Assembly (NCBI GenBank): GCA_963754315.1
Contig: CAVWFS010000019.1
Location: forward strand, 849,640 to 913,639
Origin: an uncultured Candidatus Rokubacteria bacterium
GTDB lineage: Bacteria > Methylomirabilota > Methylomirabilia > Rokubacteriales > CSP1-6
Length of the DNA stretch: 64,000 nt
Direction of reading: 5' to 3'
The notes beneath the pieces were generated by a model that made no database searches, was not told the DNA's origin, and saw nothing but the letters and a program-made list of their open reading frames with translations. This document shows, in pieces, positions 1-64,000 of the stretch. Positions within the stretch are counted from its first letter, which is position 1, and each line of letters starts with the position of its first letter. The position numbers were made by a program, and so were the translations under genes.

Positions 1-9
1 CGCAACTGC

Positions 10-597
10 GTGACCGAGATCTTTCGGGAGATCGACCTCGCCTTCGCTCAGGCGCCGGGCGTCACTACTCGTTCTGGGCTTGCCGCCATCACTCGTGCTG
101 AGCCAGGCACCGATGCGGCGGTTCGCGACGAGTCCATTCGACGGCTGGGCGGACACGTCGAGATGACGGGATTGCGCTTCATCCCGGCTGTCTCCGCGGA
201 CGCGGTGGCGTCGACCTACACCGTGTCCGAGCGGATCGCGATCCCGTCCTACCGCCAGGCCCGCCTGGCCCGCCTCTATCGCGACGAGCCGTCCCTCCGA
301 GTCTTCCTTCGGGAGTCGAATACCCTGACCTCGACGCTCTATAATCGGAACACAGAGGATTCGTACTTTTTGTTCTTCACCGACGACACGATCGTGGCTC
401 GTCCGCTGTTCGGGATGCTCAACGTGGCCACAGGCCTAGGCGCCACTCTGGCCGGCGTGGCCACGCTGCCCTTCGACCGGGGCAAGACACTGTGGGCCGG
501 GCTCAAGGGCATGGTGTTCAGCCTGCCCGAGCTGGTCTTCTTCAACATTCGCAAGGGATCGTTCGACTACATCGAGGACGATCGGAGGCTAAGATAG
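10..597 (+). CDS. hypothetical protein (no recognisable domain; may extend upstream of window)
   Basis: 195-aa ORF from track with codon usage like neighbours; no motif recognised. Confidence 0.3.
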   Translation: MTEIFREIDLAFAQAPGVTTRSGLAAITRAEPGTDAAVRDESIRRLGGHVEMTGLRFIPAVSADAVASTYTVSERIAIPSYRQARLARLYRDEPSLRVFLRESNTLTSTLYNRNTEDSYFLFFTDDTIVARPLFGMLNVATGLGATLAGVATLPFDRGKTLWAGLKGMVFSLPELVFFNIRKGSFDYIEDDRRLR

Positions 598-602
598 CGG
601 CT

Positions 603-2114
603 ATGCGTGTACTTCTCGTTCACCCAAGTCCGCTGATGTACTCCGAGATCTACCTCCGGCTCGAGCCCCTCGGCCTCGAGCGGGTGGCGGCTGCCGTACG
701 GGCGGCCGGGCACGACGTGCGGTTGCTCGATCTCCAGATCTTCCGCCACGATGACTACTTCCGCGAGCTCACGAGCTGGGAGCCGGAGGCGGTTGGGTTC
801 TCGCTGAACTACCTGGCTAACGTGCCGGAGGTCATCGACCTCGCCCTCGAAACCCAGCGCCGCCGGCCGACGTGCTTCGTGTTCGCCGGCGGTCACAGCG
901 CCTCCTTCATCGCCCCCGAGATCCTCGCGCACGCGCGGGGCGCTATCCGCGCCCTCGTTCGAGGGGAAGGCGAGGTGGTGACCCCACTGCTCGTCGACGC
1001 CTGCCGAGACGGTGGCCTCGAGAAGCTGCCAGGTGTGGTTACGCCGCACGGGGCCGGCCCCAACCCGACCCTGCTCGACGACCTCGACCGGTTCCTGCCC
1101 GCCCGCGACCTCACCCGCCGCCGGCGCAAGTACTTCATCGGTGTCCTCGATCCGTGCGCTTCGGTGGAGTTCACCCGCGGCTGCCCGTGGGACTGCTCCT
1201 TCTGCAGCGCGTGGACGTTCTACGGGCGCAGCTACCGCAAGTCATCGCCGGAGGCGGCGGCCGAGGACGTGGCGCGGATTCGCGAGCCCAACGTCTTCCT
1301 GGTGGACGACGTGGCCTTCATCCAGTCCGAGCACGGCTACGCCATCGGCCGTGAGCTGGAGCGCCGGGGAGTCAAGAAGGAGTACTACCTCGAGACCCGC
1401 TGCGACGTGCTCGTCAAGAACCGCGAGGTCTTCGCCTACTGGAAGCGGCTGGGCCTGCACTACATGTTCCTCGGCCTGGAGGCCATCGACGAAGAGGGCC
1501 TCAAGCTCCACCGAAAGCGTGTGGTTCCCGGGGACAACTTCAAGGCGCTGGAGGTGGCTCGCGAGCTGGGCATCACGGTGGCGCTCAACATCATCGCCGA
1601 CCCCGACTGGGACGAAGCGCGCTTCACCACCATTCGTGAATGGGCCCTGAGCATCCCGGAGATCGTGCACCTGACCGTGAACACGCCTTATCCGGGGACG
1701 GAGACCTGGCTCACCGAGTCGCGCAAGCTCGACACCCTGGACTATCGGCTCTTCGACGTGCAGCACGCCGTGCTGCCCACCCGGCTCCCCCTCGAGCGCT
1801 TCTACGGGGAGCTGGTGAAGACGCAGGCCGTGCTTCGCCAGAAGCATCTGGGCTTCTCGGCCATCCGGGCGGCGACGGGCATCATTGCCGGCCAGCTCCT
1901 ACGCGGGCAGACCAACTTTGTCAAGGCGATCTGGAAGTTCAACCGGGTGTACAGCGTGAAGCGGCAGCTGGCCGATCACGCGCGGCCGGTGACGTACACC
2001 ATGACGCCGCCCAAGCCGCCGTTGACGACGAAGCCGCGGCCGGATCAGCTGTACGTGCACATGCCGGTGCGGCGGGAGGCGGCGGGGGCGGCGACGACCT
2101 TACCGGCGCTGTAA
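603..2114 (+). CDS. B12-binding domain radical SAM protein
   Basis: N-terminal Rossmann-like cobalamin-binding region (MRVLLVHPSPLMYSEIY...GHDVRLLDL). Radical-SAM Cys cluster 'TRGCPWDCSFCSAW'. Start moved to in-frame ATG (M38 of track ORF 492..2114). C-terminal Pro-rich tail. Confidence 0.75.
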   Translation: MRVLLVHPSPLMYSEIYLRLEPLGLERVAAAVRAAGHDVRLLDLQIFRHDDYFRELTSWEPEAVGFSLNYLANVPEVIDLALETQRRRPTCFVFAGGHSASFIAPEILAHARGAIRALVRGEGEVVTPLLVDACRDGGLEKLPGVVTPHGAGPNPTLLDDLDRFLPARDLTRRRRKYFIGVLDPCASVEFTRGCPWDCSFCSAWTFYGRSYRKSSPEAAAEDVARIREPNVFLVDDVAFIQSEHGYAIGRELERRGVKKEYYLETRCDVLVKNREVFAYWKRLGLHYMFLGLEAIDEEGLKLHRKRVVPGDNFKALEVARELGITVALNIIADPDWDEARFTTIREWALSIPEIVHLTVNTPYPGTETWLTESRKLDTLDYRLFDVQHAVLPTRLPLERFYGELVKTQAVLRQKHLGFSAIRAATGIIAGQLLRGQTNFVKAIWKFNRVYSVKRQLADHARPVTYTMTPPKPPLTTKPRPDQLYVHMPVRREAAGAATTLPAL

Positions 2115-2189
2115 GAAATCACGGGCAGGCCAGCGATCGAGAAGGAGCCTTGACACTAGGAACGCGTGAACTCTCGAGCGGCCTCGCGT

Positions 2190-2813
2190 TCAGTTCATCC
2201 AGGCTCCGCAGCCGCATTGCGGCCCCGGTGAAGTCGTGATCGACCGTGAGTCCGCTGGCACGACGATCACGCGCATGCCGGCGGCGAGGCCCGAGCGAAG
2301 ACCACGTTGCGTGTCCTCGACGACCGCGCACTCGTCCGGCGCTATTCCCAGTCGCGCCGCTGCCACACGGTACGCACCAGGGGCAGGTTTGGGCTGGTCG
2401 TAATCCTCTCGGGCAATGGTCTCGTGGAGTAGGCCTTCAAACCGGAGTTTGCCGAGGATGACATTGAGCTCGTGGCGCACGGTGTTGGTGGCGATTGCCA
2501 GGCGGTGGGTCGGTCGTAGTCGAACAAGCGCCTGGCGGGCCCCATGGCACGGCGGGAGTTGGCCATCGATGAGCTCGCGGTACAGCTGAGCTTTGCGAGT
2601 CCGCAGCACGCTCGGCGGCACCGGAAGTCGAAACGCCCGACATGCGTACTCCGCACCACCGTCGCCGGCAATCCAGTGGGCGCGGTACTCGTCGATGTCG
2701 ACATCGACACCGTACTCGAGCAAGGTGTGTCGGTACGCCTGCCATTGCAGTCGTTCGGTGTCAGCGAGGGTCCCGTCGAGGTCAAAGAGAACGGCGCGTA
2801 CCATCAGCCCCAT
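2190..2813 (-). CDS. HAD-superfamily hydrolase (subfamily IA, phosphatase/beta-phosphoglucomutase-like)
   Basis: Motif I 'VLFDLDGTLADT' at N-terminus; overall HAD-like layout in track ORF. Confidence 0.7.
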   Translation of the reverse strand: MGLMVRAVLFDLDGTLADTERLQWQAYRHTLLEYGVDVDIDEYRAHWIAGDGGAEYACRAFRLPVPPSVLRTRKAQLYRELIDGQLPPCHGARQALVRLRPTHRLAIATNTVRHELNVILGKLRFEGLLHETIAREDYDQPKPAPGAYRVAAARLGIAPDECAVVEDTQRGLRSGLAAGMRVIVVPADSRSITTSPGPQCGCGAWMN

Positions 2814-2867
2814 GGCTCGCCAAGGACGCGGAGGGCGTCCAACCTCTGCGAACGGTCGCGTCGCCCC

Positions 2868-5800
2868 TCAGCCGCCCGCCGTGGCCAGAACCTGACGGGC
2901 CTGCTTGGCTTCGGCGAAGTTCGAATCGATCGTCAGCGCGCGACGGAGTTCATCCACTGCCTCCTCCTTCCGGCCCTGCTTCAGGTAGACCAGACCGAGA
3001 TGAAAGCGAATGGTCGGCTGACGCGGCAACAGCGTGGCCGCTTCCCGGAGCGCCTCGCCCGCCGCGTCGTACTTGGCTGTCTGGAAGTAGACCCAGCCGA
3101 GGGTGTCGAGAATCTCGCCCCGGTGGGGAGTCAGTTCATTCGCTCGCTTGGCAAACTTGACGGCATCATCGAGGTCGCTCTTCCGGTCAGCCAGGATCAG
3201 GGCGAGATTGTTGTAGGGTCGCGCATCCCTCGGAGCGAGGGCGATTGCCTTACGGTACCAGGGGATCGCCTGCTCGAGTAACCCTTTCTGCTGGTAGGCG
3301 AGACCAAGCCCCGTGTAGGCTAGCGCGTTCTTGGGCTCCAGGCCCACTGCCTTTTGGAACTCCGCGATGGCCCGCTCCTCCTGTCGCTTCTCAAGGTAGG
3401 CGCCACCTAGCACCATATGGACTTTGGTCAACCGGGGATTCAGGGTGAGGGCATCGTTGGCGCGGGCGATCGCATCGTCCGGCCGCTGCTGGGCTAGATA
3501 CAATTCGGCTAGAGCAAGGTTCGCTGCGGGCAGCTTCGGATTCACCCGGACCACCGTCTCAAGGTGCCCCAGCGCTTTGTCTCGACGTCCTTGCCGAAGA
3601 TGCAGATTGGCCAGGGCTAGATTCGTTCCGATGTGACTGGAATTGACCTTCAACGCTGCGGTCAAGTCCTGGACGGCCTGTTCGGTACGCCCATCTTGCA
3701 GGGCAAGCGTCGCGAGCGCGGCCCAGGCGGGAATCAGGCCGGGATTCAGCTCGACCGCCTTGCGAAGCGAGGCCTCGGCCTCAGCATGCCGACGACTAGC
3801 AAGGTAGGCTTGGCCCAACGCATACTGGGCCGTGGCGCTTCCGGGCGACTTCATCACATCCCCTCGAAGCTGATCGATGGCCAGCCTGTCTTTGGTGGCC
3901 GCGCCCAGGAGCGCGGTCAGCTCCTGCGCTTGCTCGGCCATCTTGGGCTCGAGCTCGAGGGCCCGTTGGTACTCCGCCCGCGCCTCCTTGACTCGCCCCA
4001 GGAGTACGTACGTACGGGCCAGCTGATAGTGAGGTGCCGCCGCCTTAGGCGCCTCCGCGGCAGCGCGCCTGAACTCGTCCACGGCGAGATCGAGCTGCCA
4101 GGTCTCACGATACACGACCCCGAGCAGCACGCGCGCTTCCGGCGATTTCGGCGTGACCTTCAGGATCGCCTTAGCGGCCCGGATCGCCTCGTCGTACTGG
4201 CCGGTCTTGACGGCGAGATCCCCGATCGGCAGGTGCAGACCGGTCAGCTCGGGGTGTGTCTGGATGAGCGCCTTGAGATGCGTGGACGCCTGGAGGTACT
4301 GCCCCTGTTTGGCATGGATACCGGCAGCTCCCAGCCCGGCGCTCAGATTCGAGGGGTCGATCTTCAGGACACTCTTGAAGTGCTCGAGAGCATCGTCACG
4401 CTTGTCGTCGAGCAGGGCTAACAAGGCGAGGTTGAGATGGGCGGGCACTGATGTGGGGTCGGTAGCCAAGATCCTCTTGAACTCGGACGATGCCCGGGCG
4501 CGCTGCCCCTTTCCGGCCAGGGCCGCACCAAGGAAGGCACGGGCCCGGATGTCCTTCGGGTTGGTTTTGAGGAGATCTTCCGCCCGGTGGATCACTTCGT
4601 CGTATGCCTTCTGGTTCAGATGGGCGGACAACAGCGCAGTCTGCGCCCGAGGGTTCTGCGGTTCGGCGCGAAGAACCTCAGAAAAGATGCCGAGCGCCGC
4701 CGGAGCGTCGCCCTGCACGTCGCGGAGCACACCGAGGCTGAGCTTGGCCGATGTGAAAGAGGGGTCTTGCTGGAGTGCCTTCTGGAACGCCGACTGAGCG
4801 CGCCCATAATCCTTGAGGCCCATGAGCGCCATTCCCAGGATCTCGTGACCAGCAGGGTCATCGGGGCGCTCGAGAAGATAGAGATCGGCATGCTTGATCG
4901 CCTCTTCATACCGGGCCAGCTGAAGGTTCGCCGCGGCCAACTGACGTTGCACGCCCGGGACGCTGGGTTGGAGGCGCCGGGCACTCTCGAAGGCCGTCAA
5001 GGCCTGTAGGGGGCGGGCATCGAGCGCATAGGCCAAGCCCAGACGAAACTGGGCTACTGCGCTCTTGGGCTGGGCCTTGACGACGATCTCGAACTCGCCA
5101 ACGGCCTCCGCCCCGCGGCGTGTGCCGAGATACGCCGTCCCGAGCAGAAAGTGCGGGGCGGGGAGCTGCGGATAGCGGCGCACGAGTGGCGCCACGACGG
5201 CCTCGGCCTTGGCATACTCGCCCTTACTCAGGTAGAGCTCTCCGCGAAGCAGCTCCATAGGATAGTCTTGCACGCTCTTGGCGACAGCCTCGATCGTCTC
5301 GAGGGCGAGGTCTGGCTTGCCCTGCTGGCGGTAGGTCAAAGCGAGGTTGAGTCGCCCCTCTCGGTGAAAGCGATCGATGGTCAGCACCTTCTGAAACGCC
5401 TGTTCGGCCTCGCCGAGACGGTTGTTCCTCGCGTGAAGGACGCCGATGCGCAGATGGGCTCCGGCATGGGTCGCGTCGAGGGCGAGGGCTCGATTCAGGT
5501 CGCGAAGAGCATCGTGTGTCTTTCCTTGGGCGAGATAGATGCTGCTTCGCCCGACATACGCGTCGGCGAAGGCAGGGTCGATGCTCAACACCGTGTCGAA
5601 GGCCCTGAGGGCCTCGTCGACTTTTCCGAGCCCGATCAGGGCGTTTGCCAACAGCGTCTGCCCACGTGTCGACCGCGGATCCTGCTTCAAAAGGTCGCGG
5701 GCGACCCGTTCTGCTTCTCCCGAGCCTCCGATCTCGAGGAGCACGTCTCCGAGTTCGAGCGCGGCTTGACTGAGACTTGGATTGAGTTCTAATGCTCTCT

Positions 5801-6056
5801 CGAGTTCGCGGCGGGCATCCAGGACCATCCCCTTTCGCCGGTAGGTCCGACCCAGGTGCCATCGTCCCTCCGCGTCGTCGGGAACGAGTTGCAGGCCATT
5901 GCGAAAGGCGATGACCGCTTCGTTGTACCTGCCCCCGTTGAGGTCCCTCACGCCTTGGTCGTAATACTTCTGCCGCTGGACCGAAGGATCGCCGCCGCAG
6001 CCGCTACTGACAATCCCCGCCAACAGAAACGTGAAAAGCAGCCGGCGGGTCATCAT
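2868..6056 (-). CDS. prsT: TPR-repeat lipoprotein, PEP-CTERM system PrsT-like
   Basis: ~1060 aa made almost entirely of tetratricopeptide repeats. N-terminal lipoprotein signal 'MMTRRLLFTFLLAGIVSSGCGG' (start taken at M12 of track ORF). Sits beside an exosortase-type EPS locus as PrsT does. Confidence 0.7.
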   Translation of the reverse strand: MMTRRLLFTFLLAGIVSSGCGGDPSVQRQKYYDQGVRDLNGGRYNEAVIAFRNGLQLVPDDAEGRWHLGRTYRRKGMVLDARRELERALELNPSLSQAALELGDVLLEIGGSGEAERVARDLLKQDPRSTRGQTLLANALIGLGKVDEALRAFDTVLSIDPAFADAYVGRSSIYLAQGKTHDALRDLNRALALDATHAGAHLRIGVLHARNNRLGEAEQAFQKVLTIDRFHREGRLNLALTYRQQGKPDLALETIEAVAKSVQDYPMELLRGELYLSKGEYAKAEAVVAPLVRRYPQLPAPHFLLGTAYLGTRRGAEAVGEFEIVVKAQPKSAVAQFRLGLAYALDARPLQALTAFESARRLQPSVPGVQRQLAAANLQLARYEEAIKHADLYLLERPDDPAGHEILGMALMGLKDYGRAQSAFQKALQQDPSFTSAKLSLGVLRDVQGDAPAALGIFSEVLRAEPQNPRAQTALLSAHLNQKAYDEVIHRAEDLLKTNPKDIRARAFLGAALAGKGQRARASSEFKRILATDPTSVPAHLNLALLALLDDKRDDALEHFKSVLKIDPSNLSAGLGAAGIHAKQGQYLQASTHLKALIQTHPELTGLHLPIGDLAVKTGQYDEAIRAAKAILKVTPKSPEARVLLGVVYRETWQLDLAVDEFRRAAAEAPKAAAPHYQLARTYVLLGRVKEARAEYQRALELEPKMAEQAQELTALLGAATKDRLAIDQLRGDVMKSPGSATAQYALGQAYLASRRHAEAEASLRKAVELNPGLIPAWAALATLALQDGRTEQAVQDLTAALKVNSSHIGTNLALANLHLRQGRRDKALGHLETVVRVNPKLPAANLALAELYLAQQRPDDAIARANDALTLNPRLTKVHMVLGGAYLEKRQEERAIAEFQKAVGLEPKNALAYTGLGLAYQQKGLLEQAIPWYRKAIALAPRDARPYNNLALILADRKSDLDDAVKFAKRANELTPHRGEILDTLGWVYFQTAKYDAAGEALREAATLLPRQPTIRFHLGLVYLKQGRKEEAVDELRRALTIDSNFAEAKQARQVLATAGG

Positions 6057-6227
6057 AAGGGTCGTCTCCCTGGTGTCTCGACATACCATTGGATCGTGGC
6101 CTCGAAGAAGAAGCCAAACTTCACTGGAACCTTGGGGAATAGCAAACTCCGGGCCAGAGATGCCAGGGACAAGAGCTCATGCAGAAGCACCGGACCGTGC
6201 GGGGTTGCCGAGCGGGGCCCAGGCGGT

Positions 6228-6290
6228 CAGCTTTGGCGGCGGCGATGCCCTTTGGCGGCGGCGGTGCCCTTTGGCGGCGCGATGCCCTAA
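6228..6290. repeat. imperfect ~20-bp tandem direct repeat x3 (GCCCTTTGGCGGCGGCGRTG) in the region upstream of the prsT-like gene
   Basis: Read directly: 'ctttggcggcggcgatgccc tttggcggcggcggtgccc tttggcggcgcgatgccc', 140-230 bp upstream of the minus-strand TPR gene start. Confidence 0.6.
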
Positions 6291-6501
6291 CGTGACCTCC
6301 GCGACTCAGAACTGGTCACCCACGGGAGCTATCGTCAAGAGTTGTGGATTGAGTGAGTTCGGGGCCGGCTGGCCCGGGCTCCTCAACACGCTGACACCGC
6401 ATCGCGAGCAGCTCGCCGCGTGGCTTGGCGAAGGCCTGCGGCTGACGAAGATCCACCGACCCCGCCCTCGTTCGCCACGCGACGGGCAAGGGCTAGTTGC
6501 A

Positions 6502-6906
6502 TCACGCCGAACGCTCCTCGATCTGCTGCACCAGGGTCGTGATCGATCGTGGCTCGCCGGCCCGCGCCTCCGTGACGTACGCCATCACGGCCGGAGTCAG
6601 CTTGTGCGCGCTCCGCCGTCCCCGCTTGCGCGGGACCAGTCCGCCCAGCCCGGCTTGCACGAAGGCCGCGTGCGCTTGGTAGAAGGTGGGCCGCGACACG
6701 CCGAAGGCCTCGGCCGCGCGCGTCACCGGCGCGCGCTCGACCCGGACGCGGCGCAGCATCTCGTACTTGACCTGTACCAGGTCGCGGGCACCGAAGAAGG
6801 CGCTCGCCCGAAAGGTCTCGTCGGCGACGCTTGCCGGCCGTGGGTTGAGCGTGCCGTTCCCGCGGAGGGCACCCAGCTTGGGATCGGGCTGCGGGCGCCG
6901 AGGCAT
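6502..6906 (-). CDS. helix-turn-helix protein resembling the N-terminal HTH region of IS481/IS630-type transposases (DDE domain absent; likely IS remnant)
   Basis: 'KYEMLRRV...AEAFGVSRPTFYQAHAAFVQAGLGGLVPRKRGRRSAHKLTPAVMAYV' matches the transposase N-terminal HTH pattern (G-x-SR-x-TFY...GL..L.D..R.P...LTP). Only 134 aa. Confidence 0.45.
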   Translation of the reverse strand: MPRRPQPDPKLGALRGNGTLNPRPASVADETFRASAFFGARDLVQVKYEMLRRVRVERAPVTRAAEAFGVSRPTFYQAHAAFVQAGLGGLVPRKRGRRSAHKLTPAVMAYVTEARAGEPRSITTLVQQIEERSA

Positions 6907-7101
6907 CTGTAAGTATATTTCCGCCTTTTACCCGAAGACACGCACCCAGTTCGCCAGCATTCACGTCGGTATAGTCGCTAGAATGCCCGCCACCGGGCTC
7001 GCGGCCCCCTCTATACATTCGGCGTCTATTTCTTAACATAAACGGCGCAATTTCCTTTACACCGGATCGCCCGTTCCAGCACCACGTCCGGCGCGCCACC
7101 C

Positions 7102-7602
7102 TCACGGCGTCAGCCTTTCCAGCAGGTCGGCCACGCGAAACAGGCATCGGCCCGCCGCCAGCGTCAGCAATGGATCGGGCTCGACGACGCTCGTCCACGT
7201 GGCGGGGACCGCCCGCAGCCGTCCGTGCTCGTCGTAAAAGCACACCCGATCCTCGCCCCAGGCCTGGTGCCACGCGACCAGTTCGATCTCCCGGCCGCGC
7301 TGCGGGTGGAACGGGTGCGTTATGCGAACAACTCGCGGCGCTTCGTGCCTATCCCGTGCAGTTGACGACCCTGACCAAGCCGAAAGTGGAGCGCGGAATT
7401 CCCTACTGTCGCGAGGATTTCTCCGCGGCGAGACCTTCCGTGATCTGGCCGAGATGCAGGCGCCCGCCGTGCGGTGGTGTCGGGATATCGCTGGCCCGCG
7501 TGTGCACGGCACCGCGCGCCAGGTGCCCCGCGTCGTGTCTGAGACGGCGGAGCAAACCGACGCTCTTGCCGCTTCACGGGGGCACGACGGCCCGGAACTC
7601 AC
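7102..7602 (-). CDS. hypothetical protein; only C-terminal ~75 aa look protein-like, start uncertain
   Basis: C-terminus '...RITHPFHPQRGREIELVAWHQAWGEDRVCFYDEHGRLRAVPATWTSVVEPDPLL' looks like a folded domain. Upstream part is Arg/Ser-rich low complexity typical of high-GC ORF artefacts. Confidence 0.2.
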   Translation of the reverse strand: MSSGPSCPREAARASVCSAVSDTTRGTWRAVPCTRGPAISRHHRTAGACISARSRKVSPRRNPRDSREFRAPLSAWSGSSTARDRHEAPRVVRITHPFHPQRGREIELVAWHQAWGEDRVCFYDEHGRLRAVPATWTSVVEPDPLLTLAAGRCLFRVADLLERLTP

Positions 7603-8477
7603 CTTCTGCGGATGCCGGCTGCAGGTGCGGCGGCCCCGCGTGCGCGGGAGAGCGATCAGGAGGCGACCCTGTCACCGCCGAGTTGGACAATCCCTGAAAG
7701 CGGGGTCGGCGATGAGGCCGTTGTCCCGCTCAGATGGAGGATCCGGACGCTTGTCAGATCCTCCCCGCGAGCCAGATTCCGGTGAGCGTTGCCGAGAGGG
7801 CAGGCCGGCCGATGACGTAAGCCCAGACCCTTCCTCGAGTTCGGCCACCGGGGCACACCAACATCATGGCAATCTCGCGTTTGGCATCTTCTTGTGATCC
7901 AAATGTCCCTATTTCGGAAGATAATGACAGTTTTGCTGTGCATCGTGTCCGCCGAGAGACTTCGAGGGCGTCGATGCGAATAACTCTCCAGAGGCTGCCA
8001 GGCTTCAAGGGACCTCCGGAGAAGACGGGATCTGAATAGTCATTCCTCGACCCAGGACAGCACCCCACGTCAGAAACCTGTTCCACCAGCCACTTACGAT
8101 ACCGGTCCTTCCGAACTCTGACCGCTCTCCCCATGAAGGGCGCTTCCATACCTCCCTCACCCGATGTGTCGGGTGCAAGCGGTCTCCGCCGTGGCCGATG
8201 GTGGACGAAAATCTTGAACTTGGCCAGATAATTGCGGGGCGCTTCATGCGGTGAGGGCACGCGTGGCCGTCGATCTGAGGCAGTGTCAGGGCCAGCCAGC
8301 TGACGCAACGTCAAGCGGACCTAGGCGGACCACCATGTCACTCACTTGACCTAAGGAAGAGACGCTGAGAGGCGGCGCCGCTGCGGCGAAGTATGACCCT
8401 TTGGTGACAAGCCTTGCACAAGGGCCCTCGCCTGCGTCATAGTCGTCCGCGGGTCGGGTAAGGGCGCCGTCGGAGAG

Positions 8478-9893
8478 GTGACACCGTTGCGGGTGATCGT
8501 TCTGGATGAACATCGCGAGGTGAGTGAGCGCGCGAAGCGCGTCCTGGGACGTTTGGGCGTACGCGTCTCCTTCGCCGGCTCTGTTGCCGAGCTCGATCTG
8601 CTGTTGGCCAAGAGCGTGCCCACGGATGTCCTCATCGCCAACCTTGCCGGGGAGGCCACGGCCTGGGAGCTCGCCGCCCAGCTTCGCTCTGTGCGTTTCC
8701 TCGGCAAGACGCTGATCCTCGTCGAACGGCCCGCCGAGGCTGACATGGTACGCTCGATGCGGGTTCCTCGGAGTGAATGCGTCATCCGCCCCGCTTCCGT
8801 AGGTCTTATCGATGATCTTCTTCAGCAGGTCGCAACGGACTCGCTCGAGCCGGTGTCAGAACGCTCCTTCGAGCCTCATCGCGCCCACGACCATGAAGCC
8901 TTCAACCACATCGAAGCCTTCAACCACATCGTTGGTCGATCGAAACCCATGCGCGAAATCTTCTGGCGCATCGAGAAGGTCGCCAACAGCGACGCCAACG
9001 TGTGCATCTACGGCGAGAGCGGTACGGGGAAGGAGCTCATCGCACGCGCTCTTCACCATGCGAGTGGGCGGCGCGATCGCCCCTTCATCGCTCTCGACTG
9101 CACGACGATCCCGGAGGGGCTGATGGAGAGCCACCTTTTCGGACACGTCAAGGGGGCGTTCACGGGGGCGGTCGACCACCGAGAGGGTGTTTTCTCCCTA
9201 GCCCACAGCGGCACGCTCTTCATGGACGAGCTTTGTGAACTGAGCCTGCCCCTCCAGGCAAAGCTTCTCCGCGTGGTTCAAAGCCGCGAGTTTGTAAAAG
9301 TGGGGGGGACCAAGCCCGTTCAGACCGACATCCGCCTAATCACCGCCACCAACAAGGAGCCGAAACAGGAAGTCGATCACGGCAACTTCAGGGAGGACCT
9401 CTACTATCGGTTGGCGGTAGTCATGATCAAGGTGCCTCCACTGCGGGAACGGAGCCATGATATTCCTCTCCTCGTGGAGCACTTCGTGAGGAAATTTGCC
9501 GCCGCCTACAATCGGCCCATTCGTGCGATCTCGCCAGCGGCCATGCGGCGCCTGGTCGCCTCACCGTGGCCGGGAAACGTCAGGCAGCTCGAGAATCTTC
9601 TCGAGCAGGCGGTGGTGCTGGCCGACGGGGAGACGCTCAATGAGTGCGATCTCTTCACCGAGGACCCGATCGAGGAGACATTAGCCCAGACGTCCTTTGT
9701 CAGTTTGGAGCGGGGGCTTCCTCTTCGCGAAGTCGAGCGACGGTATATCCTCCGAACGCTTCAAACCTGTCAGGACAACCGGACGGAGACAGCTCGTCGT
9801 CTCGGCATTAGCGTCAGGTGCCTTCAGTATAAATTGAAGTCCTACTCACTCGCGGACGGGGCGCCGCTCGTCGACGGTCGACAAGCGCGGTAG
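8478..9893 (+). CDS. sigma-54-dependent transcriptional regulator (bacterial enhancer-binding protein) with degenerate, probably non-phosphorylatable receiver domain
   Basis: AAA+ sigma-54 activation core (IVGRSKPMREIF...GESGTGKELIARALH...ESHLFGHVKGAFTGA...GNFREDLYYRL) and C-terminal Fis-type HTH (TETARRLGISVRCLQYKL). In the N-terminal receiver-like region the phospho-acceptor position reads 'DVLIANLAGE' (Asn where Asp is expected); T/K positions are also non-canonical. GTG start. Internal 6-aa tandem duplication 'HEAFNHIEAFNHI'. Confidence 0.85.
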   Translation: MTPLRVIVLDEHREVSERAKRVLGRLGVRVSFAGSVAELDLLLAKSVPTDVLIANLAGEATAWELAAQLRSVRFLGKTLILVERPAEADMVRSMRVPRSECVIRPASVGLIDDLLQQVATDSLEPVSERSFEPHRAHDHEAFNHIEAFNHIVGRSKPMREIFWRIEKVANSDANVCIYGESGTGKELIARALHHASGRRDRPFIALDCTTIPEGLMESHLFGHVKGAFTGAVDHREGVFSLAHSGTLFMDELCELSLPLQAKLLRVVQSREFVKVGGTKPVQTDIRLITATNKEPKQEVDHGNFREDLYYRLAVVMIKVPPLRERSHDIPLLVEHFVRKFAAAYNRPIRAISPAAMRRLVASPWPGNVRQLENLLEQAVVLADGETLNECDLFTEDPIEETLAQTSFVSLERGLPLREVERRYILRTLQTCQDNRTETARRLGISVRCLQYKLKSYSLADGAPLVDGRQAR

Positions 9894-9921
9894 CAGCGGC
9901 TTTTATGGCGGAGAATGGCCG

Positions 9922-10791
9922 ATGAGGGTAGGAAGACTGATGCGGCTTTGGGCGGCAGTGGTGATGGCACTCGTCCTCTCGCCTTCGCCAGGGCCGGTGT
10001 CAGGCCAGGATGAAGTGCCGTATCGCATCGGACCGGACGATGTGCTTGTGGTTTCCGTCTGGGACAATAAGGATCTCGACCAGGAGGTATTCGTCCGGCC
10101 CGACGGCAAGGTCTCACTGCCCCTCGCGGGAGAAATCCAGGCCGGAGGCCTGACGGTCGCCGAACTCACCAGCAAACTTGCCGAGATCTACGGCAATTAC
10201 GTCCAAGGAGCGCGGGTGACGGTCGGAGTCCGGGAGATCCGGAGCCGTCCCATCTTCTTCGTGGGAGGCGTCGGGCGGGCAGGAGTCGGACCGGGCGGTC
10301 CCGCCACCGCCGCCGGCGCGGGGACTATGCAGCTCACTCAAGGGTTGCGGTTGCTTCAGGCAATCTCCCTGGCCGGTGGGCTGGTGCCTGGCGCGGATTT
10401 GGAGTCGTCGTTCGTGCTCCGCGGCGACAAACGCATCCCTGTCGATTTCGTCAAGCTCATCCAGAGGGGTGATCTGTCGCAGAACATTCGGCTCGAGCCC
10501 GGAGATACCATCGTGGTCCCGGTGGCGGACGGGGTGTTCGTGCAAGGTGAGGTGAGGACTCCGGGAATCGTCAGGTTTTCTAGGGATCTCACTATTGTGA
10601 GGGCCATCGCGCAGGCAGGGGGGTTCACACCGTTGGCGGCACCATCGAGGGTGACCGTGCTGAGAAATGAGGGTGGGAAGCGGGAAAATATCAAAGTCGA
10701 TGTCGCCGACCTCATCGACCGACCGCACGTCAAGGAAGACGTGCCGCTGAGGCCGAACGATATCGTCATTGTTCCTCAGAGGCTCTTCTAG
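9922..10791 (+). CDS. polysaccharide export protein (Wza/Poly_export + SLBB domains; PEP-CTERM-locus export protein-like)
   Basis: N-terminal signal peptide. 'YRIGPDDVLVVSVWDNKDLDQEVFVRPDGKVSLPLAGEIQAGGLTVAELTSKLAEIY' is the classic Poly_export motif; SLBB-like C-terminal half follows. Confidence 0.85.
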   Translation: MRVGRLMRLWAAVVMALVLSPSPGPVSGQDEVPYRIGPDDVLVVSVWDNKDLDQEVFVRPDGKVSLPLAGEIQAGGLTVAELTSKLAEIYGNYVQGARVTVGVREIRSRPIFFVGGVGRAGVGPGGPATAAGAGTMQLTQGLRLLQAISLAGGLVPGADLESSFVLRGDKRIPVDFVKLIQRGDLSQNIRLEPGDTIVVPVADGVFVQGEVRTPGIVRFSRDLTIVRAIAQAGGFTPLAAPSRVTVLRNEGGKRENIKVDVADLIDRPHVKEDVPLRPNDIVIVPQRLF

Positions 10792-12586
10792 ACATTGTCG
10801 CCCCGCCGCGGGGGGACGAGTCCTTCCGGCCTTGATCCTGACGGTATTGCTTGCTCCGGCAAGCGGGTTTTCGCAGCAGCCACCGATCATGTCCCAGACG
10901 CAGGTCGCGCCTCCGGCTCCCGGTCTGCCCGAATCACCAAGGTTTCTCCCCGAGCCTGGAGTGTTCCAGCCCTCGAGTCCGCCGTCCAGCGCGCCACAAA
11001 GGCCACCCGGGTTCCTCGAATCACCTAATTTCCTGCCCGCGCCAGGGCATCCACAACCGCCAGCGCCAGTGCCGGATCCGGCCGTACCTCAAACACCGAC
11101 ACAACTCGCCCCAGGCGTTCCCCAGATTGCTCCGGGACTGCCACTGCCGTCTTCGGGCGGGGTTCCCGGCTTCCCCGCCGCCCCGGGTTTTCAAGCGCCC
11201 GGACTGCCCGGATCGACGCTCAGCCCGGCGACTCCGACCTCCCCTACCCTGACGTTGCCGAACACACCCACCGCACCTCTAATTCCCTACGGACCGATCG
11301 GCCCGCGCCTCGGACCGGCAGATTCGCTGGCGACCCCTCCGCTGCCGCCGCTGCCCACGGTTCCCTCGGTCGCCCCTCTTTCGTTGCCGTACGGGGCTCT
11401 CGACGTGCCAGCGCGGGCCCGATTCACCCTGCTGCCAACACTAAGCCTCTTCGAGGAGTACTCGGACAACTTCAACCAGACCACGACGAACAAGCAGTCG
11501 AACTTTCGATCGGGAATCGCCCCCGGCCTAGCGGTCTTGTTCAGCGAGGGGCCGACGCAGGGCCTCGCCGGTATCACGTTGGCGGGTACCTACGACACCT
11601 CCGACGATGAATTCAGCCTGTTCCCCGCACTCTCAGCTCAGGTGAGTTGGCGGGCAACACCGCGTCTCATACTGACAGTGGCCAACAGCTTCACCGTGAG
11701 CGATCAGGCGACTCAAGCCGATACGTTGGGCCTGCGGACAGGGCGCGACCAGTATACGAGCAATCTCTTAGCAGTCACCGCCGATTACTTCTTCCCCACT
11801 GTCGCCATGCGCGGGTACTACCGGCTGGGAACCTTCTCGGGAATCGGCGGCAGTACCACCAACGCGGTTGGGCTAGGCGCAACCACGGCCTACGCGACAA
11901 ACGTCTTGAGCGTCGGCTACGAATACCTCAACAGCCGGAGCAGCGACGACCCCTCCCAGGACATCGATTCACAACTGGTCGTCGCTTCAGTGGGTCGACC
12001 GCTGAGTGCCCTGCTCTTTGCCGGCGTGGCTGCCTCCTACATCTACACCACCGAGAGCGAAAGCCAGGGGGGGAACTTCCAGATCGCGACCGTCGAGGTG
12101 TTCGGCCGTTACGTGATCCAGGGAAGGTGGCTGCTGAACGGCAGCATCGGGGTGAGCCAACTCTTCGCTGAGTCTGAGCCGAATAGAACCGTCCCGGCCG
12201 GATCTGGCAATCTCTCGTACTTCTTCCCGGATGGGGTGGCGACTATCGGCTTCAGCACGGGCTTCGCGAATACCTTCGCCTACGGCCAGAACTTCGGAGT
12301 CATCTACACGTCGGGCGTCACCGGCGCCGTGTCCTACCGTTTCACGCCGCTGATCTCCGGGTTCGCGGGTGCCTACTACCGAATCAATATTCCCGCCGAC
12401 GTCGGCGGCGGTCTCGATAGCATCAACAGAGACGTCCGCGGAGCGTCGATAGGCTTAGGAGTTCAGCTCCGTCCCTGGCTCAATCTTAATCTTGGTTACT
12501 CCTATATCGATCAGAGCAACCCGACCGGCGGGGCCCAACCCTTTACGGAGAATCGCGGTTTCATCTCCTTCAATGCAGCGTTCTAA
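10769..12586 (+). CDS. secreted protein with Pro-rich N-terminal linker and putative outer-membrane beta-barrel C-terminal domain (EPS-locus OM protein)
   Basis: TTG start in track. Signal-like 'VLPALILTVLLAPASGFSQ'. ~170-aa P/A/G-rich low-complexity segment. C-terminal ~400 aa has alternating hydrophobic pattern and ends in '...FNAAF' (aromatic terminal residue typical of OMPs). Overlaps 3' end of export gene. Confidence 0.55.
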   Translation: MFLRGSSRHCRPAAGGRVLPALILTVLLAPASGFSQQPPIMSQTQVAPPAPGLPESPRFLPEPGVFQPSSPPSSAPQRPPGFLESPNFLPAPGHPQPPAPVPDPAVPQTPTQLAPGVPQIAPGLPLPSSGGVPGFPAAPGFQAPGLPGSTLSPATPTSPTLTLPNTPTAPLIPYGPIGPRLGPADSLATPPLPPLPTVPSVAPLSLPYGALDVPARARFTLLPTLSLFEEYSDNFNQTTTNKQSNFRSGIAPGLAVLFSEGPTQGLAGITLAGTYDTSDDEFSLFPALSAQVSWRATPRLILTVANSFTVSDQATQADTLGLRTGRDQYTSNLLAVTADYFFPTVAMRGYYRLGTFSGIGGSTTNAVGLGATTAYATNVLSVGYEYLNSRSSDDPSQDIDSQLVVASVGRPLSALLFAGVAASYIYTTESESQGGNFQIATVEVFGRYVIQGRWLLNGSIGVSQLFAESEPNRTVPAGSGNLSYFFPDGVATIGFSTGFANTFAYGQNFGVIYTSGVTGAVSYRFTPLISGFAGAYYRINIPADVGGGLDSINRDVRGASIGLGVQLRPWLNLNLGYSYIDQSNPTGGAQPFTENRGFISFNAAF

Positions 12587-12623
12587 GCAGCATCGCTCCG
12601 ATGCCGGCGGTCTCTATGCGCAC

Positions 12624-14111
12624 TCAAGGCGAGAAAGTCAGCTCAGCGACGCTCAGGGCAACGATGTCGCCGAGATCGACGGCATTGTCGTTCAGGCTCC
12701 CCGGGCGGATCAGCGCCGAGAACACGCGGTAGACACCGCTGGCGATGACCCCAGCCGGGGGGAAAATGTACTGAAAAAAGCTCGAGGCATCGAGCTGGAA
12801 GCCAGGGGGGACGACCTGCATCGGCGACAGAGAGGTTGGCGCCGACAGCGATCCCGTCCGCTCGAGGACGCCGTGGCCAGAGAACAGGACCAGCGTCTTT
12901 CGGTCAGGGAGCAGGGCACCGACGTAGAGGTCCAGGGCCGAGCTGGCGTCCGGATTGTGTACCGACAATCCGAGGCTTAGCGTCTGCCCTGAGCCGAACC
13001 GAGTTCCATTGAGCCAGACTCGCGTGTTGGCAAGTAGGGCGGCGCTCGGTCGCAACACATAGGCGTCCTCGTCGACGTCCGTCACCGTCACCAACAGACC
13101 AAAACCGGGCACATGGCCCAATCGACCGAACATACCATTCGGCGACGCGGCCCCGGGGCCGCCGGAAACCGTTGCCGACGACCACGAACGAGTCTCTGTG
13201 TCGAGGAAGTAAACGATGTCCCCGCCGCTCCAGACTATCATCCGATCGGTATCCGGGTCGTAGGCGAGGCCTGGCGACGTGTTGTTCGCGAGCAGAGGCG
13301 TGCCCGGCCACTTCTCGCGAATGAACGAGCTCCCTGGCCCGATGTCGTAGACTGACACGCCTCCGTTGTTGTCGTCTGGTCCTCCGATGATGACGAGCTT
13401 GCTCCTCACCGGATCCACGGCACTCGTCATGTGGTAGTCAATGAAATTGTCACTGGCCAGCCGATCGTAACTGTTGGTTTCGAAGGTGTACGCGTAGAGA
13501 TCCCGAGAGTCATGCAGATATACTTTCTTCGAGTTCGGGTCGTATGCGGCCACCACTCCGGCGTCGGGACCTGGTTGTGGACCCGACGGATCCATCCGCT
13601 GCCAGATAAGGGACGGGAAGTGGAACGTCCACGTGACACGACTGAAGTGCCCCGGGCCACAGGCGAGGCTTCCACCGTACACGAAGAGCCGGTCGGCATG
13701 GGCAATGTAGGCCATGCCACCGTAGCTGTGCCGGGAATTGGGCCGCCCGTCCGCCAGCGTCTCCTGGCAGTCGCGAGTACCAATCGGTAAATTAGGCGGG
13801 CTCGGGTCGGTCAAGCGCTGGATCGTCCGCGTGGCCAGATCCAGTGCGTACAGCTCGTTTCCTGCGTAGTCGTTATGGCCGCCGCCCCACATGATAAGGC
13901 GGTCTCGAGTCGAGTCCACCACCCCACCGTTCCAAGCTAGGATCACGTTCTTGCAGCGCCCAGCAAAGTCGTAGTCCGGTGTGGACGGCGGGCACACCGC
14001 TCGCATCTTCGTGTTGGGAATGGCTGTCCAGCCGGAAGGAAAATCCTGCGCGTTGGCCCGCGATGCTTGCGGGGGAAGCAACCAGGGCACCAGGAGCATC
14101 ACGGTGGCCAT
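12624..14111 (-). CDS. secreted Kelch-like beta-propeller protein (family A) with C-terminal ~120-aa 'D' domain; galactose-oxidase-like architecture
   Basis: Signal peptide (start taken at M27 'MATVMLLVPWLL'). Repeated blade-like motifs (ILAWNGG, WGGGHNDY, FVYGGSL, LVIIGG, MIVWSGG). Paralog of 41582..42724 and of the N-terminus of 44606..49180. C-terminal domain shared with 15249..16891. Confidence 0.7.
   Translation of the reverse strand: MATVMLLVPWLLPPQASRANAQDFPSGWTAIPNTKMRAVCPPSTPDYDFAGRCKNVILAWNGGVVDSTRDRLIMWGGGHNDYAGNELYALDLATRTIQRLTDPSPPNLPIGTRDCQETLADGRPNSRHSYGGMAYIAHADRLFVYGGSLACGPGHFSRVTWTFHFPSLIWQRMDPSGPQPGPDAGVVAAYDPNSKKVYLHDSRDLYAYTFETNSYDRLASDNFIDYHMTSAVDPVRSKLVIIGGPDDNNGGVSVYDIGPGSSFIREKWPGTPLLANNTSPGLAYDPDTDRMIVWSGGDIVYFLDTETRSWSSATVSGGPGAASPNGMFGRLGHVPGFGLLVTVTDVDEDAYVLRPSAALLANTRVWLNGTRFGSGQTLSLGLSVHNPDASSALDLYVGALLPDRKTLVLFSGHGVLERTGSLSAPTSLSPMQVVPPGFQLDASSFFQYIFPPAGVIASGVYRVFSALIRPGSLNDNAVDLGDIVALSVAELTFSP
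12627..12989. repeat. IR-D copy 1: ~360-bp segment encoding C-terminal 'D' domain, inverted repeat partner at 16526..16888 (~85-90% identity)
   Basis: Encoded peptides 'GQTLSLGLSVHNP...VVPPGFQLDASSFFQYIFPPAGV...ALSVAELTFSP' vs 'GQTLNLGLSVHNP...VVPPGFQLDAPSFFQYTFPPAGV...ALSVVELSFAP'. Antisense track ORFs 12492..12980(+) and 16574..16906(-) are also similar, which shows nucleotide-level similarity. Confidence 0.7.
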
Positions 14112-14220
14112 CAGCAGATACCGAATCAAGTGAGCGTCCCTCCACTTGTGTCGTGGACACCAGGGATCGTGTCCCCAGCAGTGGTGCACGAGCGGTGATT
14201 CGCGGAGGGCAGGTGCCCCT

Positions 14221-15109
14221 TCAGTTCAGCACGGCCGACAGCCACACGGACTGATTGTCGCTGAGCGCGTGCAGCCCTTCAAGCTGCATATATTGCCGCT
14301 GCAGCTGCCACTCGTCGTTCGGCTCGAGCAGCGGCCCCCACCAGCCGGATGATCGCCGCCTCGTTGGGGAAAATTCCCACCACGTCCGTCCGCTAGCTTG
14401 CAGCGCTCCAGCGGATTGGTGCGATCGAGCCATGCCTGGGACCAGCGTCAGCCCCCCTTAGGGGGAACTTCTCCCGCAGCTGGCCGCTCACCGCGCCATT
14501 GAGCGATGGCCGCTCCCTGGCTCTCCTGGGCGAACACCGTGTTGATCAAGGCCAGGACCATCTACCGCTGCCCCTTGCCCGCGTGGGCCAGGGCCTTGCG
14601 GATGAAGTGCACCCGACACCGCTGCCAGCTCGCCTTGAGCACCTTGGCCACGGCTGCCCTCAACCCCTCGTGGGCATGGGAAATCACCAGCTTGACGCCA
14701 CGCAACCCCCGCCGGGTCAGGCTGCGCAGGACGCTGGTCCAAAACGGCTCCGCTTCGCTCGGCCCCACCACCAGCCCCAGCACCTCTCGCACCCCGTCGG
14801 TGTTCACCGCCACCGACACGATGCGCCCCGCCTCCCGCACCTTCACGTAGGTCGCATCGATCCACAGGTACGGCCAATCCCGTCCAGGGGTCGGTTCACG
14901 AATGTCCCGACCCGCTCGTCAATCTGACTGCACAGCCGCGAGACTTGACTCTTCGAGATGCCGCTCATCCCCAGCGCGCGGACCACCTCATCCACCGAGC
15001 GCGCGTCGACACCCCCTGGATGTACGCCTCTTGGATCACCAGGCAACTGGTGTCTACCTCGCCCGGGCGGCGGTTGGCTGGACCGACTCAAGCAAGGCGG
15101 GCACATCAC
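14221..15109 (-). mobile_element. degraded IS256-family transposase gene (frameshifts, in-frame stop, N-terminus missing)
   Basis: Track ORFs 14843..15109(-) '...VVRALGMSGISKSQVSRLCSQIDERVGTFVNRPLDG' and 14562..14846(-) 'KVREAGRIVSVAVNTDGVREVLGLVVGPSEAEPFWTSVLRSLTRRGLRGVKLVISHAHEGLRAAVAKVLKASWQRCRVHFIRKAL' match conserved IS256/mutator-type transposase blocks but are in different frames. Further downstream 'MVLALINTVFAQESQGAAIAQW' follows an in-frame TAG. 14221..14433(-) carries 'LLEPNDEWQLQRQYMQLEGLHALSD' (IS256 C-terminus) in yet another frame. Confidence 0.75.
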
Positions 15110-15407
15110 GCTTGTGTATCATGCTCGTCGGCTATCGAGCGGTGCCAACTCTACGGCGAAACGTGAGCCAGTGGCTGGACCAGGCGCCCCGGCTCGTCGC
15201 CGTGCATAGGGCAGTCGATGTTGCCAGTGATCCGCTCACCCCTGACCCTTGACGGCTGACCGCACAGGGTCGATCCTGATGGTCAGTGGGCATGGGGCGC
15301 CATTTCGAAAGAAGCACGCGGTGATTCGAGGCCGTCAGGCTGCGCTCGAGCTTCTCCTGTTCACCCTCGCCATATCTCTGCTGGTAGGAACCGCTCAGGG
15401 GCACACG

Positions 15408-16468
15408 ACTCCGATCGACATTCCGAGTGGGGTCTTCATTGCGCTGGAGCGGCCGGACTGGGGCCGGGGGCCGGCGCGGGAGACGAAGCACTCGACGTAC
15501 GCGCACAACCCGATCGACGGGCGGCTGTACCAGATGGGGGGGACTTTGGGGGGACGGTGGGGGGGTCGTCGTACCGGCAGGACATGTACTCGGTGTCGAT
15601 TGCGGAGCGGTGGGCGAGCCGGAACGACCGGAACGCGGGCTGGCGGCAGGAGTACCCGTACTGTGGGCCGGAGGGAGGGCGGCAGCCGAAGTCGCCGGAC
15701 TATGTCGGGTGGACGTGGGACACCAAGCGGCGGGTGTTCTGGAGCGTGCCGGGCACGTTTGTAATCCCGGCGGCGGTGTGTCCAGGCATCACGGCGAGCT
15801 GGGGGGACGACCCCCCGAAGTATTTGTTCAACCACCTGATGACCTTTGATCCCTTCGAGCCGGACCTGACCCAGCGCTGGCAGGACCGGGGGCGCGACAT
15901 TGGGCCGACGGCCGTGGACACGTGGATGAGCGTGTACGACGCGGGGACCGACAGTCTGATTCGCTTCGGGTGGGACGGGGCGCGCGGGGCGATGGTGAAC
16001 ATCTATGACATTACGGCCGGGCAGTGGACGGCGAAGTTGCTGGGGTTGAACGCGGTGGGGCAGGACATCCGGATCTTTAAGGAGATGCTGGCGGCGGACT
16101 GGGGGCAGCGGGTGATTTATGTGATCGACGGGATTGCGGGGCGGCTGCATCGCTACCGGGTAGATGGGCGGACGATCGAGGACCTGGGGGTGGTGCCGGG
16201 GGGCCCGATCGCCTATGCGGCCAACAATGATGCCTACGCGGTGTGGGACAGCCTGCACCGGGTGCTGTTCTTTTTCCGGATGGACACGAGCATCCTGCAC
16301 GTCTATCACCCGGACACGCAGGAGTGGGAGACGCCACCGCTGGTGACAGATCCGCCGGGGCTGACGCCGCACGTGCGGCACGCGGCGGTGTTCGACCCGT
16401 ACCAGAACGTGCTGGTCCTCCTGGGGACGACGGACACGGCGAACCCCTACATGTACCTGTACCGCTAT
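15408..16468. repeat. IR-B copy 1: ~1.06-kb segment ~97% identical (inverted) to 46406..47470 inside the giant gene
   Basis: Encoded proteins identical over long stretches (e.g. 'DIGPTAVDTWMSVYDAGTDSLIRFGWDGARGAMVNIYDITAGQWTAKLLGLNAVGQDIRIFKEMLAADWGQRVIYVIDGIAGRLHRYRVDGRTIEDLG'). Antisense/alternate-frame track ORFs are also near-identical (16243..16482+ vs 46293..46631-; 15395..16558- vs 45554..47050+), which proves DNA-level identity. Confidence 0.85.
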
Positions 16469-16525
16469 GCGGAAGAAGGTAGGCCGAGCACCCGGCTCTC
16501 CCTCAGTGGAATCCAGTTCCATGCG

Positions 16526-16888
16526 GGCCAGACGTTGAATCTCGGACTGTCCGTCCACAATCCCAACGAGAACTCACCTCTCGAGCTTTACGTCGGCGCC
16601 GTGCTTCCGGACGGGAAGACCCTGGTTCTGTTCTCTGGCCCCGGCGTCCTCGAGCGGACGGGATCGCTGTCCGCACTCGCCTCCCTGTCGCCGATGCAGG
16701 TCGTTCCCCCTGGCTTTCAGCTCGATGCACCGAGCTTTTTCCAGTACACGTTCCCCCCCGCCGGGGTCACTGCGAGCGGTGTCTACCGTGTGTTCTCGGC
16801 GTTGATCCGCCCGGCAAGCCTGGACGACAATGCCGTCGATCCCGACGATATCGTCGCCCTGAGCGTGGTCGAACTGAGTTTCGCGCCG
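16526..16888. repeat. IR-D copy 2 (partner of 12627..12989)
   Basis: See IR-D copy 1. Confidence 0.7.
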
Positions 16889-18168
16889 TGAGCATGCGCT
16901 GCACAATCACCTCAATGAGGTCTACTGCCATCGGGATACGGCCAGCCGTCCTCGTCATCCTCGCGATCGTCTTGCAACCCCTCTCGGTCAGCGCCAAGGA
17001 GATCGGACCCGAAGCGGACTGGTGCCGCGAGGCGAATACCCTGCCAGCCGGCGCTGAGCTCCTGCTACGTCCAGGCGACTACCACGGCCCTTGCACGATT
17101 CGGCGCGGGGAGGGAGGCGCGGGAGGGCCGATCTCCATTCGCGCCAAGGATCCCGACCGGCCCGCCCGCATCGTGTACTCCGGCGGCAGCCACAACGTGC
17201 TGAATATCCGTCGCGACGACGTGACCATCCGCGGTCTCGAATTCGGGCCGACACTACAGGATGTCGACGGCATCCGGATCTACGACGGCAACAGGATTAC
17301 CATCGAGGACTGCCACTTCTCGCAGATGGGTGGTATTGCCGTTGTGGCGAATTATGCCAACGTTCGCGACCTCACCATTCGGCGAAACGCCATCCGGCAT
17401 TCGAAGTCGACGGCGATGTACTTCGGGTGCCATGACGGGATCTCGTGCACCGCCTCCGATCTCGCTATCGAGCACAACTTTATCGACGGCGTTGATACCG
17501 AGCATGGGATCGGCTACGGCATCCAGATCAAACTCAACTCAACGGCAACCATCCGCGACAACGTGATCGTCAACACCAAGGGACCCGGCATCATGGTCTA
17601 CGGAGCGGCCGACCCCTCCCGCGTCAGCCTGGTAGAGAGGAACCTTGTGGCGGGCTCGCGCACCTCGTCGGGTATCGTGGTCGGCGGCGGTCCGGCGGTG
17701 GTTCGCAATAACGTCGCTCTCGCCAACGCCGAAGTCGGGGTCGGGCTTGAGGACTATCGCCGACGGGGACTCCTTCAGGGGATTCTAGTTGCTCACAACA
17801 CGCTGTACGGGAACAGCAAGGGCGCGATCGGCGTGCCCGCCTCCGGTCGCCTCGAAGCCAAAGTGATCAACAACGCGGCGCACGCCAAGGTCGGGACTCG
17901 GTCGTTGCCGGCCGACCGATCGGGTTTGCTCGCCAGGGGCAATGTCGACTGTTCCCTTGCCCCATGCTTCGGCAATCCGGAGGGGATGGACTTCTCGCCT
18001 CATGCCACCTCACCGCTCTTGGGTCGGGGGCGCCCCGAGGCTGACCAGAGGATGCCCGTAGACGACTACTTGGGGCGGCGGCGCGGAGGGTTGCCCACGC
18101 CCGGCGCATTCGACGGCGCGGCGGAGCCCCTTGTCATCGGCATCCAGCCGGGCGAGCGCCCTCGATGA
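16888..18168 (+). CDS. secreted right-handed parallel beta-helix (pectin-lyase-fold) protein, putative polysaccharide lyase/hydrolase (family C)
   Basis: Signal peptide. Repetitive beta-helix rungs ('NVLNIRRDDVTIRGLEF', 'IRIYDGNRITIEDCHF', 'IAVVANYANVRDLTIRRNAI', 'GIQIKLNSTATIRDNVI', 'GIVVGGGPAVVRNNVA'). ~45-50% identical to the C-terminal 380 aa of 44606..49180. Start overlaps stop of upstream gene (translational coupling). Confidence 0.7.
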   Translation: MSMRCTITSMRSTAIGIRPAVLVILAIVLQPLSVSAKEIGPEADWCREANTLPAGAELLLRPGDYHGPCTIRRGEGGAGGPISIRAKDPDRPARIVYSGGSHNVLNIRRDDVTIRGLEFGPTLQDVDGIRIYDGNRITIEDCHFSQMGGIAVVANYANVRDLTIRRNAIRHSKSTAMYFGCHDGISCTASDLAIEHNFIDGVDTEHGIGYGIQIKLNSTATIRDNVIVNTKGPGIMVYGAADPSRVSLVERNLVAGSRTSSGIVVGGGPAVVRNNVALANAEVGVGLEDYRRRGLLQGILVAHNTLYGNSKGAIGVPASGRLEAKVINNAAHAKVGTRSLPADRSGLLARGNVDCSLAPCFGNPEGMDFSPHATSPLLGRGRPEADQRMPVDDYLGRRRGGLPTPGAFDGAAEPLVIGIQPGERPR

Positions 18169-18375
18169 ACTCCCACGATCCACGCGCAAATGTGCTGCTC
18201 GTTTTGGGTCGTTGCTGCAATTTTTGCGGCTACCGACGGCAGAAATGTCTGATTCCCCGACGTTCGTTTCTCACTAATAGCCACTAACGCCTATCCCAAC
18301 CTGCCATCCGTGGAGCAACTCACGTGGCTGCGCCACATGGCTAACAAAATCAAACCCTTTCGTGACAGAACTCAA

Positions 18376-18390
18376 AGTGGCACCTGTCTT
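18376..18390 (+). promoter_or_regulatory. sigma-54 (RpoN) -24/-12 promoter element, TGGCAC-N5-TTGC, immediately upstream of EPS priming transferase gene
   Basis: Read directly: 'aaagTGGCACctgtcTTGCgacta', an exact match to GG-N10-GC spacing and consensus. ~18 bp upstream of GTG start at 18408. Two sigma-54 activators are encoded in the locus. Confidence 0.55.
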
Positions 18391-18407
18391 GCGACTAACC
18401 CACTCTC

Positions 18408-19781
18408 GTGCTCAGAGTATTCGGACACTACTTACCGGCGATCGCAGTCGTCTCAATCCTGGGGGACCTGGTCACCCTGACCGCATCTGTCCTCCTTGCT
18501 TCACAATCCGCGGGATGGATCGGCACGGGGCCGCTCTGGCCTAAGGCCCTTGCCGTGTGCGGTATCACGGTCTTCAGCATCTATGTCACTGATCTCTATC
18601 GAACCGATTCACGTCTGAACAGGCGCGAGCTGGTCGCGCGGCTGGTGGTCGCTCTGCTCGCAAGCGCGCTGGTTATGGCCGCGCTTGGTTTTGCTGTCCC
18701 CGCCCTGCGTTTCAGCCGCTCTGCCTTTGTCCAGATCTTCAGCGCCTTCGCGATCGGCCTTGTTCCCTGGCGAATTGTCTTGCACCGGATCTGTCTGAAT
18801 GGTCGCCTGCACGCGCGCGTCCTCGTGCTCGGGCTCAGCCGCGCGGCCGGGCGACTCGTCGAGCTGCGGACGACCGGCTCGCAACCCTTCGTGATCCTCG
18901 GCTTCCTGGATGACGCTCCCGATGCCCATGACAAGCTGCCCGCGGGGACGGAGCTCCTCGGTAAGCCGCGGGATCTCCTGAATCTCGTCGACGAGCTACG
19001 GCCAGACCTCATCGTCGTCGCTCTCTCCGACATGCGGGGAGCATTGCCGACGAGTGATCTACTCGAATGCCGCCTGCGTGGAATTCGGGTTGAGGAGTGG
19101 CCGACATTTTTTGAGAAGCAGACGGGGAGGGTGCTGGTCACCGATCTCCGACCGAGCTGGCTCATATTCTCCGATGGCTTCGTTTCGATCCAGATCACGC
19201 AGACGTTGAAGAAGGTTCTGGATCTTACCCTCGCCCTCTCCCTTCTCGTCCTCACACTGCCCCTCATGCTGCTGGTGGCAGTCTCCATCAGGCTCGATTC
19301 CAAGGGGCCGATCCTATTCCGCCAGCCCCGGGTCGGTCACAACAGCCGCATCTTCATGATCAACAAGTTCCGTTCGATGCGAGACAACGCCGAACGTGAA
19401 TCGGGGGCCGTGTGGGCTACCGCCGGCGATCCTCGGGTGACCCGAGTCGGTCGCATCATCCGGCGGACGCGGCTCGATGAGCTGCCGCAGCTCTTCAACG
19501 TGCTCCTGGGAGAAATGAGCTTCGTGGGACCCCGCCCAGAGCGGCCCGAATTCGTGCGCACGCTTCACCGACAGATCCCTTTCTACTCAGGCCGGCTTGC
19601 CGTCAAGCCAGGCATCACCGGATGGGCCCAGGTCCGTCATCACTATGCGGCCTCGGTCGAGGATGCGATGGAAAAGCTTCAGTACGACCTCTACTACATC
19701 AAGAACCTGTCCCCCTTCTTGGACATTCTCATCCTCCTCAGCACGATTCAGGTCGTGCTCTTCGCGCGAGGAGCACGCTAA
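18408..19781 (+). CDS. exopolysaccharide biosynthesis polyprenyl glycosylphosphotransferase (bacterial sugar transferase; EpsB/WbaP-like, PEP-CTERM-system associated)
   Basis: Multiple N-terminal TM helices. C-terminal Bac_transf domain '[31 protein letters not shown]...[10 protein letters not shown]'. N-terminus '[10 protein letters not shown]' typical of this family. Confidence 0.85.
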
Positions 19782-19785
19782 GCCG

Positions 19786-22059
19786 ATGGATCAGTGGCGT
19801 CTCGCTCATCGCATCGCCCTCGGGATCCTTCGCCGGCGCAAGACCCTCGCCGTGGTCACCTTCCTCTTGGCTGTGCTGGTGACCTTTCCCGCCGCCTATT
19901 ATCTGTCACATGAACCGCCTCGATACCAGGCGGTGGCCACGATTCTGCTCGAGGTCAAGCCCGATCGCGTCCCCCTCTTTCAGGAACTCTCGCCCATGCG
20001 GCCGCTGTCGGTCCAGATGGCCATCCTCCGCAGCCGGTCGCTCGCCGAGAGCGTCCTCAGCAGCCTGCCTCGAGCGTCGGTCCAAGATTTGACCGACAAC
20101 CTGTACTACGTCGATTACCTCCAGAAGCTCGTGAACCTCTATCATCGGCTGCTCGGAGTGCCACCGGTTACTTCGAGCTCACGCGGGGAGGCGGTGGCGG
20201 AGCTCCAGGGCGGGCGGATGAAGTTCGTTCCCCTCGGTGACGGCCTCGTGTCGGTCTCGGCCATCGCGTCCAAACCGGAGATCGCGGTGGACCTCGCTCA
20301 AACCTACATCGAGGTCCTTCTCGGCCGGACGCGAACGTTCAACATCGACGATGCGCGAGTGTCGCGAGAGTTCCTCGAGCAGCAGGTCGCCGACGTCAAG
20401 AAGAAGCTGCAGGCGAGCGAAGAATCGCTGCGCGTCTTCACCTCCTCCCACGGCGGCATCAAGGTTCCCGAGCAAAGCCAGGCGACGACTACCCAGCTCT
20501 CCCAGGCCGAGACGGCGCTGGCCGAGGTGCAAGCTAACCGGAAAATGATTGAATCCAGGCTAGCCGGGCTCCGCGAGAAGGTTGAGCAGCAGAAGCGGAC
20601 GCCATCCCCGGCCGTCTCGCTTGGCCCGGCCAGCACGCCGACGCCGTCCAGTGCGGCATCGCCTGAAGTGAGGCGATTGCGCGATCAGCTTGAACAGCTC
20701 GAGACGACGCTGCTCGATCTCCGCATGCGATTCACGGACGAGCATCCGCGGGTCAGACCCGTCAAGGACAAGCTCGCTGAGTTACGGAGCCAGCTCGGGA
20801 GTGCTGTCAAAGAGAGCACGATCGTCACGCCCATGGTAGGAGCGGTACCACCCTCGGAGAGGGTCAACTTTTCAGAGCAGCTCGTCGCTCTGGAAACCTC
20901 TCTGCTGGCCATGACCGCGCAGGAGGAGGCTTTACGCAAGCAAGCCGACACCCTGCGCGCCAGCCTCGCGGGATTGTCGCGAAGCGAGCTGGCCTACAGC
21001 CGTCTGGGACGTGAAGTCGACAGCAACCGTAACCTCTACTCTCTTCTCTCGGAAAAGCTCACCGCCGCCCGTATTCGGGAGCAGGGTGAGATGAAGGTCG
21101 TGAAAGTCATTGACCCGCCGGAGCTCGGGGTGAGCGCGAGCAACGACAAGCGCTTTAAGTTCCTGACCCTCGCGGCGGGCCTGGCCCTGCTCGTGGGGGG
21201 CGGGGTGCCCGTGGCCGCCGAGCTTCTCGGCAAGCACATCGAGTCGGAGGATGATGTTCATCAGGCGACCGATTTGCAGGTCATCGCCCTCGTCCCGCAT
21301 CGCCGCTCGGGCCGCCCCGTATTCACGGCAATCGCCGGCCTCGAAAGACCCCGCCAGTCCGAGAACGATATTATATTCAGCGAGGCGTTTCGATCCCTCC
21401 GGGTAGCCGTCCAGCTTGCTATGCGCTCGGACAACGTCCGCAGTCTTCTTATCGCCAGCGCGTCCCCCGGCGACGGCAAGACCACCGTGTTGATCAACCT
21501 CGGACTGGCCTTCAACGAGGGCGGAACGCACGTGGTGCTCGCCGATACCGATTTTCTTCGGCCAACGCTGCACAGCAGTATGCACGTGCCATCCACGGCC
21601 GGATTGGGTGAGGTCTTGCGGGCCGAGCGAACGCTCGATGACTCGCTTTTCCTGGTCGCCGACGGGCTGTGGGTGGCGGCCCCCGCCCACGGTATCGATG
21701 CCAGCGTCCGGGGGAGTCTTGCCACCAGCCGTCTGAAGGCCCTCGTCGGCGAGATGGCGACGAAGGCCGAGCTCGTGATCTGTGATTCGCCGCCGGTCCT
21801 CGCCGCCCCCGAGAGCCTCTTTCTGGGGTCTGCTGTCGACGCCGTCATCTTGGTCGTCAAGGCCGGTCGAACAAGCTTCCGGGACCTGGCCCGCACTAAG
21901 CGGAAGCTCGAAAGCGTCGGCGCCAGAATCCTGGGCGTGGTGATCAACGATTTGCCAGCCGCGACCCTGCGGCGGACGTATCGACGGTATGCCGCCAGCT
22001 ATCAGAAGGATAACGCCATGGTCAGGAAGATCGGCCCTTCGCAACCGCCGCATGAATGA
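19786..22059 (+). CDS. polysaccharide chain-length determinant fused to Wzc-type tyrosine autokinase (PEP-CTERM-locus ChnLen + TyrKin)
   Basis: Wzz-like N-terminal TM + long coiled-coil periplasmic region + second TM. C-terminal P-loop ATPase 'LLIASASPGDGKTTVLINLGLAF...VLADTDFLRPTLH...VICDSPPVLAAPE'. Start at ATG (M64 of track ORF) 4 bp after upstream stop. Confidence 0.85.
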   Translation: MDQWRLAHRIALGILRRRKTLAVVTFLLAVLVTFPAAYYLSHEPPRYQAVATILLEVKPDRVPLFQELSPMRPLSVQMAILRSRSLAESVLSSLPRASVQDLTDNLYYVDYLQKLVNLYHRLLGVPPVTSSSRGEAVAELQGGRMKFVPLGDGLVSVSAIASKPEIAVDLAQTYIEVLLGRTRTFNIDDARVSREFLEQQVADVKKKLQASEESLRVFTSSHGGIKVPEQSQATTTQLSQAETALAEVQANRKMIESRLAGLREKVEQQKRTPSPAVSLGPASTPTPSSAASPEVRRLRDQLEQLETTLLDLRMRFTDEHPRVRPVKDKLAELRSQLGSAVKESTIVTPMVGAVPPSERVNFSEQLVALETSLLAMTAQEEALRKQADTLRASLAGLSRSELAYSRLGREVDSNRNLYSLLSEKLTAARIREQGEMKVVKVIDPPELGVSASNDKRFKFLTLAAGLALLVGGGVPVAAELLGKHIESEDDVHQATDLQVIALVPHRRSGRPVFTAIAGLERPRQSENDIIFSEAFRSLRVAVQLAMRSDNVRSLLIASASPGDGKTTVLINLGLAFNEGGTHVVLADTDFLRPTLHSSMHVPSTAGLGEVLRAERTLDDSLFLVADGLWVAAPAHGIDASVRGSLATSRLKALVGEMATKAELVICDSPPVLAAPESLFLGSAVDAVILVVKAGRTSFRDLARTKRKLESVGARILGVVINDLPAATLRRTYRRYAASYQKDNAMVRKIGPSQPPHE

Positions 22060-22187
22060 CCACTGCCTGGCGACTGTTACCGGTCACCGTGCCATCGCCG
22101 TTAGCCTCAGCGGTCGCGGAGCAGCCGCATCGTCGACGTGCGGAGCATGCTGGGTGGCAACCGTCGTCGCATCGTGACCGTCTAAGC

Positions 22188-23042
22188 ATGCGCAACGCGC
22201 TCACCTTTGACGTCGAGGAGTACTTCCACGTGGAGGCATTCAAGGACATCATCGAGACCGACCGGTGGGCCAGCCTTGAGTCGCGGGTCGTGGCGAGCAC
22301 ACACCGGGTGCTCGATCTCCTCGAGGCGCGCCACGTGTCGGCGACGTTTTTTGTCCTCGGTTGGGTCGCCGACCGGCACCGGGCTCTCGTGCGCGAAATC
22401 CAGTCGCGAGGCCACGAGGTGGCTTGCCACAGCTACGCGCACCAGGTGATCTACACCATGGACCGTGAGGCTTTCCGGGCCGACGTACGCCGGGCGAAGC
22501 AAGCCCTCGAGGACGCGACGGGGGCCACGGTCCTAGGCTATCGGGCGCCCACGTTCTCTGTGGTGGAGCAGACGCTGTGGGCGCTCGAAGTCCTCGCCGA
22601 AGAGGGCTTTCGCTACGACTCGAGCATCTTCCCGATACGTCACGACCGTTATGGAATGTCCCAGGCGCCTCGCTTCCCGCACCGTGTGTCCTTGCCGAGC
22701 GGCGGAAGGATAGTGGAGTTCCCTGTGTCAACTATGAGGGTGGTAGGGCAGAACGTGCCCTTCTCGGGCGGGGGGTACTTTCGGGTAGCACCGTATCCTC
22801 TTGTCCGGGCTGCCTTACGCCATGTCAACCGGCGCGACCGGCTGGCAGCCATGGTCTATCTCCATCCTTGGGAGATGGACCCGGAGCAACCACGCTTTCC
22901 GGTCGGGGCGGTAGCACGCGTACGCCACTACGCCAACCTTGGCCAGACAGCCGCCAAGCTCGACCGCCTGCTTCAGGACTTCTCCTTCGCTCCGGCCTGT
23001 CAGGTGCTCGGCGAGCAGGGCTTCTGGGAGGTCACCGCGTGA
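22188..23042 (+). CDS. polysaccharide deacetylase family protein, PEP-CTERM-locus subfamily (XrtA-associated)
   Basis: N-terminus 'MRNALTFDVEEYFHVEAF...' and overall NodB-like core + C-terminal extension, characteristic of exosortase-locus deacetylases. Start at M45 of track ORF. Confidence 0.8.
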   Translation: MRNALTFDVEEYFHVEAFKDIIETDRWASLESRVVASTHRVLDLLEARHVSATFFVLGWVADRHRALVREIQSRGHEVACHSYAHQVIYTMDREAFRADVRRAKQALEDATGATVLGYRAPTFSVVEQTLWALEVLAEEGFRYDSSIFPIRHDRYGMSQAPRFPHRVSLPSGGRIVEFPVSTMRVVGQNVPFSGGGYFRVAPYPLVRAALRHVNRRDRLAAMVYLHPWEMDPEQPRFPVGAVARVRHYANLGQTAAKLDRLLQDFSFAPACQVLGEQGFWEVTA

Positions 23043-24134
23043 ACATCGTCACCGTGGTGGGCGCCCGCCCGAACTTCGTGAAGATCGCCCCGATCATGGT
23101 CGAGTTGGGCCGCTGTCCGGAGCTATCTTCGATGTCTGATTCACACCGGTCAGCACTACGACGGGCCTATGTCCGAGCAGTTCTTCGCCGATCTCGACTA
23201 TCCGGCCTCCCGACATCAACCTCGAGGTGGGCTCCGGCTCACACGCCGCTCAGATCGCCGAGGTCATGCGGGGCTCGAACCCGTGCTGGAGCGTCTGCGC
23301 CCTGATATGGTGCTGGTGGTCGGAGACGTGAACTCGACATTCGCCGCGGCCATCATCGCGGTCAAGATGAGCATTCCCGTTGCCCACGTCGAAGCCGGTC
23401 TCCGAAGCTTCGATCGCACGCATGCCGGAGGAGATCAACAGGATCCTGACCGATGCTGTCGCGGACTGCTCTTCGCCACCGAGGAGACCGCGCAGACGCA
23501 ACCTGGCCGCGGAGGGCGTCGCCCCAGAGCAGCATCCATTTCGTCGGCAACGTCATGATCGATACGCTCTTGCCGCTTCAAGACCAAGGCGTCGGCCTCA
23601 CGAATTCTCGAGGAGCTCGGCCTCGCCCACCGCGGATTCGTGGTGTTGACTCTACATCGTCCGAGCAACGTGGACAGTTCGGAGGCGCTGCAGCGCCTGC
23701 TCGGTGCCCTCGCCTGCATCGGCTCCGATGTGCCCATTGTCTTTCCGGTTCATCCAAGGACGTGGCCGCGGCTGAAACGAGCACAGTCGACGACGGCCAT
23801 CGCCCGTGGCCTCAGGTTGATCGATCCACTGTCCTATCTCGACTTCATCAAGCTCATGAGCAGCGCTGTCTGCGTGCTGACCGACTCCGGCGGCATCCAG
23901 GAGGAAACCACGGCTCTCGGCATCCCCTGCCTGACCCTTCGCACCACCACGGAGCGACCGGTGACGACCACGTGCGGTACCAATCGAGTCGTGGGGCTCG
24001 ACCCCGAGAGGATCGCGCGGGCATGGGATGAGGTCCGCGACGGACAATGGCCGCGCGGAAACATCCCGGAACTGTGGGACGGACGGACTGCCGAGCGAAT
24101 TGTGCGCATTCTACGCGGGCGAGAGAGGAACTGA
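23039..24134 (+). pseudogene. wecB: UDP-N-acetylglucosamine 2-epimerase (non-hydrolysing) gene, heavily frameshifted (>=5 frame changes in 1.1 kb)
   Basis: Conserved WecB blocks appear in order but across track ORFs in different frames (23039 frame, 23169..23558, 23380..23649, 23453..24031, 23640..24134). The blocks are 'VNIVTVVGARPNFVKIAPIMVEL', 'LIHTGQHYDGPMSEQFFADL', 'PDINLEVGSGSHAAQIAEVM', 'LEPVLERLRPDMVLVVGDVNSTFAAAIIAVKMSIPVAHVEAGLRSFDRT', 'MPEEINRILTDAVAD', 'IHFVGNVMIDTLL', 'VLTLHRPSNVDS...VFPVHPRTWPRL...VLTDSGGIQEETTALGIPCLTLRTTTERP'. Confidence 0.7.
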
Positions 24135-24143
24135 GAGCATCCG

Positions 24144-25166
24144 ATGGAAATCGTCGAACTTCGGGGGGAGACGCTGGAGTGGGATACTTTCGTGAGAACC
24201 TCCCCCGCTGGCAGTCCGTTTCACCTGGTGCGATGGCGACGCGCGGTCGAGGACGCCTTCGGGCATCGCGCGCATTACCTGATGGCCCGCGACGGTGGCC
24301 GTCTTGAGGGCATTCTTCCCCTCTTCGAGGTCACCGGGCTGCTGGGCGGTCGGGCCTTAATCTCTATCCCGTACGCTGTCTACGGCGGGCTATGCGCCAA
24401 CTCGCCGGCCGCGGGCCGAGAGCTTCTGGAGGCCGCCACCGCCCTCGCCAGGGAGCGCAAAGCCGCCTACATCGAACTGCGCCAGCGGCAGGACCTCGGT
24501 CTCGACCTTCCCACCAAAGCTCTCTACGTCACCTTCGTTCGTCAGATTTCGGACAGCGAGGAGGCCAACTTCCAGATCATTCCTCGCAAGCAGCGGCGAA
24601 TGGTTCGTCAAGGGGCCAAGCACGGGCTGCGCGTGGAAATCAGCCCGGATCACTTTGACGCCTTCTATGACATCTACGCGCGTAGCCTGCACAACCTTGG
24701 CTCACCCGTGTTCCCCCGCGCGCTGCTGCGCGGTGTTCTCGCCCACTTCGATAAGGACTGCGACCTCCTTACCGTCTGGCATGGAAATCGCATGGTTGCG
24801 GGTGTCATGAGCCTCTACTACGAGGACGCAGTGATGCCCTACTACGGGGGCGCGAGGCAGGAGGCGTTCACATACGCCGTCAACGACTTCATGTATTGGG
24901 AGCTGATGTGCCATGCCGCCAGGCGGGGCTGCCGTCTCTTCGACTTCGGCCGAAGCCGCGAGGGGACGGGCCCCTACCACTTCAAGCGACACTGGGGCTT
25001 CGAGCCAGCTCCTCTTCCCTACCAATACGTCATGCTGCGCGAGGGTGCCTTGCCCAACCTCAGCCCGTCTAATCCCAGGTTCCAGCTCGCCACTCGTGTG
25101 TGGAAACGGTTACCCCTCTCGGTCACCAAGGCCGTGGGCCCCCTCCTCGCCCGCCACCTACCATAA
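24144..25166 (+). CDS. FemAB-family protein, PEP-CTERM system-associated (GNAT-fold aminoacyl/peptidyl transferase-like)
   Basis: 340 aa. N-terminus 'MEIVELRGETLEWDTFV...SPFHLVRWRRAVEDAFGHRAHYL' and overall FemAB-like length/organisation as found in exosortase loci. Confidence 0.7.
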   Translation: MEIVELRGETLEWDTFVRTSPAGSPFHLVRWRRAVEDAFGHRAHYLMARDGGRLEGILPLFEVTGLLGGRALISIPYAVYGGLCANSPAAGRELLEAATALARERKAAYIELRQRQDLGLDLPTKALYVTFVRQISDSEEANFQIIPRKQRRMVRQGAKHGLRVEISPDHFDAFYDIYARSLHNLGSPVFPRALLRGVLAHFDKDCDLLTVWHGNRMVAGVMSLYYEDAVMPYYGGARQEAFTYAVNDFMYWELMCHAARRGCRLFDFGRSREGTGPYHFKRHWGFEPAPLPYQYVMLREGALPNLSPSNPRFQLATRVWKRLPLSVTKAVGPLLARHLP

Positions 25167-25252
25167 GCCGTGCGGATCCGCGCGCTCGCCAATCGTTCGC
25201 TGTTCGCTGTCGGGGTCGTAGCCGCCTTGCCTGTAGCCATCGAGCTGCCATC

Positions 25253-26359
25253 ATGAAGGTTCGATTCATCACCTCGCTACGCGAGTTCGACGCCCTGGCG
25301 CCGATCTGGCAAGAGATCACGCGGGCCAGCGGGCAGACATCGCCCTTCGTGAGCCACGACTGGTTTGCGTGCTGCTGGAGGGCGGCCGGACCCAACCGCC
25401 ACCGAGAAGTCTGGCTTCTCGAGGATGCTGCGGGCCCCGTCGCGCTAATTCCGCTGGTCAAGCTGAGGAGTCGTACACGCGGTTTAAGCGTGCGAACGAT
25501 CCGTCTCCTCGATTCTCCCGATACGCCCTTCGTGGACTTCCCGGTCGCCCGAGGGATCGACGAGGTTATGTCGGTGTTTCTCGACTCGCTTCGACAGCGG
25601 CGGGACTGGGACGTCTTTTCGATCAGTAAGCTGCCCATCCATTCCATGCTTTATAAGGTTCTGGAGGCGACCCTACCCGGGCAATTTCCATGGCGGATTG
25701 CCGGCAGAGAGCAGTCCCCCCACCTGGCGATCTCCGGCACGTGGGACGATTTCTTACGGCAGAAGAGTCCGCGTTTCCGAAAGACGTTCCGCAACGTCGA
25801 GAACCGGATGGATCGCAGCGGCAAGGTCGCGATCGAAGAGCATCGCGAGGTCGATCCTGATGGGCCGGCCTTCGCCGATGCGCTGGAGGTCTCGCATCAG
25901 AGCTGGAAAGGGCCGAGCGGGGTGGCCATGGCGACGATGGAGGGTATGCCGCGCTTCTTCCGCGAACTCACTCGGCGGGCCAGCGCCAACGGTTGGCTCC
26001 ATCTCTGGATGCTTCGGCTCGACGGGCGTCCCATCGCCACCGAGTATCAGATCGGCGCTGGAGGCAGCCTCCACGCCCTCCGGGCCGATTTCGACGCCGC
26101 CTTCGCCGACTTATCGCCGGGGGCATTCCTCAATGGCTGCATCGTGAAGACACTCTTTCAGCGACGGACCGTCCACGAATACGATATGGGCCCGGGCACC
26201 AACGAGTACAAACTGCGGTGGGCAAGCGGGACCCACGAAGCGGTTGGCATGGAGATCAACGCACCAACTCCGTATGGGCGCCTATTGCACAAGGTTGAAA
26301 CGTGCCTGGTTCCCGCTGCTCGACGGTGGCGCGATCGCCTGGGTCAGGCATGCGGCTGA
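25253..26359 (+). CDS. GNAT-family (Acetyltransf_6/CelD/BioF2-like) acyltransferase
   Basis: 368 aa starting 'MKVRFITSLREFDALAPIWQEI...SPFVSHDWFACCW' (CelD/BioF2-like N-terminus). Start at M52 of track ORF. Confidence 0.6.
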   Translation: MKVRFITSLREFDALAPIWQEITRASGQTSPFVSHDWFACCWRAAGPNRHREVWLLEDAAGPVALIPLVKLRSRTRGLSVRTIRLLDSPDTPFVDFPVARGIDEVMSVFLDSLRQRRDWDVFSISKLPIHSMLYKVLEATLPGQFPWRIAGREQSPHLAISGTWDDFLRQKSPRFRKTFRNVENRMDRSGKVAIEEHREVDPDGPAFADALEVSHQSWKGPSGVAMATMEGMPRFFRELTRRASANGWLHLWMLRLDGRPIATEYQIGAGGSLHALRADFDAAFADLSPGAFLNGCIVKTLFQRRTVHEYDMGPGTNEYKLRWASGTHEAVGMEINAPTPYGRLLHKVETCLVPAARRWRDRLGQACG

Positions 26360-28209
26360 TTGGTGGACTCGTCAACTGGGACAACCAGCGGCCGGTAGGC
26401 CAGTCGAGGCTACGGGCGATGGCGACGGCTGGCGCGCCCGGGGCAGAATCAACTGCCCGGGTCGGCCTCAACGGATCCATGGGACTCTTCAGTGTCCTTG
26501 GCCACTCGAGTCTGGATGACGCGTCCGATATACAGTGGGTCGCTGATCTCGACCTGACCAACCTCGACGAGCTGAGAGCCCTGGCCCAGCCGCCGACCGG
26601 GAACGGCGGCTGGCTAGCCGCCCTTTGGCAGCGCGAAGGGCCGCGCTTCGTCCGCCGCCTCCGTGGAGCCTTCGCACTCGCCCTATGGGATGAGCGTCGG
26701 CGGACCTTGCTTTTGGCCGTCGACCATCTCGGCATACGGCGGCTTCACTACGCGACCGACCATCGCCGGACGGCCTTTGCATCCCGTCCAACCGCTGTAC
26801 TGCGAGAGGCGGATATCGACCGCAGCGTGGATCTGACGGCTATCTACAACTACTTAAACTTCGGGTATATCCCCGCCCCCGGCAGCGCCTTCCGGCACGC
26901 GCATCGTCTCCCGCCGGGCCATCTCCTCCTCGTCCACGACAGCCACGTCACCCTCGAACAGTACTGGGATGTGGCCTTCGAGAAGCGTTCTCTCCACGAG
27001 GGTGAGACGGCCGGGCAGCTGTACCACTTGACAGAGCACGCGGTTCGCACGGCGGTCGGCGGGACCGACTCGCAGGAGCTCGGCGCCTTTCTGAGCGGCG
27101 GAACCGACAGCAGCACGGTGGTGGGTCTCATGACCGCCATCTCCGGTGCCAAGGTCAAGACCTTTTCGATTGGTTTCGGAGAGGAACGTTATAATGAATT
27201 GTCCTATGCCGAGCTGACGGCGAATCATTTCGGGACCGCCCACCATACCCATATCGTCACTCCGCAGGAGGCGTTCAAGCTCCTGCCGGTGCTGGTCGAA
27301 GCGTATGATGAACCGTTCGGGAACAGCTCGGCCATCGGCACCCTCGTGTGTGCCGAACTTGCGCGCGACTTCGGGATACGGATGTTGCTCGCGGGCGACG
27401 GTGGCGACGAGATCTTCGGTGGGAACGAGCGCTACCGCACAGATCGGATCTTCGCGCGCTATGCTCATATGCCGTCGATCTTCCGGCGCCAGATATTCGA
27501 GCCGATTCTCTTCCGCCTACCGGCCGGCGACCACGGGCTGGTGAGGCGTGCTCAACGTTACGTTCGGCGGGCCAGCATGCCGAACCCGCGGCGCTTCTAC
27601 TCGTATGAATTCTTCTTCGCGCAACAGGTCAACGATCTGCTCGATCCGGCCTTCTGCGCTGCTCTCGATGTCGAGGCACCCTGGAATATCCTCGAGGGAC
27701 ACTACGCGCGCACGGGCACCAGCGAGGAGCTGAATCGGCTGCTCTACCTGGACCTCAAGCTCACCATCGGTGACAACGACCTCCTGAAGGTCACGCGCAC
27801 ATGCGAGTTGGCCTCGGTAGGTGTCCGCTTCCCCCTCCTCGACCTTGCCCTCGTCGATTTCACCGGAACGTGGCCGGCACGCTTCAAGGTTCGCGGCCTG
27901 GAGAAGCGTTACCTCTTCAAAAAGACCTTCGCCAAGCTGCTCCCCGCGGCCACCCTGGCTAAGAAAAAGCACGGCTTCGGTGTGCCGACGAGCGCGTGGC
28001 TCAAGGGCGAGCCTGAGTTCATCGCGCTCGCCCGTGACACCCTCCTCAGCTCCCGATGCCGACAACGCGGCTATTTTCGTCAGGGGGCCCTTGAGCATCT
28101 CTTCCAATGTCAGCAGGCTGACGTCACGCCGTACTACGGAAGCATCCTGTGGACGGTATTGATGCTCGAACTCTGGCATCAGCGGCACGTCGACCCGGTG
28201 GCGGCATGA
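26350..28209 (+). CDS. asparagine synthetase-family amidotransferase #1 (exosortase-system associated type); N-terminal Cys nucleophile absent
   Basis: AsnB-like synthetase domain 'LSGGTDSSTVVGLM' (PP-loop SGGxDS). N-terminus reads 'MRLIGG...' rather than 'MCGI...', so the class-II glutaminase Cys2 is missing. Start at M17 of track ORF, overlapping upstream stop. Confidence 0.8.
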   Translation: MRLIGGLVNWDNQRPVGQSRLRAMATAGAPGAESTARVGLNGSMGLFSVLGHSSLDDASDIQWVADLDLTNLDELRALAQPPTGNGGWLAALWQREGPRFVRRLRGAFALALWDERRRTLLLAVDHLGIRRLHYATDHRRTAFASRPTAVLREADIDRSVDLTAIYNYLNFGYIPAPGSAFRHAHRLPPGHLLLVHDSHVTLEQYWDVAFEKRSLHEGETAGQLYHLTEHAVRTAVGGTDSQELGAFLSGGTDSSTVVGLMTAISGAKVKTFSIGFGEERYNELSYAELTANHFGTAHHTHIVTPQEAFKLLPVLVEAYDEPFGNSSAIGTLVCAELARDFGIRMLLAGDGGDEIFGGNERYRTDRIFARYAHMPSIFRRQIFEPILFRLPAGDHGLVRRAQRYVRRASMPNPRRFYSYEFFFAQQVNDLLDPAFCAALDVEAPWNILEGHYARTGTSEELNRLLYLDLKLTIGDNDLLKVTRTCELASVGVRFPLLDLALVDFTGTWPARFKVRGLEKRYLFKKTFAKLLPAATLAKKKHGFGVPTSAWLKGEPEFIALARDTLLSSRCRQRGYFRQGALEHLFQCQQADVTPYYGSILWTVLMLELWHQRHVDPVAA

Positions 28210-29231
28210 GCTCGGCCCAGCCCTCGCCGCTCACACGCTGGGTGGCGGCCGGTCTGTACCATAGCCGATTGATGTCTCCCCTGTCCCGGGCGGTCGGATT
28301 GGCTGCCCGTCCCCCCGCCTTCCAGATTCTCACCTTTCACCGGGTTAACGATGAGCATGATCCCTTTTTCGAGTCGGTCCCCACCCGGGTGTTCGAGCAA
28401 CGCATGGCCTATCTGGCCGAGACGTGCCACGTGCTGACCGTCGAACAACTGGTCAAGCGCGCACGGGCCGGGAACCTTCCCTCCAATGCGGTCGCGATCA
28501 CGTTCGACGATGGCTATCGGGACAATCTGACGCACGGGGCGCCGATTCTCGTACGGCTGGGCCTCCCTGCCACCATTTTCCTGGCCACAGGGTTCATTGG
28601 GACCACCGCCGTCGCCTGGTCCGACCGGGTGGCGATGGCCTTCAAGCTGACCACCCGCGAGTCGCTGATGACGCCCTGGCGAAAGATCGTCAGCCTTACC
28701 AGTCAGACCGACCGGCTGCGCGCCCTCGCGCAGACGATCGCGTTCCTCAAGCAACAGCCCGATGACGAGCTTCGCGTCACCGTCGATCGTTTGCTCGAGA
28801 CCCTGGGGGTGACCGATCAGAAGCCGCTCAAGGATCTCATGCTCACCTGGGACGACGTGAACGCGCTGGTGGGATTGGGCTTCTCAATCGGGGCCCACAC
28901 CGTCAATCACCCGATTCTCTCGCGTGTCAGCGCTCAGCGGGCCCGCACCGAAATCATGGGCTCCCGTCAGATCATCGAATCAGCGTGCGGCCAAGCCCCC
29001 ACGTCATTTGCCTACCCCAACGGCACCGCCGACGATTATACGCAGACGGTCACGCATCTGGTACGCGAGGCCGGATTCACGTCAGCCGTCACCACCCGAT
29101 TCGGACTCAACACGGCCAGCACCTCGCCATTCGAGCTCAGGCGAGGCGGGCCGTGGGAGGAAGACCTCCCGACCTTTGCCCTGAAGCTCGCAGGATATCG
29201 GCTGCTCGGGGCTCGCGCGAACGTCTCATGA
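28206..29231 (+). CDS. polysaccharide deacetylase (NodB-homology domain; PgaB/IcaB-like)
   Basis: 'ILTFHRVNDE...AVAITFDDGYRDNLTHGAPILVRLGLPATIFLATGFIG' NodB motif (TFDDG). Start at M20 of track ORF, ATGA overlap with upstream stop. Confidence 0.8.
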   Translation: MSSAQPSPLTRWVAAGLYHSRLMSPLSRAVGLAARPPAFQILTFHRVNDEHDPFFESVPTRVFEQRMAYLAETCHVLTVEQLVKRARAGNLPSNAVAITFDDGYRDNLTHGAPILVRLGLPATIFLATGFIGTTAVAWSDRVAMAFKLTTRESLMTPWRKIVSLTSQTDRLRALAQTIAFLKQQPDDELRVTVDRLLETLGVTDQKPLKDLMLTWDDVNALVGLGFSIGAHTVNHPILSRVSAQRARTEIMGSRQIIESACGQAPTSFAYPNGTADDYTQTVTHLVREAGFTSAVTTRFGLNTASTSPFELRRGGPWEEDLPTFALKLAGYRLLGARANVS

Positions 29232-30526
29232 AGCGCGTCCTCATGGTCGCCTATCACTTTCCGCCTGAAGCGAGTAGTAGCGGAGTGCTCAGGACCCTCA
29301 AGTTCGGAAAGTATCTGCCCAGCTTCGGGTGGACACCTCATATTCTCACTCTCTGCGAATCTGCCTATCGAGTGCGTGACGAGCAACTCCTCGCCCAGAT
29401 CCCACCGACGGCGGTGATCCATCGCGTGCGCGGCTTCGACGCTACCCGCCACCTCGCCATCCAAGGTCGCTACCCGGCCGCCCTCACCGTGCCCGATCGA
29501 TTCGTGAGCTGGCTGCCCTTCGGCGCCGCCAAGGGACTCGGCGTGATTCGGTCGATGGGCATCCACGCCCTCTATTCGACGAGCCCCTTGCCCACCGCGC
29601 ACCTCATCGCGGCCGTGCTTAGAACGCGGACGGGGATCCCCTGGATTGCCGACTTCAGGGATCCTTGGATCGAGGAAGGGCTCTATCCCCGACCCGGCTC
29701 TCTGCGCAACTGGGTCGAAAGGCGGCTGGAACGCATCGTGATAAGCCAGGCCGACCGGATTACCGTGACGACCCCGCTCTTTCGGGAGGAACTCGCGCGG
29801 CGCTATCCTCAGCTGCCGCCTGAGAAGATCCGGGTCGTCTTCAATGGGTACGACGAGGAAGACTTCGAGGGGATCAAAGCCACCCCTCGCACGGATCGTT
29901 TCGAGATCCTGCACGCGGGGCTGGTCACGCCGGACTATCGGGACCCGCGACCGCTCCTGGACGCGGTGGCGAGCCTAATCGGCGGCGGCCATCTGCCGGC
30001 GGACGACGTGAGGGTCGCCTTTCTCGGAGGCGGCCCCTACCTCGACGCGCCTGCCTTCCGCCAAGTCCTCCAGCAGCGGGGACTAGACCGGGTCGTTGAC
30101 GTGACTGGTCGCGTGTCCTATGAGGAGTCTCTCGTGCGCATGGGCCAGGCTTCGGTCCTCCTTCTGCTGCAGGCCTCCGATGACACTCGATCGTTGATCC
30201 CCGCCAAAGCGTTCGAGTATCTCCGGGCTGGGAGGCCACTGCTGGCCCTCACCTCCGACGGAATGACGGCCGAATTACTGCGCACCACCGGGCGGGGCAT
30301 CGTTGTCCCGCCCGGGAACAGCGAGTCGATCGCGCGCGTCCTACTCGATTTGTACGCGCAGCACCGTGATACCGACCGGCACGACACGGTCGCCGACCCG
30401 GGCAAGGTCGACATCTCGCGCTACGAACGGCGATTTCTGACTGGCGAGCTCGCCCACTTGCTCGATGAAGTCATCGGCGCCGAAGATGTGGCCGCCACGC
30501 CATCCGGCCGCGTCCAGATGGCCTGA
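29228..30526 (+). CDS. glycosyltransferase family 4 (GT-B, exosortase-locus associated)
   Basis: 'MKRVLMVAYHFPPEASSSGV...' N-terminus, C-terminal GT4 donor-binding region ('EGLYPRPG... FEYLRAGRPLLALTSDGMTAEL'). Start at M82 of track ORF overlapping upstream stop. Confidence 0.75.
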   Translation: MKRVLMVAYHFPPEASSSGVLRTLKFGKYLPSFGWTPHILTLCESAYRVRDEQLLAQIPPTAVIHRVRGFDATRHLAIQGRYPAALTVPDRFVSWLPFGAAKGLGVIRSMGIHALYSTSPLPTAHLIAAVLRTRTGIPWIADFRDPWIEEGLYPRPGSLRNWVERRLERIVISQADRITVTTPLFREELARRYPQLPPEKIRVVFNGYDEEDFEGIKATPRTDRFEILHAGLVTPDYRDPRPLLDAVASLIGGGHLPADDVRVAFLGGGPYLDAPAFRQVLQQRGLDRVVDVTGRVSYEESLVRMGQASVLLLLQASDDTRSLIPAKAFEYLRAGRPLLALTSDGMTAELLRTTGRGIVVPPGNSESIARVLLDLYAQHRDTDRHDTVADPGKVDISRYERRFLTGELAHLLDEVIGAEDVAATPSGRVQMA

Positions 30527-31851
30527 TGCGCGACATCGTCCTGACTGCCTTCGTGTTCGCCATGCTGCCGGTCTGCCTGGTCCGTCCTTGGATCGGCATC
30601 TTGATGTGGTCGTGGCTCGGCTACATGAACCCTCACCGGTTGACGTGGGGGTTTGCCTTCACCATGCCGTTTGCCCAGCTGATTGCTGTCACCACGCTGA
30701 TTGGCTTCGTATTCACGAAGGCGCGCGCACCGCTCCCTCGTGTACGTGAGATCTATCTCCTTCTTGGTCTGTGGGCGGTGTTCACGGTATCGACCCAGTT
30801 CGCCCTTTATCCTGAGAGCGCCTGGGATCAGCTGACCAAGGTGTCGAAGATCTTCTTCATGACTCTGATCACCATATCCCTCTGCCAGGAATCCCGCAAA
30901 GTCCACGCCCTCGTCTGGGTCATCGCGATGTCTCTGGGCTTCTTCGGCCTCAAGGGAGGCATCTGGGCGGTGCTCACCGGCGCCGAGAACCAGGTCCTGG
31001 GTCCCGCCGGCTCCTTCATCGAAGGCAATACCGAGATCGGCCTGGCGTTGGTCATGAATTTGCCCCTCCTCCTCTACGTTCGGCGCGAGGAGAAGCGCGG
31101 CTGGCTGCGCCTCCTGCTCATAATCATGTTCGGTTTCTCCACGATCGCTATTGTCGGCACCTATTCACGGGGCGCGCTGCTGGGACTGCTGGTTGTCCTG
31201 GCGGTGCTCGTTCTGAAGAGCCGGGCGAGGGTCCTGGCGGTCGTCTTGCTCCTCGTCGGCATCCTCCTTGTGACCCCGATGATCCCCGAGAAGTGGTTCG
31301 CGAGGATGGACACCATCAACACGTATGAGCAGGACGGATCGGCCATGGCCCGGCTGACGGTCTGGTACGCCGCCTGGCAACTCGGTCTCGAGCACCCAAT
31401 GCTAGGAGGGGGCTTCAAGACGTTTGACAAGGCCGTCATCAACAAGTACGTGCCGGAGTGGAACCTGGACACCGACGCGCACAACATCTTCTTCCAGATT
31501 CTCGGCGAACATGGGTTTACTGGTCTCGCACTCTATCTAGCCCTCACGATCTCAACGCTGCTCAGCCTGCGTCGTCTGGAACGCCGTACCCGTCATGAAC
31601 CAACTCTGAGCCGGATTCACAACCTCAGCCAGCTCGTACAGGTCAGTCTGGTCGGTTACATGGTGAGCGGGTTTTTCCTCGGTCTCTGCTATTTCGACCT
31701 CTTCTATCACCTTGTCGCCATCACCATCATCCTTAAGCAGCTGGCGTTGGCCGGTGAACGGGTGCCGACGGCGCTAGCCACCGAGGCACCTCCCACGTCG
31801 CTCGTGCGGCGCCCTAGCCCTTGGGGCCGGCCCGCGCTGGGGAGCGGTTGA
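30526..31851 (+). CDS. O-antigen ligase/polymerase-like membrane protein (Wzy_C domain; putative O-glycosylation ligase, exosortase-system associated)
   Basis: ~10 TM helices. Wzy_C signature 'YSRGALLGLLVVLAVL...DAHNIFFQILGEHGFTGLALYLAL'. Confidence 0.8.
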   Translation: MRDIVLTAFVFAMLPVCLVRPWIGILMWSWLGYMNPHRLTWGFAFTMPFAQLIAVTTLIGFVFTKARAPLPRVREIYLLLGLWAVFTVSTQFALYPESAWDQLTKVSKIFFMTLITISLCQESRKVHALVWVIAMSLGFFGLKGGIWAVLTGAENQVLGPAGSFIEGNTEIGLALVMNLPLLLYVRREEKRGWLRLLLIIMFGFSTIAIVGTYSRGALLGLLVVLAVLVLKSRARVLAVVLLLVGILLVTPMIPEKWFARMDTINTYEQDGSAMARLTVWYAAWQLGLEHPMLGGGFKTFDKAVINKYVPEWNLDTDAHNIFFQILGEHGFTGLALYLALTISTLLSLRRLERRTRHEPTLSRIHNLSQLVQVSLVGYMVSGFFLGLCYFDLFYHLVAITIILKQLALAGERVPTALATEAPPTSLVRRPSPWGRPALGSG

Positions 31852-31854
31852 TAT

Positions 31855-33723
31855 ATGTGCGGGATCGCTGGCGTTCTTAACCTAAACGGTCGGCCCGCGG
31901 ACGCTCGGCTGCTTCGGGCGATGACGGACTCGCTCACCCATCGAGGCCCCGACGGGGCCGGAGCCTGGGTCAGCGGTCCGGTGGCCCTGGGCCATCGGCG
32001 GCTCGCCATCATCGACCTCGCCACCGGCTCCCAGCCAATGGGGAACGAAGAGGGGACGGTCTGGCTCACCTACAATGGCGAGCTCTACAACTTTCGCGAA
32101 CTGCGAGTCGAGCTCGAAGCACGCGGGTTTACTTTTCGGACGAACTCGGACACCGAGGTGCTTCTGAGGGCGTACGAAGCGTTCGGCGTCGAATGTCTAC
32201 TGCGCCTGCGCGGGATGTTCGCCTTTGCTATCTGGGATGACCGCCGCCGCCGGCTCTTTCTGGCGCGCGACCGAGTAGGCATCAAGCCTCTCGTGTACGC
32301 CGCCGACGGTCAGCGCGTGCTCTTCGCCTCCGAAATTAAGGGAATCCTTCAGGACCCGACGGTCTCGCGTGAGTTGGACTGGGTAGCGGTGCGCGACTAC
32401 CTTGCTCATTCCTATATCCCAAGCCCGCGCACAATTTTTCGTGGCATCCGCAAGCTTCCCCCCGGCTCCTATCTCGTCCTCGACGCGGGCATGGCCGAGC
32501 CTGAGGTTCGCCGCTACTGGGACCTTCAGTTCAGGCCAGATGAGACGCGGTCAGACGCGGAGTGGTTGGAAGACTTGCGCTGGCATCTTGGCGACGCAGT
32601 CCGCAGTCACCTGGTCAGCGACGTCCCGGTCGGCGCCTTCCTGAGCGGCGGCCTCGACTCGAGCACGGTGGTGGCCTTTATGGCGGGGGCGGCGGAAGCG
32701 CCGCGTACCTTTTCTATCGGCTTCGACGAGACCGAGTTCGACGAGCTTCCGTTTGCCCGCACGGTGGCCCGGAGGTACCGGACCGACCATTGCGAATTTG
32801 TCGTCAAACCAGACGCACTCGATGTGCTGCCACGCCTAAGCAGGCAGTTCGACGAGCCGTTCGGTGACGCTTCTGCCGTCCCCACCTACTACGTCTCGAA
32901 GATCGCGCGCGAGCACGTCACCGTGGTCCTCTCGGGTGACGGAGGAGACGAGAACTTTGCCGGCTACTCGCGCTACCAGCGGGCCCAAACCCTCCACAGG
33001 CGGCTCGATCATCTGCCCGGTAGCGTTGTACGAGCGCTCCTCCGTCTGGCCGCCCGCTGGTGGCGGCCCGGCGCCCGCGGGCAAGGCTATCTCGAGCTGC
33101 TCGGCGCGGATCCGGTGGAGCGCTACTTCCGGATGGTCACCTTCCACACGAGCGCGAGCCTGGCTCGCCTCCTCACCGCCGAGGCGCGCGCGCAGGTCGC
33201 GCCAAAAGTCGATCCTGCTCTTTTTCGGCGCCTGATCGATGTGGACAACGTATCCGATTACCTTTCAACCCTCCAGTACCTGGACATCCGAACTTATCTC
33301 CCCGAGGACATTCTGACCAAGGTCGACCGCACTAGCATGCTCGTCTCCCTCGAGTCGCGCGTTCCCCTGCTCGATCACATCCTCATGGAGTTTTTGGCAA
33401 CGATGCCGACGCGGCTGAAATACGAAGCCGGCCACGGCAAAGTCATCCTGAAGCGGGCCATGGCCAATGACCTGCCCGACGAGGTGCTCCGGCGTCGGAA
33501 GATGGGGTTCGGCGTCCCTCTGGGCACCTGGTTCCGCGGCACACTGGCTGACTACTCCCGCGACCTTCTGACAGGATCCCGGGCGAGCCAACGCGGCATC
33601 TTCGACCCGGTCGCGGTAGCCGCCCTGCTCGACGCGCATGCCACGGGGCATGACCGGTCGAGTCAGATTTGGTCCCTTCTGTGCTTCGAAGAATGGGCAC
33701 GGCAATGGCTCGACCGATCCTGA
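31855..33723 (+). CDS. asparagine synthetase-family amidotransferase #2 (glutamine-hydrolysing, exosortase-system associated)
   Basis: 'MCGIAGVLNL' Ntn-glutaminase start; 'LSGGLDSSTVVAFM' PP-loop; full-length AsnB organisation. Confidence 0.85.
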   Translation: MCGIAGVLNLNGRPADARLLRAMTDSLTHRGPDGAGAWVSGPVALGHRRLAIIDLATGSQPMGNEEGTVWLTYNGELYNFRELRVELEARGFTFRTNSDTEVLLRAYEAFGVECLLRLRGMFAFAIWDDRRRRLFLARDRVGIKPLVYAADGQRVLFASEIKGILQDPTVSRELDWVAVRDYLAHSYIPSPRTIFRGIRKLPPGSYLVLDAGMAEPEVRRYWDLQFRPDETRSDAEWLEDLRWHLGDAVRSHLVSDVPVGAFLSGGLDSSTVVAFMAGAAEAPRTFSIGFDETEFDELPFARTVARRYRTDHCEFVVKPDALDVLPRLSRQFDEPFGDASAVPTYYVSKIAREHVTVVLSGDGGDENFAGYSRYQRAQTLHRRLDHLPGSVVRALLRLAARWWRPGARGQGYLELLGADPVERYFRMVTFHTSASLARLLTAEARAQVAPKVDPALFRRLIDVDNVSDYLSTLQYLDIRTYLPEDILTKVDRTSMLVSLESRVPLLDHILMEFLATMPTRLKYEAGHGKVILKRAMANDLPDEVLRRRKMGFGVPLGTWFRGTLADYSRDLLTGSRASQRGIFDPVAVAALLDAHATGHDRSSQIWSLLCFEEWARQWLDRS

Positions 33724-33742
33724 TTCTTTGCGAGCGAAGATA

Positions 33743-34861
33743 ATGGTCCACATCGTTCATGTCGTGCACTCGCTGGAAGTGGGAGGCACCGAGATGGGCG
33801 TCGTCAATCTCATCTCTGCCCTCCGGGACGACTTTCGCCATACCGTGGTGGCCATGACTGGAGCAGGCCCCCTCGCCGCGCGACTCCCGCTCGAGGTCGC
33901 CCTGTACCAGCTCGGCAAGCAGCCGGGAAAGGACGTCAAGACGTTCACACGGCTGATCATGCTACTCCGAAAGCTAGCGCCCGAGGTCGTACACACGCGG
34001 AGCTGGGCGGCGATGGATGCCGTGGTGGCGGCCCGGCTGAGCCGGGTGCCGGTTGTCGTGCACGGAGAGCACGGTCGGGAGGCGATGGACCCTCACGGGT
34101 TGAACCGGCGCCGGAACCGTGTGCGCCGATTGTTGACCCCATTCATCGACCGCTTCGTAACTGTCTCCTGCGATCTCGGGCGCTGGCTCGACATGACCGT
34201 CGGCGTCCCGCCCCGGAAGATCCTGACGATTCACAATGGGGTCGACACCTGCCGATTTTCCGGTGACCACCGGGAGGCCGGCCGCCGCGCTCTGAAACTC
34301 GCGCCGGAGACGGTCGCCGTCGGCACCGTTGGCCGGCTCGATCCCGTCAAGGGTCAACATGGGCTGCTGGAAGGCTTTGCCGGGGTCGATGCGGAGCTGG
34401 CGCCGACTGCCCTGGTCGTGGTCGGAGACGGCCCCTGCCGAAGCGCCCTCGCGGGTCGCGCACGTCAACGGGATCTTTTGGGACGCGTCCATCTGCTCGG
34501 CGAGCGGGCCGACATCCCAATACTCCTCGGGGGACTCGACGTCTACGTGCTGCCCTCCATCGCGGAGGGAATTTCCAACACCATCCTGGAAGCTATGGCC
34601 ACCGGCCTACCGGTGATTGCCACACGCACTGGCGGCAACCCCGAATTGGTCGAGGACGGCGCGACCGGGATGCTGGTTCCGGTGGGAGACTCCGCGATGC
34701 TTACTGCCGCACTGACGACATATCTGAGGCGTCCTGACCTTCGCGCCGCCCACGGTACGGCCGGCCGCCAGCGGGCGGTGGAGAGCTTTGCGCTCGAACG
34801 GATGACTCGGCGATATCGCGACCTCTATTGCGAGCTGATCCGGGAGAAAGTTGCCGCCTAG
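33743..34861 (+). CDS. glycosyltransferase family 4 (sugar transferase, PEP-CTERM/EpsH1-system associated type)
   Basis: 'MVHIVHVVHSLEVGGTEMGVVNLISAL' N-terminus; C-terminal 'EGISNTILEAMATGLPVIATRTGGNPELVEDGATGMLVP' GT4 motif. Start at M36 of track ORF. Confidence 0.8.
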   Translation: MVHIVHVVHSLEVGGTEMGVVNLISALRDDFRHTVVAMTGAGPLAARLPLEVALYQLGKQPGKDVKTFTRLIMLLRKLAPEVVHTRSWAAMDAVVAARLSRVPVVVHGEHGREAMDPHGLNRRRNRVRRLLTPFIDRFVTVSCDLGRWLDMTVGVPPRKILTIHNGVDTCRFSGDHREAGRRALKLAPETVAVGTVGRLDPVKGQHGLLEGFAGVDAELAPTALVVVGDGPCRSALAGRARQRDLLGRVHLLGERADIPILLGGLDVYVLPSIAEGISNTILEAMATGLPVIATRTGGNPELVEDGATGMLVPVGDSAMLTAALTTYLRRPDLRAAHGTAGRQRAVESFALERMTRRYRDLYCELIREKVAA

Positions 34862-34863
34862 CC

Positions 34864-36767
34864 ATGTGTGGAATTGCCGGTATCGTCCACGCCGACCCCA
34901 AGTATCCGATCGATCTCGACTTGCTCCGTCGCATGACCATGACTCTTGAACATCGGGGCCCTGATGCCCAGAGTGTTCGGGGGTGGCGCGGCGCCGCCTT
35001 CGGCCACCGCCGCCTCAGCATCATCGATCTGGCCACGGGGGATCAGCCCGTTTTCAACGAAGACCGGACGAAGGCGGTGGTGTTAAACGGCGAGATCTAT
35101 AACTATCACGACCTGCGCGCTGAGCTCGAAGCGCGGGGCCACCGCTTCGCGACGCAGAGCGATACGGAGTCTATCGTCCACGCCTACGAGGAATACGGGG
35201 ATCGCTGCGTGGAACACCTCCGCGGGATGTTCGCATTCGCGGTCTGGGATGACCGCGAGCGGCGCCTGCTGTTAGCTCGGGACCGGGTCGGCAAGAAACC
35301 CCTCTACTATACCCACGACGGAGAGCGCCTCGCCTTCGCCTCCGAACTGAAGGCGCTGCTTGCAGACCCTGCTTGCAAGCGGGAGATAGACCTCCAAACC
35401 CTGAACGACTACTTTTCGCTGGGAGCGGTGCAGGCGCCGGCGACGATCTTTCGGGGTGTGCGCCAGCTTCCTCCCGCGCACCTGCTCGTGTGGAAACAGG
35501 GGGTCATACGGATCCACGAGTACTGGGATGTTCCCCGCGACCCGATCGAGCCGAAAACGGAAGCCCAGGCTCTCGAGCAGTTTGCCGAGATATTCGAAGA
35601 GGCGGTGCGACTACGACTCATGAGCGACGTGCCGCTCGGCGCATTCTTGAGCGGAGGGGTCGACTCGAGCGCAGTGGTCGCCATGATGGCGCGACTTTCG
35701 CGGCGGGCGGTGGTGACGACGAGTGTCGGCTTCGCCGAGCGGGCCTTTAACGAGATCGAGCACGCTCGTGCGGTCGCTCGTACGATCAGGAGCGATCACT
35801 CCGAAGTGCTCGTGCGCTCGCAGGCCGCTGACATCCTACCGAGGCTGGTCTGGCATCTCGACGAGCCGTTCGCGGACTCCTCTGCCCTGCCCACGTACTA
35901 CGTCGCCAAGGCCGCCCGGGAACGGGTGACGGTCGCGCTCTCCGGCGACGGCGGTGACGAGGGGTTTGCCGGTTATCAGCGCCGCTATGGCCTTAACGCC
36001 TGGGAGACTCGCTGCCGACGTTGGCTCCCGGGTTGGGTCCGCACCGGCATTCTAGCTCCGGCCGGCACGATATATCCAAAAGCCGACTGGCTTCCCCGGC
36101 CGCTGCGAGCCCGATACTTCCTCCAGAACCTCGGGACGACGTTCGAGCGGGCCTACTTCGCCGATCTCTCCCTGTTCCGACGAGAAGAGAAGGCTGCCCT
36201 CCTCTCCGCGGAGCTCAGAAGGGAACTCAACGGGCACGACTCCTTCACGGCCTTCGCGCGCCACTTCGCGCGCGTGGCCGGCCTGGATCCCCTACGCCAG
36301 CTGCTCTATGTCGATCTCAAGACCTGGCTCGCCAACGACATCCTGGTCAAAGTTGATCGGATGAGCATGGCGAACTCGCTCGAGGTTCGCTCCCCGTTCC
36401 TGGACCACAAGGTGATCGAGTTTGCCGCCACCTTGCCGTCCAACCTCAAGTATCGCGGGCGCACTTCTAAGTACCTTCTGAAACGCCACCTGGAGGGGCA
36501 GCTCCCGCGTTCCGTGATTCATCGTGCGAAACATGGATTCGAGATGCCAGTGGCCGCCTGGCTCCGCGGCGAGCTGCGGGAGATGGGTCAGGAGCTGTTA
36601 CTGTCGCCGCGCGCACTCAATCGTGGCTACGTGGTGGCGTCTGGCGTACGCCGTCTCTGGGACCCCACCAGCGAGGTCTCCAGGATCACTCGGCACGGCT
36701 CTGGGCCCTGCTTGTCCTCGAGCTGTGGCACCGGACGTTCGTGGATCGGGTGCCACCGGGCATATGA
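34864..36767 (+). CDS. asparagine synthetase-family amidotransferase #3; C-terminal 30 aa reached only after a -1 frameshift in a C-run (~36672)
   Basis: 'MCGIAGIVHA' start (M13 of track ORF 34828..37110); 'LSGGVDSSAVVAMM' PP-loop. Expected C-terminus '...DHSARLWALLVLELWHRTFVDRVPPGI*' (compare paralogs ending '...ILWTVLMLELWHQRHV' / '...IWSLLCFEEWARQW') lies in the -1 frame after 'gaccccacc'. Its TGA forms an ATGA overlap with the next gene's start. The track's 760-aa read-through is an artefact of the shift. Confidence 0.7.
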
Positions 36768-37501
36768 AGACGTTCGACGCGCAGTGGCAGGCTCGCTTCG
36801 AGCGCTTCGCGGCTGGCTCCTCCGAGGACCATGCGGTCTCGGGCTGGTCGCGCGAAGGACTTCAGCGGCGTGTCCGGCTGTTCCAGGGGCTGCTGGGGGA
36901 GCTGGCGCTGCCACATCCGGCCAGTGTTCTCGACCTTGGCTGTGGAGCGGGAACGTACGTTCGCACTCTGAGCGGACTCGGTCACATGGCGGTCGGGATG
37001 GACTACGCGTTCCAGAGCCTGCGGCGCGGGGTCGCCGCGGACCCAGGAGGCGAGGGACGCTATCTTGCCGCCGACGGGGTGGCCCTGCCATTTCGGTCAA
37101 ACTCCTTTGATCTGATCACTTGCATTGGCGTGCTTCAGGCGGTGAGTCGTCCCGAGATGCTTGTCGCGCAAATTGCGCGCGTGCTGCGCCCGGGGGGCAT
37201 TCTGATCATCGAGGTCTTGAATCCGCTGGAGCTGCCGGCACTCGGTCAACGAGTACTGGACGCCCTCAACTCGCGGCCGCCTCGACTCCGCCGGCACCGT
37301 TCTTCACAGATGCGACAATGGTTAGCCGGCTGGGGCATCCCGGTTGTGCGCCAGGTAGGTGTCTACCTTCCGCCGCGCAGTCACCCAGGGCTAGGCCGCG
37401 TCTTTGATTATCCACGTCTCACACGCCTTCTTGAGCTCGTTCCGTTTGGGTCTTCGATGGTCGCGCACGCCTTTTGGCTGTTAGGAAGAAAGGTGACATG
37501 A
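36764..37501 (+). CDS. class I SAM-dependent methyltransferase (Methyltransf_11-like)
   Basis: Motif I 'VLDLGCGAGTY'; post-I 'GMDYA'; motif II/III 'LRPGGILIIEV'. Start at M81 of track ORF 36524..37501. Confidence 0.7.
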   Translation: MKTFDAQWQARFERFAAGSSEDHAVSGWSREGLQRRVRLFQGLLGELALPHPASVLDLGCGAGTYVRTLSGLGHMAVGMDYAFQSLRRGVAADPGGEGRYLAADGVALPFRSNSFDLITCIGVLQAVSRPEMLVAQIARVLRPGGILIIEVLNPLELPALGQRVLDALNSRPPRLRRHRSSQMRQWLAGWGIPVVRQVGVYLPPRSHPGLGRVFDYPRLTRLLELVPFGSSMVAHAFWLLGRKVT

Positions 37502-37523
37502 GCGTGCGGCTTGGAGCGCGGAC

Positions 37524-38930
37524 TTGAAGGGGCCGATCTCTTTTGAAGGCTTGACCGTCCTGCTGGCGGCCGTGAGCGGCCTCGCCGTGGGGGGGGTAGC
37601 TCTAAGGCGACATCGATACGGGGGGCTTCCCCGGAGTTTCGGCGCGGGCATGGTTGCTTTTGTCAGCGTCGTCGTTACCAATATTGCCCTGCTTTCCAAG
37701 AACCTTCGCGGGCACATCAGACGCTCTACCGGAAGGTACTTCTCCCGGAGCAAATACGATTATCGGCAACAGTGGACCAACTTCTCGACCCGCCTGCGCT
37801 CGCTGGTAACCATGGAGGAACTCGCTCCGGCGCTTCTATCGGTGGTGACCGATGCGGTGGGAACGGCACAGGGAGCCCTATACCTCGCCGGCGAGCACGA
37901 CGATGTGTATCATCTGGCTGCCTCTCGCGAATTCGACCGACTGCCAGCAGACCTAGGAAAGGGCTCGTTCCTGTTCTCGCGACCGGCCGGGCCGCGGACT
38001 CCATTCCCCATCGAGGCGAATGGCCCAGACTCATGGCTCGACACGGCACCGTTGCCCAGCTCTGAAGTCATCGCCGTCCCCTTGTACTGGAGGAATACGC
38101 TGGTGGGCTGTCTAGTGCTGGGTCCGCCGCGGACCGGTGTCGGGTACGACAAAGAGGATTTTGACTTCTTGGCTACCGTGGGCGAATCGGCCGCTGGAAT
38201 TGTCGTCACCGTGCTCATGGCGGAGCGCTCAGCCCGAGCGCGGGAATTCGAAGCGCTCCATCAGCTGACCTCATGCGTGATTCACGACTTCAAGAACGCA
38301 GTGACCGCGCTCTCCATGCTCAGCGCAAATGCCCGCGATCATTTCGATGATCCCGAATTTCAGCGCGATGCGCTCAGGACCCTGGCGCGGACCGTGGACC
38401 AGATGAGGGGATTGCTCGCCAAACTGTCGCCCTCCCCCGAAGTCAGCCGCATCCGTTTCGAGGCTGTCGATCTCGCCAAGCTCCTGCTGGAAACGGCCAG
38501 TACCGTTCTCGATGGCAAGCCGGTAACGGTGGAGGAGCGCATTCGGCCGATCCCTCTAATTCTCGCCGACCGGGTGGCACTCGGCCGCGTACTCCAGAAC
38601 TTCCTCCTCAATGCTCTCGAGGCGATCGACCACGCCGGGCGGATCACCCTCAGCACCGAGCCTCAGCAGGGTTTGGTCTCCTGCGCGGTGGCGGACGACG
38701 GGTGCGGAATGTCGGCTGAGTTCATCCGCCGGTCCCTCTTCGTGCCTTTCCGTTCTACGAAGAAGGGGGGCTGGGGCATTGGTTTGTACCATGCAAGAGA
38801 GATCGTGGCCGCTCACGGTGGCCGCATCGAGGTGGACAGCCACGAAGGGAGGGGCACAACCTTTCGGCTGCTCTTCCAACCGGCTGCCCCTTCTCGCACC
38901 GCCGATCGCAACAGGACCACCCACCCATGA
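37524..38930 (+). CDS. prsK: sensor histidine kinase, PrsK-like but with a short (2-TM) N-terminal region
   Basis: Two N-terminal TM helices, GAF-like middle region, H-box 'VIHDFKNAVTALSML', HATPase_c 'GGWGIGLYHAREIVAAHGGRIEV...GTTFRL'. Sits immediately upstream of the exosortase and a sigma-54 response regulator. Confidence 0.75.
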   Translation: MKGPISFEGLTVLLAAVSGLAVGGVALRRHRYGGLPRSFGAGMVAFVSVVVTNIALLSKNLRGHIRRSTGRYFSRSKYDYRQQWTNFSTRLRSLVTMEELAPALLSVVTDAVGTAQGALYLAGEHDDVYHLAASREFDRLPADLGKGSFLFSRPAGPRTPFPIEANGPDSWLDTAPLPSSEVIAVPLYWRNTLVGCLVLGPPRTGVGYDKEDFDFLATVGESAAGIVVTVLMAERSARAREFEALHQLTSCVIHDFKNAVTALSMLSANARDHFDDPEFQRDALRTLARTVDQMRGLLAKLSPSPEVSRIRFEAVDLAKLLLETASTVLDGKPVTVEERIRPIPLILADRVALGRVLQNFLLNALEAIDHAGRITLSTEPQQGLVSCAVADDGCGMSAEFIRRSLFVPFRSTKKGGWGIGLYHAREIVAAHGGRIEVDSHEGRGTTFRLLFQPAAPSRTADRNRTTHP

Positions 38931-39859
38931 GGCCCTTGATGGCCCGGCTCGCAGCGGGGCCTTCGGCGTGGGACATCACCGGACGGCTCTCGCTCCTGCT
39001 GGCGGGGGGGAACCGGCGGTCAATCGCGGCTGACATCTCGTCGCGGTGGTGGCGCCTCGGCATGGCGGGGCTGGCCATCGTGGTCGTGTACGCACCTACA
39101 CTAATGTCGATGGCTCGAGAGTGGGCGACATTCCCCACACTCTCCCATGGCTTTGCCGTTCCCCCGATCGCCATGTACCTGATATGGCGTCGCCGTGGCG
39201 ATCTCGAGCAATTCAACCCCGACCTGTCCTGGGGAGGGCTACTGGTCGTGATCAGTGGGCTCGGATTGTACGCGGCCGGGACACTGGCGGCGGAGCCCTT
39301 CATCGCTCGCGTCTCCTTCCCGGTGACGCTGTTCGGAGCGGCGCTCCTGCTCGGGGGAGCTGCCGTCGCCCGGGAGCTATTCCCGGGGCTGGGATACCTC
39401 TTCTTCATGATCCCCTTGCCGTGGTCTGTGCTGAGGGAACTGACCGGTCCGGCCAAGCTGATCGATGCAACAGTGACGGCGGCGGTGTCGACGTGGTTTG
39501 GTGTGCCCGTCCTCCGAGAGGGAACCGTGCTCTACCTGCCGAACATCACCCTGGAAGTGGCCGATGCTTGTAGCAGCATCCCTTCCATCGCAAGCTTGCT
39601 GGCCTTGGGCGCCGCGTACGGTCTCGCCCGGCGCCGCTCGGGGCCGGTGTGTCTCGTTCTGCTCCTAACTGCGTTCCCGCTGGGCGCCCTCTCGAACCTT
39701 GTCCGGATCATTTTGACCGTGCTGGGTACATACCATCTCGGCCCTGTGGTTCTTGGCAGTGCCCTCCACATGTGGAACGGGACGGTCGTGTTCCTCATGA
39801 CGTTCGGGGCGCTGGTGCTGCTGGATTGCGGCCTGGATCGGGCCCGGCCCGGCCGCTGA
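38927..39859 (+). CDS. exosortase (EpsH/Xrt family transmembrane transpeptidase)
   Basis: 8 predicted TM helices; conserved exosortase active-site region 'TLEVADACSSIPSIASLLAL' (Cys) and downstream 'NLVRIILTVLG' (Asn/Arg) blocks. 4-bp overlap with kinase stop. Confidence 0.8.
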   Translation: MRPLMARLAAGPSAWDITGRLSLLLAGGNRRSIAADISSRWWRLGMAGLAIVVVYAPTLMSMAREWATFPTLSHGFAVPPIAMYLIWRRRGDLEQFNPDLSWGGLLVVISGLGLYAAGTLAAEPFIARVSFPVTLFGAALLLGGAAVARELFPGLGYLFFMIPLPWSVLRELTGPAKLIDATVTAAVSTWFGVPVLREGTVLYLPNITLEVADACSSIPSIASLLALGAAYGLARRRSGPVCLVLLLTAFPLGALSNLVRIILTVLGTYHLGPVVLGSALHMWNGTVVFLMTFGALVLLDCGLDRARPGR

Positions 39860-40205
39860 GGCCAGTCATGGATCCCCGGCTCCCGGGATTATTGGCCTTA
39901 TTGGAGCGGAAGCAGCTTCAGGAGGCTGCGGCGGGGCCCTCCGTTCCCGTCAACGCGGTCATACTCGGGCGATTCCCCCCGCTACTCACAGTTGTTTGCC
40001 GGTATCAACTACCTTTGCGGATCATTGCCCAAGAGTACCGGTATCGCCTCAATCGCCTTCTCCATATCCTCTCCCCGCGATCGCGAGAGGTGTTGCGCAC
40101 CCCGCCCGCGGCGCCTTGTGCTGAAGACCCCGCGTCATTCGCGCGCGCGCTTCACCTCCCGATTCCCTTTCAGCAGACTGCGTCGGCCCCCGGGGGAGAC
40201 CTCTT

Positions 40206-41552
40206 GTGAGTTTGCCCAATGCCTTGATCGTGGAAGACGACGAGGCGATTCGTATTCAGTTGAAGTACGCGCTGCAGGGCGAGTTTCGGCTCACTTTCGC
40301 GGAATCCCGGCCGCAGGCACTCGCAGCCGCAGCCGCAGACCGGCCGGCGGTGGTTCTGCTCGATCTCGGGCTCCCGCCGAATTCCGACACCACCAGTGAA
40401 GGGCTCAAGACGCTCGAAGAGCTGTGTCAGTCGCCGGTCAAGGTCATTGTGCTCACGGGTCACAGCGAGCGCAAGAATGCCCTCGCCGCCGTTCACCTCG
40501 GCGCCTTTGACTACCAGCTGAAGCCCATCGATCTCGATACCCTGCGCGTGATGATGCGTCGCGCCGTCTACCTCTTGGAGCTAGACCACGAAGGCGTACC
40601 CTCCCTCGCCGGCCCGGACACTACCACCGCCCTCGAAGAGCTCCTCGGCACGACTCCCGCGATGCGGGAGATCTTCAGGATCATCCAGCGAGTGGCCAAG
40701 ACGGACGCCACCGTCCTCATTGAGGGTGAAAGCGGGACCGGCAAGGAGCTCATAGCGGCGGCGATCCACCAACGAAGCCCGCGCTGCTCCGCCCCCTTCA
40801 TCGCCGTCAACTGCGGCGCCATTCCCGAGACGCTGGTCGAGTCAGAACTGTTTGGCCACCAGGATGACGGCTTCACTCGCGCTAACGGCCCAAGCAAACT
40901 GGAGCTGGCCGATCACGCCACGCTCTTTTTGGGCGAGATCGGCGAGCTAAGCCTTCTCCTTCAGGTAAAGCTACTGCGCTTTCTCCAGCAGCGCACTATC
41001 GAGCGCAGCAGCCAGGAGGCGATGAAGCTCGATGTGAGGGTCATCGCCGCCACCGACCAGGACCTCAAGACACTCCTGAAGCTGAAGCGGTTTCGTCAAG
41101 ATCTCTACTACCGCCTGTCGATCGTGACCATCCGCGTTCCGCCTCTCCGCGAGCGCGGCGAGGACATCGCCTTTCTCGCCAACGCCTTCCTCCGGCGGAT
41201 CTGTCACCAGCATCGCAGAACGTCGACGTTCAGCCCGGAGGCCGTGAAGGCCATGATGGCCTACTCGTGGCCCGGAAACATCAGAGAGCTCGAGAACAAG
41301 GTCACCCGGTCTCTGATCATGGCGCAGGGGCGGACGATTGGTCCGGTGGAACTGGAACTCACGTCCCAACATGAAGGTCGCCCGGCTCTCCTCCGGCAAG
41401 CACGCCGGCACGCAGAGCGCCAGGCGTTGGTGACCGCTCTCGGTCGCAACCATGGGAACATCAGTCGGGCTGCGCGCGAGCTCGAGGTAAGCCGGCCGAC
41501 CCTCCACAGCCTACTCGACAAACACGCCATCGACGCCAAGACCTTCCGCTAA
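40206..41552 (+). CDS. prsR: sigma-54-dependent response regulator (PEP-CTERM-box response regulator PrsR-like) with canonical receiver
   Basis: REC domain with 'LIVEDDE' and phospho-acceptor 'VVLLDLGLPP', T ('VIVLTGHS') and K ('LKPID'). AAA+ 'GESGTGKELIAAAIH', 'ESELFGH', 'FRQDLYYRL'. C-terminal Fis HTH 'GNISRAARELEVSRPTLHSLL'. GTG start. Confidence 0.85.
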   Translation: MSLPNALIVEDDEAIRIQLKYALQGEFRLTFAESRPQALAAAAADRPAVVLLDLGLPPNSDTTSEGLKTLEELCQSPVKVIVLTGHSERKNALAAVHLGAFDYQLKPIDLDTLRVMMRRAVYLLELDHEGVPSLAGPDTTTALEELLGTTPAMREIFRIIQRVAKTDATVLIEGESGTGKELIAAAIHQRSPRCSAPFIAVNCGAIPETLVESELFGHQDDGFTRANGPSKLELADHATLFLGEIGELSLLLQVKLLRFLQQRTIERSSQEAMKLDVRVIAATDQDLKTLLKLKRFRQDLYYRLSIVTIRVPPLRERGEDIAFLANAFLRRICHQHRRTSTFSPEAVKAMMAYSWPGNIRELENKVTRSLIMAQGRTIGPVELELTSQHEGRPALLRQARRHAERQALVTALGRNHGNISRAARELEVSRPTLHSLLDKHAIDAKTFR

Positions 41553-41581
41553 GTCAACATGGCACCCCAGAGAATTAGTCA

Positions 41582-42724
41582 ATGAACGCTACGAAGCGGT
41601 ACGGGCTGGCGGGCGCCCTTCTTTTTTCCCTCTTTCTTTCCCAAGTCCTTGCCCGAGGCGAGGAAGCTTCCTTCGGTGCCGGCTGGTCCCCGCTGCCCAA
41701 CACGTCGCTGCGGACGGTGTGTCCCCCGAACACAGCCCAGTATGGGTTCGCCGACCGGTGCCAGAACGTGATTCTGGCCTGGAATGGCGGCGTGATTGAC
41801 ACACGGCGCGGTCGCCTGATCGTGTGGGGAGGGGGGCACAACGATTACCGGGGCAACGAGATCTACGCGATCACCGTCAAGCCACCGAAAGTTGAGCGAC
41901 TGACAAACCCATCGCCCCCGAATGTGCCCCTCAACACCACCAACTGCACGACCACGCTGGCGGACGGGACGCCCAACTCGCGGCATACGTACGGCGGTCT
42001 GGCCTACATCGAACACGTCGACCGCATGTTCGTCTACGGGGGAAGCCTGGGCTGCAGCCCTGGCCACTTCGGCGGTGATACCTGGACGTTCAGCTTTGCC
42101 ACCAACACGTGGCAGGCCATGAGGCCGTCGGGCCCACAGCCGCGCTACGACGCCGGCATTGTCGCCGCCTACGATCCCAACACCCGGAAGGTCTTCCTGC
42201 ACGACGCCTGGGATCTCTTCGCCTACACGTTCGAGACCAACAGCTACCAGCGGCTGGCCACCGGCAATCACATCGACTACCACATGACGGCGGCGGTGGA
42301 TCCTATACGCAAAAAACTCATCATCGTAGGGGGAACGGCCGGCAGCGGCGGCGGGGTCACCGTCTACGATATCGGAGCGCGAAGTGGATTCGGGCGGCAA
42401 CAGTGGACAACAACCGGCGGAGATCGAATCGTGCACACCGCATCGCCGGGGCTCGCGTACGATCCTGACTCCGACCGGATGGTGGCGTGGGCCGGCGGGG
42501 ATACGTTGCACAGCCTGAATATGGATACCCGAATGTGGACTGCGCACAGATTTTCGGGGGGACCGGATACTGCGCCAGAGAACGGAATGTTCGGGCGGTG
42601 GGGTTATTTGGCGCAGTACGGAGTGTTTGTCACGGTCACGAGCGTGGACCGTAATGCCTATGTTTTGCGCTTAACCAACGCACCACGCACGGACGACCCA
42701 GCGCCGGCTGGCGGTTCACGTTGA
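41582..42724 (+). CDS. secreted Kelch-like beta-propeller protein (family A paralog, no D domain)
   Basis: Signal peptide 'MNATKRYGLAGALLFSLFLSQVLA'. Residues 62-265 are 100% identical to residues 96-299 of the giant protein 44606..49180; flanks diverge. Confidence 0.75.
   Translation: MNATKRYGLAGALLFSLFLSQVLARGEEASFGAGWSPLPNTSLRTVCPPNTAQYGFADRCQNVILAWNGGVIDTRRGRLIVWGGGHNDYRGNEIYAITVKPPKVERLTNPSPPNVPLNTTNCTTTLADGTPNSRHTYGGLAYIEHVDRMFVYGGSLGCSPGHFGGDTWTFSFATNTWQAMRPSGPQPRYDAGIVAAYDPNTRKVFLHDAWDLFAYTFETNSYQRLATGNHIDYHMTAAVDPIRKKLIIVGGTAGSGGGVTVYDIGARSGFGRQQWTTTGGDRIVHTASPGLAYDPDSDRMVAWAGGDTLHSLNMDTRMWTAHRFSGGPDTAPENGMFGRWGYLAQYGVFVTVTSVDRNAYVLRLTNAPRTDDPAPAGGSR
41765..42376. repeat. IR-A copy 1: ~610-bp segment essentially identical (inverted) to 48389..49000
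   Basis: Main-frame proteins are identical. Alternate-frame track ORFs are identical too (41922..42122+ = 48643..48843-, 66 aa each; 42109..42468+ vs 48309..48656- identical for ~89 aa then diverge), which demonstrates nucleotide identity. Confidence 0.85.
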
Positions 42725-42763
42725 GCCGATCTTGCCGGAGACGAGCGAAAAGGAGTTAGGGTC

Positions 42764-43255
42764 ATGTATATGTATCCCCTTCGCGCCGCGAGCGCAATTG
42801 TGGTCCTTGCCGCTACTGTACTCGCACTGCCCTTCCACGCGGTAGCGGCCCCGCCTCAATCCGCGCTCAGCAGCACGATCAGCACGAACCCAATCATCAT
42901 CGGCAGTCAGCTACGCGAGGCCCTTCGCCTGGCCGGGATCGCTCTCCAACAGCTGGACCGACTCGCTCCCGAAGACTCGCTCGACCAGGCTGCTGCCACC
43001 TGTCGCGAGGTGTATGTCCTCATCCGGGCAGCCCGGAGCGGGATGATCAACGCCAAGGCAAAGGCCCGGTTCCCCGACCCGCTTCTCGACTGGGAAATCG
43101 AGCGCACGACGATCGCCTGGAATGAGTCCCGACGCCCGGTGGAAGATGCGAACGGCACCCTCAGCTACAATAAACCTGAGTACGTCCGTGCGGCCACGGA
43201 ACACCTGAATATTGCGGTGGCCAACATCGAACTCGTGCTTCAGGTCCTGCCCTGA
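42764..43255 (+). CDS. small secreted hypothetical protein (signal peptide + ~135-aa alpha-helical-looking domain), lower GC than surroundings
   Basis: 'MYMYPLRAASAIVVLAATVLALPFHAVAAPP' signal. No recognisable motif. Occupies the position between family A and B genes that the IS256 remnant occupies in the other block. Confidence 0.45.
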   Translation: MYMYPLRAASAIVVLAATVLALPFHAVAAPPQSALSSTISTNPIIIGSQLREALRLAGIALQQLDRLAPEDSLDQAAATCREVYVLIRAARSGMINAKAKARFPDPLLDWEIERTTIAWNESRRPVEDANGTLSYNKPEYVRAATEHLNIAVANIELVLQVLP

Positions 43256-43321
43256 CCCCGCCGGGGATGTGACCGTGCCCGCCCATGCCTCGGTTGTGAC
43301 AAAACCCGACAGAGTTGGCGC

Positions 43322-44509
43322 ATGAGGAGGCACGCTCGTTCCCTGCTGTTCGGGGGTCTGTTGCTCGGCAGCCTTATGATAGCGGTCGCGCGGATCGAAG
43401 GTGAGAGTGCTTCGCCGCCCGCATCATTCGTTCTCCCGAAGCCGATCGACATTCCGAACGGGCTGTTCGTGGCACTGGAGCGGCCAGACATCGGTCGGGG
43501 GGTGGCGGGTGAAACAAAGCACGTCACCTGGGCCCACAACCCTGTGGACGGGCGGCTGTACCAGATGGGGGGGGATTTCAGCGGGCCGGTGGGGGGGTCC
43601 TCGTACCGGCAAGACATGTACTCGGTGTCGATTGCGGAGCGGTGGGCGAGCCGGAACGACCGGAACGCGGGCTGGCGGCAGGAGTACCCGTACTGTGGGC
43701 CGGAGGGGGGGCGGCAGCCGAAGTCGCCCGACTATGTGGGGTGGACGTGGGACACGAAGCGGCGAGTGTTCTGGAACGTGCCGGGCACGTTTGTGATCCC
43801 GGCAGCGGTGGTGTGCCCGGGCGTCACGTCCAGTTGGGCGGACGATCCGCCGAAGTATCTCTTCAACCACCTGATGACCTTCGATCCGTTCGAGCCGGAT
43901 CTGACGAAGCGCTGGAAGGACGTGGGGACCAACATTGGGCCGACCCCGGTGGACACGTGGATGAGCGTGTACGACGCAGGGACCGATAGTCTCGTTCGTT
44001 TCGGGTGGGATGGCGGCCGCGGGGCGATGGTGAACGTCTACGACATCGCGAAGGGCCGGTGGGCGGAGAAGCCCCTCGGACGGAATGCTCTCGGGCAGGA
44101 CATCCGGATCTGGAAGGAGATGCTGGCGCCGGACTGGGGGCAGCGAGTGATCTACGCGATCGATGGGCTCGCGGGGCGGCTGCATCGCTACCAGGTGGAC
44201 GGGCGGACGATCGAGGACTTGGGGGCGGTGCCGGGGGGCCCGATCGCCTATGCGGCCAACAATGATGCCTACGCGGTGTGGGATAGTCTGCACCGAGTGC
44301 TGTTCTTTTTCCGGATGGACACGAGCATGCTGCACGTCTATCACCCGACTCGAAAGACCTGGGAGACCCCGCCGATGGCCACCGATCCCCCAGCGCTCAA
44401 ACCCCACGTCCGCCACGGGTTGGTGTTCGACTCATATCAGAACGTGCTAGTATTTCTCGGAACCACTGATACGTCGAATCTATATCTATACTTGTATCGC
44501 TACCGCTGA
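43322..44509 (+). CDS. secreted propeller-like protein (family B paralog, intact, no D domain)
   Basis: Signal peptide 'MRRHARSLLFGGLLLGSLMIAVA'. Shares 'PIDIPNGLFVALERPD...SSYRQDMYSVSIAERWASRNDRNAGWRQEYPYCGPEGGRQPKSPDYVGWTWD...' with 15249..16891 and the giant protein. Strand-like motifs (RLYQMGG, RVFWNVPG, VIYAIDG, VLFFFRMD, VLVFLGT) suggest a propeller. Confidence 0.7.
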   Translation: MRRHARSLLFGGLLLGSLMIAVARIEGESASPPASFVLPKPIDIPNGLFVALERPDIGRGVAGETKHVTWAHNPVDGRLYQMGGDFSGPVGGSSYRQDMYSVSIAERWASRNDRNAGWRQEYPYCGPEGGRQPKSPDYVGWTWDTKRRVFWNVPGTFVIPAAVVCPGVTSSWADDPPKYLFNHLMTFDPFEPDLTKRWKDVGTNIGPTPVDTWMSVYDAGTDSLVRFGWDGGRGAMVNVYDIAKGRWAEKPLGRNALGQDIRIWKEMLAPDWGQRVIYAIDGLAGRLHRYQVDGRTIEDLGAVPGGPIAYAANNDAYAVWDSLHRVLFFFRMDTSMLHVYHPTRKTWETPPMATDPPALKPHVRHGLVFDSYQNVLVFLGTTDTSNLYLYLYRYR

Positions 44510-44605
44510 CTGCCTCGGTCAGCCCCCCGCGGGCGAGCGTCGCCTCAGCCTGGAGTCGCGTCTCGGATCAGGATGTCAGCCAGTGTACCTGCTCGAGGCT
44601 GAAGA

Positions 44606-47600
44606 TCACTCGTGCAGTTCGAAGGCACCAACATCGGCGGCTCCGCTGCGCGGAACGTCCACGAAGTCATCGGCAGGTCGCCAGGGCTCAGGCCCGCTCC
44701 CCGCCGCGTCGATCAACGGACTGTTCGGAGCTGGCCAGAGGACGTAGGGCGGCGGCGGCATGGCTTGAACAAAGCACCCCGTCGTCGGTCCGCATGTGAT
44801 GTTCCCCAGGATGGTGCCGGCCGGCGAGCTCGGCCAGAGATCCGGAGTCCCCACCAGGGGCCGAATGGCGTTGAAGGCGATGACGTTGCCGCTCTGGTTG
44901 CCCCACCCCGCTACATTGATGCCGGAGTCGCTGTTGTCGAGTACCGTGTTGTGCACAATCCACACGTTCTTCTGCAAATTTCGACGCCCATAGTTCTGGG
45001 CGCTGATCCCCCCGAAGGCATTTCCGACTAAAACATTGTTCCACACGATGGCGGGGCCGCCCCCTACCACGATCCCGCCTTCCTCCAGCGACCCCTCCAC
45101 GTAATTCTTCTCGATAACACTGGGCGGATCGCCTCGGTTGGAGCCGTACACCATGATACCTGGTCCCTTCGTTCGGGAAATTGTGTTGCCCCGCACCGTG
45201 CCGTAGGAGTTCAGCTTGATCTGTAGGCCGTACCCGATGCCGTTCGAGGTGACCCCGTTGATCACGTTGTTCTCGACGAGCAGCTCCGTCACGTGACAAC
45301 TCGTGCCGTCGTGGCACCCGAAGTACAGCCCAGTCTGATTCAAGTCCTTGAAGAGGTTCTCGCGCACCGTGAGTCGGTGGCTATCCTGCGTGTTGGCACT
45401 GATGGCAATGCCCCCGATACCCTCGAATGTGTTCCGTTCGATCACGATATCGTGGGCGCTCCAGATCCTGATGGCATCCACGTCCTCCTGAGTCGGTGCA
45501 AACGCAAAACCCCGAATGTACAGATACCCCGCGCCCCGGAGCTCTAGGACGTTATGATTCGATCCCGCGTAGGCGAAGGTCGCCCGCGAGGAGTTTCCCT
45601 CGTCCTGAGATCGCATCACGATTGGCGCCGCCGCCGTGCCCACCGCCGTGATCCAACACGGACTGGTGTAGGAGCCGGCCACGAAGACGATCTCGGTACC
45701 GGGCTGCGCCTTGTTGAGGATGTTGCACCATGGATCCGCCGCGCCAACCTTGATTGTCGTGCCCGACTGAGCGATCGTGGCACTCGCCGTGTTGGAGTAC
45801 GGACCGAGATTGGCGGCCGCATCGGTGGCCCGCACCCGGTAGCTGTAGCTGGTGCCCGCCGTACGCCCCGTGTCACTGTAGACGGTCCCGCTCGGCGTGG
45901 CCACCTGAGCGAAACTGCTGCAGCCCGCGCCCTGGCACCGCTCCACCAGGTAACCCGTCACCTCAACGTTGTCCGTGGCCGCCGTCCAGCTGAGGTTGAT
46001 CTCGCTGGCGCTGGCCACCGTGGCGCCCAGGTTCGTGGGCGCCGTAGGCGTCATCGTGTCAGCGATCGTGGGCGCCGTGGGCGTCGTCGTGTCAGCGATC
46101 GTGGCACTCGCCGTGTTGGAGTACGGACCGAGATTGGCGGCCGCATCGATGGCCCGCACCCGGTAGCTGTAGCTGGTGCCCGCCGTACGCCCCGTGTCAC
46201 TGTAGATGGTCCCGCTCGGCGTGGCCACCTGAGCGAAACTGCTGCAGCCCGTGCCCTCGCACCGCTCCACCCGGTAACCCGTCACCCCAACGTTATCCGT
46301 GGCCGCCGTCCAGCTGAGGTTGATCTCGCTGGCGCTGGCCACCGTGGCGCCCAGGTTCGTGGGCGCCGTGGGCGTCGTGGTATCTCCCGTTCCGAAAGAC
46401 GGCCTGTAGCGGTAGAAGTACATGTAGGGGTTCGCCGTGTCCGTCGTCCCCAGGAGGACCAGCACGTTCTGGTCCGGGTCGAACACCGCCGCGTGCCGCA
46501 CGTGCGGCGTCAGCCCCGGCGGATCCGTCACCAGCGGTGGTGTCTCCCACTCCTGCGTGTCCGGGTGATAGACGTGCAGGATGCTCGTGTCCATCCGGAA
46601 AAAGAACAGCACCCGGTGCAGGCTGTCCCACACCGCGTAGGCATCATTGTTGGCCGTATAGGCGATCGGGCCCCCCGGCACCGCCCCCAGGTCCTCGATC
46701 GTCCGCCCGTCCACCCGGTAGCGATGCAGCCGCCCCGCAATCCCGTCGATCACATAAATCACCCGCTGCCCCCAGTCCGCCGCCAGCATCTCCTTAAAGA
46801 TCCGGATGTCCTGCCCCACCGCGTTCAACCCCAGCAACTTCGCCGTCCACTGCCCGGCCGTAATGTCATAGATGTTCACCATCGCCCCGCGCGCCCCGTC
46901 CCACCCGAAGCGAATCAGACTGTCGGTCCCCGCGTCGTACACGCTCATCCACGTGTCCACGGCCGTCGGCCCAATGTCGCGCCCCCGGTCCTGCCAGCGC
47001 TGGGTCAGGTCCGGCTCGAAGGGATCAAAGGTCATCAGGTGATTAAATAGGTACTTCGGCGGATCGTCCGCCCAACTGGACGTGATGCCCGGGCAGACCA
47101 CCGCTGCCGGGATCACAAACGTGCCCGGCACGCTCCAGAACACCCGCCGCTTGCTGTCCCACGTCCACCCCACATAGTCCGGCGATTTCGGCTGCCGGCC
47201 CCCCTCCGGCCCACAGTACGGGTACTCCTGCCGCCAGCCCGCGTTCCGGTCGTTCCGGCTCGCCCACCGCTCCGCAATCGACACCGAGTACATGTCCTGC
47301 CGGTACGACGACCCCCCCACCGTCCCCCCAAAGTCGCCCCCCATCTGGTACAGCCGCCCGTCGATCGGGTTGTGCGCGTACGTCGAGTGCTTCGTCTCCC
47401 GCGCCGGCCCCCGGCCCCAGTCCGGCCGCTCCAGCGCTATGAAGACCCCACTTGGAATGTCGATCGGGGTCCCCGGGCGCAGTGGCGGCGGAGCGCTGTT
47501 CGACACGGTCACCAGGCGGGCGGCCGCCGTGGCGCTGTTTCCGGCCGCGTCGCGGGCTACCGCCGTGAGCGTGTGCATCCCATCGCCCTCTGCCGTCGTG

Positions 47601-49180
47601 TCCCACACCACCGCGTAAGGTCCGATCGTCGTCTCTGCCCCCAGATTGGCGCCGTCAAGCTTGAACTGCACTCCCACCACGTTATCGGACGCGGACGCCG
47701 TCACTGTCACCGTCCCCGCGACGGTTGCCCCCGCTGCCGGCGCGCTCAACGTCACCGTCGGGTTGGTGGCATCGGTCGGTGACGCCCCGTTTCCGACGGT
47801 GACTGTGCGGGCGGCCGCCGTGGCGCTGTTTCCAGTGGCATCGCGGGCCACCGCTGTGAGGGTGTGCGCGCCATTGGCCGCTGTCGTCGTATCCCATGCG
47901 ACCGAGTACGGGTGGGTCGTTGCCTCTGTCCCCAGATTGACGCCATCGAGTTTGAACTGGACTCCCACCACGGAGACGTCATCCGACGCGGACGCCGCCA
48001 CCGTCACCGTCCCCGCGACGATCTCGCCTGCGGCCGGCGCGCTGAGCGTCACCGTCAGGTTTGTGGGGTCGGTCGGTGGCCGGTCTGGCGAAGGTTGAAG
48101 CGAAAGGGCGTACGCATCGAGGTCTACGCTCGTCACTGCAACGAACACGCCCGGCCCAGGCACGTAGCCCCACCGGCCGAAAGTCCCGTTCTCCGGCGCC
48201 GCGCCCGGCCCGCCGGTCAACGTCTGCGTCGTCCACGTCTGCGTGTCGGTATTCAAGCTGTAGACGGTGTCCTCCCCAGCCCATACCACCATCCGATCCG
48301 ATCCGGGATCATAACTGATGCCGGGAGACAAGGCGTTGACCACTCCTGGGCCCCCGGTCCACCTCTGCGCCATGTACGCGCTCCCTGGCCCGATGTCGTA
48401 GACGGTGACTCCGCCGCCGCTGCCGGCCGTTCCCCCTACGATGATGAGTTTTTTGCGTATAGGATCCACCGCCGCCGTCATGTGGTAGTCGATGTGATTG
48501 CCGGTGGCCAGCCGCTGGTAGCTGTTGGTCTCGAACGTGTAGGCGAAGAGATCCCAGGCGTCGTGCAGGAAGACCTTCCGGGTGTTGGGATCGTAGGCGG
48601 CGACAATGCCGGCGTCGTAGCGCGGCTGTGGGCCCGACGGCCTCATGGCCTGCCACGTGTTGGTGGCAAAGCTGAACGTCCAGGTATCACCGCCGAAGTG
48701 GCCAGGGCTGCAGCCCAGGCTTCCCCCGTAGACGAACATGCGGTCGACGTGTTCGATGTAGGCCAGACCGCCGTACGTATGCCGCGAGTTGGGCGTCCCG
48801 TCCGCCAGCGTGGTCGTGCAGTTGGTGGTGTTGAGGGGCACATTCGGGGGCGATGGGTTTGTCAGTCGCTCAACTTTCGGTGGCTTGACGGTGATCGCGT
48901 AGATCTCGTTGCCCCGGTAATCGTTGTGCCCCCCTCCCCACACGATCAGGCGACCGCGCCGTGTGTCAATCACGCCGCCATTCCAGGCCAGAATCACGTT
49001 CTTGCAGTAATCCGCGAAAGCGTACTCCGGTGTGTTCGGAGGGCACACCGTCCTCAGTCTCGTATTGGTCATCTCAGTCCAGCCGGCCGGAAAGCTCTGC
49101 GCGTCTGCTTGTCCGACCAGCAGCGCCACCGCCCATGAGATTTGGCAGAGTACAAACAGCAGACGAACAACTTTCGGCAT
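44606..49180 (-). CDS. giant secreted multidomain protein: family A propeller - 2x Ig-like - family B domain - 2x fibronectin type III - right-handed beta-helix (putative surface polysaccharide-active enzyme)
   Basis: Start at M36 (MPKVVRLLFVLCQ...) with GGAGG 7 nt upstream. Two ~90-aa repeats 'TVTLSAPAAG..VAGTVTV.ASASD...VQFKLDG.NLG....PY.V.WDTT....HTLTAVARDA.GNSATAAAR.VTV'. Two FN3-like repeats 'PTAPTNLGATVASASEINLSWTAATDNV.VTGY.VERC.G.GCSSFAQVATPSGT.YSDTGRTAGTSYSYRVRA.DAAANLGPYSNTASATI'. C-terminal beta-helix rungs paralogous to 16888..18168. Confidence 0.8.
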   Translation of the reverse strand: MPKVVRLLFVLCQISWAVALLVGQADAQSFPAGWTEMTNTRLRTVCPPNTPEYAFADYCKNVILAWNGGVIDTRRGRLIVWGGGHNDYRGNEIYAITVKPPKVERLTNPSPPNVPLNTTNCTTTLADGTPNSRHTYGGLAYIEHVDRMFVYGGSLGCSPGHFGGDTWTFSFATNTWQAMRPSGPQPRYDAGIVAAYDPNTRKVFLHDAWDLFAYTFETNSYQRLATGNHIDYHMTAAVDPIRKKLIIVGGTAGSGGGVTVYDIGPGSAYMAQRWTGGPGVVNALSPGISYDPGSDRMVVWAGEDTVYSLNTDTQTWTTQTLTGGPGAAPENGTFGRWGYVPGPGVFVAVTSVDLDAYALSLQPSPDRPPTDPTNLTVTLSAPAAGEIVAGTVTVAASASDDVSVVGVQFKLDGVNLGTEATTHPYSVAWDTTTAANGAHTLTAVARDATGNSATAAARTVTVGNGASPTDATNPTVTLSAPAAGATVAGTVTVTASASDNVVGVQFKLDGANLGAETTIGPYAVVWDTTAEGDGMHTLTAVARDAAGNSATAAARLVTVSNSAPPPLRPGTPIDIPSGVFIALERPDWGRGPARETKHSTYAHNPIDGRLYQMGGDFGGTVGGSSYRQDMYSVSIAERWASRNDRNAGWRQEYPYCGPEGGRQPKSPDYVGWTWDSKRRVFWSVPGTFVIPAAVVCPGITSSWADDPPKYLFNHLMTFDPFEPDLTQRWQDRGRDIGPTAVDTWMSVYDAGTDSLIRFGWDGARGAMVNIYDITAGQWTAKLLGLNAVGQDIRIFKEMLAADWGQRVIYVIDGIAGRLHRYRVDGRTIEDLGAVPGGPIAYTANNDAYAVWDSLHRVLFFFRMDTSILHVYHPDTQEWETPPLVTDPPGLTPHVRHAAVFDPDQNVLVLLGTTDTANPYMYFYRYRPSFGTGDTTTPTAPTNLGATVASASEINLSWTAATDNVGVTGYRVERCEGTGCSSFAQVATPSGTIYSDTGRTAGTSYSYRVRAIDAAANLGPYSNTASATIADTTTPTAPTIADTMTPTAPTNLGATVASASEINLSWTAATDNVEVTGYLVERCQGAGCSSFAQVATPSGTVYSDTGRTAGTSYSYRVRATDAAANLGPYSNTASATIAQSGTTIKVGAADPWCNILNKAQPGTEIVFVAGSYTSPCWITAVGTAAAPIVMRSQDEGNSSRATFAYAGSNHNVLELRGAGYLYIRGFAFAPTQEDVDAIRIWSAHDIVIERNTFEGIGGIAISANTQDSHRLTVRENLFKDLNQTGLYFGCHDGTSCHVTELLVENNVINGVTSNGIGYGLQIKLNSYGTVRGNTISRTKGPGIMVYGSNRGDPPSVIEKNYVEGSLEEGGIVVGGGPAIVWNNVLVGNAFGGISAQNYGRRNLQKNVWIVHNTVLDNSDSGINVAGWGNQSGNVIAFNAIRPLVGTPDLWPSSPAGTILGNITCGPTTGCFVQAMPPPPYVLWPAPNSPLIDAAGSGPEPWRPADDFVDVPRSGAADVGAFELHE
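46406..47470. repeat. IR-B copy 2 (inverted partner of 15408..16468)
   Basis: See IR-B copy 1. Confidence 0.85.
48389..49000. repeat. IR-A copy 2 (inverted partner of 41765..42376)
   Basis: See IR-A copy 1. Confidence 0.85.
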
Positions 49181-49740
49181 TCGTGAACCTCCGTTCAGGA
49201 CGGGCGTCCGACCATGCCGCTCAGCATGTGCAAATCCCGTCGATGCTCGTGGTCGAGACTCTCTGGCAATTCGCATACCGATCAAGGCCCCGAGCAGAAT
49301 GCATGGGTTCGCGTGACACTTCGGCGTGATTCAGTGACAGACTGGCGCGGCAACGATCGGACTTCGACAAAACAGTCGGCGAGAGTTCTTCTCGGGAGAC
49401 CCGCGAGTGGTTTGCTGCTCTGACTGCGAGCGGTCTGTGGAGCCCGACATGCCCAGAAAGCAGTCGGCCTGCTAGGAAATAGGGCAATCCGAGAGTCTGG
49501 CCGGGAGACTACCCTGCTCGCGATCCGTGTCTTGGGACCGCTGGCGAAACAGGTTGATGCCGCCGCGACCACGAACCTCTCGGCCGCCCGGCTACGTACG
49601 CTTCACGTGATCGGCGGTGATCCTATCGGTTGTGGTGGTCTACTCCCTCCTTGTGTCGGTCACCCTCGCGGCGGCCGCAGCGCGCAGCAGTCAGGGCCGG
49701 CGCCTCGTGTCGCGCACTCGCCCCGCCTTGCCGGGTGGGC

Positions 49741-50556
49741 TCACGGTCCAGTCGAGTAGATCGGATCCCCGCCTGGCGGCAGCATCCTGATCAGCGTGAC
49801 GCTATTTTGGCGCCACTTGTGAGGCTCGAGAAGGCTTAGGAGCTCGAACTTTTGAAAGGAGTCGGTGGCTTGCCTCAGCTTGAGGTCCAGCACGATCGGG
49901 CGAAGCTGGACATTGGTCAGGGTGGAGTGCAACAGCAGGAGCCCGTGCTGGGGGTTGATGAGGGGCCAGTATTCGGCAAGGAAAGCGGAGTAGTGGGGGA
50001 AGGAGCCACAATCAAACCACACAAAGTCGAACGGGAGGATCTCGCGCGGCAGGGACGAGGACATGCCTCGGAAATCCCCCTTCTGGAATCTCAGGATGTG
50101 CTCAAGTCCCAGGGCGGCTGCTGCCTTCTCTACTCGGTGAGCGCTGGTGGCTGGATGCGAGACGTCATCGATGATGGTGAGCACCGACGCGTAGTCCGCC
50201 TCGTAGTACTCTGGGCGGGCCAGAGGTAGTGGATGGCGGCCGCGGAGCACACGTCGCATGCCGGAGTGCTGGTCCGAGCGCACGTGGCCGCGCAGGACTT
50301 CCCGATACTTGTGATCTTCGTCCTGATTGTCGGCCAGAGCCTGCAGGATGAAGAGCGAGGAATACCCGGCCCCCACCTCCAGCGCGCTGTGGGGCTTGGT
50401 GCAGCGAATGAGGCTGTAGATTAGGGGGCTGAGCATCTCGACGCCCATACTCCAGTTCTGGTCAACAGCACTGACCGCGTCGTAAAAGCCCGAGGTCAGC
50501 GGCATGGCCGGCTTCGGGCTGTGAGCGTGGCTGTCACCGGACCGTCGGTCCACCAC
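49741..50556 (-). CDS. class I SAM-dependent methyltransferase (O-methyltransferase-like); start uncertain (M1 or M18)
   Basis: Motif I 'ALEVGAGYSSLFILQAL'; acidic loop 'DNQDED'; 'FDFVWFDCG' motif. Confidence 0.6.
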   Translation of the reverse strand: MVDRRSGDSHAHSPKPAMPLTSGFYDAVSAVDQNWSMGVEMLSPLIYSLIRCTKPHSALEVGAGYSSLFILQALADNQDEDHKYREVLRGHVRSDQHSGMRRVLRGRHPLPLARPEYYEADYASVLTIIDDVSHPATSAHRVEKAAAALGLEHILRFQKGDFRGMSSSLPREILPFDFVWFDCGSFPHYSAFLAEYWPLINPQHGLLLLHSTLTNVQLRPIVLDLKLRQATDSFQKFELLSLLEPHKWRQNSVTLIRMLPPGGDPIYSTGP

Positions 50557-50716
50557 CAGAGGCTCTCCATCTCGGGGAGCGCACTGGCAAGAAGGTTGCT
50601 GGCAACATCCGACGAATTCATCGTGTGACCTCCTAGACTTGGATGCGAGATCGCCGCCCGAGAGACCTCACCGGCCGCAATACCTGCCGGGTCGGAGATC
50701 ACTGGCGACGACCTGC

Positions 50717-53700
50717 TCACTCGAGTGCCGCCTCTGCCCGCTCCCGCCAGAAGCTCATGTCCATCTCGCGGTACATGGTCGCTGCGCTCACGAGCTGCTC
50801 TGCGGCCATCGCCTGATTCCCGACCGCGCTGCCGAGCTGGCCAAGGCTCAGGTGGCAGTGGGCCTCAAGCGGGCGCATGCCCAGCTCTTTGGCCTGGGTA
50901 AGAGCCTCCCGGTAGTGGGCTTCGGCGCGCTCGCGCTCCGGGGGATGCTGATGGGCGGCGATATCACCGACCAGGCGCAGGGCACACGCGTGATTGCCAC
51001 GTTCCCCGTGCTCGCTGGTGAGGGCCAGCACATGCCCGACCGAGGCCTGAGCCTCTTCCAAACAGCCGGCCAGCATCTGAGCCTCCCCCAGCGAAAGGCC
51101 GCAGATGGTTCGGAACACGACAGTCTCCATGACAGTGGTGTGTTCTAAGGCTCGCGTGAGTAGCGCCACCGCGTCAGCGGTGCGACCGTGCAAAGCATAT
51201 GCTGCCCCCAACGCCGGCGCCACCATGGGGAACCAGAGTGGGAGGTCCGCCTCGTAACAAATAGCGAGGGCCCGTTCGAGCAAGCGGAGCGCCCTAGGCA
51301 CGTCGCCTTGGCCGAGGGACAGCCGACCGCTCCCCCACAAGGCAACCATGAGGCTCGAGGGATGCGCCACTGCCTCGGCAATCTGGAGCCCCTCTTGCGC
51401 AAGGGGGATGCCGGACGCGAACGTGCCCAGCTCGGCATGGCCCCAGGCACTCCAGGCGCGAGCGGTCACGGCAGGTAGATTGACCTGGCCAAAACGTTCG
51501 TGGCGCTGACCCCAGTCGATCGACGATGCTGTTCGCCCGAAGCAATTGATTGCCTGACAATAGTTGCCCTTGGCATGGTAAGCGAAGCCCAGATTGAGAT
51601 TCGCGAGTGCGTCCTGAATAGTTTCGCCGCTGGCCGTGGCCAGCGCGAGAGCGCGGTGCCCGGTGGCGATCGCTTGATCATGCGCACCCATGAACCAAAA
51701 ATGGAGTGACAGCAGGCGCGAGATCTGTCCCAGCCGACGCTGATCGTCGAGGGCACTGGCCAGGGACTCGGCCTCGCGCAGACACGCCAGCATGCGTCCA
51801 AAGTTGCCAGAGGGAAGGAGTGCCGCCCGAAGGGCGAACCGTAGGTCGATAGCCTGCTCGCGCGTGTCGCGCCGCTCGGGCAGGTGCTCGAGAGCGCCGA
51901 GTGCTTCATCGAAGTACCCCACGGCTTGTCTATGCGCTGACCGCGTCGCCGCCTTGGTTCCGGCCTGATGACAGTATTGCAGCGCCTTCTCCCACACCTC
52001 GCCCCGAATGGCGTGGTATGCGAGCTGTTCCACCTGGGCGCCGAGATAGTCGGGAGTGGTCTGTTCGACTGTCTCCACGATTCGCGCGTGCAATACCCGA
52101 CGACGATCGTGAAGGAGACTGCCATAGGCCACGTCGTGGGTGAGCGCGTGCTTGAACGTGTAAGCGATTTCCGGGAAGAGGCTAACTTCGTAGAGGAACT
52201 CGGAGGTCTGGAGATGGGCGAGCGCCCCCCGCAGGATTCCCTCCGAAAGCTCGGTAATAGCCTGCAGAAGCACCAAGGTGACGTCACGACCGATGACGGC
52301 CGCCGTTTGCAAGAGGGTCTTCTCTTCCGCCGGAAGGCGGTCCATCCTGGCGGCGAGGACTGCCTGGACAGTTGCCGGCACTGGCAGGGTCGGGAGCGCT
52401 TGCACGAGGCGATAGGCCCCTGGCTCTCCCAGCACAATCTGACTCTCGACCAGGGTCCGGACACTCTCCTCGAGGAAGAACGGGTTCCCTTCAGTACGCT
52501 CGATTAGCGCTCGCGTGAGCGGCTCGAGGGTCGCATCATCTCCCAGGAGGGATCGGAGGAGCCCCTCGGCACGAGCGGGCGGTAATGGGTCGATCCGCAT
52601 CTGAGTATAGTGGGGTTTCCCCCCCCCCCATTGGTGCTGATACTCAGGGCGGTAGTTGACGAGGAGGAGGATACGCGCAGTTCGGAGGCTGGCTACGAAA
52701 CCATCTAGGAACGCTTGCGTCTCCGTATCGATCCAGTGGAGGTTTTCACAGACCAGCAGCACGGGCTGAACCTGACTCTCACACAGTAAAAGGCGCTTGA
52801 GGGCGTCCAGCGTTCGCTGCCGGCGTTGGGGGGGATCAAGCGCCAGCCACGCGCGGTCGCTCACGGGCACATCCAATAGCGCCAGCACGGCCGGCAAGGT
52901 CGATTCGAGGGCTGGATCGAGCCTACGCAGCCTGGCGGTGACCTCCTCGCGAATCCACGCTTCGTCGCTTCGTGGCTCAAGGTCAAAGTAGGCTCTCAGA
53001 AGATCCCGAAGGGGATAATAGGGCGTCGCCGTTCCGTAGGAAACCGCCTCGCCTTCCAGCAGCAGCCAGCCCCGCGCTGATGGGGAACTGAGAAACTCAG
53101 AAAAGAGGCGCGTCTTCCCTACCCCAGGTTCACCGATGACCGCGACCACTTGGCCGGCGCCCCCCGCCGCAAGCCCGAGGGCTCGGCCGAGAAGCTCGAG
53201 CTCTGGCTGACGCCCCACAAAACGGGTGAGTCCGCGGGCGGCGAACACCTGGAGACGGGCGCGGGGCTGTCCAGCGCCCACTAACTCAAAGATCTCTAGG
53301 GGACGCGCCAGCCCCTTGACAGAGGTTCGCCCGAGCGGTTTGACCTGGATAACCCCTTCGGCCAGCCGGAGCGTGTCCGCCGTCAACAGAATGCTCCCCG
53401 CCGGTGCGAGCTGTTCCATGCGCGCCGCTAGATGCGTGGTCTGTCCGATGGCCGAGTAGTCCATATGAAGATCGCTGCGGATGGCCCGGACGACGACTTC
53501 ACCCGAATTGAGACCCACCCGGATCTGGATCTCGACACCGTGCTTGCGGCGGACCTGGTCCGCGTAATTCTTGATCACCTCTTGCATAGCCAGGGCGGCA
53601 TAGCAAGCGCGCACGGCATGATCCTCGTGCGCCAGCGGGGCGCCGAAGAGAGCCATGACCCCGTCGCCCATTACTTGGTTGACGGTGCCTTCGTACCGGT

Positions 53701-54076
53701 GGACGGCCGCCATCATCCGTTCCACCACCGGATCGAGCAGTTTCCGTGCCTCCTCGGGATCGCGGTCGGAGAGGAGCTCCAGGGAGTTCTTGAGGTCAGC
53801 GAAGAGAACAGTAACCTGTTTGCGCTCGCCTTCCAGGGCCGCCTTCGAAAAGATGATCCTCTCGGCAAGGTACTTGGGAGTGTAAGACTCTGGAGAAACG
53901 CTTGGAGATCCGTCTGGATGAGCAGGGATCAAGGGCTGCCCACATCCACCGCAGAACCTCTCGCCCGGCTCATTCGAGAATCCACAACCCTGACACGGCA
54001 GAGTCAACATCGCGCCGCATTCGGAGCAGAAGCGACGGCCTATACGATTCGGATGCTGACACCGAGGGCACTGCAT
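50717..54076 (-). CDS. signal-transduction protein: double zinc-ribbon + class III adenylyl/guanylyl cyclase domain + AAA (STAND-like) NTPase + TPR repeats
   Basis: Start at M32 'MQCPRCQHPNRIGRRFCSECGAML..CQGCGF..FCGGCG' (GGAGG upstream). CHD block 'KQVTVLFADLKNS...VNQVMGDGVMALFGAPLAHEDHAVRA...IQIRVGLNSGEVVV'. P-loop 'VIGEPGVGKTRL'. C-terminal ~450 aa TPR-like. Contains an 11-nt G homopolymer (coding WGGG) at 52619-52629. Confidence 0.8.
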   Translation of the reverse strand: MQCPRCQHPNRIGRRFCSECGAMLTLPCQGCGFSNEPGERFCGGCGQPLIPAHPDGSPSVSPESYTPKYLAERIIFSKAALEGERKQVTVLFADLKNSLELLSDRDPEEARKLLDPVVERMMAAVHRYEGTVNQVMGDGVMALFGAPLAHEDHAVRACYAALAMQEVIKNYADQVRRKHGVEIQIRVGLNSGEVVVRAIRSDLHMDYSAIGQTTHLAARMEQLAPAGSILLTADTLRLAEGVIQVKPLGRTSVKGLARPLEIFELVGAGQPRARLQVFAARGLTRFVGRQPELELLGRALGLAAGGAGQVVAVIGEPGVGKTRLFSEFLSSPSARGWLLLEGEAVSYGTATPYYPLRDLLRAYFDLEPRSDEAWIREEVTARLRRLDPALESTLPAVLALLDVPVSDRAWLALDPPQRRQRTLDALKRLLLCESQVQPVLLVCENLHWIDTETQAFLDGFVASLRTARILLLVNYRPEYQHQWGGGKPHYTQMRIDPLPPARAEGLLRSLLGDDATLEPLTRALIERTEGNPFFLEESVRTLVESQIVLGEPGAYRLVQALPTLPVPATVQAVLAARMDRLPAEEKTLLQTAAVIGRDVTLVLLQAITELSEGILRGALAHLQTSEFLYEVSLFPEIAYTFKHALTHDVAYGSLLHDRRRVLHARIVETVEQTTPDYLGAQVEQLAYHAIRGEVWEKALQYCHQAGTKAATRSAHRQAVGYFDEALGALEHLPERRDTREQAIDLRFALRAALLPSGNFGRMLACLREAESLASALDDQRRLGQISRLLSLHFWFMGAHDQAIATGHRALALATASGETIQDALANLNLGFAYHAKGNYCQAINCFGRTASSIDWGQRHERFGQVNLPAVTARAWSAWGHAELGTFASGIPLAQEGLQIAEAVAHPSSLMVALWGSGRLSLGQGDVPRALRLLERALAICYEADLPLWFPMVAPALGAAYALHGRTADAVALLTRALEHTTVMETVVFRTICGLSLGEAQMLAGCLEEAQASVGHVLALTSEHGERGNHACALRLVGDIAAHQHPPERERAEAHYREALTQAKELGMRPLEAHCHLSLGQLGSAVGNQAMAAEQLVSAATMYREMDMSFWRERAEAALE

Positions 54077-54387
54077 CTGGGAGGCATCCTCCGTGCGGGG
54101 CGGCGTCTCCGCTCTGCCGGTTACCCTACTCCGGCGGCCGCGGATGGGAAACGGCCCGCATCGACTCAAAATTTTGGTTACCTAGGGCGACCGCCTAGAT
54201 CAGAAGTCGCGGGTACCAAGCTATCAGAGGAGGGTACGGTGACGCGAGCGAGTGTGCGCGAGTATGCCGCCAGACAGCGGGAGGGGTCTTGCCGCCGGCC
54301 TGAACGGCTCGCAGCCAGCACACGCACTGGGCTCATGGTACCGGCGGCCAATCAACCGCGCCGTCCGACCCACCCCCTGTTGACCGA

Positions 54388-55299
54388 TCAGCGGATGTAC
54401 GCCTGCTTCTTCTCGCTCCGCGCGCTGGCCTTGGCGGTCGCGTGATCGACGGCCGCCATCAGATGCTCGCCCCAGCGGCCCGGATGTATCGTGCGTGGTA
54501 GTTCGCGCGCAAAAAATTCCCTGGGCAGGATGCGCAAGGCGTAGAGCTTCTCTTTGGACTTACTGGGAACGAGCATGAGTCCACGAAAATTCTTCCACCA
54601 CCAGCTCGTTCCCTCCACCCCGGGGTAGATCGGGATGGCGAATCCCCGATGCTTCATGTTGAACGCGATCGTGATCCGTTGCCGCTCTCCCCGATACGGC
54701 TCCACATAATGATAGAGCGTGCTCGGGAATAGTACCATCAGCCCCGACTGCGGCGTGATCGTAACCTCCCGCTCGAAAGGATCGGGATTGTGCAAAACCT
54801 CCTTCGGCGCCCCGCTGCGATCCTGGAACTTCGTGTACCCGGACACCGCGCCGCCCCCGCCTTCTGCGCCTCCCGGATCAACATAATAGAACGACGACCA
54901 GATGGTCCCATACCCATAGTGATCGTGCGCGGTGTTGAAAGCACCCCTTCGATTCACGTTCGCCCACGCGATCATTTCCCAGTCGTCAAGATGCGCGTCG
55001 GTCGGATCCATCACCGTTCGCCGCACGACTTCGCGGACGAGGGCATGGGACCGCGCAACGAAGGTCTGCACACACGCCTCCGGCCACGTGTGCAGGTCGG
55101 GCTTTGACTGCCAGCCACCTCGGTTAGTCTTCACCACCCCTGGTGACTCTTCCATCTTCCGCAGGATGACCTGCCTCAGTTCGCGATTGAGCACCTCTCC
55201 GTCCGGCCATAGGAACTTGCATACCGGACTGGAGAAGAGCTGCACCACTTCGGCTTTGGCCACCTGGCACTCGAGACTGGCGCTTGCCATCTTACTCAT
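54388..55299 (-). CDS. putative 2OG-Fe(II) oxygenase-superfamily protein (TIGR02466-like conserved hypothetical)
   Basis: Start 'MSKMASAS' with GGAGG 6 nt upstream. 'NVNRRGAFNTAHDHYGYGTIWSSFYYVD' resembles the HxD...H/YYV block of that family. Family assignment from memory, unverified. Confidence 0.45.
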   Translation of the reverse strand: MSKMASASLECQVAKAEVVQLFSSPVCKFLWPDGEVLNRELRQVILRKMEESPGVVKTNRGGWQSKPDLHTWPEACVQTFVARSHALVREVVRRTVMDPTDAHLDDWEMIAWANVNRRGAFNTAHDHYGYGTIWSSFYYVDPGGAEGGGGAVSGYTKFQDRSGAPKEVLHNPDPFEREVTITPQSGLMVLFPSTLYHYVEPYRGERQRITIAFNMKHRGFAIPIYPGVEGTSWWWKNFRGLMLVPSKSKEKLYALRILPREFFARELPRTIHPGRWGEHLMAAVDHATAKASARSEKKQAYIR

Positions 55300-55368
55300 G
55301 CTCCACCTCCGACGAAGACGACGCCCTACCAACCATGGTCCTCCACGGCCCACGCTCGGCGCTCACCA

Positions 55369-56637
55369 CTAGCGCCGACCACCCCGCTCCGCGGGTTTCG
55401 CGGGCCCCGACCGCACCACCTGTCGACACACGTCGGCGAACACGGCCGCCGCCCCTTCCCAGCCGCAGTCCCGTTCCACAAACTCACGGCTCGCTGCCTG
55501 CAGACGCCTTCGGGCCTTCTCATCGCCCAGCAGTCCGACCACGGCCTCCGCAAATCCTTCCGCCCCATCGGCCAGAACCACGTTCTCGCCATGAGTCACC
55601 GGTAGTCCTTCCGCCCCGATCCGGGTGGAAACCACCGGCTTCCCCATGGCCATCGCCTCGTAGAACTTGATCCGCGTCCCGCCGCCGATCCGCAGAGGAA
55701 TAATGTAGACCGCGTGTCGCGCGATGTACGGCCTGACATCATCCACCCGCCCGACCACTCTTATCTCCGGATAACTCGCCAAAAGATCGAGCAGCCTGCG
55801 AGATGGCTTCCGGCCCACGATGCTGACGCTCACGTTGGGGATCTTCACCTTGATCTTCCCGAGGATCTCCTGGGCAAAGAAGATCAGTGCGTCCTCGTTA
55901 GGCAGCCAATCCATCGATCCCGTGAAGACAAGGCTGTTCGGGATCTCGGGCCCGGGCCAAGGCCGAAAGTACTCAGTATCAACTCCCGTGGGAATCGAAT
56001 GTACGTGACGGAGCCCGAACTCGCGTTCCATCAGCCTTTTGTCAACGTCTGACACGGCAATGACAGCATCGAACCGGCGACATGCCAGGCGCTCGTACCT
56101 ATACATCTTCCTCCATTGACTCCTCCAAAACAGCTTCATGACCGGGCTTCGGGCCGTCCCCAGGTGACGCTCCAAGATCACCGATTCCACATTGTGCTGA
56201 AACAGAATCGTGGGGTATCCCTTCACTCGCCTGAAGTTCAGGCTGGGCTGTAAGAAATCGCAGACGAGTACGTCATAGTGCTTCTGCGCCAGCTCCGCCA
56301 ACAGCGCGCTCTCCAGCGCCGGCGAATAGTCGTTGAGGACCGCGATCGGGTAGCGAGACCACAGTCGGCGGGCGATCCGCCCATAGAAGGCGACCGAGTT
56401 CTTTACCACTTCCCTCCACGGAACGGGAATGAACTTCGCGCAGATCCTTCCTGCGTGCTCCAGGTACGGATCGTCGGTCGGATGCTCCACGTTTGCGATG
56501 AATGTCACGGCAAACACCTTCCCCAACTCCTCGAGCAACTTACCCGTCCGGATCTTGCCTCCGGCATCCATTGGGTAGGGAAATCGCTGGGCAAAAAAGA
56601 GCATCCGAAGCCGCTGATCACGAGCTGGCGCCATCAT
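55369..56637 (-). CDS. glycosyltransferase family 4
   Basis: N-terminal 'MMAPARDQRLRMLFFAQRFPYPMDAGGKIRTGKL'. C-terminal 'GGTRIKFYEAMAMGKPVVSTRIGAEGLPVTHGENVVLADGAEGF' GT4 motif. Confidence 0.75.
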   Translation of the reverse strand: MMAPARDQRLRMLFFAQRFPYPMDAGGKIRTGKLLEELGKVFAVTFIANVEHPTDDPYLEHAGRICAKFIPVPWREVVKNSVAFYGRIARRLWSRYPIAVLNDYSPALESALLAELAQKHYDVLVCDFLQPSLNFRRVKGYPTILFQHNVESVILERHLGTARSPVMKLFWRSQWRKMYRYERLACRRFDAVIAVSDVDKRLMEREFGLRHVHSIPTGVDTEYFRPWPGPEIPNSLVFTGSMDWLPNEDALIFFAQEILGKIKVKIPNVSVSIVGRKPSRRLLDLLASYPEIRVVGRVDDVRPYIARHAVYIIPLRIGGGTRIKFYEAMAMGKPVVSTRIGAEGLPVTHGENVVLADGAEGFAEAVVGLLGDEKARRRLQAASREFVERDCGWEGAAAVFADVCRQVVRSGPAKPAERGGRR

Positions 56638-56669
56638 CGCGACCGTTCCACGTCCCTTGTCTTGCTCGC

Positions 56670-58038
56670 TCACCGCGACTCTACCGCACCGTCGCCGACG
56701 CGTCTCACTACGTATCGATACTTGCCGCTTCGCTCAGGTGCAATGGCCCGCACCCGGTCCACTACCATCGCCACGCTCGAGCCTAGATGATGACGAAACA
56801 CCCGCATGATCCTATCCACTTCGCGCGTTTCGTCAAATTCGGGGCCTACAACCAGCTGGAGGCGCACGAATGTCCTGGATTCTTGGATAATCTTGAACTG
56901 CTCAACACCCGGTGTATCGCGCAAGTGCACGGCAAACGCGACGTCGTGCACCTTGCCACCGTGTTCGCTCAGCAGGAAGTCGTTCGTCCGTCCCATCACT
57001 GCCTCCAGCAGAGGCAGCCCACGCCCGCACGAGCATTCGCGGTTCGACAGCACCGCCACGTCGCCGTTCGCATAACGCACGAATGGAAACTCGTGTGAAA
57101 ACAAGTTTGTTACTACGACTTCACCCGGCACGCCATAGCCCGCCGGCCCGCCATCGGGGGCGACCGTTTCAACGATCACGTCTTCGGCGGTAATATGCAT
57201 ACCACCGCTTGGACACTCGTGAGCCAAAAACCCTGCGTCGCGCCCGCCGTACCCATCGGCGACAGCACAGCCGAACGCGCGCGCGATCGCGGCCCGCTGG
57301 TGCGGATACACCTTCTCCGCGGTCACGAAGGCGACCCGGTACCGAGATGGTTCATCCTGATACCACGCTCTATGGCGCGCTGCGCGATCAGGCTCAGCGA
57401 CGAAGGATACCCGAACAGCATCACCGGTCGAAAGGCCCGAATCTCGTGGAGGATGTCGTCGAGTCGCTGAGCCGACAACGACACGGCCGGACCAGTCGTG
57501 TCCGCAACACCAAGTCTCGTAGCCGCCGCATCCGATCCTGCGCGCTCAGCTCGATCGGTGAACTCCATGCCACGACCTCGCGATCACCGATGTCAACGCT
57601 CCACCAACGCGTCGCGCGCCACTTCGCCGCCACCTCTCGCGTCAGCCGCCGCTTGCCAATGAGGAAGCGCAATGGATCGCCGCTGGAGCCAGTCGTCGAA
57701 AACATCTTCATGTCAGCTGCCTCGTCCGCGCGCAACCTCCCCATGTTGGCCCTCATCGTTGCCTTATCCAGCACCGGCAACCGAGCCAGATCCCTCAGGG
57801 ATCCCAACGTTGTCGGTTCGAAATCCAACCGCTTAAAAAGGTCGCGGTAGTAGGGCACGTGGGCCCCCGCGTACCGCAACAGGGCGCCCAACCGGTCGAT
57901 CTGCAGCCGCTCGAGTTCCTCACGGCCAAGCCACTGGCTCCGTTCCAGTTCATGTCGAGCCGCCACCGTCCCATGGCCTTTCAGCCATTCATGGGCCGGA
58001 AAAAAGAGATTGGTACAGGCCTTGGCATACACGTTCAC
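56670..58038 (-). pseudogene. adenylate-forming enzyme of the CapK / coenzyme-F390-synthetase / phenylacetate-CoA-ligase family, split by two frameshifts
   Basis: Three consecutive track ORFs in different frames: 57421..58095 ('...YYRDLFKRLDFEP...FSTTGSSGDPLRFLIGK'), 57323..57568 ('...RLDDILHEIRAFRPVMLFGYPSSLSLIAQRAIERGIRMNHLGT') and 56670..57326 ('VTAEKVYPHQRAAIARAFGCAVADGYGGRDAGFLAHECPSGGMHITAEDVIVE...'). The second junction is a 1-nt deletion in 'ggtaccgggtcgcc' (expected '...LGTRVAFVTAEK'). Confidence 0.65.
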
Positions 58039-59165
58039 AGGACCGACTCCATCGTCTGTTTCGCTTTGGCAATCGCCAGATACTCGGCCAACCATTGTTG
58101 CCGCAGCCTGGGCCAGCCGTATCGCCCGGCCTCTTCTTGACCGGCCACCGCCAGACGGTCCGCGAGCTCCTGATCGCTCAAAAGACGAAGCACGGCCTCC
58201 GCCATCGCGGTGGAATCACCAGGTGCTACCAGGAGGGCCGTGCGTCCGTTCTCGGCAATGTGCGGCACTCCTCCCACGTCAGTGGAGACGACCGGAACCC
58301 CACTGGCGAACGCCTCGAGAATCGAGATCGGCATGTTGTCGACACGGCTCGGATTCAGGGCGACCGTCGCCTTTTCATACAACTCCGGCATCGCGGCATT
58401 GTCGACACGTCCAGCAAAGCTGACCGCTTCGGCAACGCCGAGCGCCTCCGCGAGTCTTCGTAGACGTGCCAGTTCCGGTCCGGACCCAGCCACGGTTAGG
58501 GTCGCTTTCGGGAATTGCGTCTGGACATCCTTAAACGCGCGCACCGCGGTGGCGATATCATAGATCGCCTCCAGATTCCGGGCGACCAGGATATTAGGGG
58601 TCTGGGCCCCTCGCCGGGAGGCAGTCGCGCGGAAGCGTTCTACGTCGACAATGTTGGGGATAACTCGAGGTTCAAAACCCAGGTCGCTAAAGACCTTCTG
58701 TAAGAACCTCGAAGGCGTGATCAATGCATCGGCGGCGGCCAGCGTGCGATGCACCAAGCGTGGCGCTCGACTGAAAAAGCTCTCGGCGCCACCGCCCCGA
58801 TAGTTGACAATCACCGGGACGCTGCGCAGCTTGGCGACCCAGATAGCCGGCGCGGCGAACATGTGCCAGGACCAACCCGAGTTTGCCATGACATGGAGCA
58901 CGTCGGCCTTGCCCGTCGCACGCCACGCGGTAACAAGGTAGGGCACGAGGCGAAAGACCGCGCGCAAGCCGCGCAACCATCCGACCCAGGCCGGTCGGTA
59001 CGGTCGGTTGGTCTGTACGAGCATCACGGTGGCGCCTTCCACGCGCAAGAGTTCAGCGAGATCGCGGGTCTGATTTGCCATGCCGCCCCATGGAGGAGGC
59101 AGGGGTCCCACCAGTCCAATATGGAGGCCCCGCCAACTCATGGCTTCTCGAGTCTGGCCAGGCAT
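58035..59165 (-). CDS. glycosyltransferase family 4
   Basis: 'LHIGLVGPLPPPWGGMANQT' N-terminus; 'PISILEAFASGVPVVSTDVGGVPHIAENGRTALLVAPGD' GT4 motif. Confidence 0.75.
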   Translation of the reverse strand: MPGQTREAMSWRGLHIGLVGPLPPPWGGMANQTRDLAELLRVEGATVMLVQTNRPYRPAWVGWLRGLRAVFRLVPYLVTAWRATGKADVLHVMANSGWSWHMFAAPAIWVAKLRSVPVIVNYRGGGAESFFSRAPRLVHRTLAAADALITPSRFLQKVFSDLGFEPRVIPNIVDVERFRATASRRGAQTPNILVARNLEAIYDIATAVRAFKDVQTQFPKATLTVAGSGPELARLRRLAEALGVAEAVSFAGRVDNAAMPELYEKATVALNPSRVDNMPISILEAFASGVPVVSTDVGGVPHIAENGRTALLVAPGDSTAMAEAVLRLLSDQELADRLAVAGQEEAGRYGWPRLRQQWLAEYLAIAKAKQTMESVL

Positions 59166-59951
59166 TTACCGGCGCTCATAGACGCCGAGCAGACACTTCT
59201 CGGGATAGGTCAGCCCGATCCAATTCAGGGTGCGACGGCCGAGGAGTTCAATCCTCAGCGTCGTTGCGAACCGACCGAAGGCGCGGCAGTCCTCGAGCGC
59301 GCTGAAGTATCGTTCCCGGAATCCAGCCTGTTCAAAAAGGCCGGCCAGTCGCCTCCGCGTGTTCATTTTATAGGCCACCGGAAAAGTGTCACGTTCGTGT
59401 GTTTCCCATAACCAGCGCTTGGCGAGGTGATGGAGGGCGAAGGGCATGAGCTTGGTGATGACAGGCACCGGCGACCATCGGTTCACGGTATAGATGACGA
59501 TCTGCGCTCCGGGGCGGGTCATCCGGGCGATGGTCGACACGCTCTGCTCTGGACAAGCTATGTGTTCGGCAACCATCCGGAGGGTGACGATGTCAAAGGT
59601 CCGATCCAGCGGCACGTCCTCGATCGAACACTGGAATCGCTCGTGAAGAAATGGATTCTCTTTGATGGTTTCGGCCGGATCCACTCCGACGAGGAGTCCA
59701 CAGCGAGCTACCAGCGTCTCCGTCAAACGCGGATTCGCGATGAAGACATTCCGGCCACAACCGACGTCAAGCCACCTACAGCCCGGAGTAACGAGCTTCG
59801 CCACCACGGTCTCGTAGTATTCATCGGGGGTGAAGTAATCGAAGCGGCGCCGGAGCCGCGGTGACCATCCTGGGGGCGCGAGATCTCCGTAACGCATACG
59901 GAAGGTCTCCAGGAGTTCAGCCTGACTGGGATGGAGATCGCCATGGTTCAC
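59166..59951 (-). CDS. class I SAM-dependent methyltransferase (start uncertain; Arg-rich upstream extension in track ORF judged non-coding)
   Basis: Motif I 'RWLDVGCGRNVF', 'LLVGVDPAE', 'FDIVTLRMVAEHIACPEQ', 'TRPGAQIVIYTVN'. Start placed at GTG just downstream of the upstream gene's stop (60005). Confidence 0.6.
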   Translation of the reverse strand: MNHGDLHPSQAELLETFRMRYGDLAPPGWSPRLRRRFDYFTPDEYYETVVAKLVTPGCRWLDVGCGRNVFIANPRLTETLVARCGLLVGVDPAETIKENPFLHERFQCSIEDVPLDRTFDIVTLRMVAEHIACPEQSVSTIARMTRPGAQIVIYTVNRWSPVPVITKLMPFALHHLAKRWLWETHERDTFPVAYKMNTRRRLAGLFEQAGFRERYFSALEDCRAFGRFATTLRIELLGRRTLNWIGLTYPEKCLLGVYERR

Positions 59952-60004
59952 GACACGTACTCCGCTGCCCAATCTCAATGGCACCGAGCGGAAGACATCA
60001 TCGT

Positions 60005-60979
60005 CTATCTCCTCACCACCCAGGGCCACAACCCTGCCAGCTGGATGGCGAGAGCCAGTAGGAGACCGAAAAGCAACAGCGCCGCGACACGAAGCCGCGA
60101 TCGACTGTCGATCAGAGCGGTGACCGCGGGGCCGCTCTCGGGCGTTGGTAGAATCCGAATGCGCGCTCGAGCATCGAGCAGGGTGCTCACCGCTTCTCCG
60201 ACCCCGCCACCTAGCCGACCTGCCCAGTGGACCACTGGATGAGCGTCGCCCGAGAGGACGGCGTTTCCCCAATACAGATACCACTGGCTGAGCCCGCGGC
60301 GATAGTACTCCAACGCCTTGTCTCGATGGACGAACCCGGGTCGGCCTGGCCCGTTCGCGCCCATCAGCATCGGTACGCGACGACCTTGCAGCGAATCACG
60401 CACTTCGAAGGCGCTGAGCGGCTCTCCGCTCTGCGGGTCCACGCCATGAAAGTTGTTGTAGACGTCGAGAAACAGCCACTTGTCCCGTCCTCGATCAAAC
60501 ACCTCAACAAACGTATGCCCGTGGCCGCCAAAGCCATCGAAAGAGAATGCCCATTGCCGCGCCACAATCCCCGCCGCGTGAGCAAGGGCCAGAAACACCT
60601 TTACGAAATCCCCGCAATAACCACGCCCTTGACGGATCCCGATGTAGGTGGTGCGCAGATCTGCCCGGATCGGGGTGCTGTCCCGGGCATGCTCGGCAAG
60701 GTGGGCGGCGAGGGTCTTCGCCTTGTCCCAGTCGCTGCTGATAGCTACTGGGATTAGCAGCTTAACCACTTCCGACAGCTCGGCCGGTGCCGGGCGACGC
60801 TCGAGTCTAAAGTCGGTGGGCACGTCAGCCGGCGTCCACGCAAAGTCACCGGGGCGGCTCGGCATCATGAGCAACGCGTTGCGCATCCGCACCGCCTTCG
60901 TCGATGGGTGGGCCTGGGACAGAACCCATGCCGTGATGGCGACGAGGGCCAGCAGATTGAGGGCCACCCCGGTCGTCAC
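60005..60979 (-). CDS. membrane-anchored transglutaminase-like (papain-fold) domain protein
   Basis: N- and C-terminal TM helices. 'RGYCGDFVKVFLALAHAAGIVARQWAFSFDG...HGHTFVEVFD' fits the transglutaminase-like Cys...His...Asp core. Confidence 0.5.
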   Translation of the reverse strand: MTTGVALNLLALVAITAWVLSQAHPSTKAVRMRNALLMMPSRPGDFAWTPADVPTDFRLERRPAPAELSEVVKLLIPVAISSDWDKAKTLAAHLAEHARDSTPIRADLRTTYIGIRQGRGYCGDFVKVFLALAHAAGIVARQWAFSFDGFGGHGHTFVEVFDRGRDKWLFLDVYNNFHGVDPQSGEPLSAFEVRDSLQGRRVPMLMGANGPGRPGFVHRDKALEYYRRGLSQWYLYWGNAVLSGDAHPVVHWAGRLGGGVGEAVSTLLDARARIRILPTPESGPAVTALIDSRSRLRVAALLLFGLLLALAIQLAGLWPWVVRR

Positions 60980-60983
60980 GCTC

Positions 60984-62300
60984 TCACCAACTGAGCCCTA
61001 CGTACTGTGCCCGAAGATTCGCGCGCTCTCTGATGTTTACGAGGTCAAGCACGATCTGGTCCGGGCGAGCGTGTCTAGCCAGGCCCGTGATGGTCTCGGG
61101 GTCATTGAGCCCGACCACGAGGATGTCGGAATCGACGATCACCTTCTCGATGTCGCGGCGTAGGAGGCAGCCGATGTGCGGTACGTGCTGTTCGATAAAC
61201 CTCCGGTTAGCCCCGAGCAGGCTCGACAGGTGCACGTCGGGGTCGTACACGAGCAGCCCCAGCCCCTTACCAATGAAGTGTTCGGCGAGCAAAACCAATG
61301 GGCTCTCACGCAGGTCGTCGGTCCCGGCCTTGAACGATAGCCCAATCATCCCAACCCGTCGCCTTCCTGACGACATCACCTTCGCGATAGCATGGTCGAG
61401 GTGGAGGCGATTCGATGGCAATATAGCCGCCAGCATCGGGAGTTCCACGTCGCGCATCTTGGCCAGATATGTGGTGGCCCGGAGATCCTTCGGTAGGCAA
61501 GACCCACCGAACGCGAACCCCGGCTTCAAGTACGCCGGCGATATGTTGAGCTGTGTGTCACGGCAGACCAAGTCCATGACTTCGAAGGCGTCGACGCCTA
61601 GTGCCTCGCACAACCGTGCCGTCTCATTGGCGAACGTGATCTTAAGTGCGTGAAAATTGTTACAGCAATACTTGACCATCTCCGCGGCCCGAATCGACGT
61701 CGCGTAGAACTGGCCGGGCAAATGACCGAAGAGGGCCCGTAGTGTCTCCGTGGCCACTGCTGAGCGGGCCCCGACAATGGTAAACGGGGGCCGGTCATAG
61801 TCTCGGATCGAGGTCCCCTCCCGCAGAAACTCTGGCTGGAAGCACACGTGGAATCCCTCTCCCTCCTTCTTACCCGACTCCTTCTCGAGAATTGGCAGCA
61901 GGATTTCTTCCACCGTGCCAGGGACGAGCGTCGAACGGAACACGACGACGTGGGGAAACGCCGTTGCTTGCATGGCCAGACCGATGTCGTGCGCGACGCG
62001 TAGCAGCGCCGACTGGTCCTGGCTGCCATTGGCGGCGGCAGGCGTCCCCACACAGACCAACGACATCTGACTGGCCTTAAGCGCGACCTCGGCGTGCTGG
62101 GTAACGGCCACACGACCGCTGGCCACGGCTTGAGCCATGAGGTCGACCATTCCCTCTTCGACCACCGGCGTGCGACCGTCCGCGATGAGGTCAAGCTTGG
62201 CCTGATCGACATCGACGCCAATTACCTCGTGCCCGTCACGACTCAAGCATGCGAGTGACACCGCCCCGACATAACCGAGACCGAACACACTGATCTTCAC
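60984..62300 (-). CDS. nucleotide-sugar dehydrogenase (UDP-glucose/GDP-mannose dehydrogenase family; e.g. UDP-ManNAc or UDP-Glc 6-dehydrogenase)
   Basis: GTG start 'VKISVFGLGYVGAVSLACL' (NAD-binding GxGxxG) preceded by AAGGAGAA. Catalytic Cys region 'GFAFGGSCLPKD'; C-terminal UDP-binding domain. Confidence 0.8.
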   Translation of the reverse strand: MKISVFGLGYVGAVSLACLSRDGHEVIGVDVDQAKLDLIADGRTPVVEEGMVDLMAQAVASGRVAVTQHAEVALKASQMSLVCVGTPAAANGSQDQSALLRVAHDIGLAMQATAFPHVVVFRSTLVPGTVEEILLPILEKESGKKEGEGFHVCFQPEFLREGTSIRDYDRPPFTIVGARSAVATETLRALFGHLPGQFYATSIRAAEMVKYCCNNFHALKITFANETARLCEALGVDAFEVMDLVCRDTQLNISPAYLKPGFAFGGSCLPKDLRATTYLAKMRDVELPMLAAILPSNRLHLDHAIAKVMSSGRRRVGMIGLSFKAGTDDLRESPLVLLAEHFIGKGLGLLVYDPDVHLSSLLGANRRFIEQHVPHIGCLLRRDIEKVIVDSDILVVGLNDPETITGLARHARPDQIVLDLVNIRERANLRAQYVGLSW

Positions 62301-63529
62301 GACGCGCGTTCTCCTTGCAGTTCCTTCGCCTGACTCCAGCCCTGGTGCCTCGACAAACACCGCTCGATCATTGCATCCAGGCGGCGCATCGAGTGATCCC
62401 ACGCGTGATGTGTCAGCATCCGCCGGCGGCCGGCCACTGATAGACGGTGACGCTCAGTGGCATCATCGAGGATGCGCACGATGGCGCGTACATAATCATC
62501 GGGCGTCTGCGCCACCAAAAAGTGATCATTATCGAGTGCATCGACGCCGGCCGCCGCCATCCGGCTCGTGACCACCGGTACTCCCAGCGCCATCGATTCG
62601 AGGATCTTGTTTTGCGTACCGCGGGCGATGTTGAGCGGCGCCACCATGAGAGCAGAACGGTGAAGATAGGGGCGCACGTCGCTCACGGAGCCGGTCACGG
62701 TGACGCCAGGGATCTCGGCCAGCCGGCGGACCGCGGACGACGGATCGGCCCCGACGATCACCAGCTTGACACGTGGGCGTCGGGCGCGCAGAAGTGGGAG
62801 CGTGCGCGCGCAAAAATCAAGCATACATTCCTGATTTGGGAAGTAGTCCATGCGGCCGACGAACGAGATCATGTCGGTGTCGTACGGCTCTTCGCGAGGC
62901 GCAAAGTAGGTGCCGTCGACACCGTTCGGGAACCAATCCGTCGCCACGCCGACTGAGTACCCCTCCAGGGTCTCCCATTCGGCCCGCGTGGTGGCTGTGC
63001 AGAGGTCAAAGTGCCGAGCCAGGCGCTTCTCCAAACGTTCGAGCTTGCGCCCCTCCAGCCAATAACCGGCTGCCAGTGGGAACGGCTTAAAGCGAGCATA
63101 ATCGAGCCACTTCTGCGAGTCCATGTCACCGAAGTCGAGGATCTTTGGCATGCCGCGCAGCCCCGCCACGTACGGCGCCACCGAGGAGCAGTGGACGAAA
63201 ACCAGGTCGAACCTCTCCTGCTTACCAAGCACGCGGATCCGGCGGGCGAGATGGCCAGAGTGAAAATAGCCCACCGACGACGGCACCGGCGTTGGCAGGC
63301 GCGTCAGCATCCGGCCCCACTGCACCGCTTCGCGTACCACGGCCATCTCGAAGCGTGCGCAGTGGGGGGCGATACCGCGTCCCTCCTCGGCTTCGGCCGT
63401 GGAGCGGGCCAACGAGCATACGGTGACCTCGTGTTTCTGAGCCAGGTGGCGGATCGTGTTAAACGGTCTGATCTTGCCCCCGCGTTTGGGTGGAAAAGGG
63501 AAGCGGTGGCAGACGTAGAGAATTTTCAC
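62297..63529 (-). CDS. glycosyltransferase (GT4-like 'sugar transferase, PEP-CTERM/EpsH1 system associated' type)
   Basis: N-terminus 'MKILYVCHRFPFPPKRGGKIRPFNTIRHLA' is the hallmark of that family. C-terminal 'NKILESMALGVPVVTSRMAAAGVDALDNDHFLVAQTPDD'. Confidence 0.75.
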   Translation of the reverse strand: MKILYVCHRFPFPPKRGGKIRPFNTIRHLAQKHEVTVCSLARSTAEAEEGRGIAPHCARFEMAVVREAVQWGRMLTRLPTPVPSSVGYFHSGHLARRIRVLGKQERFDLVFVHCSSVAPYVAGLRGMPKILDFGDMDSQKWLDYARFKPFPLAAGYWLEGRKLERLEKRLARHFDLCTATTRAEWETLEGYSVGVATDWFPNGVDGTYFAPREEPYDTDMISFVGRMDYFPNQECMLDFCARTLPLLRARRPRVKLVIVGADPSSAVRRLAEIPGVTVTGSVSDVRPYLHRSALMVAPLNIARGTQNKILESMALGVPVVTSRMAAAGVDALDNDHFLVAQTPDDYVRAIVRILDDATERHRLSVAGRRRMLTHHAWDHSMRRLDAMIERCLSRHQGWSQAKELQGERAS

Positions 63530-64000
63530 GTGGCCTCCTTGAGCTCCGCAGTGACGTCCTCGACATCCCGGCGGTCGAGGAAGATTCGCGCCCAGATCTC
63601 GAGGGCAAGCATCGCCACCAGACGGTCGGTACCGTCGATCCGCCGCGTTTCATGGGCCGCAATCAGCGTGCGCACTGCGTCGTAGCGGAACAGGCCACGA
63701 GCGGCCACGGCCGATTCCGACAACAGGAGACGTACCACGGGCACCAAGTCGCTCTTAAGCCATGCCCCCATCGGCGTGCCGAAACCGCGCTTCTCACGCT
63801 CGAGGATGTCGTTCGGCAGGAGGCCTGTCACCGCCTGCTTCATCGCATGCTTGAGACGCCCTCCCCGGATCTTGATTCCTTGCGGCATACGGGCGGCGAG
63901 TTCCACGAGCTCATGGTCGAGAAGCGGAACCCGGCACTCGAGTGAAGTGGCCATCGACATTTTGTCGGTCAAGTGCAGCAGGTCGTCGGGGAGTTGGGTG
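63526..64000 (-). CDS. asparagine synthetase-family amidotransferase #4, C-terminal part only (gene continues beyond window end)
   Basis: 'LECRVPLLDHELVELAARMP...KHAMKQAVTGLLPNDILEREKRGFGTPMGAWL...LALEIWARIF' matches the AsnB C-terminal region. Confidence 0.7.
   Translation of the reverse strand, partial: TQLPDDLLHLTDKMSMATSLECRVPLLDHELVELAARMPQGIKIRGGRLKHAMKQAVTGLLPNDILEREKRGFGTPMGAWLKSDLVPVVRLLLSESAVAARGLFRYDAVRTLIAAHETRRIDGTDRLVAMLALEIWARIFLDRRDVEDVTAELKEAT

Follow-up and report, generated by a model that had tools for sequence, protein, structure and literature searches.

Secreted propellers encoded beside exopolysaccharide (EPS) genes are known from the Bap1/RbmC-type biofilm system of Vibrio cholerae, in which secreted propellers, fn3 modules and a parallel beta-helix are encoded within the EPS biosynthesis region. 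In Bap1 and RbmC the propeller is eight-bladed and accompanied by beta-prism lectin domains. The AA5 copper-radical oxidases (galactose oxidase, glyoxal oxidase and Streptomyces GlxA) have a seven-bladed Kelch-type propeller followed by a beta-rich, Ig-like C-terminal domain, and GlxA acts beside a polysaccharide synthase. Six-bladed Kelch propellers occur in LZTR1, KLHDC2/3/10, muskelin, the plant specifier proteins ESP/NSP and the bacterial sialic-acid mutarotase YjhT/NanM. Among beta-helix proteins, the relevant comparisons are PL9 Pel9A-type lyases, the AlgG C5-epimerase and NosD-type beta-helices. We compared with these systems a 64,000-nt stretch of an uncultured Rokubacteria contig (“the window”), which carries several copies of a widespread, uncharacterised secreted gene set, previously undescribed.

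A preliminary description of the window had recognised four recurring modules (A to D) in two gene blocks, and the order A-Ig-Ig-B-fn3-fn3-C in a giant gene, G. ORFs, Pfam matches and self-BLASTN of the window agree on these modules, their positions and this order (Table 1). The module repeats are far beyond chance, because their self-BLASTN E-values run from 1e-32 down to 0. Block 1 comprises A1, B1 and C1; block 2 contains A2, B2 and G, as described, and additionally X2. Secretion of the module proteins is predicted from signal peptides judged by eye.

Table 1. Coordinates of the cassette genes, their modules and associated features in the window.
Feature	Position	Strand	Description
A1 ORF	12624-14189	-	signal peptide, six-bladed Kelch propeller, D tail
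IS256/Mutator-family transposase remnant	14562..15109	-	two frames; between divergent A1 and B1
B1	15279-16891	+	signal peptide, B propeller, D tail (16511-16888); 1-nt frameshift
Conversion tract B1/G	15407..16467	+	G 46407-47471, inverted; 96.6% nt overall, one 85% patch
C1	16888-18168	+	secreted right-handed parallel beta-helix, standalone subfamily
XrtA/PEP-CTERM-type EPS locus	18408..41552	+	Pfam, NCBIfam
A2	41582-42724	+	standalone module A, signal peptide; Kelch by Pfam
Conversion tract A2/G	41708..42375	+	G 48390-49057, inverted; 99-100% nt, sharp edges
X2	42764-43255	+	163-aa conserved secreted protein, A2/B2 interval
B2	43322-44509	+	standalone B; six-bladed Kelch-type propeller without covering family model
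G	44606-49180	-	1524 aa; signal peptide-A-Big_7x2-B-fn3x2-beta-helix
G: beta-helix C	44606-45760	-	fused subfamily; Pfam
G: fn3 x2	45770-46376	-	Pfam
G: B	46406-47471	-	
G: Big_7 x2	47516-48078	-	Pfam
G: signal peptide + A	about 48100-49180	-	

The EPS locus encodes a priming glycosyltransferase, a chain-length/tyrosine kinase protein, a deacetylase, a broken epimerase, two FemAB-like proteins, three AsnB-type amidotransferases, GT4 glycosyltransferases, a TIGR03097 ligase, PrsK, an exosortase and PrsR. TIGR03013, TIGR03006, TIGR03019 and TIGR03097 all scored above cut-off in NCBIfam, and the EpsH-family exosortase reached 133 bits on TIGR02602 (cut-off 105.6). With PrsK/PrsR, the exosortase, and export and chain-length genes, it has the content of XrtA/PEP-CTERM loci (the TIGR030xx set) and qualifies as a genuine XrtA-type system. 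A, B, C, D and X2 fall outside the described XrtA marker families and match no NCBIfam model. The modules had been thought only to flank the EPS genes; instead, block 1 sits within the XrtA locus, with export/outer-membrane genes on one side and the priming glycosyltransferase on the other. The transposase remnant in block 1 matches Pfam Transposase_mut in two parts (E=4.6e-27 and 2.7e-8; profile positions 171-268 and 114-157 of 379). The epimerase gene carries an indel-type defect, as does B1, and the host of this exosortase-type locus is a soil bacterium.

The Kelch-like character of module A was confirmed by a Pfam Kelch match, and its WGGGHNDY motif occurs in all three copies. A1 probably starts at the ATG at 14129, giving a gene of 501 aa (12624..14129); this product equals database protein P0054 except for the alternative-start-codon residue, and its D tail spans 126 aa (12627-13004). 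A2 starts 30 nt past the prsR stop codon and has an orthologue (88% identical) at the same position of an independent contig, L016. The whole A2-X2-B2 arrangement downstream of prsR, with gaps of 30-67 nt, is kept in L016, where the X2 orthologue is 84% identical. Other X2 homologues (37-40%) adjoin B or A-like genes in L020 and L021, and X2 matched no Pfam or NCBIfam family.

Module B carries the recurrent motif SSYRQDMYSVSIAERWASRNDRNAGWRQEYPYCGPEGG in all three copies. As the preliminary description had suspected, B and D belong to no named family: neither is covered by a Pfam or NCBIfam model, and B scores under every threshold of the Kelch models. Profile alignment of A with B by hhalign gave a probability of 97.4% (E=9e-12) over 309 aligned columns; the two are paralogues, both six-bladed Kelch-type propellers, that arose by an ancient duplication. 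Family A is marked by WGGGHxDYxGNE and NSRHTY, and family B by SYRQ, EYPYCGP and PDxVGWxWD. Polar residues that are nearly invariant across phyla include H85, D87, Y88, N91, E92, N131, R133 and H134 in A, and K66, H67, E121, D137, D218, R275 and R289 in B. Identity to the known six-bladed Kelch propellers is only 11-19%, and A and B differ from these in being a secreted, ordered paralogous pair with invariant motifs of its own. The frameshift of B1, already noted, was traced by DNA alignment with B2 and G to one base missing in a G-run (G7 at 15536-15542; G8 in B2 and G6C in G). The database record of B1 holds only its 3′ part (P0003).

In the A+D and B+D proteins, as in the AA5 oxidases, a beta-rich C-terminal domain follows a Kelch-type propeller, but the A and B propellers have six blades and Pfam families PF07250 and PF09118 (galactose/glyoxal oxidase) matched none of the module proteins. 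Nor is D the Ig-like C-terminus of galactose oxidase, as had been suggested. It is an independent mobile domain, terminal in proteins of 380 clusters, whose partners are secreted proteases (S8, M4 and M23 peptidases), propellers, beta-helices and a GH53 enzyme; occasionally it occurs on true glyoxal-oxidase-like proteins.

C1 matches Pfam Beta_helix at 64.2 bits (cut-off 25.9) and NosD at 38.5 bits, and the C module of G matches the same two families; against the NosD family model, C reached 33 bits (cut-off 300). C resembles EPS-processing beta-helix enzymes in being secreted and encoded in EPS loci, and two orthologous C sequences (the C module of P0191 and the C gene of L021) match Pfam Pel9A-like_beta_helix. 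Unlike those enzymes, C splits into two subfamilies, one standalone and the other seen only in fusion proteins. C1 is 54-57% identical to standalone C genes of L020, L021 and L008, whereas it shares only ~41% protein identity with the C module of G, which is 62-65% identical to the C of fusion proteins P0185 and P0191. Translational coupling of C1 to B1 is plausible, as proposed, because the GTG start of C1 (16888) overlaps the TGA stop of B1 (16889-16891) in GTGA; the next ATG is at 16894.

Fusion of the modules in G had suggested that they act together, and the same association recurs across phyla. Of 10 informative genome loci, 8 have A as the gene immediately upstream of B; these loci belong to Yonathbacteria and Saccharibacteria (candidate phyla radiation, CPR), Aenigmatarchaeota (DPANN), an uncultured archaeon, Nitrospirae, Thermodesulfobacteriota and Rokubacteria. 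Fusion of A with B is seen in at least seven further proteins (single ORFs in L001, L002, L004 and L011; P0187, P0215 and P0191). In L005, C is the next gene after B, in P0185 and P0191 the two form one protein, and in L008, L018, L020 and L021 no more than 10 kb separates them. P0191, an A-B-C fusion from an Acidobacteriota genome, has genes for EpsH, EpsI and a PEP-CTERM protein as neighbours. Because A, B and the beta-helix are neighbours or fused in many uncultured bacteria and archaea, they very likely work as a joint unit.

The link to polysaccharide loci also recurs. An exosortase gene is near the set in L008, L016 and L017, and homologues (41-58% identity) of the window's GT4 (28985-30526) and TIGR03097 ligase occur near A-B in L002, L005, L015, L018, L020 and L021. 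In large-genome bacteria the set is placed among XrtA-system marker genes. The A-B units of CPR and DPANN genomes are located outside exosortase loci and carry PG_binding_1, Dockerin or Disaggr_repeat tails. The target therefore need not be exosortase-type EPS, and the conserved function would be more general than this EPS.

On these grounds the region could be read, with about even confidence, as several copies of a conserved extracellular A-B cassette, a glycan-binding pair with a glycan-processing beta-helix. We infer that the set acts on surface sugars, with the cell's own EPS as the putative target here. A and B, always arranged with A first, would act as one unit, as separate secreted proteins or joined via Ig-like spacers, and would recognise polysaccharide. 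Through a shared operon or by fusion, the unit would be coupled to a third module that varies: C, predicted to cleave or modify polysaccharide, in bacteria with an XrtA-type EPS locus, and a wall- or cohesin-anchoring domain in CPR/DPANN. D would anchor the standalone proteins at the cell surface or in the matrix. The cassette has multiplied in this genome inside an XrtA EPS super-locus, and its copies exchange sequence by gene conversion. Several results count against the glycan-processing reading. Beyond the generic propeller fold, no similarity of A or B to carbohydrate-active enzymes or lectins could be detected, and the structures that they match best are protein-binding Kelch domains. 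Sequence search found no PDB relative of C, and the PEP-CTERM signal is absent from all module proteins and from X2. A search for sigma-54 promoters detected none ahead of A1, B1, A2 or G, whereas a perfect match precedes the EPS operon, so that the promoters gave no sign of regulation shared with the EPS. A literature search found no paper joining Kelch proteins with exosortase.

By analogy, the V. cholerae biofilm system may be the best model for how the cassette works: the two share logic and a parts list, but V. cholerae has Wzy-type vps machinery rather than XrtA/PEP-CTERM, no paired-paralogue rule and no fusions. A closer parallel is possible, though we consider it unlikely, in which A, B and G are non-catalytic, lectin-like or protein-binding matrix/adhesin proteins that cross-link cells and matrix as Bap1/RbmC do, the beta-helix being a stalk or binding module and the polymer remaining unprocessed. 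The top structural matches are indeed ligand-binding Kelch domains rather than enzymes, surface adhesins typically have Ig/fn3 spacers and dockerin or PG-binding tails, and the copy expansion, gene conversion and poly-G tract resemble variable surface-protein families. However, the nearly invariant polar residues of A and B exceed the usual needs of a scaffold, and the Pel9A-like and Beta_helix models matched by C are typical of glycan-active enzymes.

It is more doubtful still that the set serves foraging or antagonism, independently of the adjoining EPS, by binding or degrading foreign glycans of plant or microbial cell walls or, for CPR/DPANN episymbionts, of host envelopes, and lies here only because EPS regions gather accessory secreted genes. 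This would suit the IS remnant adjoining block 1, the occurrence of D on secreted peptidases and a GH53 enzyme, and the CPR/DPANN sets, which have peptidoglycan-binding, dockerin and disaggregatase-like modules and lack exosortase loci. Against it stand the repeated closeness to the same XrtA markers, at six or more independent loci in addition to the three exosortase loci, and the retention of A2-X2-B2 after prsR in L016.

G had been presented as a fusion of modules that are separate genes in block 1. A, B and C are indeed joined in it, but it is not simply the block-1 genes fused: its C is of the other subfamily, common to other phyla. The fusion is old, because this subfamily is seen only in fusion proteins. 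By self-BLASTN, the A of G is 97.5% identical to A2 over 668 nt and 71% to A1, and its B is 96.6% identical to B1 over 1065 nt and 85.4% to B2 (B1 vs B2, 85.5%). Identity between A2 and G per 100 nt runs 28, 64, 99, 100, 100, 100, 100, 99, 55, 68, 69 and 38. The near-identity of G to A2 and B1 reflects later gene conversion, which homogenised its A and B. The two D tails are 83% identical over 368 nt, and within G the fn3 pair is 97% and the Big_7 pair 80% identical.

That G is instead an assembly chimera, mis-joined at its two 97%-identical segments, is highly improbable: a short-read (Logan) assembly of the same sample does break near the repeats, giving a 3,979-bp contig, and the indel-type defects in B1 and the epimerase gene suggest imperfect assembly, but the 4.6-kb ORF is unbroken with a uniform GC3 of 0.82 throughout, independent assemblies show its domain order too (P0191, P0185, P0187, P0215, L001, L004 and L011), its C is orthologous to that of other fusion proteins rather than to C1, L016 independently reproduces its 3′ 560 nt and the junction with B2, and, both repeat pairs being inverted, a mis-join would swap gene ends only and leave a multi-module fusion. 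G is called as a single gene in the deposited 925-kb contig and is identical to P0443. Beyond the window, the genome has at least one further A copy (P0056) and at least one further B copy (P0002), which raises the copy numbers to four or more for A and for B, and to two or more for C.

Open reading frame (ORF) listing and translation of the window recovered every gene named in the preliminary description. They fall in two blocks that draw on four modules: a Kelch propeller with the motif WGGGHNDY (A), a second propeller (B), a beta-helix (C) and a C-terminal domain of ~120 aa (D). Block 1 holds A1, B1 and C1, and block 2 holds A2, X2, B2 and the giant fusion G, whose own modules are termed G-A, G-B and G-C. 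The likely start of A1 is the ATG at 14129, giving a protein of 501 aa that equals the database protein P0054 except for the alternative start codon. The stop codon of B1 overlaps the GTG start of C1. All seven proteins have a signal-peptide-like N-terminus, as judged by eye from the translations. The C-termini of A, B, C and G, read directly, have no PEP-CTERM signal (PEP motif, transmembrane helix and basic cluster), and motif scans found no such sorting signal in any ORF of the window.

Positions of the module genes and neighboring features in the window
Feature	Positions	Strand	Remark
Sigma-54 site with one mismatch	6142-6156	minus	5′ of the PrsT-like TPR gene
IS481-like HTH ORF (small) and DUF5372 ORF	6502-7602	minus	between the PrsT-like gene and the sigma-54 activator
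A1	12624-14189	minus	ORF listing, translation
D tail of A1	12627-13004	minus	126 aa
IS256/Mutator-family transposase remnant	14562-15109	minus	two frames; between divergent A1 and B1
B1	15279-16891	plus	reading frame broken once
G-run in B1	15536-15542	plus	G7
D tail of B1	16511-16888	plus	126 aa
C1	16888-18168	plus	ORF listing, translation
Perfect sigma-54 -24/-12 consensus	18378-18392	plus	TGGCACCTGTCTTGC
UDP-GlcNAc 2-epimerase gene	23042-24134	plus	EPS operon
GT4 gene	28985-30526		
A2	41582-42724	plus	ORF listing, translation
X2	42764-43255	plus	163-aa secreted protein between A2 and B2; ORF listing
B2	43322-44509	plus	ORF listing, translation
G	44606-49180	minus	1524 aa, convergent to A2/X2/B2; ORF listing, translation
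Cyclase-AAA-TPR regulator	50717-54169	minus	directly past block 2
Second gene set beyond block 2	54388-63972		

Pfam matches along G follow the order that had been read from the sequence (Kelch, two Big_7, a B region without match, two fn3 and Beta_helix), and on separate modules the Kelch models fall on A and Beta_helix/NosD on C. Comparison of the window with itself by BLASTN makes the module repetition visible at the DNA level. B1 matches G-B at 96.6% nucleotide identity over 1065 nt and A2 matches G-A at 97.5% over 668 nt, B2 is 85.4% identical to G-B and 85.5% to B1, the two D tails share 83% and A1 and G-A 71%. Within G, the fn3 pair is 97% and the Big_7 pair 80% identical.

Module A belongs to the Kelch superfamily, with models above curated thresholds and a six-bladed fold of four-stranded blades. 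In Pfam, A1 scores 53.7 bits against PF24681 (cut-off 50) and 26.4 bits against Kelch_4 (cut-off 21.6), and G scores 55.0 bits against PF24681 and 26.2 bits against Kelch_3 (cut-off 22). Module B stays below the Kelch thresholds (best Pfam match PF24681, 18.1 bits vs a cut-off of 50) and has no NCBIfam match; with nothing above threshold in either collection, it is as nameless as the preliminary description supposed. Its only match in a PDB profile search was muskelin (E = 6e-4). AlphaFold2 modeled B2 with confidence (pLDDT 88.6, pTM 0.86), and B has a six-bladed Kelch-type fold and homology to a recognized Kelch family. A profile-profile alignment of A and B (hhalign) gave 97.4% probability and E = 9e-12 over 309 columns, which is homology along the whole length. 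A and B are paralogues of ancient divergence. Each family has its own set of nearly invariant polar residues, and family A retains H85, Y88, H134, Y136 and three Cys.

The preliminary description also saw a galactose-oxidase-like architecture in A followed by D, and this did not hold. Neither the A propeller nor the D tail matches an AA5 model in Pfam: Glyoxal_oxid_N (PF07250) and the GO-like E-set (DUF1929, PF09118) had no match on A1, A2 or G at E ≤ 0.01. Copper-radical oxidases were missing from the PDB profile matches of module A at E ≤ 1, and its closest solved relatives are not enzymes of that kind. We therefore reject an AA5 assignment for A, and likewise reject D as a galactose-oxidase E-set or named Ig domain, as it has zero Pfam matches.

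That D lacks a name was correctly noted from the sequence, as no Pfam model of its own exists. An exhaustive HMMER search over 1.84 billion cluster representatives found D in 380 clusters, 121 of them at E ≤ 1e-10, always at the extreme C-terminus or directly behind a signal peptide. Its partners include S8, M4 and M23 peptidases, FG-GAP and other propellers, beta-helices, one GH53 and glyoxal-oxidase-like proteins. The AF2 model of D has low confidence (pLDDT 30-60). By this distribution, D is a genuine mobile terminal domain and no mere peculiarity of this locus.

Module C has the right-handed parallel beta-helix fold. C1 and G-C score 64.2 and 65.7 bits against the Beta_helix Pfam model (cut-off 25.9), and orthologous C modules of other genomes match the Pel9A-like Pfam model. 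Against the NosD family TIGR04247 (cut-off 300), C1 reaches 33.2 bits and G 19.5 bits, and sequence searches of the PDB with C1 and G-C returned no match.

We detected 53 homologues of family B, nearly all of them standalone proteins of ~390 aa annotated as hypothetical. A scan limited to one genome per species gave 15 B loci, from CPR bacteria (Yonathbacteria, Parcubacteria and Saccharibacteria), DPANN archaea (Aenigmatarchaeota), Nitrospirae, Thermodesulfobacteriota, Rokubacteria, Gammaproteobacteria and Aromatoleum. Ten of these loci extend far enough upstream to be informative, and in 8 of them the gene immediately 5′ of B is an A gene. A and B are separate genes in the window and in the homologous loci L005, L006, L008, L016 and L022, and are fused into a single ORF in L001 (A-Big_7x2-B-PG_binding_1), L002, L004 and L011 (A-B-fn3-Disaggr_repeat). 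The B proteins of Saccharibacteria carry C-terminal PG_binding or dockerin domains.

As the search with full-length G was dominated by Big_7-repeat proteins, matches were re-screened with the separate modules. These yielded further fusions, namely the 1329-aa A-B-C protein P0191 of an Acidobacteriota genome, the A-B proteins P0187 and P0215, P0185 with B and C, and P0005 with D-B. The preliminary description had proposed a Rosetta-stone relationship from G, and for A and B this is borne out, since independent lineages include both genomes with two separate genes and genomes with one fused gene. The argument does not depend on G alone, because fusion and adjacency occur in many such lineages. 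Locus L022, on an independent contig, repeats the divergent layout of block 1, with an A gene facing a B gene that has D. In its stretch 3477-6019 (minus strand), the A gene is followed by genes for a di-haem cytochrome c peroxidase of the MauG/RoxA-like type and a GT4, which may hint at redox chemistry close to the cassette. In the Aenigmatarchaeota locus L003, B sits beside an eRF1 gene (2150-4786, plus strand) whose intein bears a LAGLIDADG endonuclease and an HTH domain.

G itself is identical to P0443 and is one gene in the deposited 925,744-bp record. G-C shares 62-65% identity with its counterparts in the fusion proteins P0185 and P0191 and 41% with C1, and C1 shares 54-66% with the C genes that stand alone in L008, L020 and L021. 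Because G-C groups with the C modules of fusions and C1 with standalone ones, the G fusion represents an old lineage, and this split into subfamilies rules out G as a recent joining of block-1 genes. The central 600 nt of G-A are 99-100% identical to A2, with sharp boundaries, and G-B and B1 are 95-100% identical save for one 85% patch. These near-identical stretches are gene-conversion tracts between inverted copies, and the locus is a clean example of how conversion homogenizes the modules of a fusion gene with those of standalone genes.

Could G instead be an assembly chimera? The short-read assembly of the same sample breaks near the repeats, as expected. A chimera is nonetheless very unlikely, given that the G ORF is unbroken with uniform codon bias, its architecture is found again in other assemblies and one of its junctions is confirmed by L016. 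Moreover, both repeat pairs are inverted, so that a mis-join would still yield a multi-module fusion. The contig outside the window encodes at least one further A (P0056, 379 aa) and at least one further B (P0002, 423 aa), which share the terminal tail PPPAPESLRVF. The N-terminus of P0002 carries a Big_7 remnant, which suggests that an A-Ig-B fusion gene was present a third time and has been disrupted.

The surrounding locus is an XrtA/PEP-CTERM exopolysaccharide (EPS) system. Marker families score above their cut-offs, namely the priming transferase TIGR03013 (472 bits, cut-off 393), the deacetylase TIGR03006 (378 bits, cut-off 276), the FemAB-like TIGR03019 (401 bits, cut-off 260) and the O-glycosylation-ligase-like TIGR03097 (465 bits, cut-off 188). 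An EpsH-family exosortase is also present (TIGR02602 133 bits, cut-off 106; XrtA model 155 bits, below its cut-off of 208). Between the blocks are also chain-length/tyrosine-kinase, AsnB-type amidotransferase and GT4 genes, PrsK and PrsR, and A2 starts 30 nt past prsR. Upstream of block 1 are a PrsT-like TPR protein, a sigma-54 activator, a TIGR03027-type export protein and a weak TIGR03016 outer-membrane match. With EPS genes between, upstream and downstream of them, both blocks belong to a single polysaccharide super-locus that spans 60 kb or more. A large adenylate/guanylate-cyclase-AAA-TPR regulator gene directly follows block 2, and further GT4, AsnB and modification genes lie downstream, with a second set of three GT4 genes, AsnB, 2OG-Fe(II) oxygenase and transglutaminase-like genes.

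The same association occurs elsewhere. The fusion P0191 adjoins EpsH, EpsI, an epimerase and a PEP-CTERM protein, and in the Rokubacteria locus L008 the order is exosortase-PrsR...A-B...C. L016, an independent contig from forest soil with 88% identity to the window, has the same order AsnB-methyltransferase-PrsK-exosortase-PrsR-A2-X2-B2, followed by the first 560 nt of the 3′ end of G on the reverse strand. The GT-rich clusters of L018, L020 and L021 hold B, A-like Kelch genes, C and X2 homologues. Homologues (41-58%) of the GT4 gene listed in the table and of the TIGR03097 ligase lie within ~10 kb of A-B in L002, L005, L015, L018, L020 and L021. A pooled Pfam scan of 75 neighboring ORFs was led by Wzy_C and GT4, followed by Polysacc_synt, deacetylase, heparinase II/III and others. 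The CPR and DPANN loci are without these polysaccharide genes. The link of A-B to polysaccharide synthesis genes is thus recurrent, not universal. X2 has no family match in Pfam or NCBIfam. Its homologue in L016 is 84% identical, and others with 37-40% identity occur in L020 (11272-11637) and L021 (20894-21292), where they adjoin B or A-like Kelch genes. X2 may be a fourth member of the cassette.

Two genes of the locus have disrupted reading frames. The B1 frameshift is one base missing from a run of G (G7), where B2 has G8 and the giant gene has G6C. Possible causes are a homopolymer error in sequencing, a fixed lesion and on/off switching by strand slippage. The UDP-GlcNAc 2-epimerase gene is spread over three frames with at least four frame switches, and its Pfam match covers the C-terminal half alone. 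The broken epimerase therefore reflects decay (a pseudogene) or indel errors local to this assembly.

In combination, the results identify A and B as paralogous, putatively secreted six-bladed propellers with a fixed order, repeated fusion and frequent coupling to a beta-helix, recurring among XrtA-system genes. The cassette that accompanies the XrtA-system markers comprises the ordered Kelch paralogues A and B, the beta-helix C, the small protein X2 and the mobile domain D, and CPR bacteria and DPANN archaea use the same cassette to build large surface proteins. None of the folds is new, and secreted proteins with several domains that act on glycans are common; nothing in the evidence points toward a new mechanism. 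Searches of the literature returned no paper that deals with these families. What appears to be undescribed is the ordered A-B paralogue cassette, together with its spread over CPR, DPANN and soil phyla, families B and D without a model and the link to XrtA markers.

It is highly probable that A and B function together, and that they work as a pair is a prediction open to testing. A and B may form one glycan-recognition unit, possibly catalytic, C may cleave or modify the polymer, and D and the PG-binding or dockerin tails may place the proteins at the cell surface. The odds are about even that the cassette as a whole binds and processes the cell's own polysaccharide. This full model also has evidence against it. 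Although a perfect sigma-54 consensus precedes the EPS operon, just 5′ of the TIGR03013 priming glycosyltransferase gene, we detected no sigma-54 site, with ≤2 mismatches allowed, upstream of A1, B1, A2, X2, B2, C1 or G (near-consensus sites across the window are not more numerous than expected by chance). In addition, the best structural matches are Kelch domains that bind proteins.

Exosortase/PEP-CTERM polysaccharide systems underlie the flocs and biofilms of soil and wastewater bacteria. To our knowledge, little has been established about extracellular proteins that act on the exosortase-system polymer outside the cell, and we know of hardly any work on the cell-surface biology of CPR bacteria and DPANN archaea. 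The rbm cluster within the vps region of V. cholerae encodes propeller, FnIII and beta-helix proteins, and offers the closest working analogy to the cassette, with no family membership implied. If the pair is catalytic, it would represent a new glycan-active family; otherwise, A and B are matrix or adhesion proteins of a new class. A bolder reading, which we consider improbable, is that A-B is a new obligately two-component extracellular enzyme, or an enzyme with its specificity subunit, whose substrates are glycans of the cell surface. Such a carbohydrate-active family would be new, might depend on metal via the invariant His/Tyr/Asp motifs and would be conserved from CPR and DPANN to soil Rokubacteria-like organisms and Acidobacteriota. 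In XrtA systems it would supply the missing extracellular step of polymer trimming or modification, with the poly-G tract and inverted conversion tracts adding switchable variation.

Traces of mobile elements were found at several positions. Besides the transposase remnant in block 1, a Transposase_mut gene adjoins B in L018, and the IS481-like and DUF5372 ORFs are additional mobile-element traces within the EPS locus.

What the first reader, a model, noticed from the sequence alone, without database searches (positions are those of the whole stretch)
15408..47470. 1.06-kb ~97% identical inverted repeats 30 kb apart bracket the whole exosortase EPS locus
The B-family gene at 15.4-16.5 kb (+) and the B-domain of the giant gene at 46.4-47.5 kb (-) are near-identical at DNA level; alternate-frame ORFs also match. 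Between them lies the complete EPS locus (priming transferase through PrsR). Recombination between them would invert ~30 kb, re-pair gene 5' and 3' halves, and relocate the sigma-54 promoter-driven operon relative to flanking genes. This is a possible large-scale phase switch or simply a hotspot of genome instability.
Basis: seen in the sequence. Interest (0 to 1): 0.7.

Follow-up and report, generated by a model that had tools for sequence, protein, structure and literature searches.

The report
Paralogous propeller-domain repeats homogenised by gene conversion
The two near-identical 1-kb inverted repeats are real, but they are copies of one protein-domain module from a multi-copy family of secreted beta-propeller genes in an exopolysaccharide locus, kept alike by ordinary gene conversion, not a dedicated switch for that locus.

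Summary
15407-16467 (+) and 47471-46407 (-) align over 1,065 columns at 96.6% identity, with sharp ends.

It is not an isolated pair. The repeat encodes a 356-aa Kelch-like six-bladed propeller domain ("B"). B has a third copy in the window (43442-44503, about 85%) and a fourth elsewhere on the same 925,744-bp public contig. A second propeller family ("A", 3 copies) and a "C" module (2 copies) sit in the same genes.

Identity among copies is mosaic. A2 and the giant gene's A domain share a perfect 592-nt inverted tract flanked by about 65% identity. All three B copies share a perfect run of about 95 nt. One 70-nt patch holds half of the B1/Bg differences. A soil-metagenome relative (about 88% identical) already has the B-C junction followed by the beta-helix and priming-transferase genes. 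Taken with those tracts, gene conversion between old paralogs explains the near-identity better than a new duplication.

No recombinase is present. The sigma-54-like promoter, the operon and PrsK/PrsR all lie inside the segment. XrtA-system genes also lie outside it. RecA-type inversion remains plausible, as with tufA/tufB, but could not be tested here. It would only swap the 3' tails of two accessory genes. Ordinary; modest interest.

The parts
15407..16467 (+). Left arm (B1): B-domain module inside the SP-B-C gene
   Evidence: 96.6% identical over 1,065 columns to 47471-46407; borders are sharp.
46407..47471 (-). Right arm (Bg): B-domain module, residues 571-926 of the giant protein
   Evidence: The AlphaFold2 model has pLDDT 93.3. 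The best PDB matches are Kelch propellers, TM 0.61-0.66.
43442..44503 (+). Third B copy (B3), inside the stand-alone secreted gene 43322-44509 (395 aa)
   Evidence: 84-85% identical to both arms. It shares a perfect 95-98-nt run with them. An ortholog is present in the relative L002.
15321..16891 (+). B1 gene: signal peptide, B domain and C module, interrupted by a 1-nt deletion at 15541/15542. Restoring one base gives a 523-aa ORF.
   Evidence: The public protein P0003 starts at an internal Met.
44606..49180 (-). Giant gene (1,524 aa from ATG 49180): signal peptide, Kelch A, Big_7 x2, B, fn3 x2, right-handed beta-helix
   Evidence: Pfam and NCBIfam hits. P0067 matches it at 100%.
41763..42354 (+). 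Perfect 592-nt conversion tract in A2 (gene 41582-42724)
   Evidence: 100% identical to 49002-48411, with flanks at about 50-75% identity. 0 of 20,000 permutations reach this run length.
48411..49002 (-). Perfect 592-nt conversion tract in the giant gene's A domain (residues 60-257)
   Evidence: Inside the tract both copies are 80-95% identical (mostly about 88%) to the relative's A2. Outside it only A2 is (about 90%, against 50-70% for the giant gene), which suggests A2 was the donor.
12624..14189 (-). A1 gene: Kelch A domain plus C module (the C module is 12624-13026)
   Evidence: Kelch hits. A is 67-69% identical to the other A copies. The C module is 81% identical to 16489-16899.
16489..16891 (+). 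C module at the 3' end of B1 (no Pfam family)
   Evidence: The B-end/C junction is conserved in the relative L009.
15763..15832 (+). 70-nt patch holding about half of all B1/Bg differences (20 of 39 differing columns, including the 3-nt indel). At most of them Bg equals B3.
   Evidence: Three-way alignment. Consistent with a short B3-to-Bg conversion.
14221..15109 (-). Degraded IS256/Mutator-family transposase between A1 and B1
   Evidence: PF00872 fragments in different frames: 4.6e-27 and 2.7e-08.
16888..18168 (+). Stand-alone secreted beta-helix gene downstream of B1
   Evidence: PF13229 and NosD hits. 41% protein identity to the giant gene's beta-helix tail. 90% ortholog in L009.
18408..41552 (+). 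Core XrtA-type EPS genes, all on +: TIGR03013 priming transferase, chain-length/tyrosine kinase, deacetylase, FemAB, AsnB x3, glycosyltransferases, O-antigen-ligase-like, PrsK, exosortase, PrsR
   Evidence: NCBIfam hits.
18378..18393 (+). Sigma-54-like -24/-12 element TGGCAC-N5-TTGCG, ending 15 nt before the priming transferase start
   Evidence: Three matches in the window against 1.4 expected, so statistically weak. It lies inside the bracketed segment.
45770..46384 (-). Two 324-nt tandem units (96% identical) encoding the fn3 pair of the giant gene
47486..48078 (-). Two units of about 291 nt (74-84% identical) encoding the Big_7 pair of the giant gene

Best explanation
The two arms are copies of one domain-coding module, 'B', a divergent six-bladed Kelch-like beta-propeller. 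B belongs to a family of secreted, modular accessory proteins built from the A propeller, the B propeller, the C module, Big_7, fn3 and a beta-helix. These genes are clustered within an XrtA-type exopolysaccharide region, flanking its central biosynthesis and regulation operon.

The arms are near-identical because homologous (RecA-type) recombination repeatedly copies stretches from one paralog into another. This is gene conversion, giving concerted evolution. The B1/Bg tract happens to cover the whole stretch over which the two genes are homologous, so identity stops exactly at the domain borders.

Shown: the copy number, the domain identity, the mosaic identity pattern, and the B-C junction upstream of the beta-helix and priming-transferase genes in a relative, which suggests the SP-B-C gene is old.

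Inferred: the recombination pathway, and that the same exchanges sometimes resolve as crossovers. A crossover would flip the 30 kb between the arms. It would change only the two genes at the crossover. The giant gene would exchange its fn3-fn3-beta-helix tail for the C module. The frameshifted left gene would receive that tail. The EPS operon would move together with its promoter and regulators, so this is a by-product of paralogy and not a switch for EPS synthesis.
For: 1. Multi-copy family. B occurs three times in the window and once more on the same contig. A occurs three times and C twice.

2. Mosaic identity.
- A2 and the giant A domain share 592 nt at 100%, flanked by about 50-75% identity (0 of 20,000 permutations).
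- B1, Bg and B3 share a perfect run of about 95 nt inside regions of 72-78% identity.
- A 70-nt patch holds about half of the B1/Bg differences, and at most of them Bg equals B3.

3. Identity is not due to constraint. Inside the 592-nt tract the relative's A2 ortholog is only 80-95% identical.

4. The left gene appears to be old. L009, from a soil metagenome, is 88.6% identical and collinear with 16352-19723. It therefore carries the B end, the C module, the beta-helix gene and the priming transferase in the same order. B1 and Bg differ by only about 1.8% outside the patch. Their homogenisation is therefore much younger than that lineage split, provided L009's truncated B belongs to an SP-B-C gene.

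5. The differences are mostly synonymous: 24 synonymous nucleotide changes against 8 amino-acid-changing codons. Both copies derive from functional sequence.

6. The modules are shuffled family-wide. A-B, A-Big_7-B, B-fn3-fn3, A-B-fn3 and C-B architectures all exist elsewhere. B genes elsewhere sit in polysaccharide loci beside Kelch and beta-helix genes.

7. Precedent. The tufA/tufB genes of Salmonella are 1,185-nt inverted repeats that evolve in concert by conversion (PMC5485169). Up to 50% of their recombination events give an inversion (PMC6735719, citing Hughes 2000).

8. No recombinase gene was found in the ORFs scanned, and the promoter, operon and regulators are all inside the segment.
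Against: - A recent duplication or insertion of the B module would also give sharp borders at the domain edges. No full-length ortholog of the giant protein appeared among the listed hits (best local-alignment coverage 39%). The fourth copy, P0001, carries a remnant of the Big_7 end, so at least one copy arose by duplication of part of the giant gene.
- The relative's contigs do not cover a whole B1 or Bg, so the age of the B domain inside the giant gene is unknown.
- Direction and timing of conversion are inferred from one relative only.
- Nothing here measures whether inversion actually happens.
- The orientation of the 30-kb segment rests on a single public assembly.
Confidence: 0.72

Rival explanations
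1. Recent module duplication (domain shuffling). One B copy was recently copied into, or fused with, another gene by illegitimate or IS-assisted recombination. The 97% identity then simply reflects the youth of the duplicate, not conversion between old paralogs.
For: - Identity ends exactly at the domain borders.
- No full-length ortholog of the giant protein was found among the listed hits.
- The fourth copy, P0001, is 99% identical to Bg and retains a piece of the Big_7 end, which shows that a duplication from the giant gene happened.
- An IS256 remnant abuts B1.
- Module shuffling is common in the family.
Against: - The B-end/C/beta-helix/priming-transferase order is already present in a relative about 11% diverged. 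If that truncated B belongs to an SP-B-C gene, B1 is not new.
- A-Big_7-B architectures exist in distant relatives (P0083 at 53%, P0317), so B after Big_7 is probably old too.
- The other paralog pairs show internal conversion tracts that duplication cannot explain.
Confidence: 0.15
2. Selected, reversible inversion switch. RecA-dependent flipping of the 30-kb segment, and possibly of the nested 6-kb and 2-kb segments bounded by A2/Ag and B3/Bg, is used to swap heads and tails among the propeller genes or to modulate the EPS locus, as a form of phase or antigenic variation.
For: - The arms are in frame, so both orientations give open chimeric genes.
- The 5' ends of both genes lie outside the segment.
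- The giant gene takes part in three nested inverted-repeat pairs.
- Recombination between the copies has clearly occurred.
- Reversible homologous inversions that change phenotype are known in S. aureus (PMC6778178).
Against: - No recombinase was found.
- The sigma-54-like promoter, the operon and PrsK/PrsR all sit inside the segment, so EPS expression is not rewired.
- The left gene is frameshifted, so one product of any crossover downstream of 15542 would be dead.
- GC skew of the inner segment has the same sign as the flanks (-0.032 against -0.019 and -0.039, p = 0.91). This is weak evidence, but it gives no sign of a recent flip.
- A2 and B3 are intact, secreted, conserved genes, not silent cassettes.
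Confidence: 0.08
3. Assembly artefact. The near-identity, or the orientation of the segment between the arms, results from repeat collapse, consensus homogenisation or an arbitrary join in the assembly.
For: - There are four copies at 97-99% identity and a 592-nt perfect inverted repeat.
- Several genes in the window are broken: B1, wecB and a PaaK-like ligase. This could indicate indel errors.
- The relative's contig L009 breaks inside B, which shows that such repeats do trouble assemblers.
- No independent assembly of this genome was available.
Against: - The copies are distinguishable. There are 32 substitutions plus 2 indels and the longest perfect run is 329 nt, so ordinary paired reads can phase them.
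- The 1,559-codon ORF stays open across every junction.
- Independent metagenome contigs from a relative confirm the B-end/C/beta-helix/transferase junction and the PrsR/A2/small gene/B3/giant-3'-end order.
- The differences are mostly synonymous, as expected of real paralogs.
Confidence: 0.05

Closest known systems
tufA/tufB of Salmonella enterica (concerted evolution of inverted paralogs by gene conversion, with associated inversions)
   Same: - The arms are protein-coding inverted repeats of about 1.1-1.2 kb in one chromosome, kept nearly identical.
- Exchange occurs in contiguous tracts that stop where homology ends.
- The same recombination can invert the intervening DNA (PMC5485169; PMC6735719).
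   Different: - Here the repeated unit is a single domain inside otherwise unrelated multi-domain genes, not a whole essential gene.
- There are at least 4 copies plus two further module families.
- The spacing is 30 kb, not 762 kb.
- One copy is frameshifted.
- Nothing has been measured experimentally.
Campylobacter fetus sap locus (RecA-dependent inversion that re-pairs a single promoter with alternative S-layer gene cassettes). Cited from my own knowledge; a library search for it found nothing.
   Same: Homologous inverted segments of paralogous secreted or surface protein genes could, by inversion, recombine gene heads and tails.
   Different: - In sap the conserved segment is the 5' end of each cassette, and the invertible piece carries the only promoter.
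- Here the repeat is an internal domain, both genes keep their own 5' ends, and the segment carries a whole EPS operon with its own promoter and regulators.
- No evidence of alternative orientations.
Unstable homologous chromosome inversions in Staphylococcus aureus that cause small-colony-variant switching (PMC6778178)
   Same: Inversion between long inverted repeats by general recombination, acting as a reversible source of variation.
   Different: - Those are very large rearrangements with a demonstrated phenotype and demonstrated mixed populations.
- Here the segment is 30 kb and no phenotype or mixed population is known.
Site-specific invertible elements (Hin/Gin, Fim, the Bacteroides Mpi-controlled capsule promoters, shufflons). 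Cited from my own knowledge.
   Same: Inverted repeats flank a segment associated with surface polysaccharide or surface protein genes.
   Different: - Those use short recombinase-specific repeats and an adjacent recombinase gene.
- The invertible piece carries a promoter or alternative 3' exons.
- None of this is present here.

Membership tests
Concerted evolution of dispersed paralogs by gene conversion (tuf-type) | Two or more homologous copies in the same genome | tested here: met
   B has 3 copies in the window and 1 more on the contig. A has 3 and C has 2.
Concerted evolution of dispersed paralogs by gene conversion (tuf-type) | Paralogs within the genome are more alike than orthologs between relatives over the same stretch | tested here: met
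   A2/Ag tract: 100% within the genome against 80-95% to the relative's A2. B1/Bg: about 98% outside the patch against about 88.6% for the window versus L009 overall. A full-length ortholog of B1 or Bg was not available.
Concerted evolution of dispersed paralogs by gene conversion (tuf-type) | Contiguous tracts of identity with abrupt borders, longer than the overall divergence allows | tested here: met
   Perfect runs: 592 nt for A2/Ag, 98 nt for B3/Bg and 95 nt for B1/B3, each 0 of 20,000 permutations. The 329-nt run for B1/Bg reached 2 of 20,000.
Concerted evolution of dispersed paralogs by gene conversion (tuf-type) | Dependence on the homologous recombination machinery (RecA, RecBCD/RecFOR), modulated by mismatch repair | not testable with these tools
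   Needs genetics in the organism, which is known only from a public assembly.
Site-specific invertible element (invertase- or integrase-driven phase switch, shufflon) | Recombinase gene in or next to the element | tested here: not met
   No invertase, integrase or resolvase family was found in the ORFs scanned across the window. The only hit of that general kind is a degraded IS256 transposase.
Site-specific invertible element (invertase- or integrase-driven phase switch, shufflon) | Short specific inverted repeats at the borders | tested here: not met
   The arms are 1,065-nt coding modules. Similarity ends at the domain borders.
Site-specific invertible element (invertase- or integrase-driven phase switch, shufflon) | Orientation decides whether a promoter is joined to its gene | tested here: not met
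   The sigma-54-like site at 18378-18393, the core operon and PrsK/PrsR are all inside the segment.
Site-specific invertible element (invertase- or integrase-driven phase switch, shufflon) | Both orientations present in a population | not testable with these tools
   No reads are available. The relative's contigs L002 and L009 lie wholly inside the segment or stop within a repeat.
Recombinational cassette variation (sap-, pilE/pilS- or vls-type) | One expression site plus silent, promoterless or truncated donor cassettes | tested here: not met
   A2 and B3 are complete genes with signal peptides, conserved in the relative. Only B1 is broken, by a single-base deletion.
XrtA/PEP-CTERM exopolysaccharide locus (genomic context) | Exosortase together with PrsK/PrsR, PrsT and the TIGR03013 priming transferase | tested here: met
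   Above the curated cut-off: TIGR03013 472 bits, TIGR02602 133 bits, PrsT 559 bits, TIGR03006, TIGR03019, TIGR03097 and TIGR03087. PrsR (491 against 503) and PrsK (286 against 300) fall just below. The exosortase is below the XrtA-specific cut-off (155 against 208).
Kelch-type beta-propeller (fold of the repeated module) | Six-bladed propeller fold | tested here: met
   The AlphaFold2 model has pLDDT 93.3 and pTM 0.92. Foldseek top hits are MKLN1, LZTR1 and Keap1 Kelch domains, E 2e-11 to 1e-9, TM 0.49-0.66. Pfam Kelch models match only faintly.

The most novel reading that the evidence does not exclude
The giant gene is a recombination hub. It sits in three nested inverted-repeat pairs: A2/Ag (592 nt perfect, 6 kb apart), B3/Bg (2 kb apart) and B1/Bg (30 kb apart). 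RecA-mediated conversions and inversions among these pairs would act as a recombinase-free, shufflon-like system. That system would reshuffle propeller heads and C or fn3-beta-helix tails among five secreted exopolysaccharide-associated proteins, diversifying how the cell modifies or binds its own matrix.
Probability: 0.07. Interest if true: 0.6.

Novelty: new member of a known kind. Interest (0 to 1): 0.3.

Why it matters
The main value is as a caution and a small case study.

Long, near-identical inverted repeats around a gene cluster look like a switch. Here they are the visible tip of a paralogous module family undergoing concerted evolution.

The locus gives unusually clean conversion tracts. 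One is a perfect 592-nt tract with flanks at about 65% identity. There are also nested micro-tracts. These occur in an uncultured soil bacterium.

The giant A-Big_7-B-fn3-beta-helix protein acts as a 'Rosetta-stone' fusion. It suggests that the A propeller, the B propeller and the beta-helix proteins, which are found as neighbours in many polysaccharide loci, work together on the exopolysaccharide.

For assemblers and annotators it flags a place where the orientation of a 30-kb block and the integrity of two genes should be checked with long reads.

Tried and rejected
- Looking up the window's own proteins (B3, P0001, P0003, P0067) with the look-up of encoding contigs found nothing on record. 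The fourth B copy could therefore not be located and the contig could not be extended.
- The single genome-contig scan with the B domain returned only one distant locus at 47% identity (L001). The source genome and its close relatives are not in that collection.
- The homolog search with the whole giant protein was swamped by Big_7-rich proteins. It listed no full-length ortholog.
- GC skew inside the segment against the flanks showed no sign change and no difference (p = 0.91). Third-position skew is confounded by gene strand. This is uninformative about past inversion.
- The relative's contigs L002 and L009 confirm local gene order. Both lie inside the putative invertible segment or end within a repeat, so they cannot tell the orientation.
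- Rfam, tRNA and a regex for PEP-CTERM tails found nothing in the window.
- The silent-cassette (pilS-like) reading was rejected because A2 and B3 are intact, secreted and conserved.
- A mobile-element origin for the arms was rejected. The IS256 remnant lies outside the repeat and shares nothing with the right arm.
- A library search for the C. fetus sap papers returned nothing.


Full report
**1. The observation**

A self-comparison of the window aligns 15407-16467 (+) with 47471-46407 (-). The alignment covers 1,065 columns at 96.62% identity, with 32 mismatches and 4 gap columns. The repeat finder reports the same pair as three ungapped pieces. A global alignment that includes 300-nt flanks shows that similarity begins and ends abruptly and is absent outside.

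The gaps are a 1-nt deletion in the left copy at 15541/15542 and a 3-nt indel near 15779. This is far beyond chance, so the finding's coordinates and identity are correct.

**2. What the arms are**

The right arm encodes residues 571-926 of a 1,524-aa secreted protein (44606-49180, minus strand). Its domains in order are:
- signal peptide,
- Kelch propeller 'A',
- two Big_7 domains (291-nt tandem units),
- the repeated 'B' module,
- two fn3 domains (324-nt tandem units, 96% identical),
- a right-handed beta-helix.

The left arm lies in a gene that reads signal peptide, B, then a 135-aa 'C' module. Its frame is broken by the 1-nt deletion. Restoring one base gives a 523-aa ORF starting at GTG 15321.

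An AlphaFold2 model of B, built on 57 homologs, has pLDDT 93.3 and pTM 0.92. Its best PDB matches are Kelch propellers such as MKLN1, LZTR1 and Keap1, with TM up to 0.66. B is therefore a divergent six-bladed propeller, which Pfam detects only faintly.

**3. It is a family, not a pair**

- A third B copy is the stand-alone secreted gene 43322-44509, 84-85% identical to both arms.
- The window comes from a 925,744-bp NCBI/ENA contig. P0067 is the giant protein, P0068 is B3, and P0003 is the left gene called from an internal Met.
- That contig encodes a fourth B copy, P0001 (423 aa, 99% identical to the giant gene's B). It has different ends and a remnant of the Big_7 terminus, and it is not in the window.
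- The A propeller occurs three times: 12624-14189 (-), 41582-42724 (+) and the giant gene's N-terminus.
- The C module occurs twice, at 81% identity (12624-13026 and 16489-16891).
- A beta-helix protein is encoded separately after the left gene (16888-18168). It is 41% identical to the giant gene's tail.
- All of these proteins carry signal-peptide-like N-termini by eye (no predictor was run).

**4. Evidence for gene conversion**

Sliding-window identity is mosaic.
- A2 and the giant A domain share a perfect 592-nt inverted tract (41763-42354 against 49002-48411). Outside it, identity is 50-75%. A run of that length arose in 0 of 20,000 permutations, where the largest run was 65 nt.
- Within the tract, the A2 ortholog of a close relative is only 80-95% identical. 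The perfection is therefore not due to constraint. Because the tract resembles A2's ortholog at the usual ortholog level, A2 was probably the donor.
- B1, Bg and B3 share a perfect run of about 95 nt, surrounded by 72-78% identity.
- About half of the B1/Bg differences (20 of 39 differing columns, including the 3-nt indel) sit in a 70-nt patch, 15763-15832. At most of them Bg equals B3, as expected of a short B3-to-Bg conversion.
- Outside the patch B1 and Bg differ by about 1.8%.
- The B1/Bg differences are mostly synonymous: 24 synonymous changes against 8 amino-acid-changing codons.

**5. Relatives**

Two contigs come from forest-soil metagenomes (ENA, HuB_forest).
- L002 is 85-90% identical and collinear with window 34529-45167. 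It carries AsnB, a methyltransferase, PrsK, the exosortase, PrsR, A2, the small 163-aa gene, B3 and the 3' end of the giant gene.
- L009 is 88.6% identical and collinear with 16352-19723. It carries the last 116 nt of B, the C module, the beta-helix gene and the priming transferase.

The B-C junction therefore predates a lineage split of about 11% divergence, whereas B1 and Bg differ by 1-3%. Homogenisation is much younger than that junction, which favours conversion over a brand-new duplicate. One caveat applies: L009 begins inside B, so it does not show what lies upstream of B in the relative.

Both contigs lie inside the would-be invertible segment or stop within a repeat. Neither reveals the orientation in the relative.

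**6. Wider family**

An exhaustive HMMER search finds 296 representative clusters with a B domain at E <= 1e-3. Their architectures include:
- stand-alone B,
- A-B (P0318),
- A-Big_7-B (P0317, and P0083 at 53% identity),
- Big_7-B with a peptidoglycan-binding tail (P0316, 61%),
- B-fn3-fn3 (P0321),
- A-B-fn3 (P0326),
- C-B (P0005).

In other genomes, B genes lie in polysaccharide loci next to Kelch and beta-helix genes (L003, L006). One locus has a tandem [GT2-GT2-B] duplication at 73-77% identity. Module shuffling and paralogy are thus normal for this family. The giant protein is one more combination. It also works as a fusion that links the A, B and beta-helix functions.

**7. Context, and the 'switch' idea**

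The genes from the TIGR03013 priming transferase (18408) to PrsR (41552) are all on the plus strand between the arms. A sigma-54-like TGGCAC-N5-TTGCG element ends 15 nt before the first gene. It is statistically weak: 3 matches against 1.4 expected.

XrtA-system genes also lie outside the arms:
- PrsT (2868-6089, 559 bits),
- a second sigma-54 activator (8478-9893),
- the export protein (9922-10791),
- a candidate system-associated outer-membrane protein (10769-12586; weak TIGR03016 match, 30 bits against a cut-off of 91),
- TIGR03087-type glycosyltransferases and a UDP-glucose dehydrogenase (55-63 kb).

So the arms bracket the central 30 kb, not the whole locus.

No invertase or integrase was found in the ORFs scanned. 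The only mobile-element trace is a degraded IS256-family transposase between A1 and B1.

An inversion by crossover within the arms would carry the promoter, the operon and PrsK/PrsR together. It would alter only the two genes at the crossover. The result would be A-Big_7-B-C on one side and SP-B-fn3-fn3-beta-helix on the other. The second product would inherit the frameshift if the crossover fell downstream of 15542.

GC skew gives no hint of a recent flip.

**8. How it most likely works**

The best-supported reading is concerted evolution of paralogous domain modules by general homologous recombination. The closest described system is tufA/tufB of Salmonella. Those are 1,185-nt inverted genes that exchange contiguous tracts about once per 10^5-10^6 generations (PMC5485169). 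Up to half of their recombination events produce an inversion (PMC6735719, citing Hughes 2000).

By analogy, occasional inversion of the 30-kb block is likely. The same applies to the 6-kb and 2-kb blocks bounded by A2/Ag and B3/Bg. These would be a by-product, and nothing indicates selection for switching.

The rivals are recent module duplication, a selected recombinase-free switch, and assembly artefact. They are weighed in the structured fields. None is excluded outright, because no reads and no contig spanning a whole arm were available.

**9. Verdict**

This is a new example of a well-known process. Its side value lies in the clean conversion tracts and in the functional link among the A, B and beta-helix proteins. 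Interest 0.3.

Noticed in passing
window 41763-42354 (+) and 48411-49002 (-): A perfect 592-nt inverted repeat joins the stand-alone A2 gene and the giant gene's A domain, about 6 kb apart, with flanks only 50-75% identical. It is more identical than the flagged pair and is the clearest conversion tract in the window.
   Followed up: yes
window 23040-24134 (+): The wecB (UDP-GlcNAc 2-epimerase) reading frame is split over at least three frames (PF02350 pieces at 23169-23558, 23380-23649 and 23640-24134). It is a pseudogene or a cluster of indel errors inside the EPS operon.
   Followed up: partly
window 56670-58095 (-): A PaaK/F390-synthetase-like CoA ligase is split into an N-terminal ORF (57421-58095) and a C-terminal ORF (56670-57326). 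This is another broken gene in the locus.
   Followed up: no
window 14221-15109 (-): Remnant of an IS256/Mutator-family transposase with several frame breaks, directly upstream of the left arm's gene. An intact Transposase_mut gene also sits next to a B gene in L003.
   Followed up: partly
same public contig, outside the window (protein P0001): A fourth B copy (423 aa, 99% identical to the giant gene's B domain) begins with a fragment resembling the end of Big_7 and has a different C-terminus. Its location is unknown because the contig could not be fetched.
   Followed up: partly
window 15525-15560 (+): The frameshifting deletion in B1 removes a C between G-runs, giving G7...G6...G7 (the right arm has G6-C-G). 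It could be a real mutation, a sequencing error, or a slippage-prone site.
   Followed up: no
window 37524-39859 (+): The PrsK homolog matches only positions 235-677 of the 679-position model, so it has no N-terminal membrane part. The exosortase passes the general TIGR02602 cut-off but not the XrtA, XrtW or XrtV subtype cut-offs, so its subtype is unassigned.
   Followed up: no
window 26302-37110 (+): There are three AsnB-like XrtA-system amidotransferase paralogs (26302-28209, 31855-33723, 34828-37110). The first lacks the N-terminal 100 or so model positions. The latter two share DNA similarity of 66-68%.
   Followed up: no
window 6100-8450: About 2.3 kb between PrsT and the sigma-54 activator has overlapping ORFs on both strands with no Pfam hit and no clear codon-position GC signal. 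Its content is undetermined.
   Followed up: no
window 42764-43255 (+); L002 7905-8396: A small secreted 163-aa protein with no family match is conserved between A2 and B3 in both this genome and the relative.
   Followed up: no
L006 1017-4179 and 7866-11271: In an unrelated MAG (GCA_030157225.1), a [GT2-GT2-B] block is tandemly duplicated at 73-77% DNA identity inside a polysaccharide locus. B-family expansion is therefore recurrent.
   Followed up: partly
L002 9239-9330 approx. (B3 ortholog, alignment columns 660-750): The relative's B3 has a tract of about 90 nt that is 98-100% identical to this genome's B1/Bg but only 87% identical to this genome's B3. This suggests conversions between B copies in the relative as well.
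   Followed up: partly
whole window: A crude regular-expression search found no ORF with a PEP-CTERM-like C-terminal tail. The A, B and giant proteins end without one, so the exosortase's substrates are not among them.
   Followed up: partly

What the first reader, a model, noticed from the sequence alone, without database searches (positions are those of the whole stretch)
18200..18408. Perfect sigma-54 promoter plus upstream palindromes in front of the EPS priming glycosyltransferase
TGGCAC-ctgtc-TTGC (18376-18390) matches the RpoN -24/-12 consensus with exact spacing, ~18 bp before the GTG of the EpsB-type transferase (very short leader). Upstream are two imperfect palindromes: 'GCTGCAAtttTTGCGGC' (~18213-18229) and 'CACGTGGCtgcGCCACATG' (~18327-18345). 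These are candidate enhancer (UAS) sites for the two sigma-54 activators encoded in the window. This would place the whole EPS operon under PrsK/PrsR-type control.
Basis: seen in the sequence. Interest (0 to 1): 0.6.

Follow-up and report, generated by a model that had tools for sequence, protein, structure and literature searches.

The report
Sigma-54 promoter abutting EPS gene start
A conserved sigma-54 promoter with an upstream activator site sits so close to the start codon of the exopolysaccharide priming enzyme that its mRNA should have almost no leader and no ribosome-binding site, which is unusual for this promoter class.

Summary
TGGCAC-ctgtc-TTGC lies at 18378-18392 and is the only exact match in 64 kb (0.15 expected). 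It sits 15 nt before the GTG (18408) of a TIGR03013 EpsB-type priming glycosyltransferase in an XrtA/PEP-CTERM EPS locus.

All ten distinct relatives fetched (56-69% protein identity, uncultivated bacteria) carry a GG-N10-GC core 14-18 nt before the same start codon. None has a Shine-Dalgarno sequence.

- **Palindrome 1** (18214-18230) is the local copy of a conserved enhancer-like site, CGCAA-N3-TTGCG. It occurs in 10 of 11 sequences, 133-157 bp upstream of the GG.
- **Palindrome 2** (18322-18340) is not conserved and is no better than chance.
- **An IHF-like site** (18348-18360) lies between the enhancer-like site and the core.

The likely activator is the GAFTGA-bearing regulator at 8478-9893, which is syntenic in relatives. 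The window's PrsR-like protein is less likely, because its sigma-54 contact loop reads DGFTRA with a 5-residue deletion.

The unexpected feature is a predicted 2-8 nt leader, implying near-leaderless, SD-independent translation from a sigma-54 promoter. I rate it a new variant of a known kind. No transcription start site or rpoN data were available.

The parts
18185..18197 (.). Weak extra enhancer-like half-site, CGCAAatgTGCTG. The left half is perfect and the right half degenerate. Its centre is about 31 bp upstream of the centre of the conserved site.
   Evidence: 3 mismatches to CGCAA-N3-TTGCG. Sequence read. There is no orthologous counterpart in the alignments, so this part is tentative.
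18216..18228 (.). Conserved distal enhancer-like site (UAS), TGCAAtttTTGCG. The consensus in relatives is CGCAA-N3-TTGCG.
   Evidence: invariant or near-invariant columns at GCA and TGCG; present with 1 mismatch or fewer in 10 of 11 sequences, 133-157 bp upstream of the GG. Across the 11 upstream regions there are 16 sites with 2 mismatches or fewer, against 1.27 expected from shuffles.
18246..18261 (.). Partly conserved block TGTCTGATT..GAC of unknown role. It lies between the distal enhancer site and the position where relatives carry a second, proximal copy.
   Evidence: Alignments. It is unexplained.
18322..18340 (.). It is not conserved and may be lineage-specific or chance. It lies just downstream of the stretch where most relatives have the proximal TTTTTGCGCG site, which the window lacks.
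   Evidence: the region is variable. P=0.21 by chance; hairpin z-score is -2.35 here, but the mean over 11 sequences is only -0.75.
18348..18360 (+). IHF-like bending site, AATCAAacccTTT. It matches WATCAA-N4-TTR at 12 of 13 positions and is preceded by an A-rich stretch. It starts 31 bp upstream of the GG.
   Evidence: 1 mismatch, P=0.018 against shuffles. Seven of 11 sequences have 2 mismatches or fewer; six of these start 27-31 bp upstream of the GG and one (L075) 37 bp. A and C are conserved. That IHF actually binds is inferred.
18378..18392 (+). Sigma-54 core promoter, TGGCAC-ctgtc-TTGC, with -24 GG at 18379-80 and -12 GC at 18391-92.
   Evidence: the only exact match in the window. GG and TTGC are invariant in 11 sequences.
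18402..18408 (+). Predicted transcription start zone. If C18392 is at -12, then +1 is about 18404. The leader would be about 4 nt, within a 0-6 nt range, C-rich and without a Shine-Dalgarno sequence.
   Evidence: Inferred from the standard -24/-12 geometry, which is established knowledge. Searches give a conserved spacing of 14-18 nt from the -12 C to the start codon. The start site has not been mapped.
18408..19781 (+). epsB2, a TIGR03013 XrtA/PEP-CTERM-system priming glycosyltransferase (457 aa, GTG start).
   Evidence: 472 bits against a cutoff of 393; most homologues listed are 455-458 aa and 100% covered, and P0001 is identical; the N-terminal MLRVFGHY is shared with distant homologues that do have an SD.
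8478..9893 (+). Candidate cognate activator ('EBP1'). It has an AAA+ sigma-54 interaction domain with an intact GAFTGA and a Fis-type HTH. Its N-terminal 145 residues are uncharacterised.
   Evidence: no Pfam match for the N-terminus; the order EBP-export-OMP-epsB2 is kept in relatives; the HTH is nearly invariant. That it binds the enhancer site is inferred.
40206..41552 (+). PrsR-like response regulator with a degenerate sigma-54 contact loop (DGFTRA plus a 5-residue deletion). It is an unlikely activator of this promoter.
   Evidence: 491.1 bits, just under the TIGR02915 cutoff of 502.6..
37524..38930 (+). PrsK-like histidine kinase ORF that lacks the N-terminal membrane part of the family model.
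   Evidence: matches profile positions 235-677 of 679, scoring 285.9 against a cutoff of 300. GAF, HisKA and HATPase domains.

Best explanation
The spacer 18169-18407 is a complete enhancer-dependent sigma-54 promoter for epsB2, and probably for the co-directional EPS genes behind it.

Proposed mechanism:
1. A Fis-type activator binds the conserved palindrome CGCAA-N3-TTGCG (window 18216-18228). This is most likely the GAFTGA-bearing protein encoded at 8478-9893.
2. An IHF-like bend at 18348-18360 brings the activator to sigma-54 RNA polymerase, which sits at TGGCAC-N5-TTGC (18378-18392).
3. The -12 element lies only 15 nt from the GTG. Transcription therefore starts about 0-6 nt before the start codon.
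4. The resulting mRNA has no Shine-Dalgarno sequence, so it must be translated in a leaderless or short-leader, SD-independent way.

What is shown: the sequence elements, their conservation and their spacing.

What is inferred: sigma-54 dependence, the start site, IHF binding, which activator acts, and the mode of translation.
For: Locus context:
- The window is an XrtA/PEP-CTERM EPS locus. It encodes PrsT, an export protein, EpsB2, a chain-length/Tyr-kinase protein, a deacetylase, FemAB, amidotransferases, an exosortase and PrsK/PrsR-like proteins.

Core promoter:
- It is an exact core match and the only one in 64 kb.
- All ten distinct relatives at 56-69% EpsB2 identity have a GG-N10-GC core with TTGC invariant. 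The -12 C is 14-18 nt from the start codon.
- GG, TTGC and the start codon are invariant columns in the alignments, while the flanking sequence is only about 48% identical.

Start codon and translation:
- None of the 11 short leaders contains GGAG, GAGG or AGGA at a usable distance. Other genes in the window do have SD-like sequences.
- An in-frame TAA at 18396-98 fixes the start codon.
- Homologue lengths are mostly 455-458 aa.
- Distant homologues begin with the same MLRVFGHY N-terminus but do carry an SD, for example L001.

Upstream elements:
- The distal enhancer site is conserved in 10 of 11 sequences: 16 sites against 1.27 expected.
- An IHF-like site recurs at a similar position, starting 27-31 bp upstream of the GG in six sequences and 37 bp in one.

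Activator:
- EBP1 has GAFTGA, is syntenic in relatives and has a nearly invariant HTH.

Alternatives looked for and not found:
- No sigma-70-like promoter or terminator in 17900-18700, and no Rfam family in 18000-18600.

Precedent:
- Sigma-54/PrsR control of PEP-CTERM genes was predicted by Haft et al. 2006 (PMC1569441) and supported experimentally in Aquincola (PMC9850573).
Against: - There are no start-site, expression or binding data.
- rpoN could not be looked for, because only this window and short flanks of relatives are readable.
- More distant homologues (52% identity and below: L076, L077, L001, L041 and the 40-48% Acidobacteriota-type loci) lack the element. It is therefore a clade-specific arrangement.
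- The window lacks the proximal second enhancer copy that most relatives have.
- The enhancer site is not significant within the window alone.
- Five of the 11 start codons are GTG. In E. coli GTG works poorly for leaderless translation (cited in PMC3616915).
- The predicted leaders of 2-8 nt are mostly not strictly zero.
- The choice of EBP1 over PrsR rests on synteny and the GAFTGA argument only. Both proteins have conserved HTHs.
Confidence: 0.72

Rival explanations
1. The same sigma-54 promoter is driven by the locus's PrsK/PrsR two-component system, with the palindromes acting as PrsR sites. This would put the EPS operon in the PEP-CTERM regulon described for Proteobacteria.
For: - PrsK-, PrsR- and PrsT-like genes are in the window.
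- PrsR relatives in this clade carry GAFTGA, GSFTGA or GAYTGA.
- The PrsR HTH and the receiver Asp are conserved in the window's copy.
- There is precedent in PMC1569441 and PMC9850573.
- The window has lost both the proximal enhancer copy and PrsR's GAFTGA. That could be correlated decay.
Against: - The window's PrsR has DGFTRA and a 5-residue deletion in the sigma-54 contact loop. Yet the core promoter here is a perfect consensus.
- PrsR scores under the TIGR02915 cutoff and PrsK is N-terminally truncated.
- The TTTACA-containing motif 1 of the proteobacterial box is absent from all 11 upstream regions on the expected strand.
- The downstream gene is a glycosyltransferase, not a PEP-CTERM protein gene, and no PEP-CTERM tail was found in any ORF of the window.
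Confidence: 0.2
2. The sigma-54 site is bound but is not the productive promoter. epsB2 would be transcribed from further upstream, by read-through from the beta-helix gene or from an unrecognised promoter. It would then be translated without an SD from a long mRNA, with the closed sigma-54 complex acting as a roadblock or fine-tuner.
For: - No terminator-like site follows the upstream gene.
- All upstream genes in relatives are co-directional.
- Stable, non-productive sigma-54 binding is established knowledge.
Against: - A conserved enhancer site and an IHF-like site at canonical distances argue for activation.
- The narrow 14-18 nt spacing to the start codon is preserved, while upstream distances vary by more than 20 bp.
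- No sigma-70-like promoter was found.
- An SD-less internal start on a long mRNA would be poorly translated in an organism whose other genes show SDs.
Confidence: 0.06
3. A chance match to the sigma-54 consensus with no function.
For: - 13 of 100 shuffles of the window contain an exact match.
- One-mismatch matches are at chance level.
Against: - The element is retained at the same position in ten independent relatives, with GG and TTGC invariant, in otherwise poorly conserved non-coding DNA.
- Its orientation and intergenic placement fit a locus that encodes sigma-54 activators.
Confidence: 0.02

Closest known systems
PEP-CTERM box: the sigma-54 promoter plus PrsR enhancer motif upstream of PEP-CTERM protein genes in Proteobacteria (Haft et al. 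2006, PMC1569441; Aquincola pepA, PMC9850573)
   Same: - It involves the same kind of locus (XrtA/exosortase EPS system with PrsK/PrsR/PrsT-type genes).
- It has the same promoter class (-24 GG / -12 GC).
- It has an upstream activator site, sometimes repeated.
   Different: - The controlled gene here is the priming glycosyltransferase, not a PEP-CTERM protein gene.
- The enhancer motif is CGCAA-N3-TTGCG rather than a 17-nt motif ending in TTTACA.
- The organisms are not Proteobacteria. Haft et al. found the box only there.
- The distance from promoter to start codon is 14-18 nt. Haft et al. report a mean of 71 nt and a minimum of 23 nt, measured from the end of their motif 2.
- The likely activator is a different EBP.
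Classical enhancer-dependent sigma-54 promoters with an IHF bend (e.g. nifH, Pu, glnHp2; established knowledge)
   Same: The architecture is the same: a palindromic upstream activator site roughly 100-180 bp upstream, an IHF-type site between it and the core, a TGGCAC-N5-TTGC core, and a GAFTGA-bearing AAA+ activator encoded nearby.
   Different: Those promoters give leaders of tens to hundreds of nucleotides with an SD. Here the start codon lies at about +3 to +9 and no SD exists.
Leaderless genes whose promoter -10 box abuts the ORF (Deinococcus-Thermus, PMC12340547; actinobacteria; 192 exact leaderless start sites in Bradyrhizobium, PMC4842269)
   Same: The promoter element lies immediately next to the start codon, there is no SD, and the 5' end would be at or within a few nt of the start codon.
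   Different: The cases described in those papers involve sigma-70-type -10 elements. Four full-text searches pairing 'leaderless' with sigma-54, sigma54 or RpoN, and the four hit papers I opened, gave no description of a sigma-54-driven leaderless mRNA. Here the abutting element is the sigma-54 -12 box.

Membership tests
Sigma-54 (-24/-12) dependent promoter | GG and GC dinucleotides exactly 10 bp apart within TGGCAC-N5-TTGC | tested here: met
   a 10/10 core match at 18378-18392. GG and TTGC are invariant in 11 sequences.
Sigma-54 (-24/-12) dependent promoter | Intergenic, in the same orientation as the downstream gene and upstream of it | tested here: met
   it lies in the 239-nt spacer between 18168 and 18408, on the + strand like epsB2.
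Sigma-54 (-24/-12) dependent promoter | The genome encodes an AAA+ enhancer-binding protein with an intact GAFTGA loop | tested here: met
   the protein at 8478-9893 has GAFTGA at residue 226 plus Sigma54_activat and HTH_8 domains.
Sigma-54 (-24/-12) dependent promoter | The genome encodes rpoN | not testable with these tools
   Only the 64-kb window is readable. The source contig (925,744 bp) could not be fetched.
Sigma-54 (-24/-12) dependent promoter | Upstream activator site about 80-200 bp upstream | tested here: met
   CGCAA-N3-TTGCG is conserved 133-157 bp upstream of the GG in 10 of 11 sequences. Its binding protein is not identified.
Sigma-54 (-24/-12) dependent promoter | Transcription start about 12 nt downstream of the GC, dependent on rpoN and the activator | not testable with these tools
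   No transcript data are available.
PEP-CTERM box / PrsR regulon (Haft 2006) | A 17-nt motif 1 ending in TTTACA, 32-92 nt upstream of the sigma-54 motif | tested here: not met
   no TTTACA in 240 nt upstream of the core in any of the 11 sequences. There is one reverse-strand TGTAAA, in L163. The full logo was not available, so only the published hexamer was tested.
PEP-CTERM box / PrsR regulon (Haft 2006) | The downstream gene encodes a PEP-CTERM protein | tested here: not met
   the downstream gene is the TIGR03013 glycosyltransferase; no credible PEP-CTERM tail in any ORF of the window.
PEP-CTERM box / PrsR regulon (Haft 2006) | A functional PrsR (TIGR02915) able to contact sigma-54 | tested here: not met
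   491.1 bits, under the 502.6 cutoff. DGFTRA plus a 5-residue deletion in place of GAFTGA. Loss of function is inferred from the known role of the loop and was not measured.
Leaderless / short-leader mRNA | No Shine-Dalgarno sequence before the start codon | tested here: met
   the 14-18 nt between the -12 C and the start codon are C-rich, with no usable GGAG, GAGG or AGGA in any of the 11 sequences.
Leaderless / short-leader mRNA | 5' end within about 0-5 nt of the start codon | not testable with these tools
   This is inferred from promoter geometry. The predicted leader is about 4 nt here and 2-8 nt in relatives. It needs start-site mapping.
Leaderless / short-leader mRNA | The start codon is correctly assigned | tested here: met
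   an in-frame TAA lies 3 codons upstream; homologues have the same length; the conserved N-terminus MLRVFGHY is shared with SD-led homologues; a codon-like conservation pattern begins at the start codon.

The most novel reading that the evidence does not exclude
Placing the sigma-54 -12 box against an SD-less start codon may act as a two-level lock.
- Only transcripts initiated at this enhancer-dependent promoter would carry the start codon at their 5' end, so only they could be translated by a leaderless-type route.
- Read-through transcripts from the co-directional upstream genes would be translationally silent for the committed, lipid-carrier-consuming first step of EPS synthesis.

This would be a sigma-54-specific form of leaderless gene expression. 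It appears conserved across a clade of uncultivated soil and groundwater bacteria whose MAGs are labelled Rokubacteria, Binatia or Tectomicrobia. In the full-text searches run here (four term pairings, four hit papers opened) I found no such case described.
Probability: 0.3. Interest if true: 0.7.

Novelty: new variant of a known kind. Interest (0 to 1): 0.5.

Why it matters
- **Transcription-translation coupling.** Sigma-54 promoters are textbook examples of tightly gated transcription, and they are normally followed by ordinary SD-containing leaders. A conserved case where the -12 box abuts the start codon would link enhancer-dependent transcription to leaderless-type translation. It would be a simple, testable design in which transcriptional origin decides translatability.
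- **Reach of sigma-54 control.** Haft et al. (PMC1569441) found the PEP-CTERM sigma-54 box only in Proteobacteria. This finding places sigma-54 control in front of the priming transferase of exosortase-type EPS loci in other bacteria, with a different enhancer motif and probably a different activator.
- **Annotation.** It explains a recurrent error. Some orthologues are called 6-9 residues too long, and at least one (P0099) begins at the TTG of the -12 element.
- **What is ordinary.** Finding a sigma-54 promoter in a PrsK/PrsR-type EPS locus is expected in itself.

Tried and rejected
- **Fetching the source contig.** Exact look-ups of the window's EpsB2 found no contig on record, so rpoN and the organism's identity could not be checked. 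Cluster look-up gave no taxon names either.
- **Genome scan of GTDB representatives and metagenome scan.** These mostly returned distant Acidobacteriota-type homologues at 40-48% identity. None has a sigma-54 element before the gene. Only L074 and L075 were useful. The informative relatives came from look-ups of individual homologous proteins.
- **First enhancer model, GCGCA-N5-TGCGC.** It was not enriched in the window: 77 hits against 83 expected at two mismatches. A perfect palindrome at 37165-37179 lies inside a methyltransferase ORF, so I dropped it. I replaced the model with CGCAA-N3-TTGCG.
- **Conserved hairpin at the palindrome 2 position.** Each relative has a different palindrome there. 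Fold z-scores average only -0.75 and are mixed in sign, so I rejected this as a robust feature.
- **Known RNA element, sigma-70 promoter or terminator in the spacer.** None was found.
- **PEP-CTERM protein genes in the window.** I looked for them to compare promoters. None was found.
- **Receiver domain in EBP1's N-terminus.** There was no Pfam hit even at E<=10.
- **Literature.** Four full-text searches pairing 'leaderless' with sigma-54, sigma54 or RpoN, and the four hit papers opened, gave no described sigma-54-driven leaderless mRNA. Absence from this library is not proof of absence.
Full report
**1. What is in the sequence**

The -24 GG is at 18379-80 and the -12 GC at 18391-92.

The GTG that opens the long ORF 18408-19781 follows 15 nt after the C of the GC. 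An in-frame TAA at 18396-98 excludes any upstream start. The intervening gactaacccactctc contains no Shine-Dalgarno sequence.

The two palindromes are GCTGCAAtttTTGCGGC at 18214-18230 and CACGTGGCtgcGCCACATG at 18322-18340.

How far each exceeds chance:
- The exact core pattern occurs once in the 64-kb window, against 0.15 expected.
- One-mismatch versions are at chance level: 4 found, 4.2 expected.
- Palindrome 2 is within chance for this spacer (P=0.21).
- The core of palindrome 1 is not enriched in the window: 3 found, 2.75 expected.

From the window alone, then, only the core is suggestive.

**2. Context**

The window is a classical XrtA/PEP-CTERM exopolysaccharide locus:

| Coordinates | Strand | Product |
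|---|---|---|
| 2868-6089 | - | PrsT |
| 8478-9893 | + | sigma-54 activator ('EBP1') |
| 9922-10791 | + | export protein |
| 10769-12586 | + | outer-membrane protein |
| 18408-19781 | + | EpsB2 (TIGR03013; 472 bits, cutoff 393) |
| 19597-22059 | + | chain-length/Tyr-kinase protein (longest ORF; the true start is probably near 19800) |
| 22056-23042 | + | deacetylase |
| 24144-25166 | + | FemAB-type protein |
| 37524-38930 | + | PrsK-like kinase |
| 38927-39859 | + | exosortase |
| 40206-41552 | + | PrsR-like regulator |

Amidotransferases and glycosyltransferases fill the stretch between the FemAB-type gene and the PrsK-like gene.

The source organism is uncultivated. The closest annotated relatives of EpsB2 are labelled Rokubacteria, Binatia, Tectomicrobia or Planctomycetes MAGs.

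**3. Comparative evidence**

Distant EpsB2 homologues (52% identity and below) have no sigma-54 element in front of the gene. These include the 40-48% Acidobacteriota and Methylomirabilota loci. Some of them, such as L001, follow another gene directly and have a GGAG before the same MLRVFGHY N-terminus.

The ten distinct relatives at 56-69% identity are different. They are L074, L075, L154 and L159-L165. Every one has a GG-N10-GC core with TTGC invariant: T/C/G/A-GG-C/T-A/C-C/T, then N5, then TTGC. The -12 C lies 14, 14, 14, 14, 15, 15, 16, 17, 17 or 18 nt from the start codon. None has an SD.

In the alignments, GG, TTGC and the start codon are invariant, while mean column identity is about 48%. 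Downstream of the start codon the conservation shows a codon-like pattern.

The start codon is secure. Most homologues listed are 455-458 aa long and cover the whole query. Longer calls of 463-466 aa are over-extensions. In L165 the called TTG start is the TTG of the -12 element itself.

**4. Upstream elements**

- **Distal enhancer site.** The alignments reveal a palindrome with consensus CGCAA-N3-TTGCG. It is present with one mismatch or fewer in 10 of 11 sequences, centred 133-157 bp upstream of the GG. Over the 11 regions there are 16 sites with two mismatches or fewer, against 1.27 expected from shuffles. That palindrome is therefore real and orthologous.
- **Proximal copy.** Most relatives carry a second copy (TTTTTGCGCG-type) about 61-65 bp downstream of the first. 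The window and L161 do not. The window instead has a weak half-site 31 bp upstream, at 18185-18197.
- **Palindrome 2.** It falls in a variable stretch. Other relatives have unrelated palindromes nearby, but hairpin z-scores are mixed, with a mean of -0.75. I treat it as unsupported.
- **IHF-like site.** Between the enhancer region and the core, an A-rich stretch followed by a WATCAA-N4-TTR-like sequence recurs. Seven of 11 sequences have two mismatches or fewer; six of these start 27-31 bp upstream of the GG and one 37 bp. The window's copy, AATCAAacccTTT at 18348-18360, has one mismatch (P=0.018). This is the usual place for an IHF bend in sigma-54 promoters, which is established knowledge. 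Actual binding is inferred.
- **Other features.** No sigma-70-like promoter, terminator or Rfam family is present.

**5. Which activator?**

The case against the window's PrsR-like protein:
- Its relatives carry GAFTGA (92 of the 120 proteins listed), or else GSFTGA or GAYTGA. This protein and its 88%-identical relative read QDDGFTRANGP, with a five-residue deletion.
- That loop contacts sigma-54 in characterised activators, which is established knowledge. This protein is therefore an unlikely activator here.
- Its receiver Asp and its HTH are nevertheless conserved.
- It scores just under the TIGR02915 cutoff, and the PrsK-like ORF matches only profile positions 235-677.

The case for EBP1:
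- It has an intact GAFTGA.
- It lies in the conserved order EBP-export-OMP-epsB2 in every relative whose flank reaches far enough.
- Its HTH is nearly invariant.

[quoted passage not shown] It is not present here. The window also encodes no PEP-CTERM protein.

I therefore favour EBP1, but only on this indirect evidence.

**6. Mechanism**

Standard geometry puts the C of the GC at -12. That places +1 near 18404, giving a leader of about 4 nt. In relatives the equivalent range is 2-8 nt.

Upstream distances vary by more than 20 bp among relatives, yet the spacing from the -12 box to the start codon stays within a 5-nt band. This suggests selection to keep the start codon at the 5' end.

Other genes in the window do show SD-like sequences. 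The absence of an SD is therefore specific to this gene and not a general trait of the organism.

The best reading is a sigma-54, enhancer- and bend-dependent promoter that produces a near-leaderless mRNA.

One consequence is speculative. Read-through transcripts from the co-directional upstream genes would carry an SD-less internal start and be poorly translated. Expression of the priming transferase would then be locked at two levels.

**7. Comparison with what is known, and novelty**

A sigma-54 promoter in a PrsK/PrsR-type EPS locus is expected (PMC1569441, PMC9850573). The enhancer-bend-core architecture is textbook. The new points are:
- the target gene;
- the enhancer motif;
- the non-proteobacterial clade;
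- the probable use of a different activator;
- above all, the conserved abutment of the -12 box to an SD-less start codon.

Full-text searches pairing 'leaderless' with sigma-54, sigma54 or RpoN, and the four hit papers I opened, gave no description of a sigma-54-driven leaderless mRNA. The promoter-adjacent ORFs described in those papers involve sigma-70-type -10 boxes (PMC12340547, PMC4842269). I class this as a new variant of a known kind.

**8. Limits**

- There are no start-site, expression or binding data.
- rpoN and ihf could not be searched for.
- The operon's extent is unknown. The genes are co-directional and terminators do not exceed chance, but gaps reach 1.1 kb.
- Five of the 11 start codons are GTG, which is unfavourable for leaderless initiation in E. 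coli but tolerated in some other phyla.

Noticed in passing
window 40206-41552 (+): In the PrsR-like response regulator the sigma-54 contact loop reads DGFTRA with a 5-residue deletion. One 88%-identical relative shares this. Most other relatives listed carry GAFTGA, GSFTGA or GAYTGA. The receiver Asp and the HTH are conserved. It may be a DNA-binding protein that can no longer activate sigma-54.
   Followed up: partly
window 37524-38930 (+): The PrsK-like histidine kinase ORF matches only positions 235-677 of the 679-position TIGR02916 model (285.9 bits, cutoff 300). The N-terminal membrane sensor part seems to be missing. A methyltransferase ORF (36524-37501) lies directly upstream.
   Followed up: no
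window 6156-6142 (-) and 6287-6232 (-): There is a second sigma-54-like core, TGGCCC-ggagt-TTGC, 53 nt before the prsT ATG (6089). About 75 nt upstream of it lie three tandem 18/19-nt repeats, GGGCAYCGC(C)GCCGCCAAA. This may be a separate enhancer with a different motif.
   Followed up: partly
window 8478-9893 (+), residues 1-145: The N-terminal regulatory region of the GAFTGA-bearing activator has no Pfam match even at E<=10. By eye it resembles a degenerate receiver. The signal that controls it is unknown.
   Followed up: partly
window 12624-18168: About 5.5 kb lies between the outer-membrane protein gene and epsB2, where relatives have a single gene. It holds a Kelch-repeat gene on the minus strand, two ORFs without family matches, and a beta-helix/NosD-like gene. 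It looks like an insertion that left the promoter intact.
   Followed up: no
L165 3001-3019 (protein P0099): The public gene call for P0099 starts 6 codons too early, at the TTG of the -12 TTGC element. This is a start-codon over-extension caused by the missing SD. Other 463-466-aa calls (e.g. P0007, P0023) may be the same kind of over-extension but were not examined.
   Followed up: partly
window 18246-18261: The block TGTCTGATT..GAC is partly conserved across relatives, between the two enhancer positions. Its role is unknown.
   Followed up: no
L165 about 2703-2689 (- strand): One relative has a divergent sigma-54-like core, TGGCAG-gacaa-TTGC, 64 nt before a 265-aa gene of unknown function. 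It shares the same intergenic region, and possibly the same enhancer sites, with epsB2.
   Followed up: no
window 492-2114 (+): The hopanoid C-3 methylase HpnR is present (859 bits, cutoff 650). It is a marker of 3-methylhopanoid producers and is unrelated to the finding.
   Followed up: no
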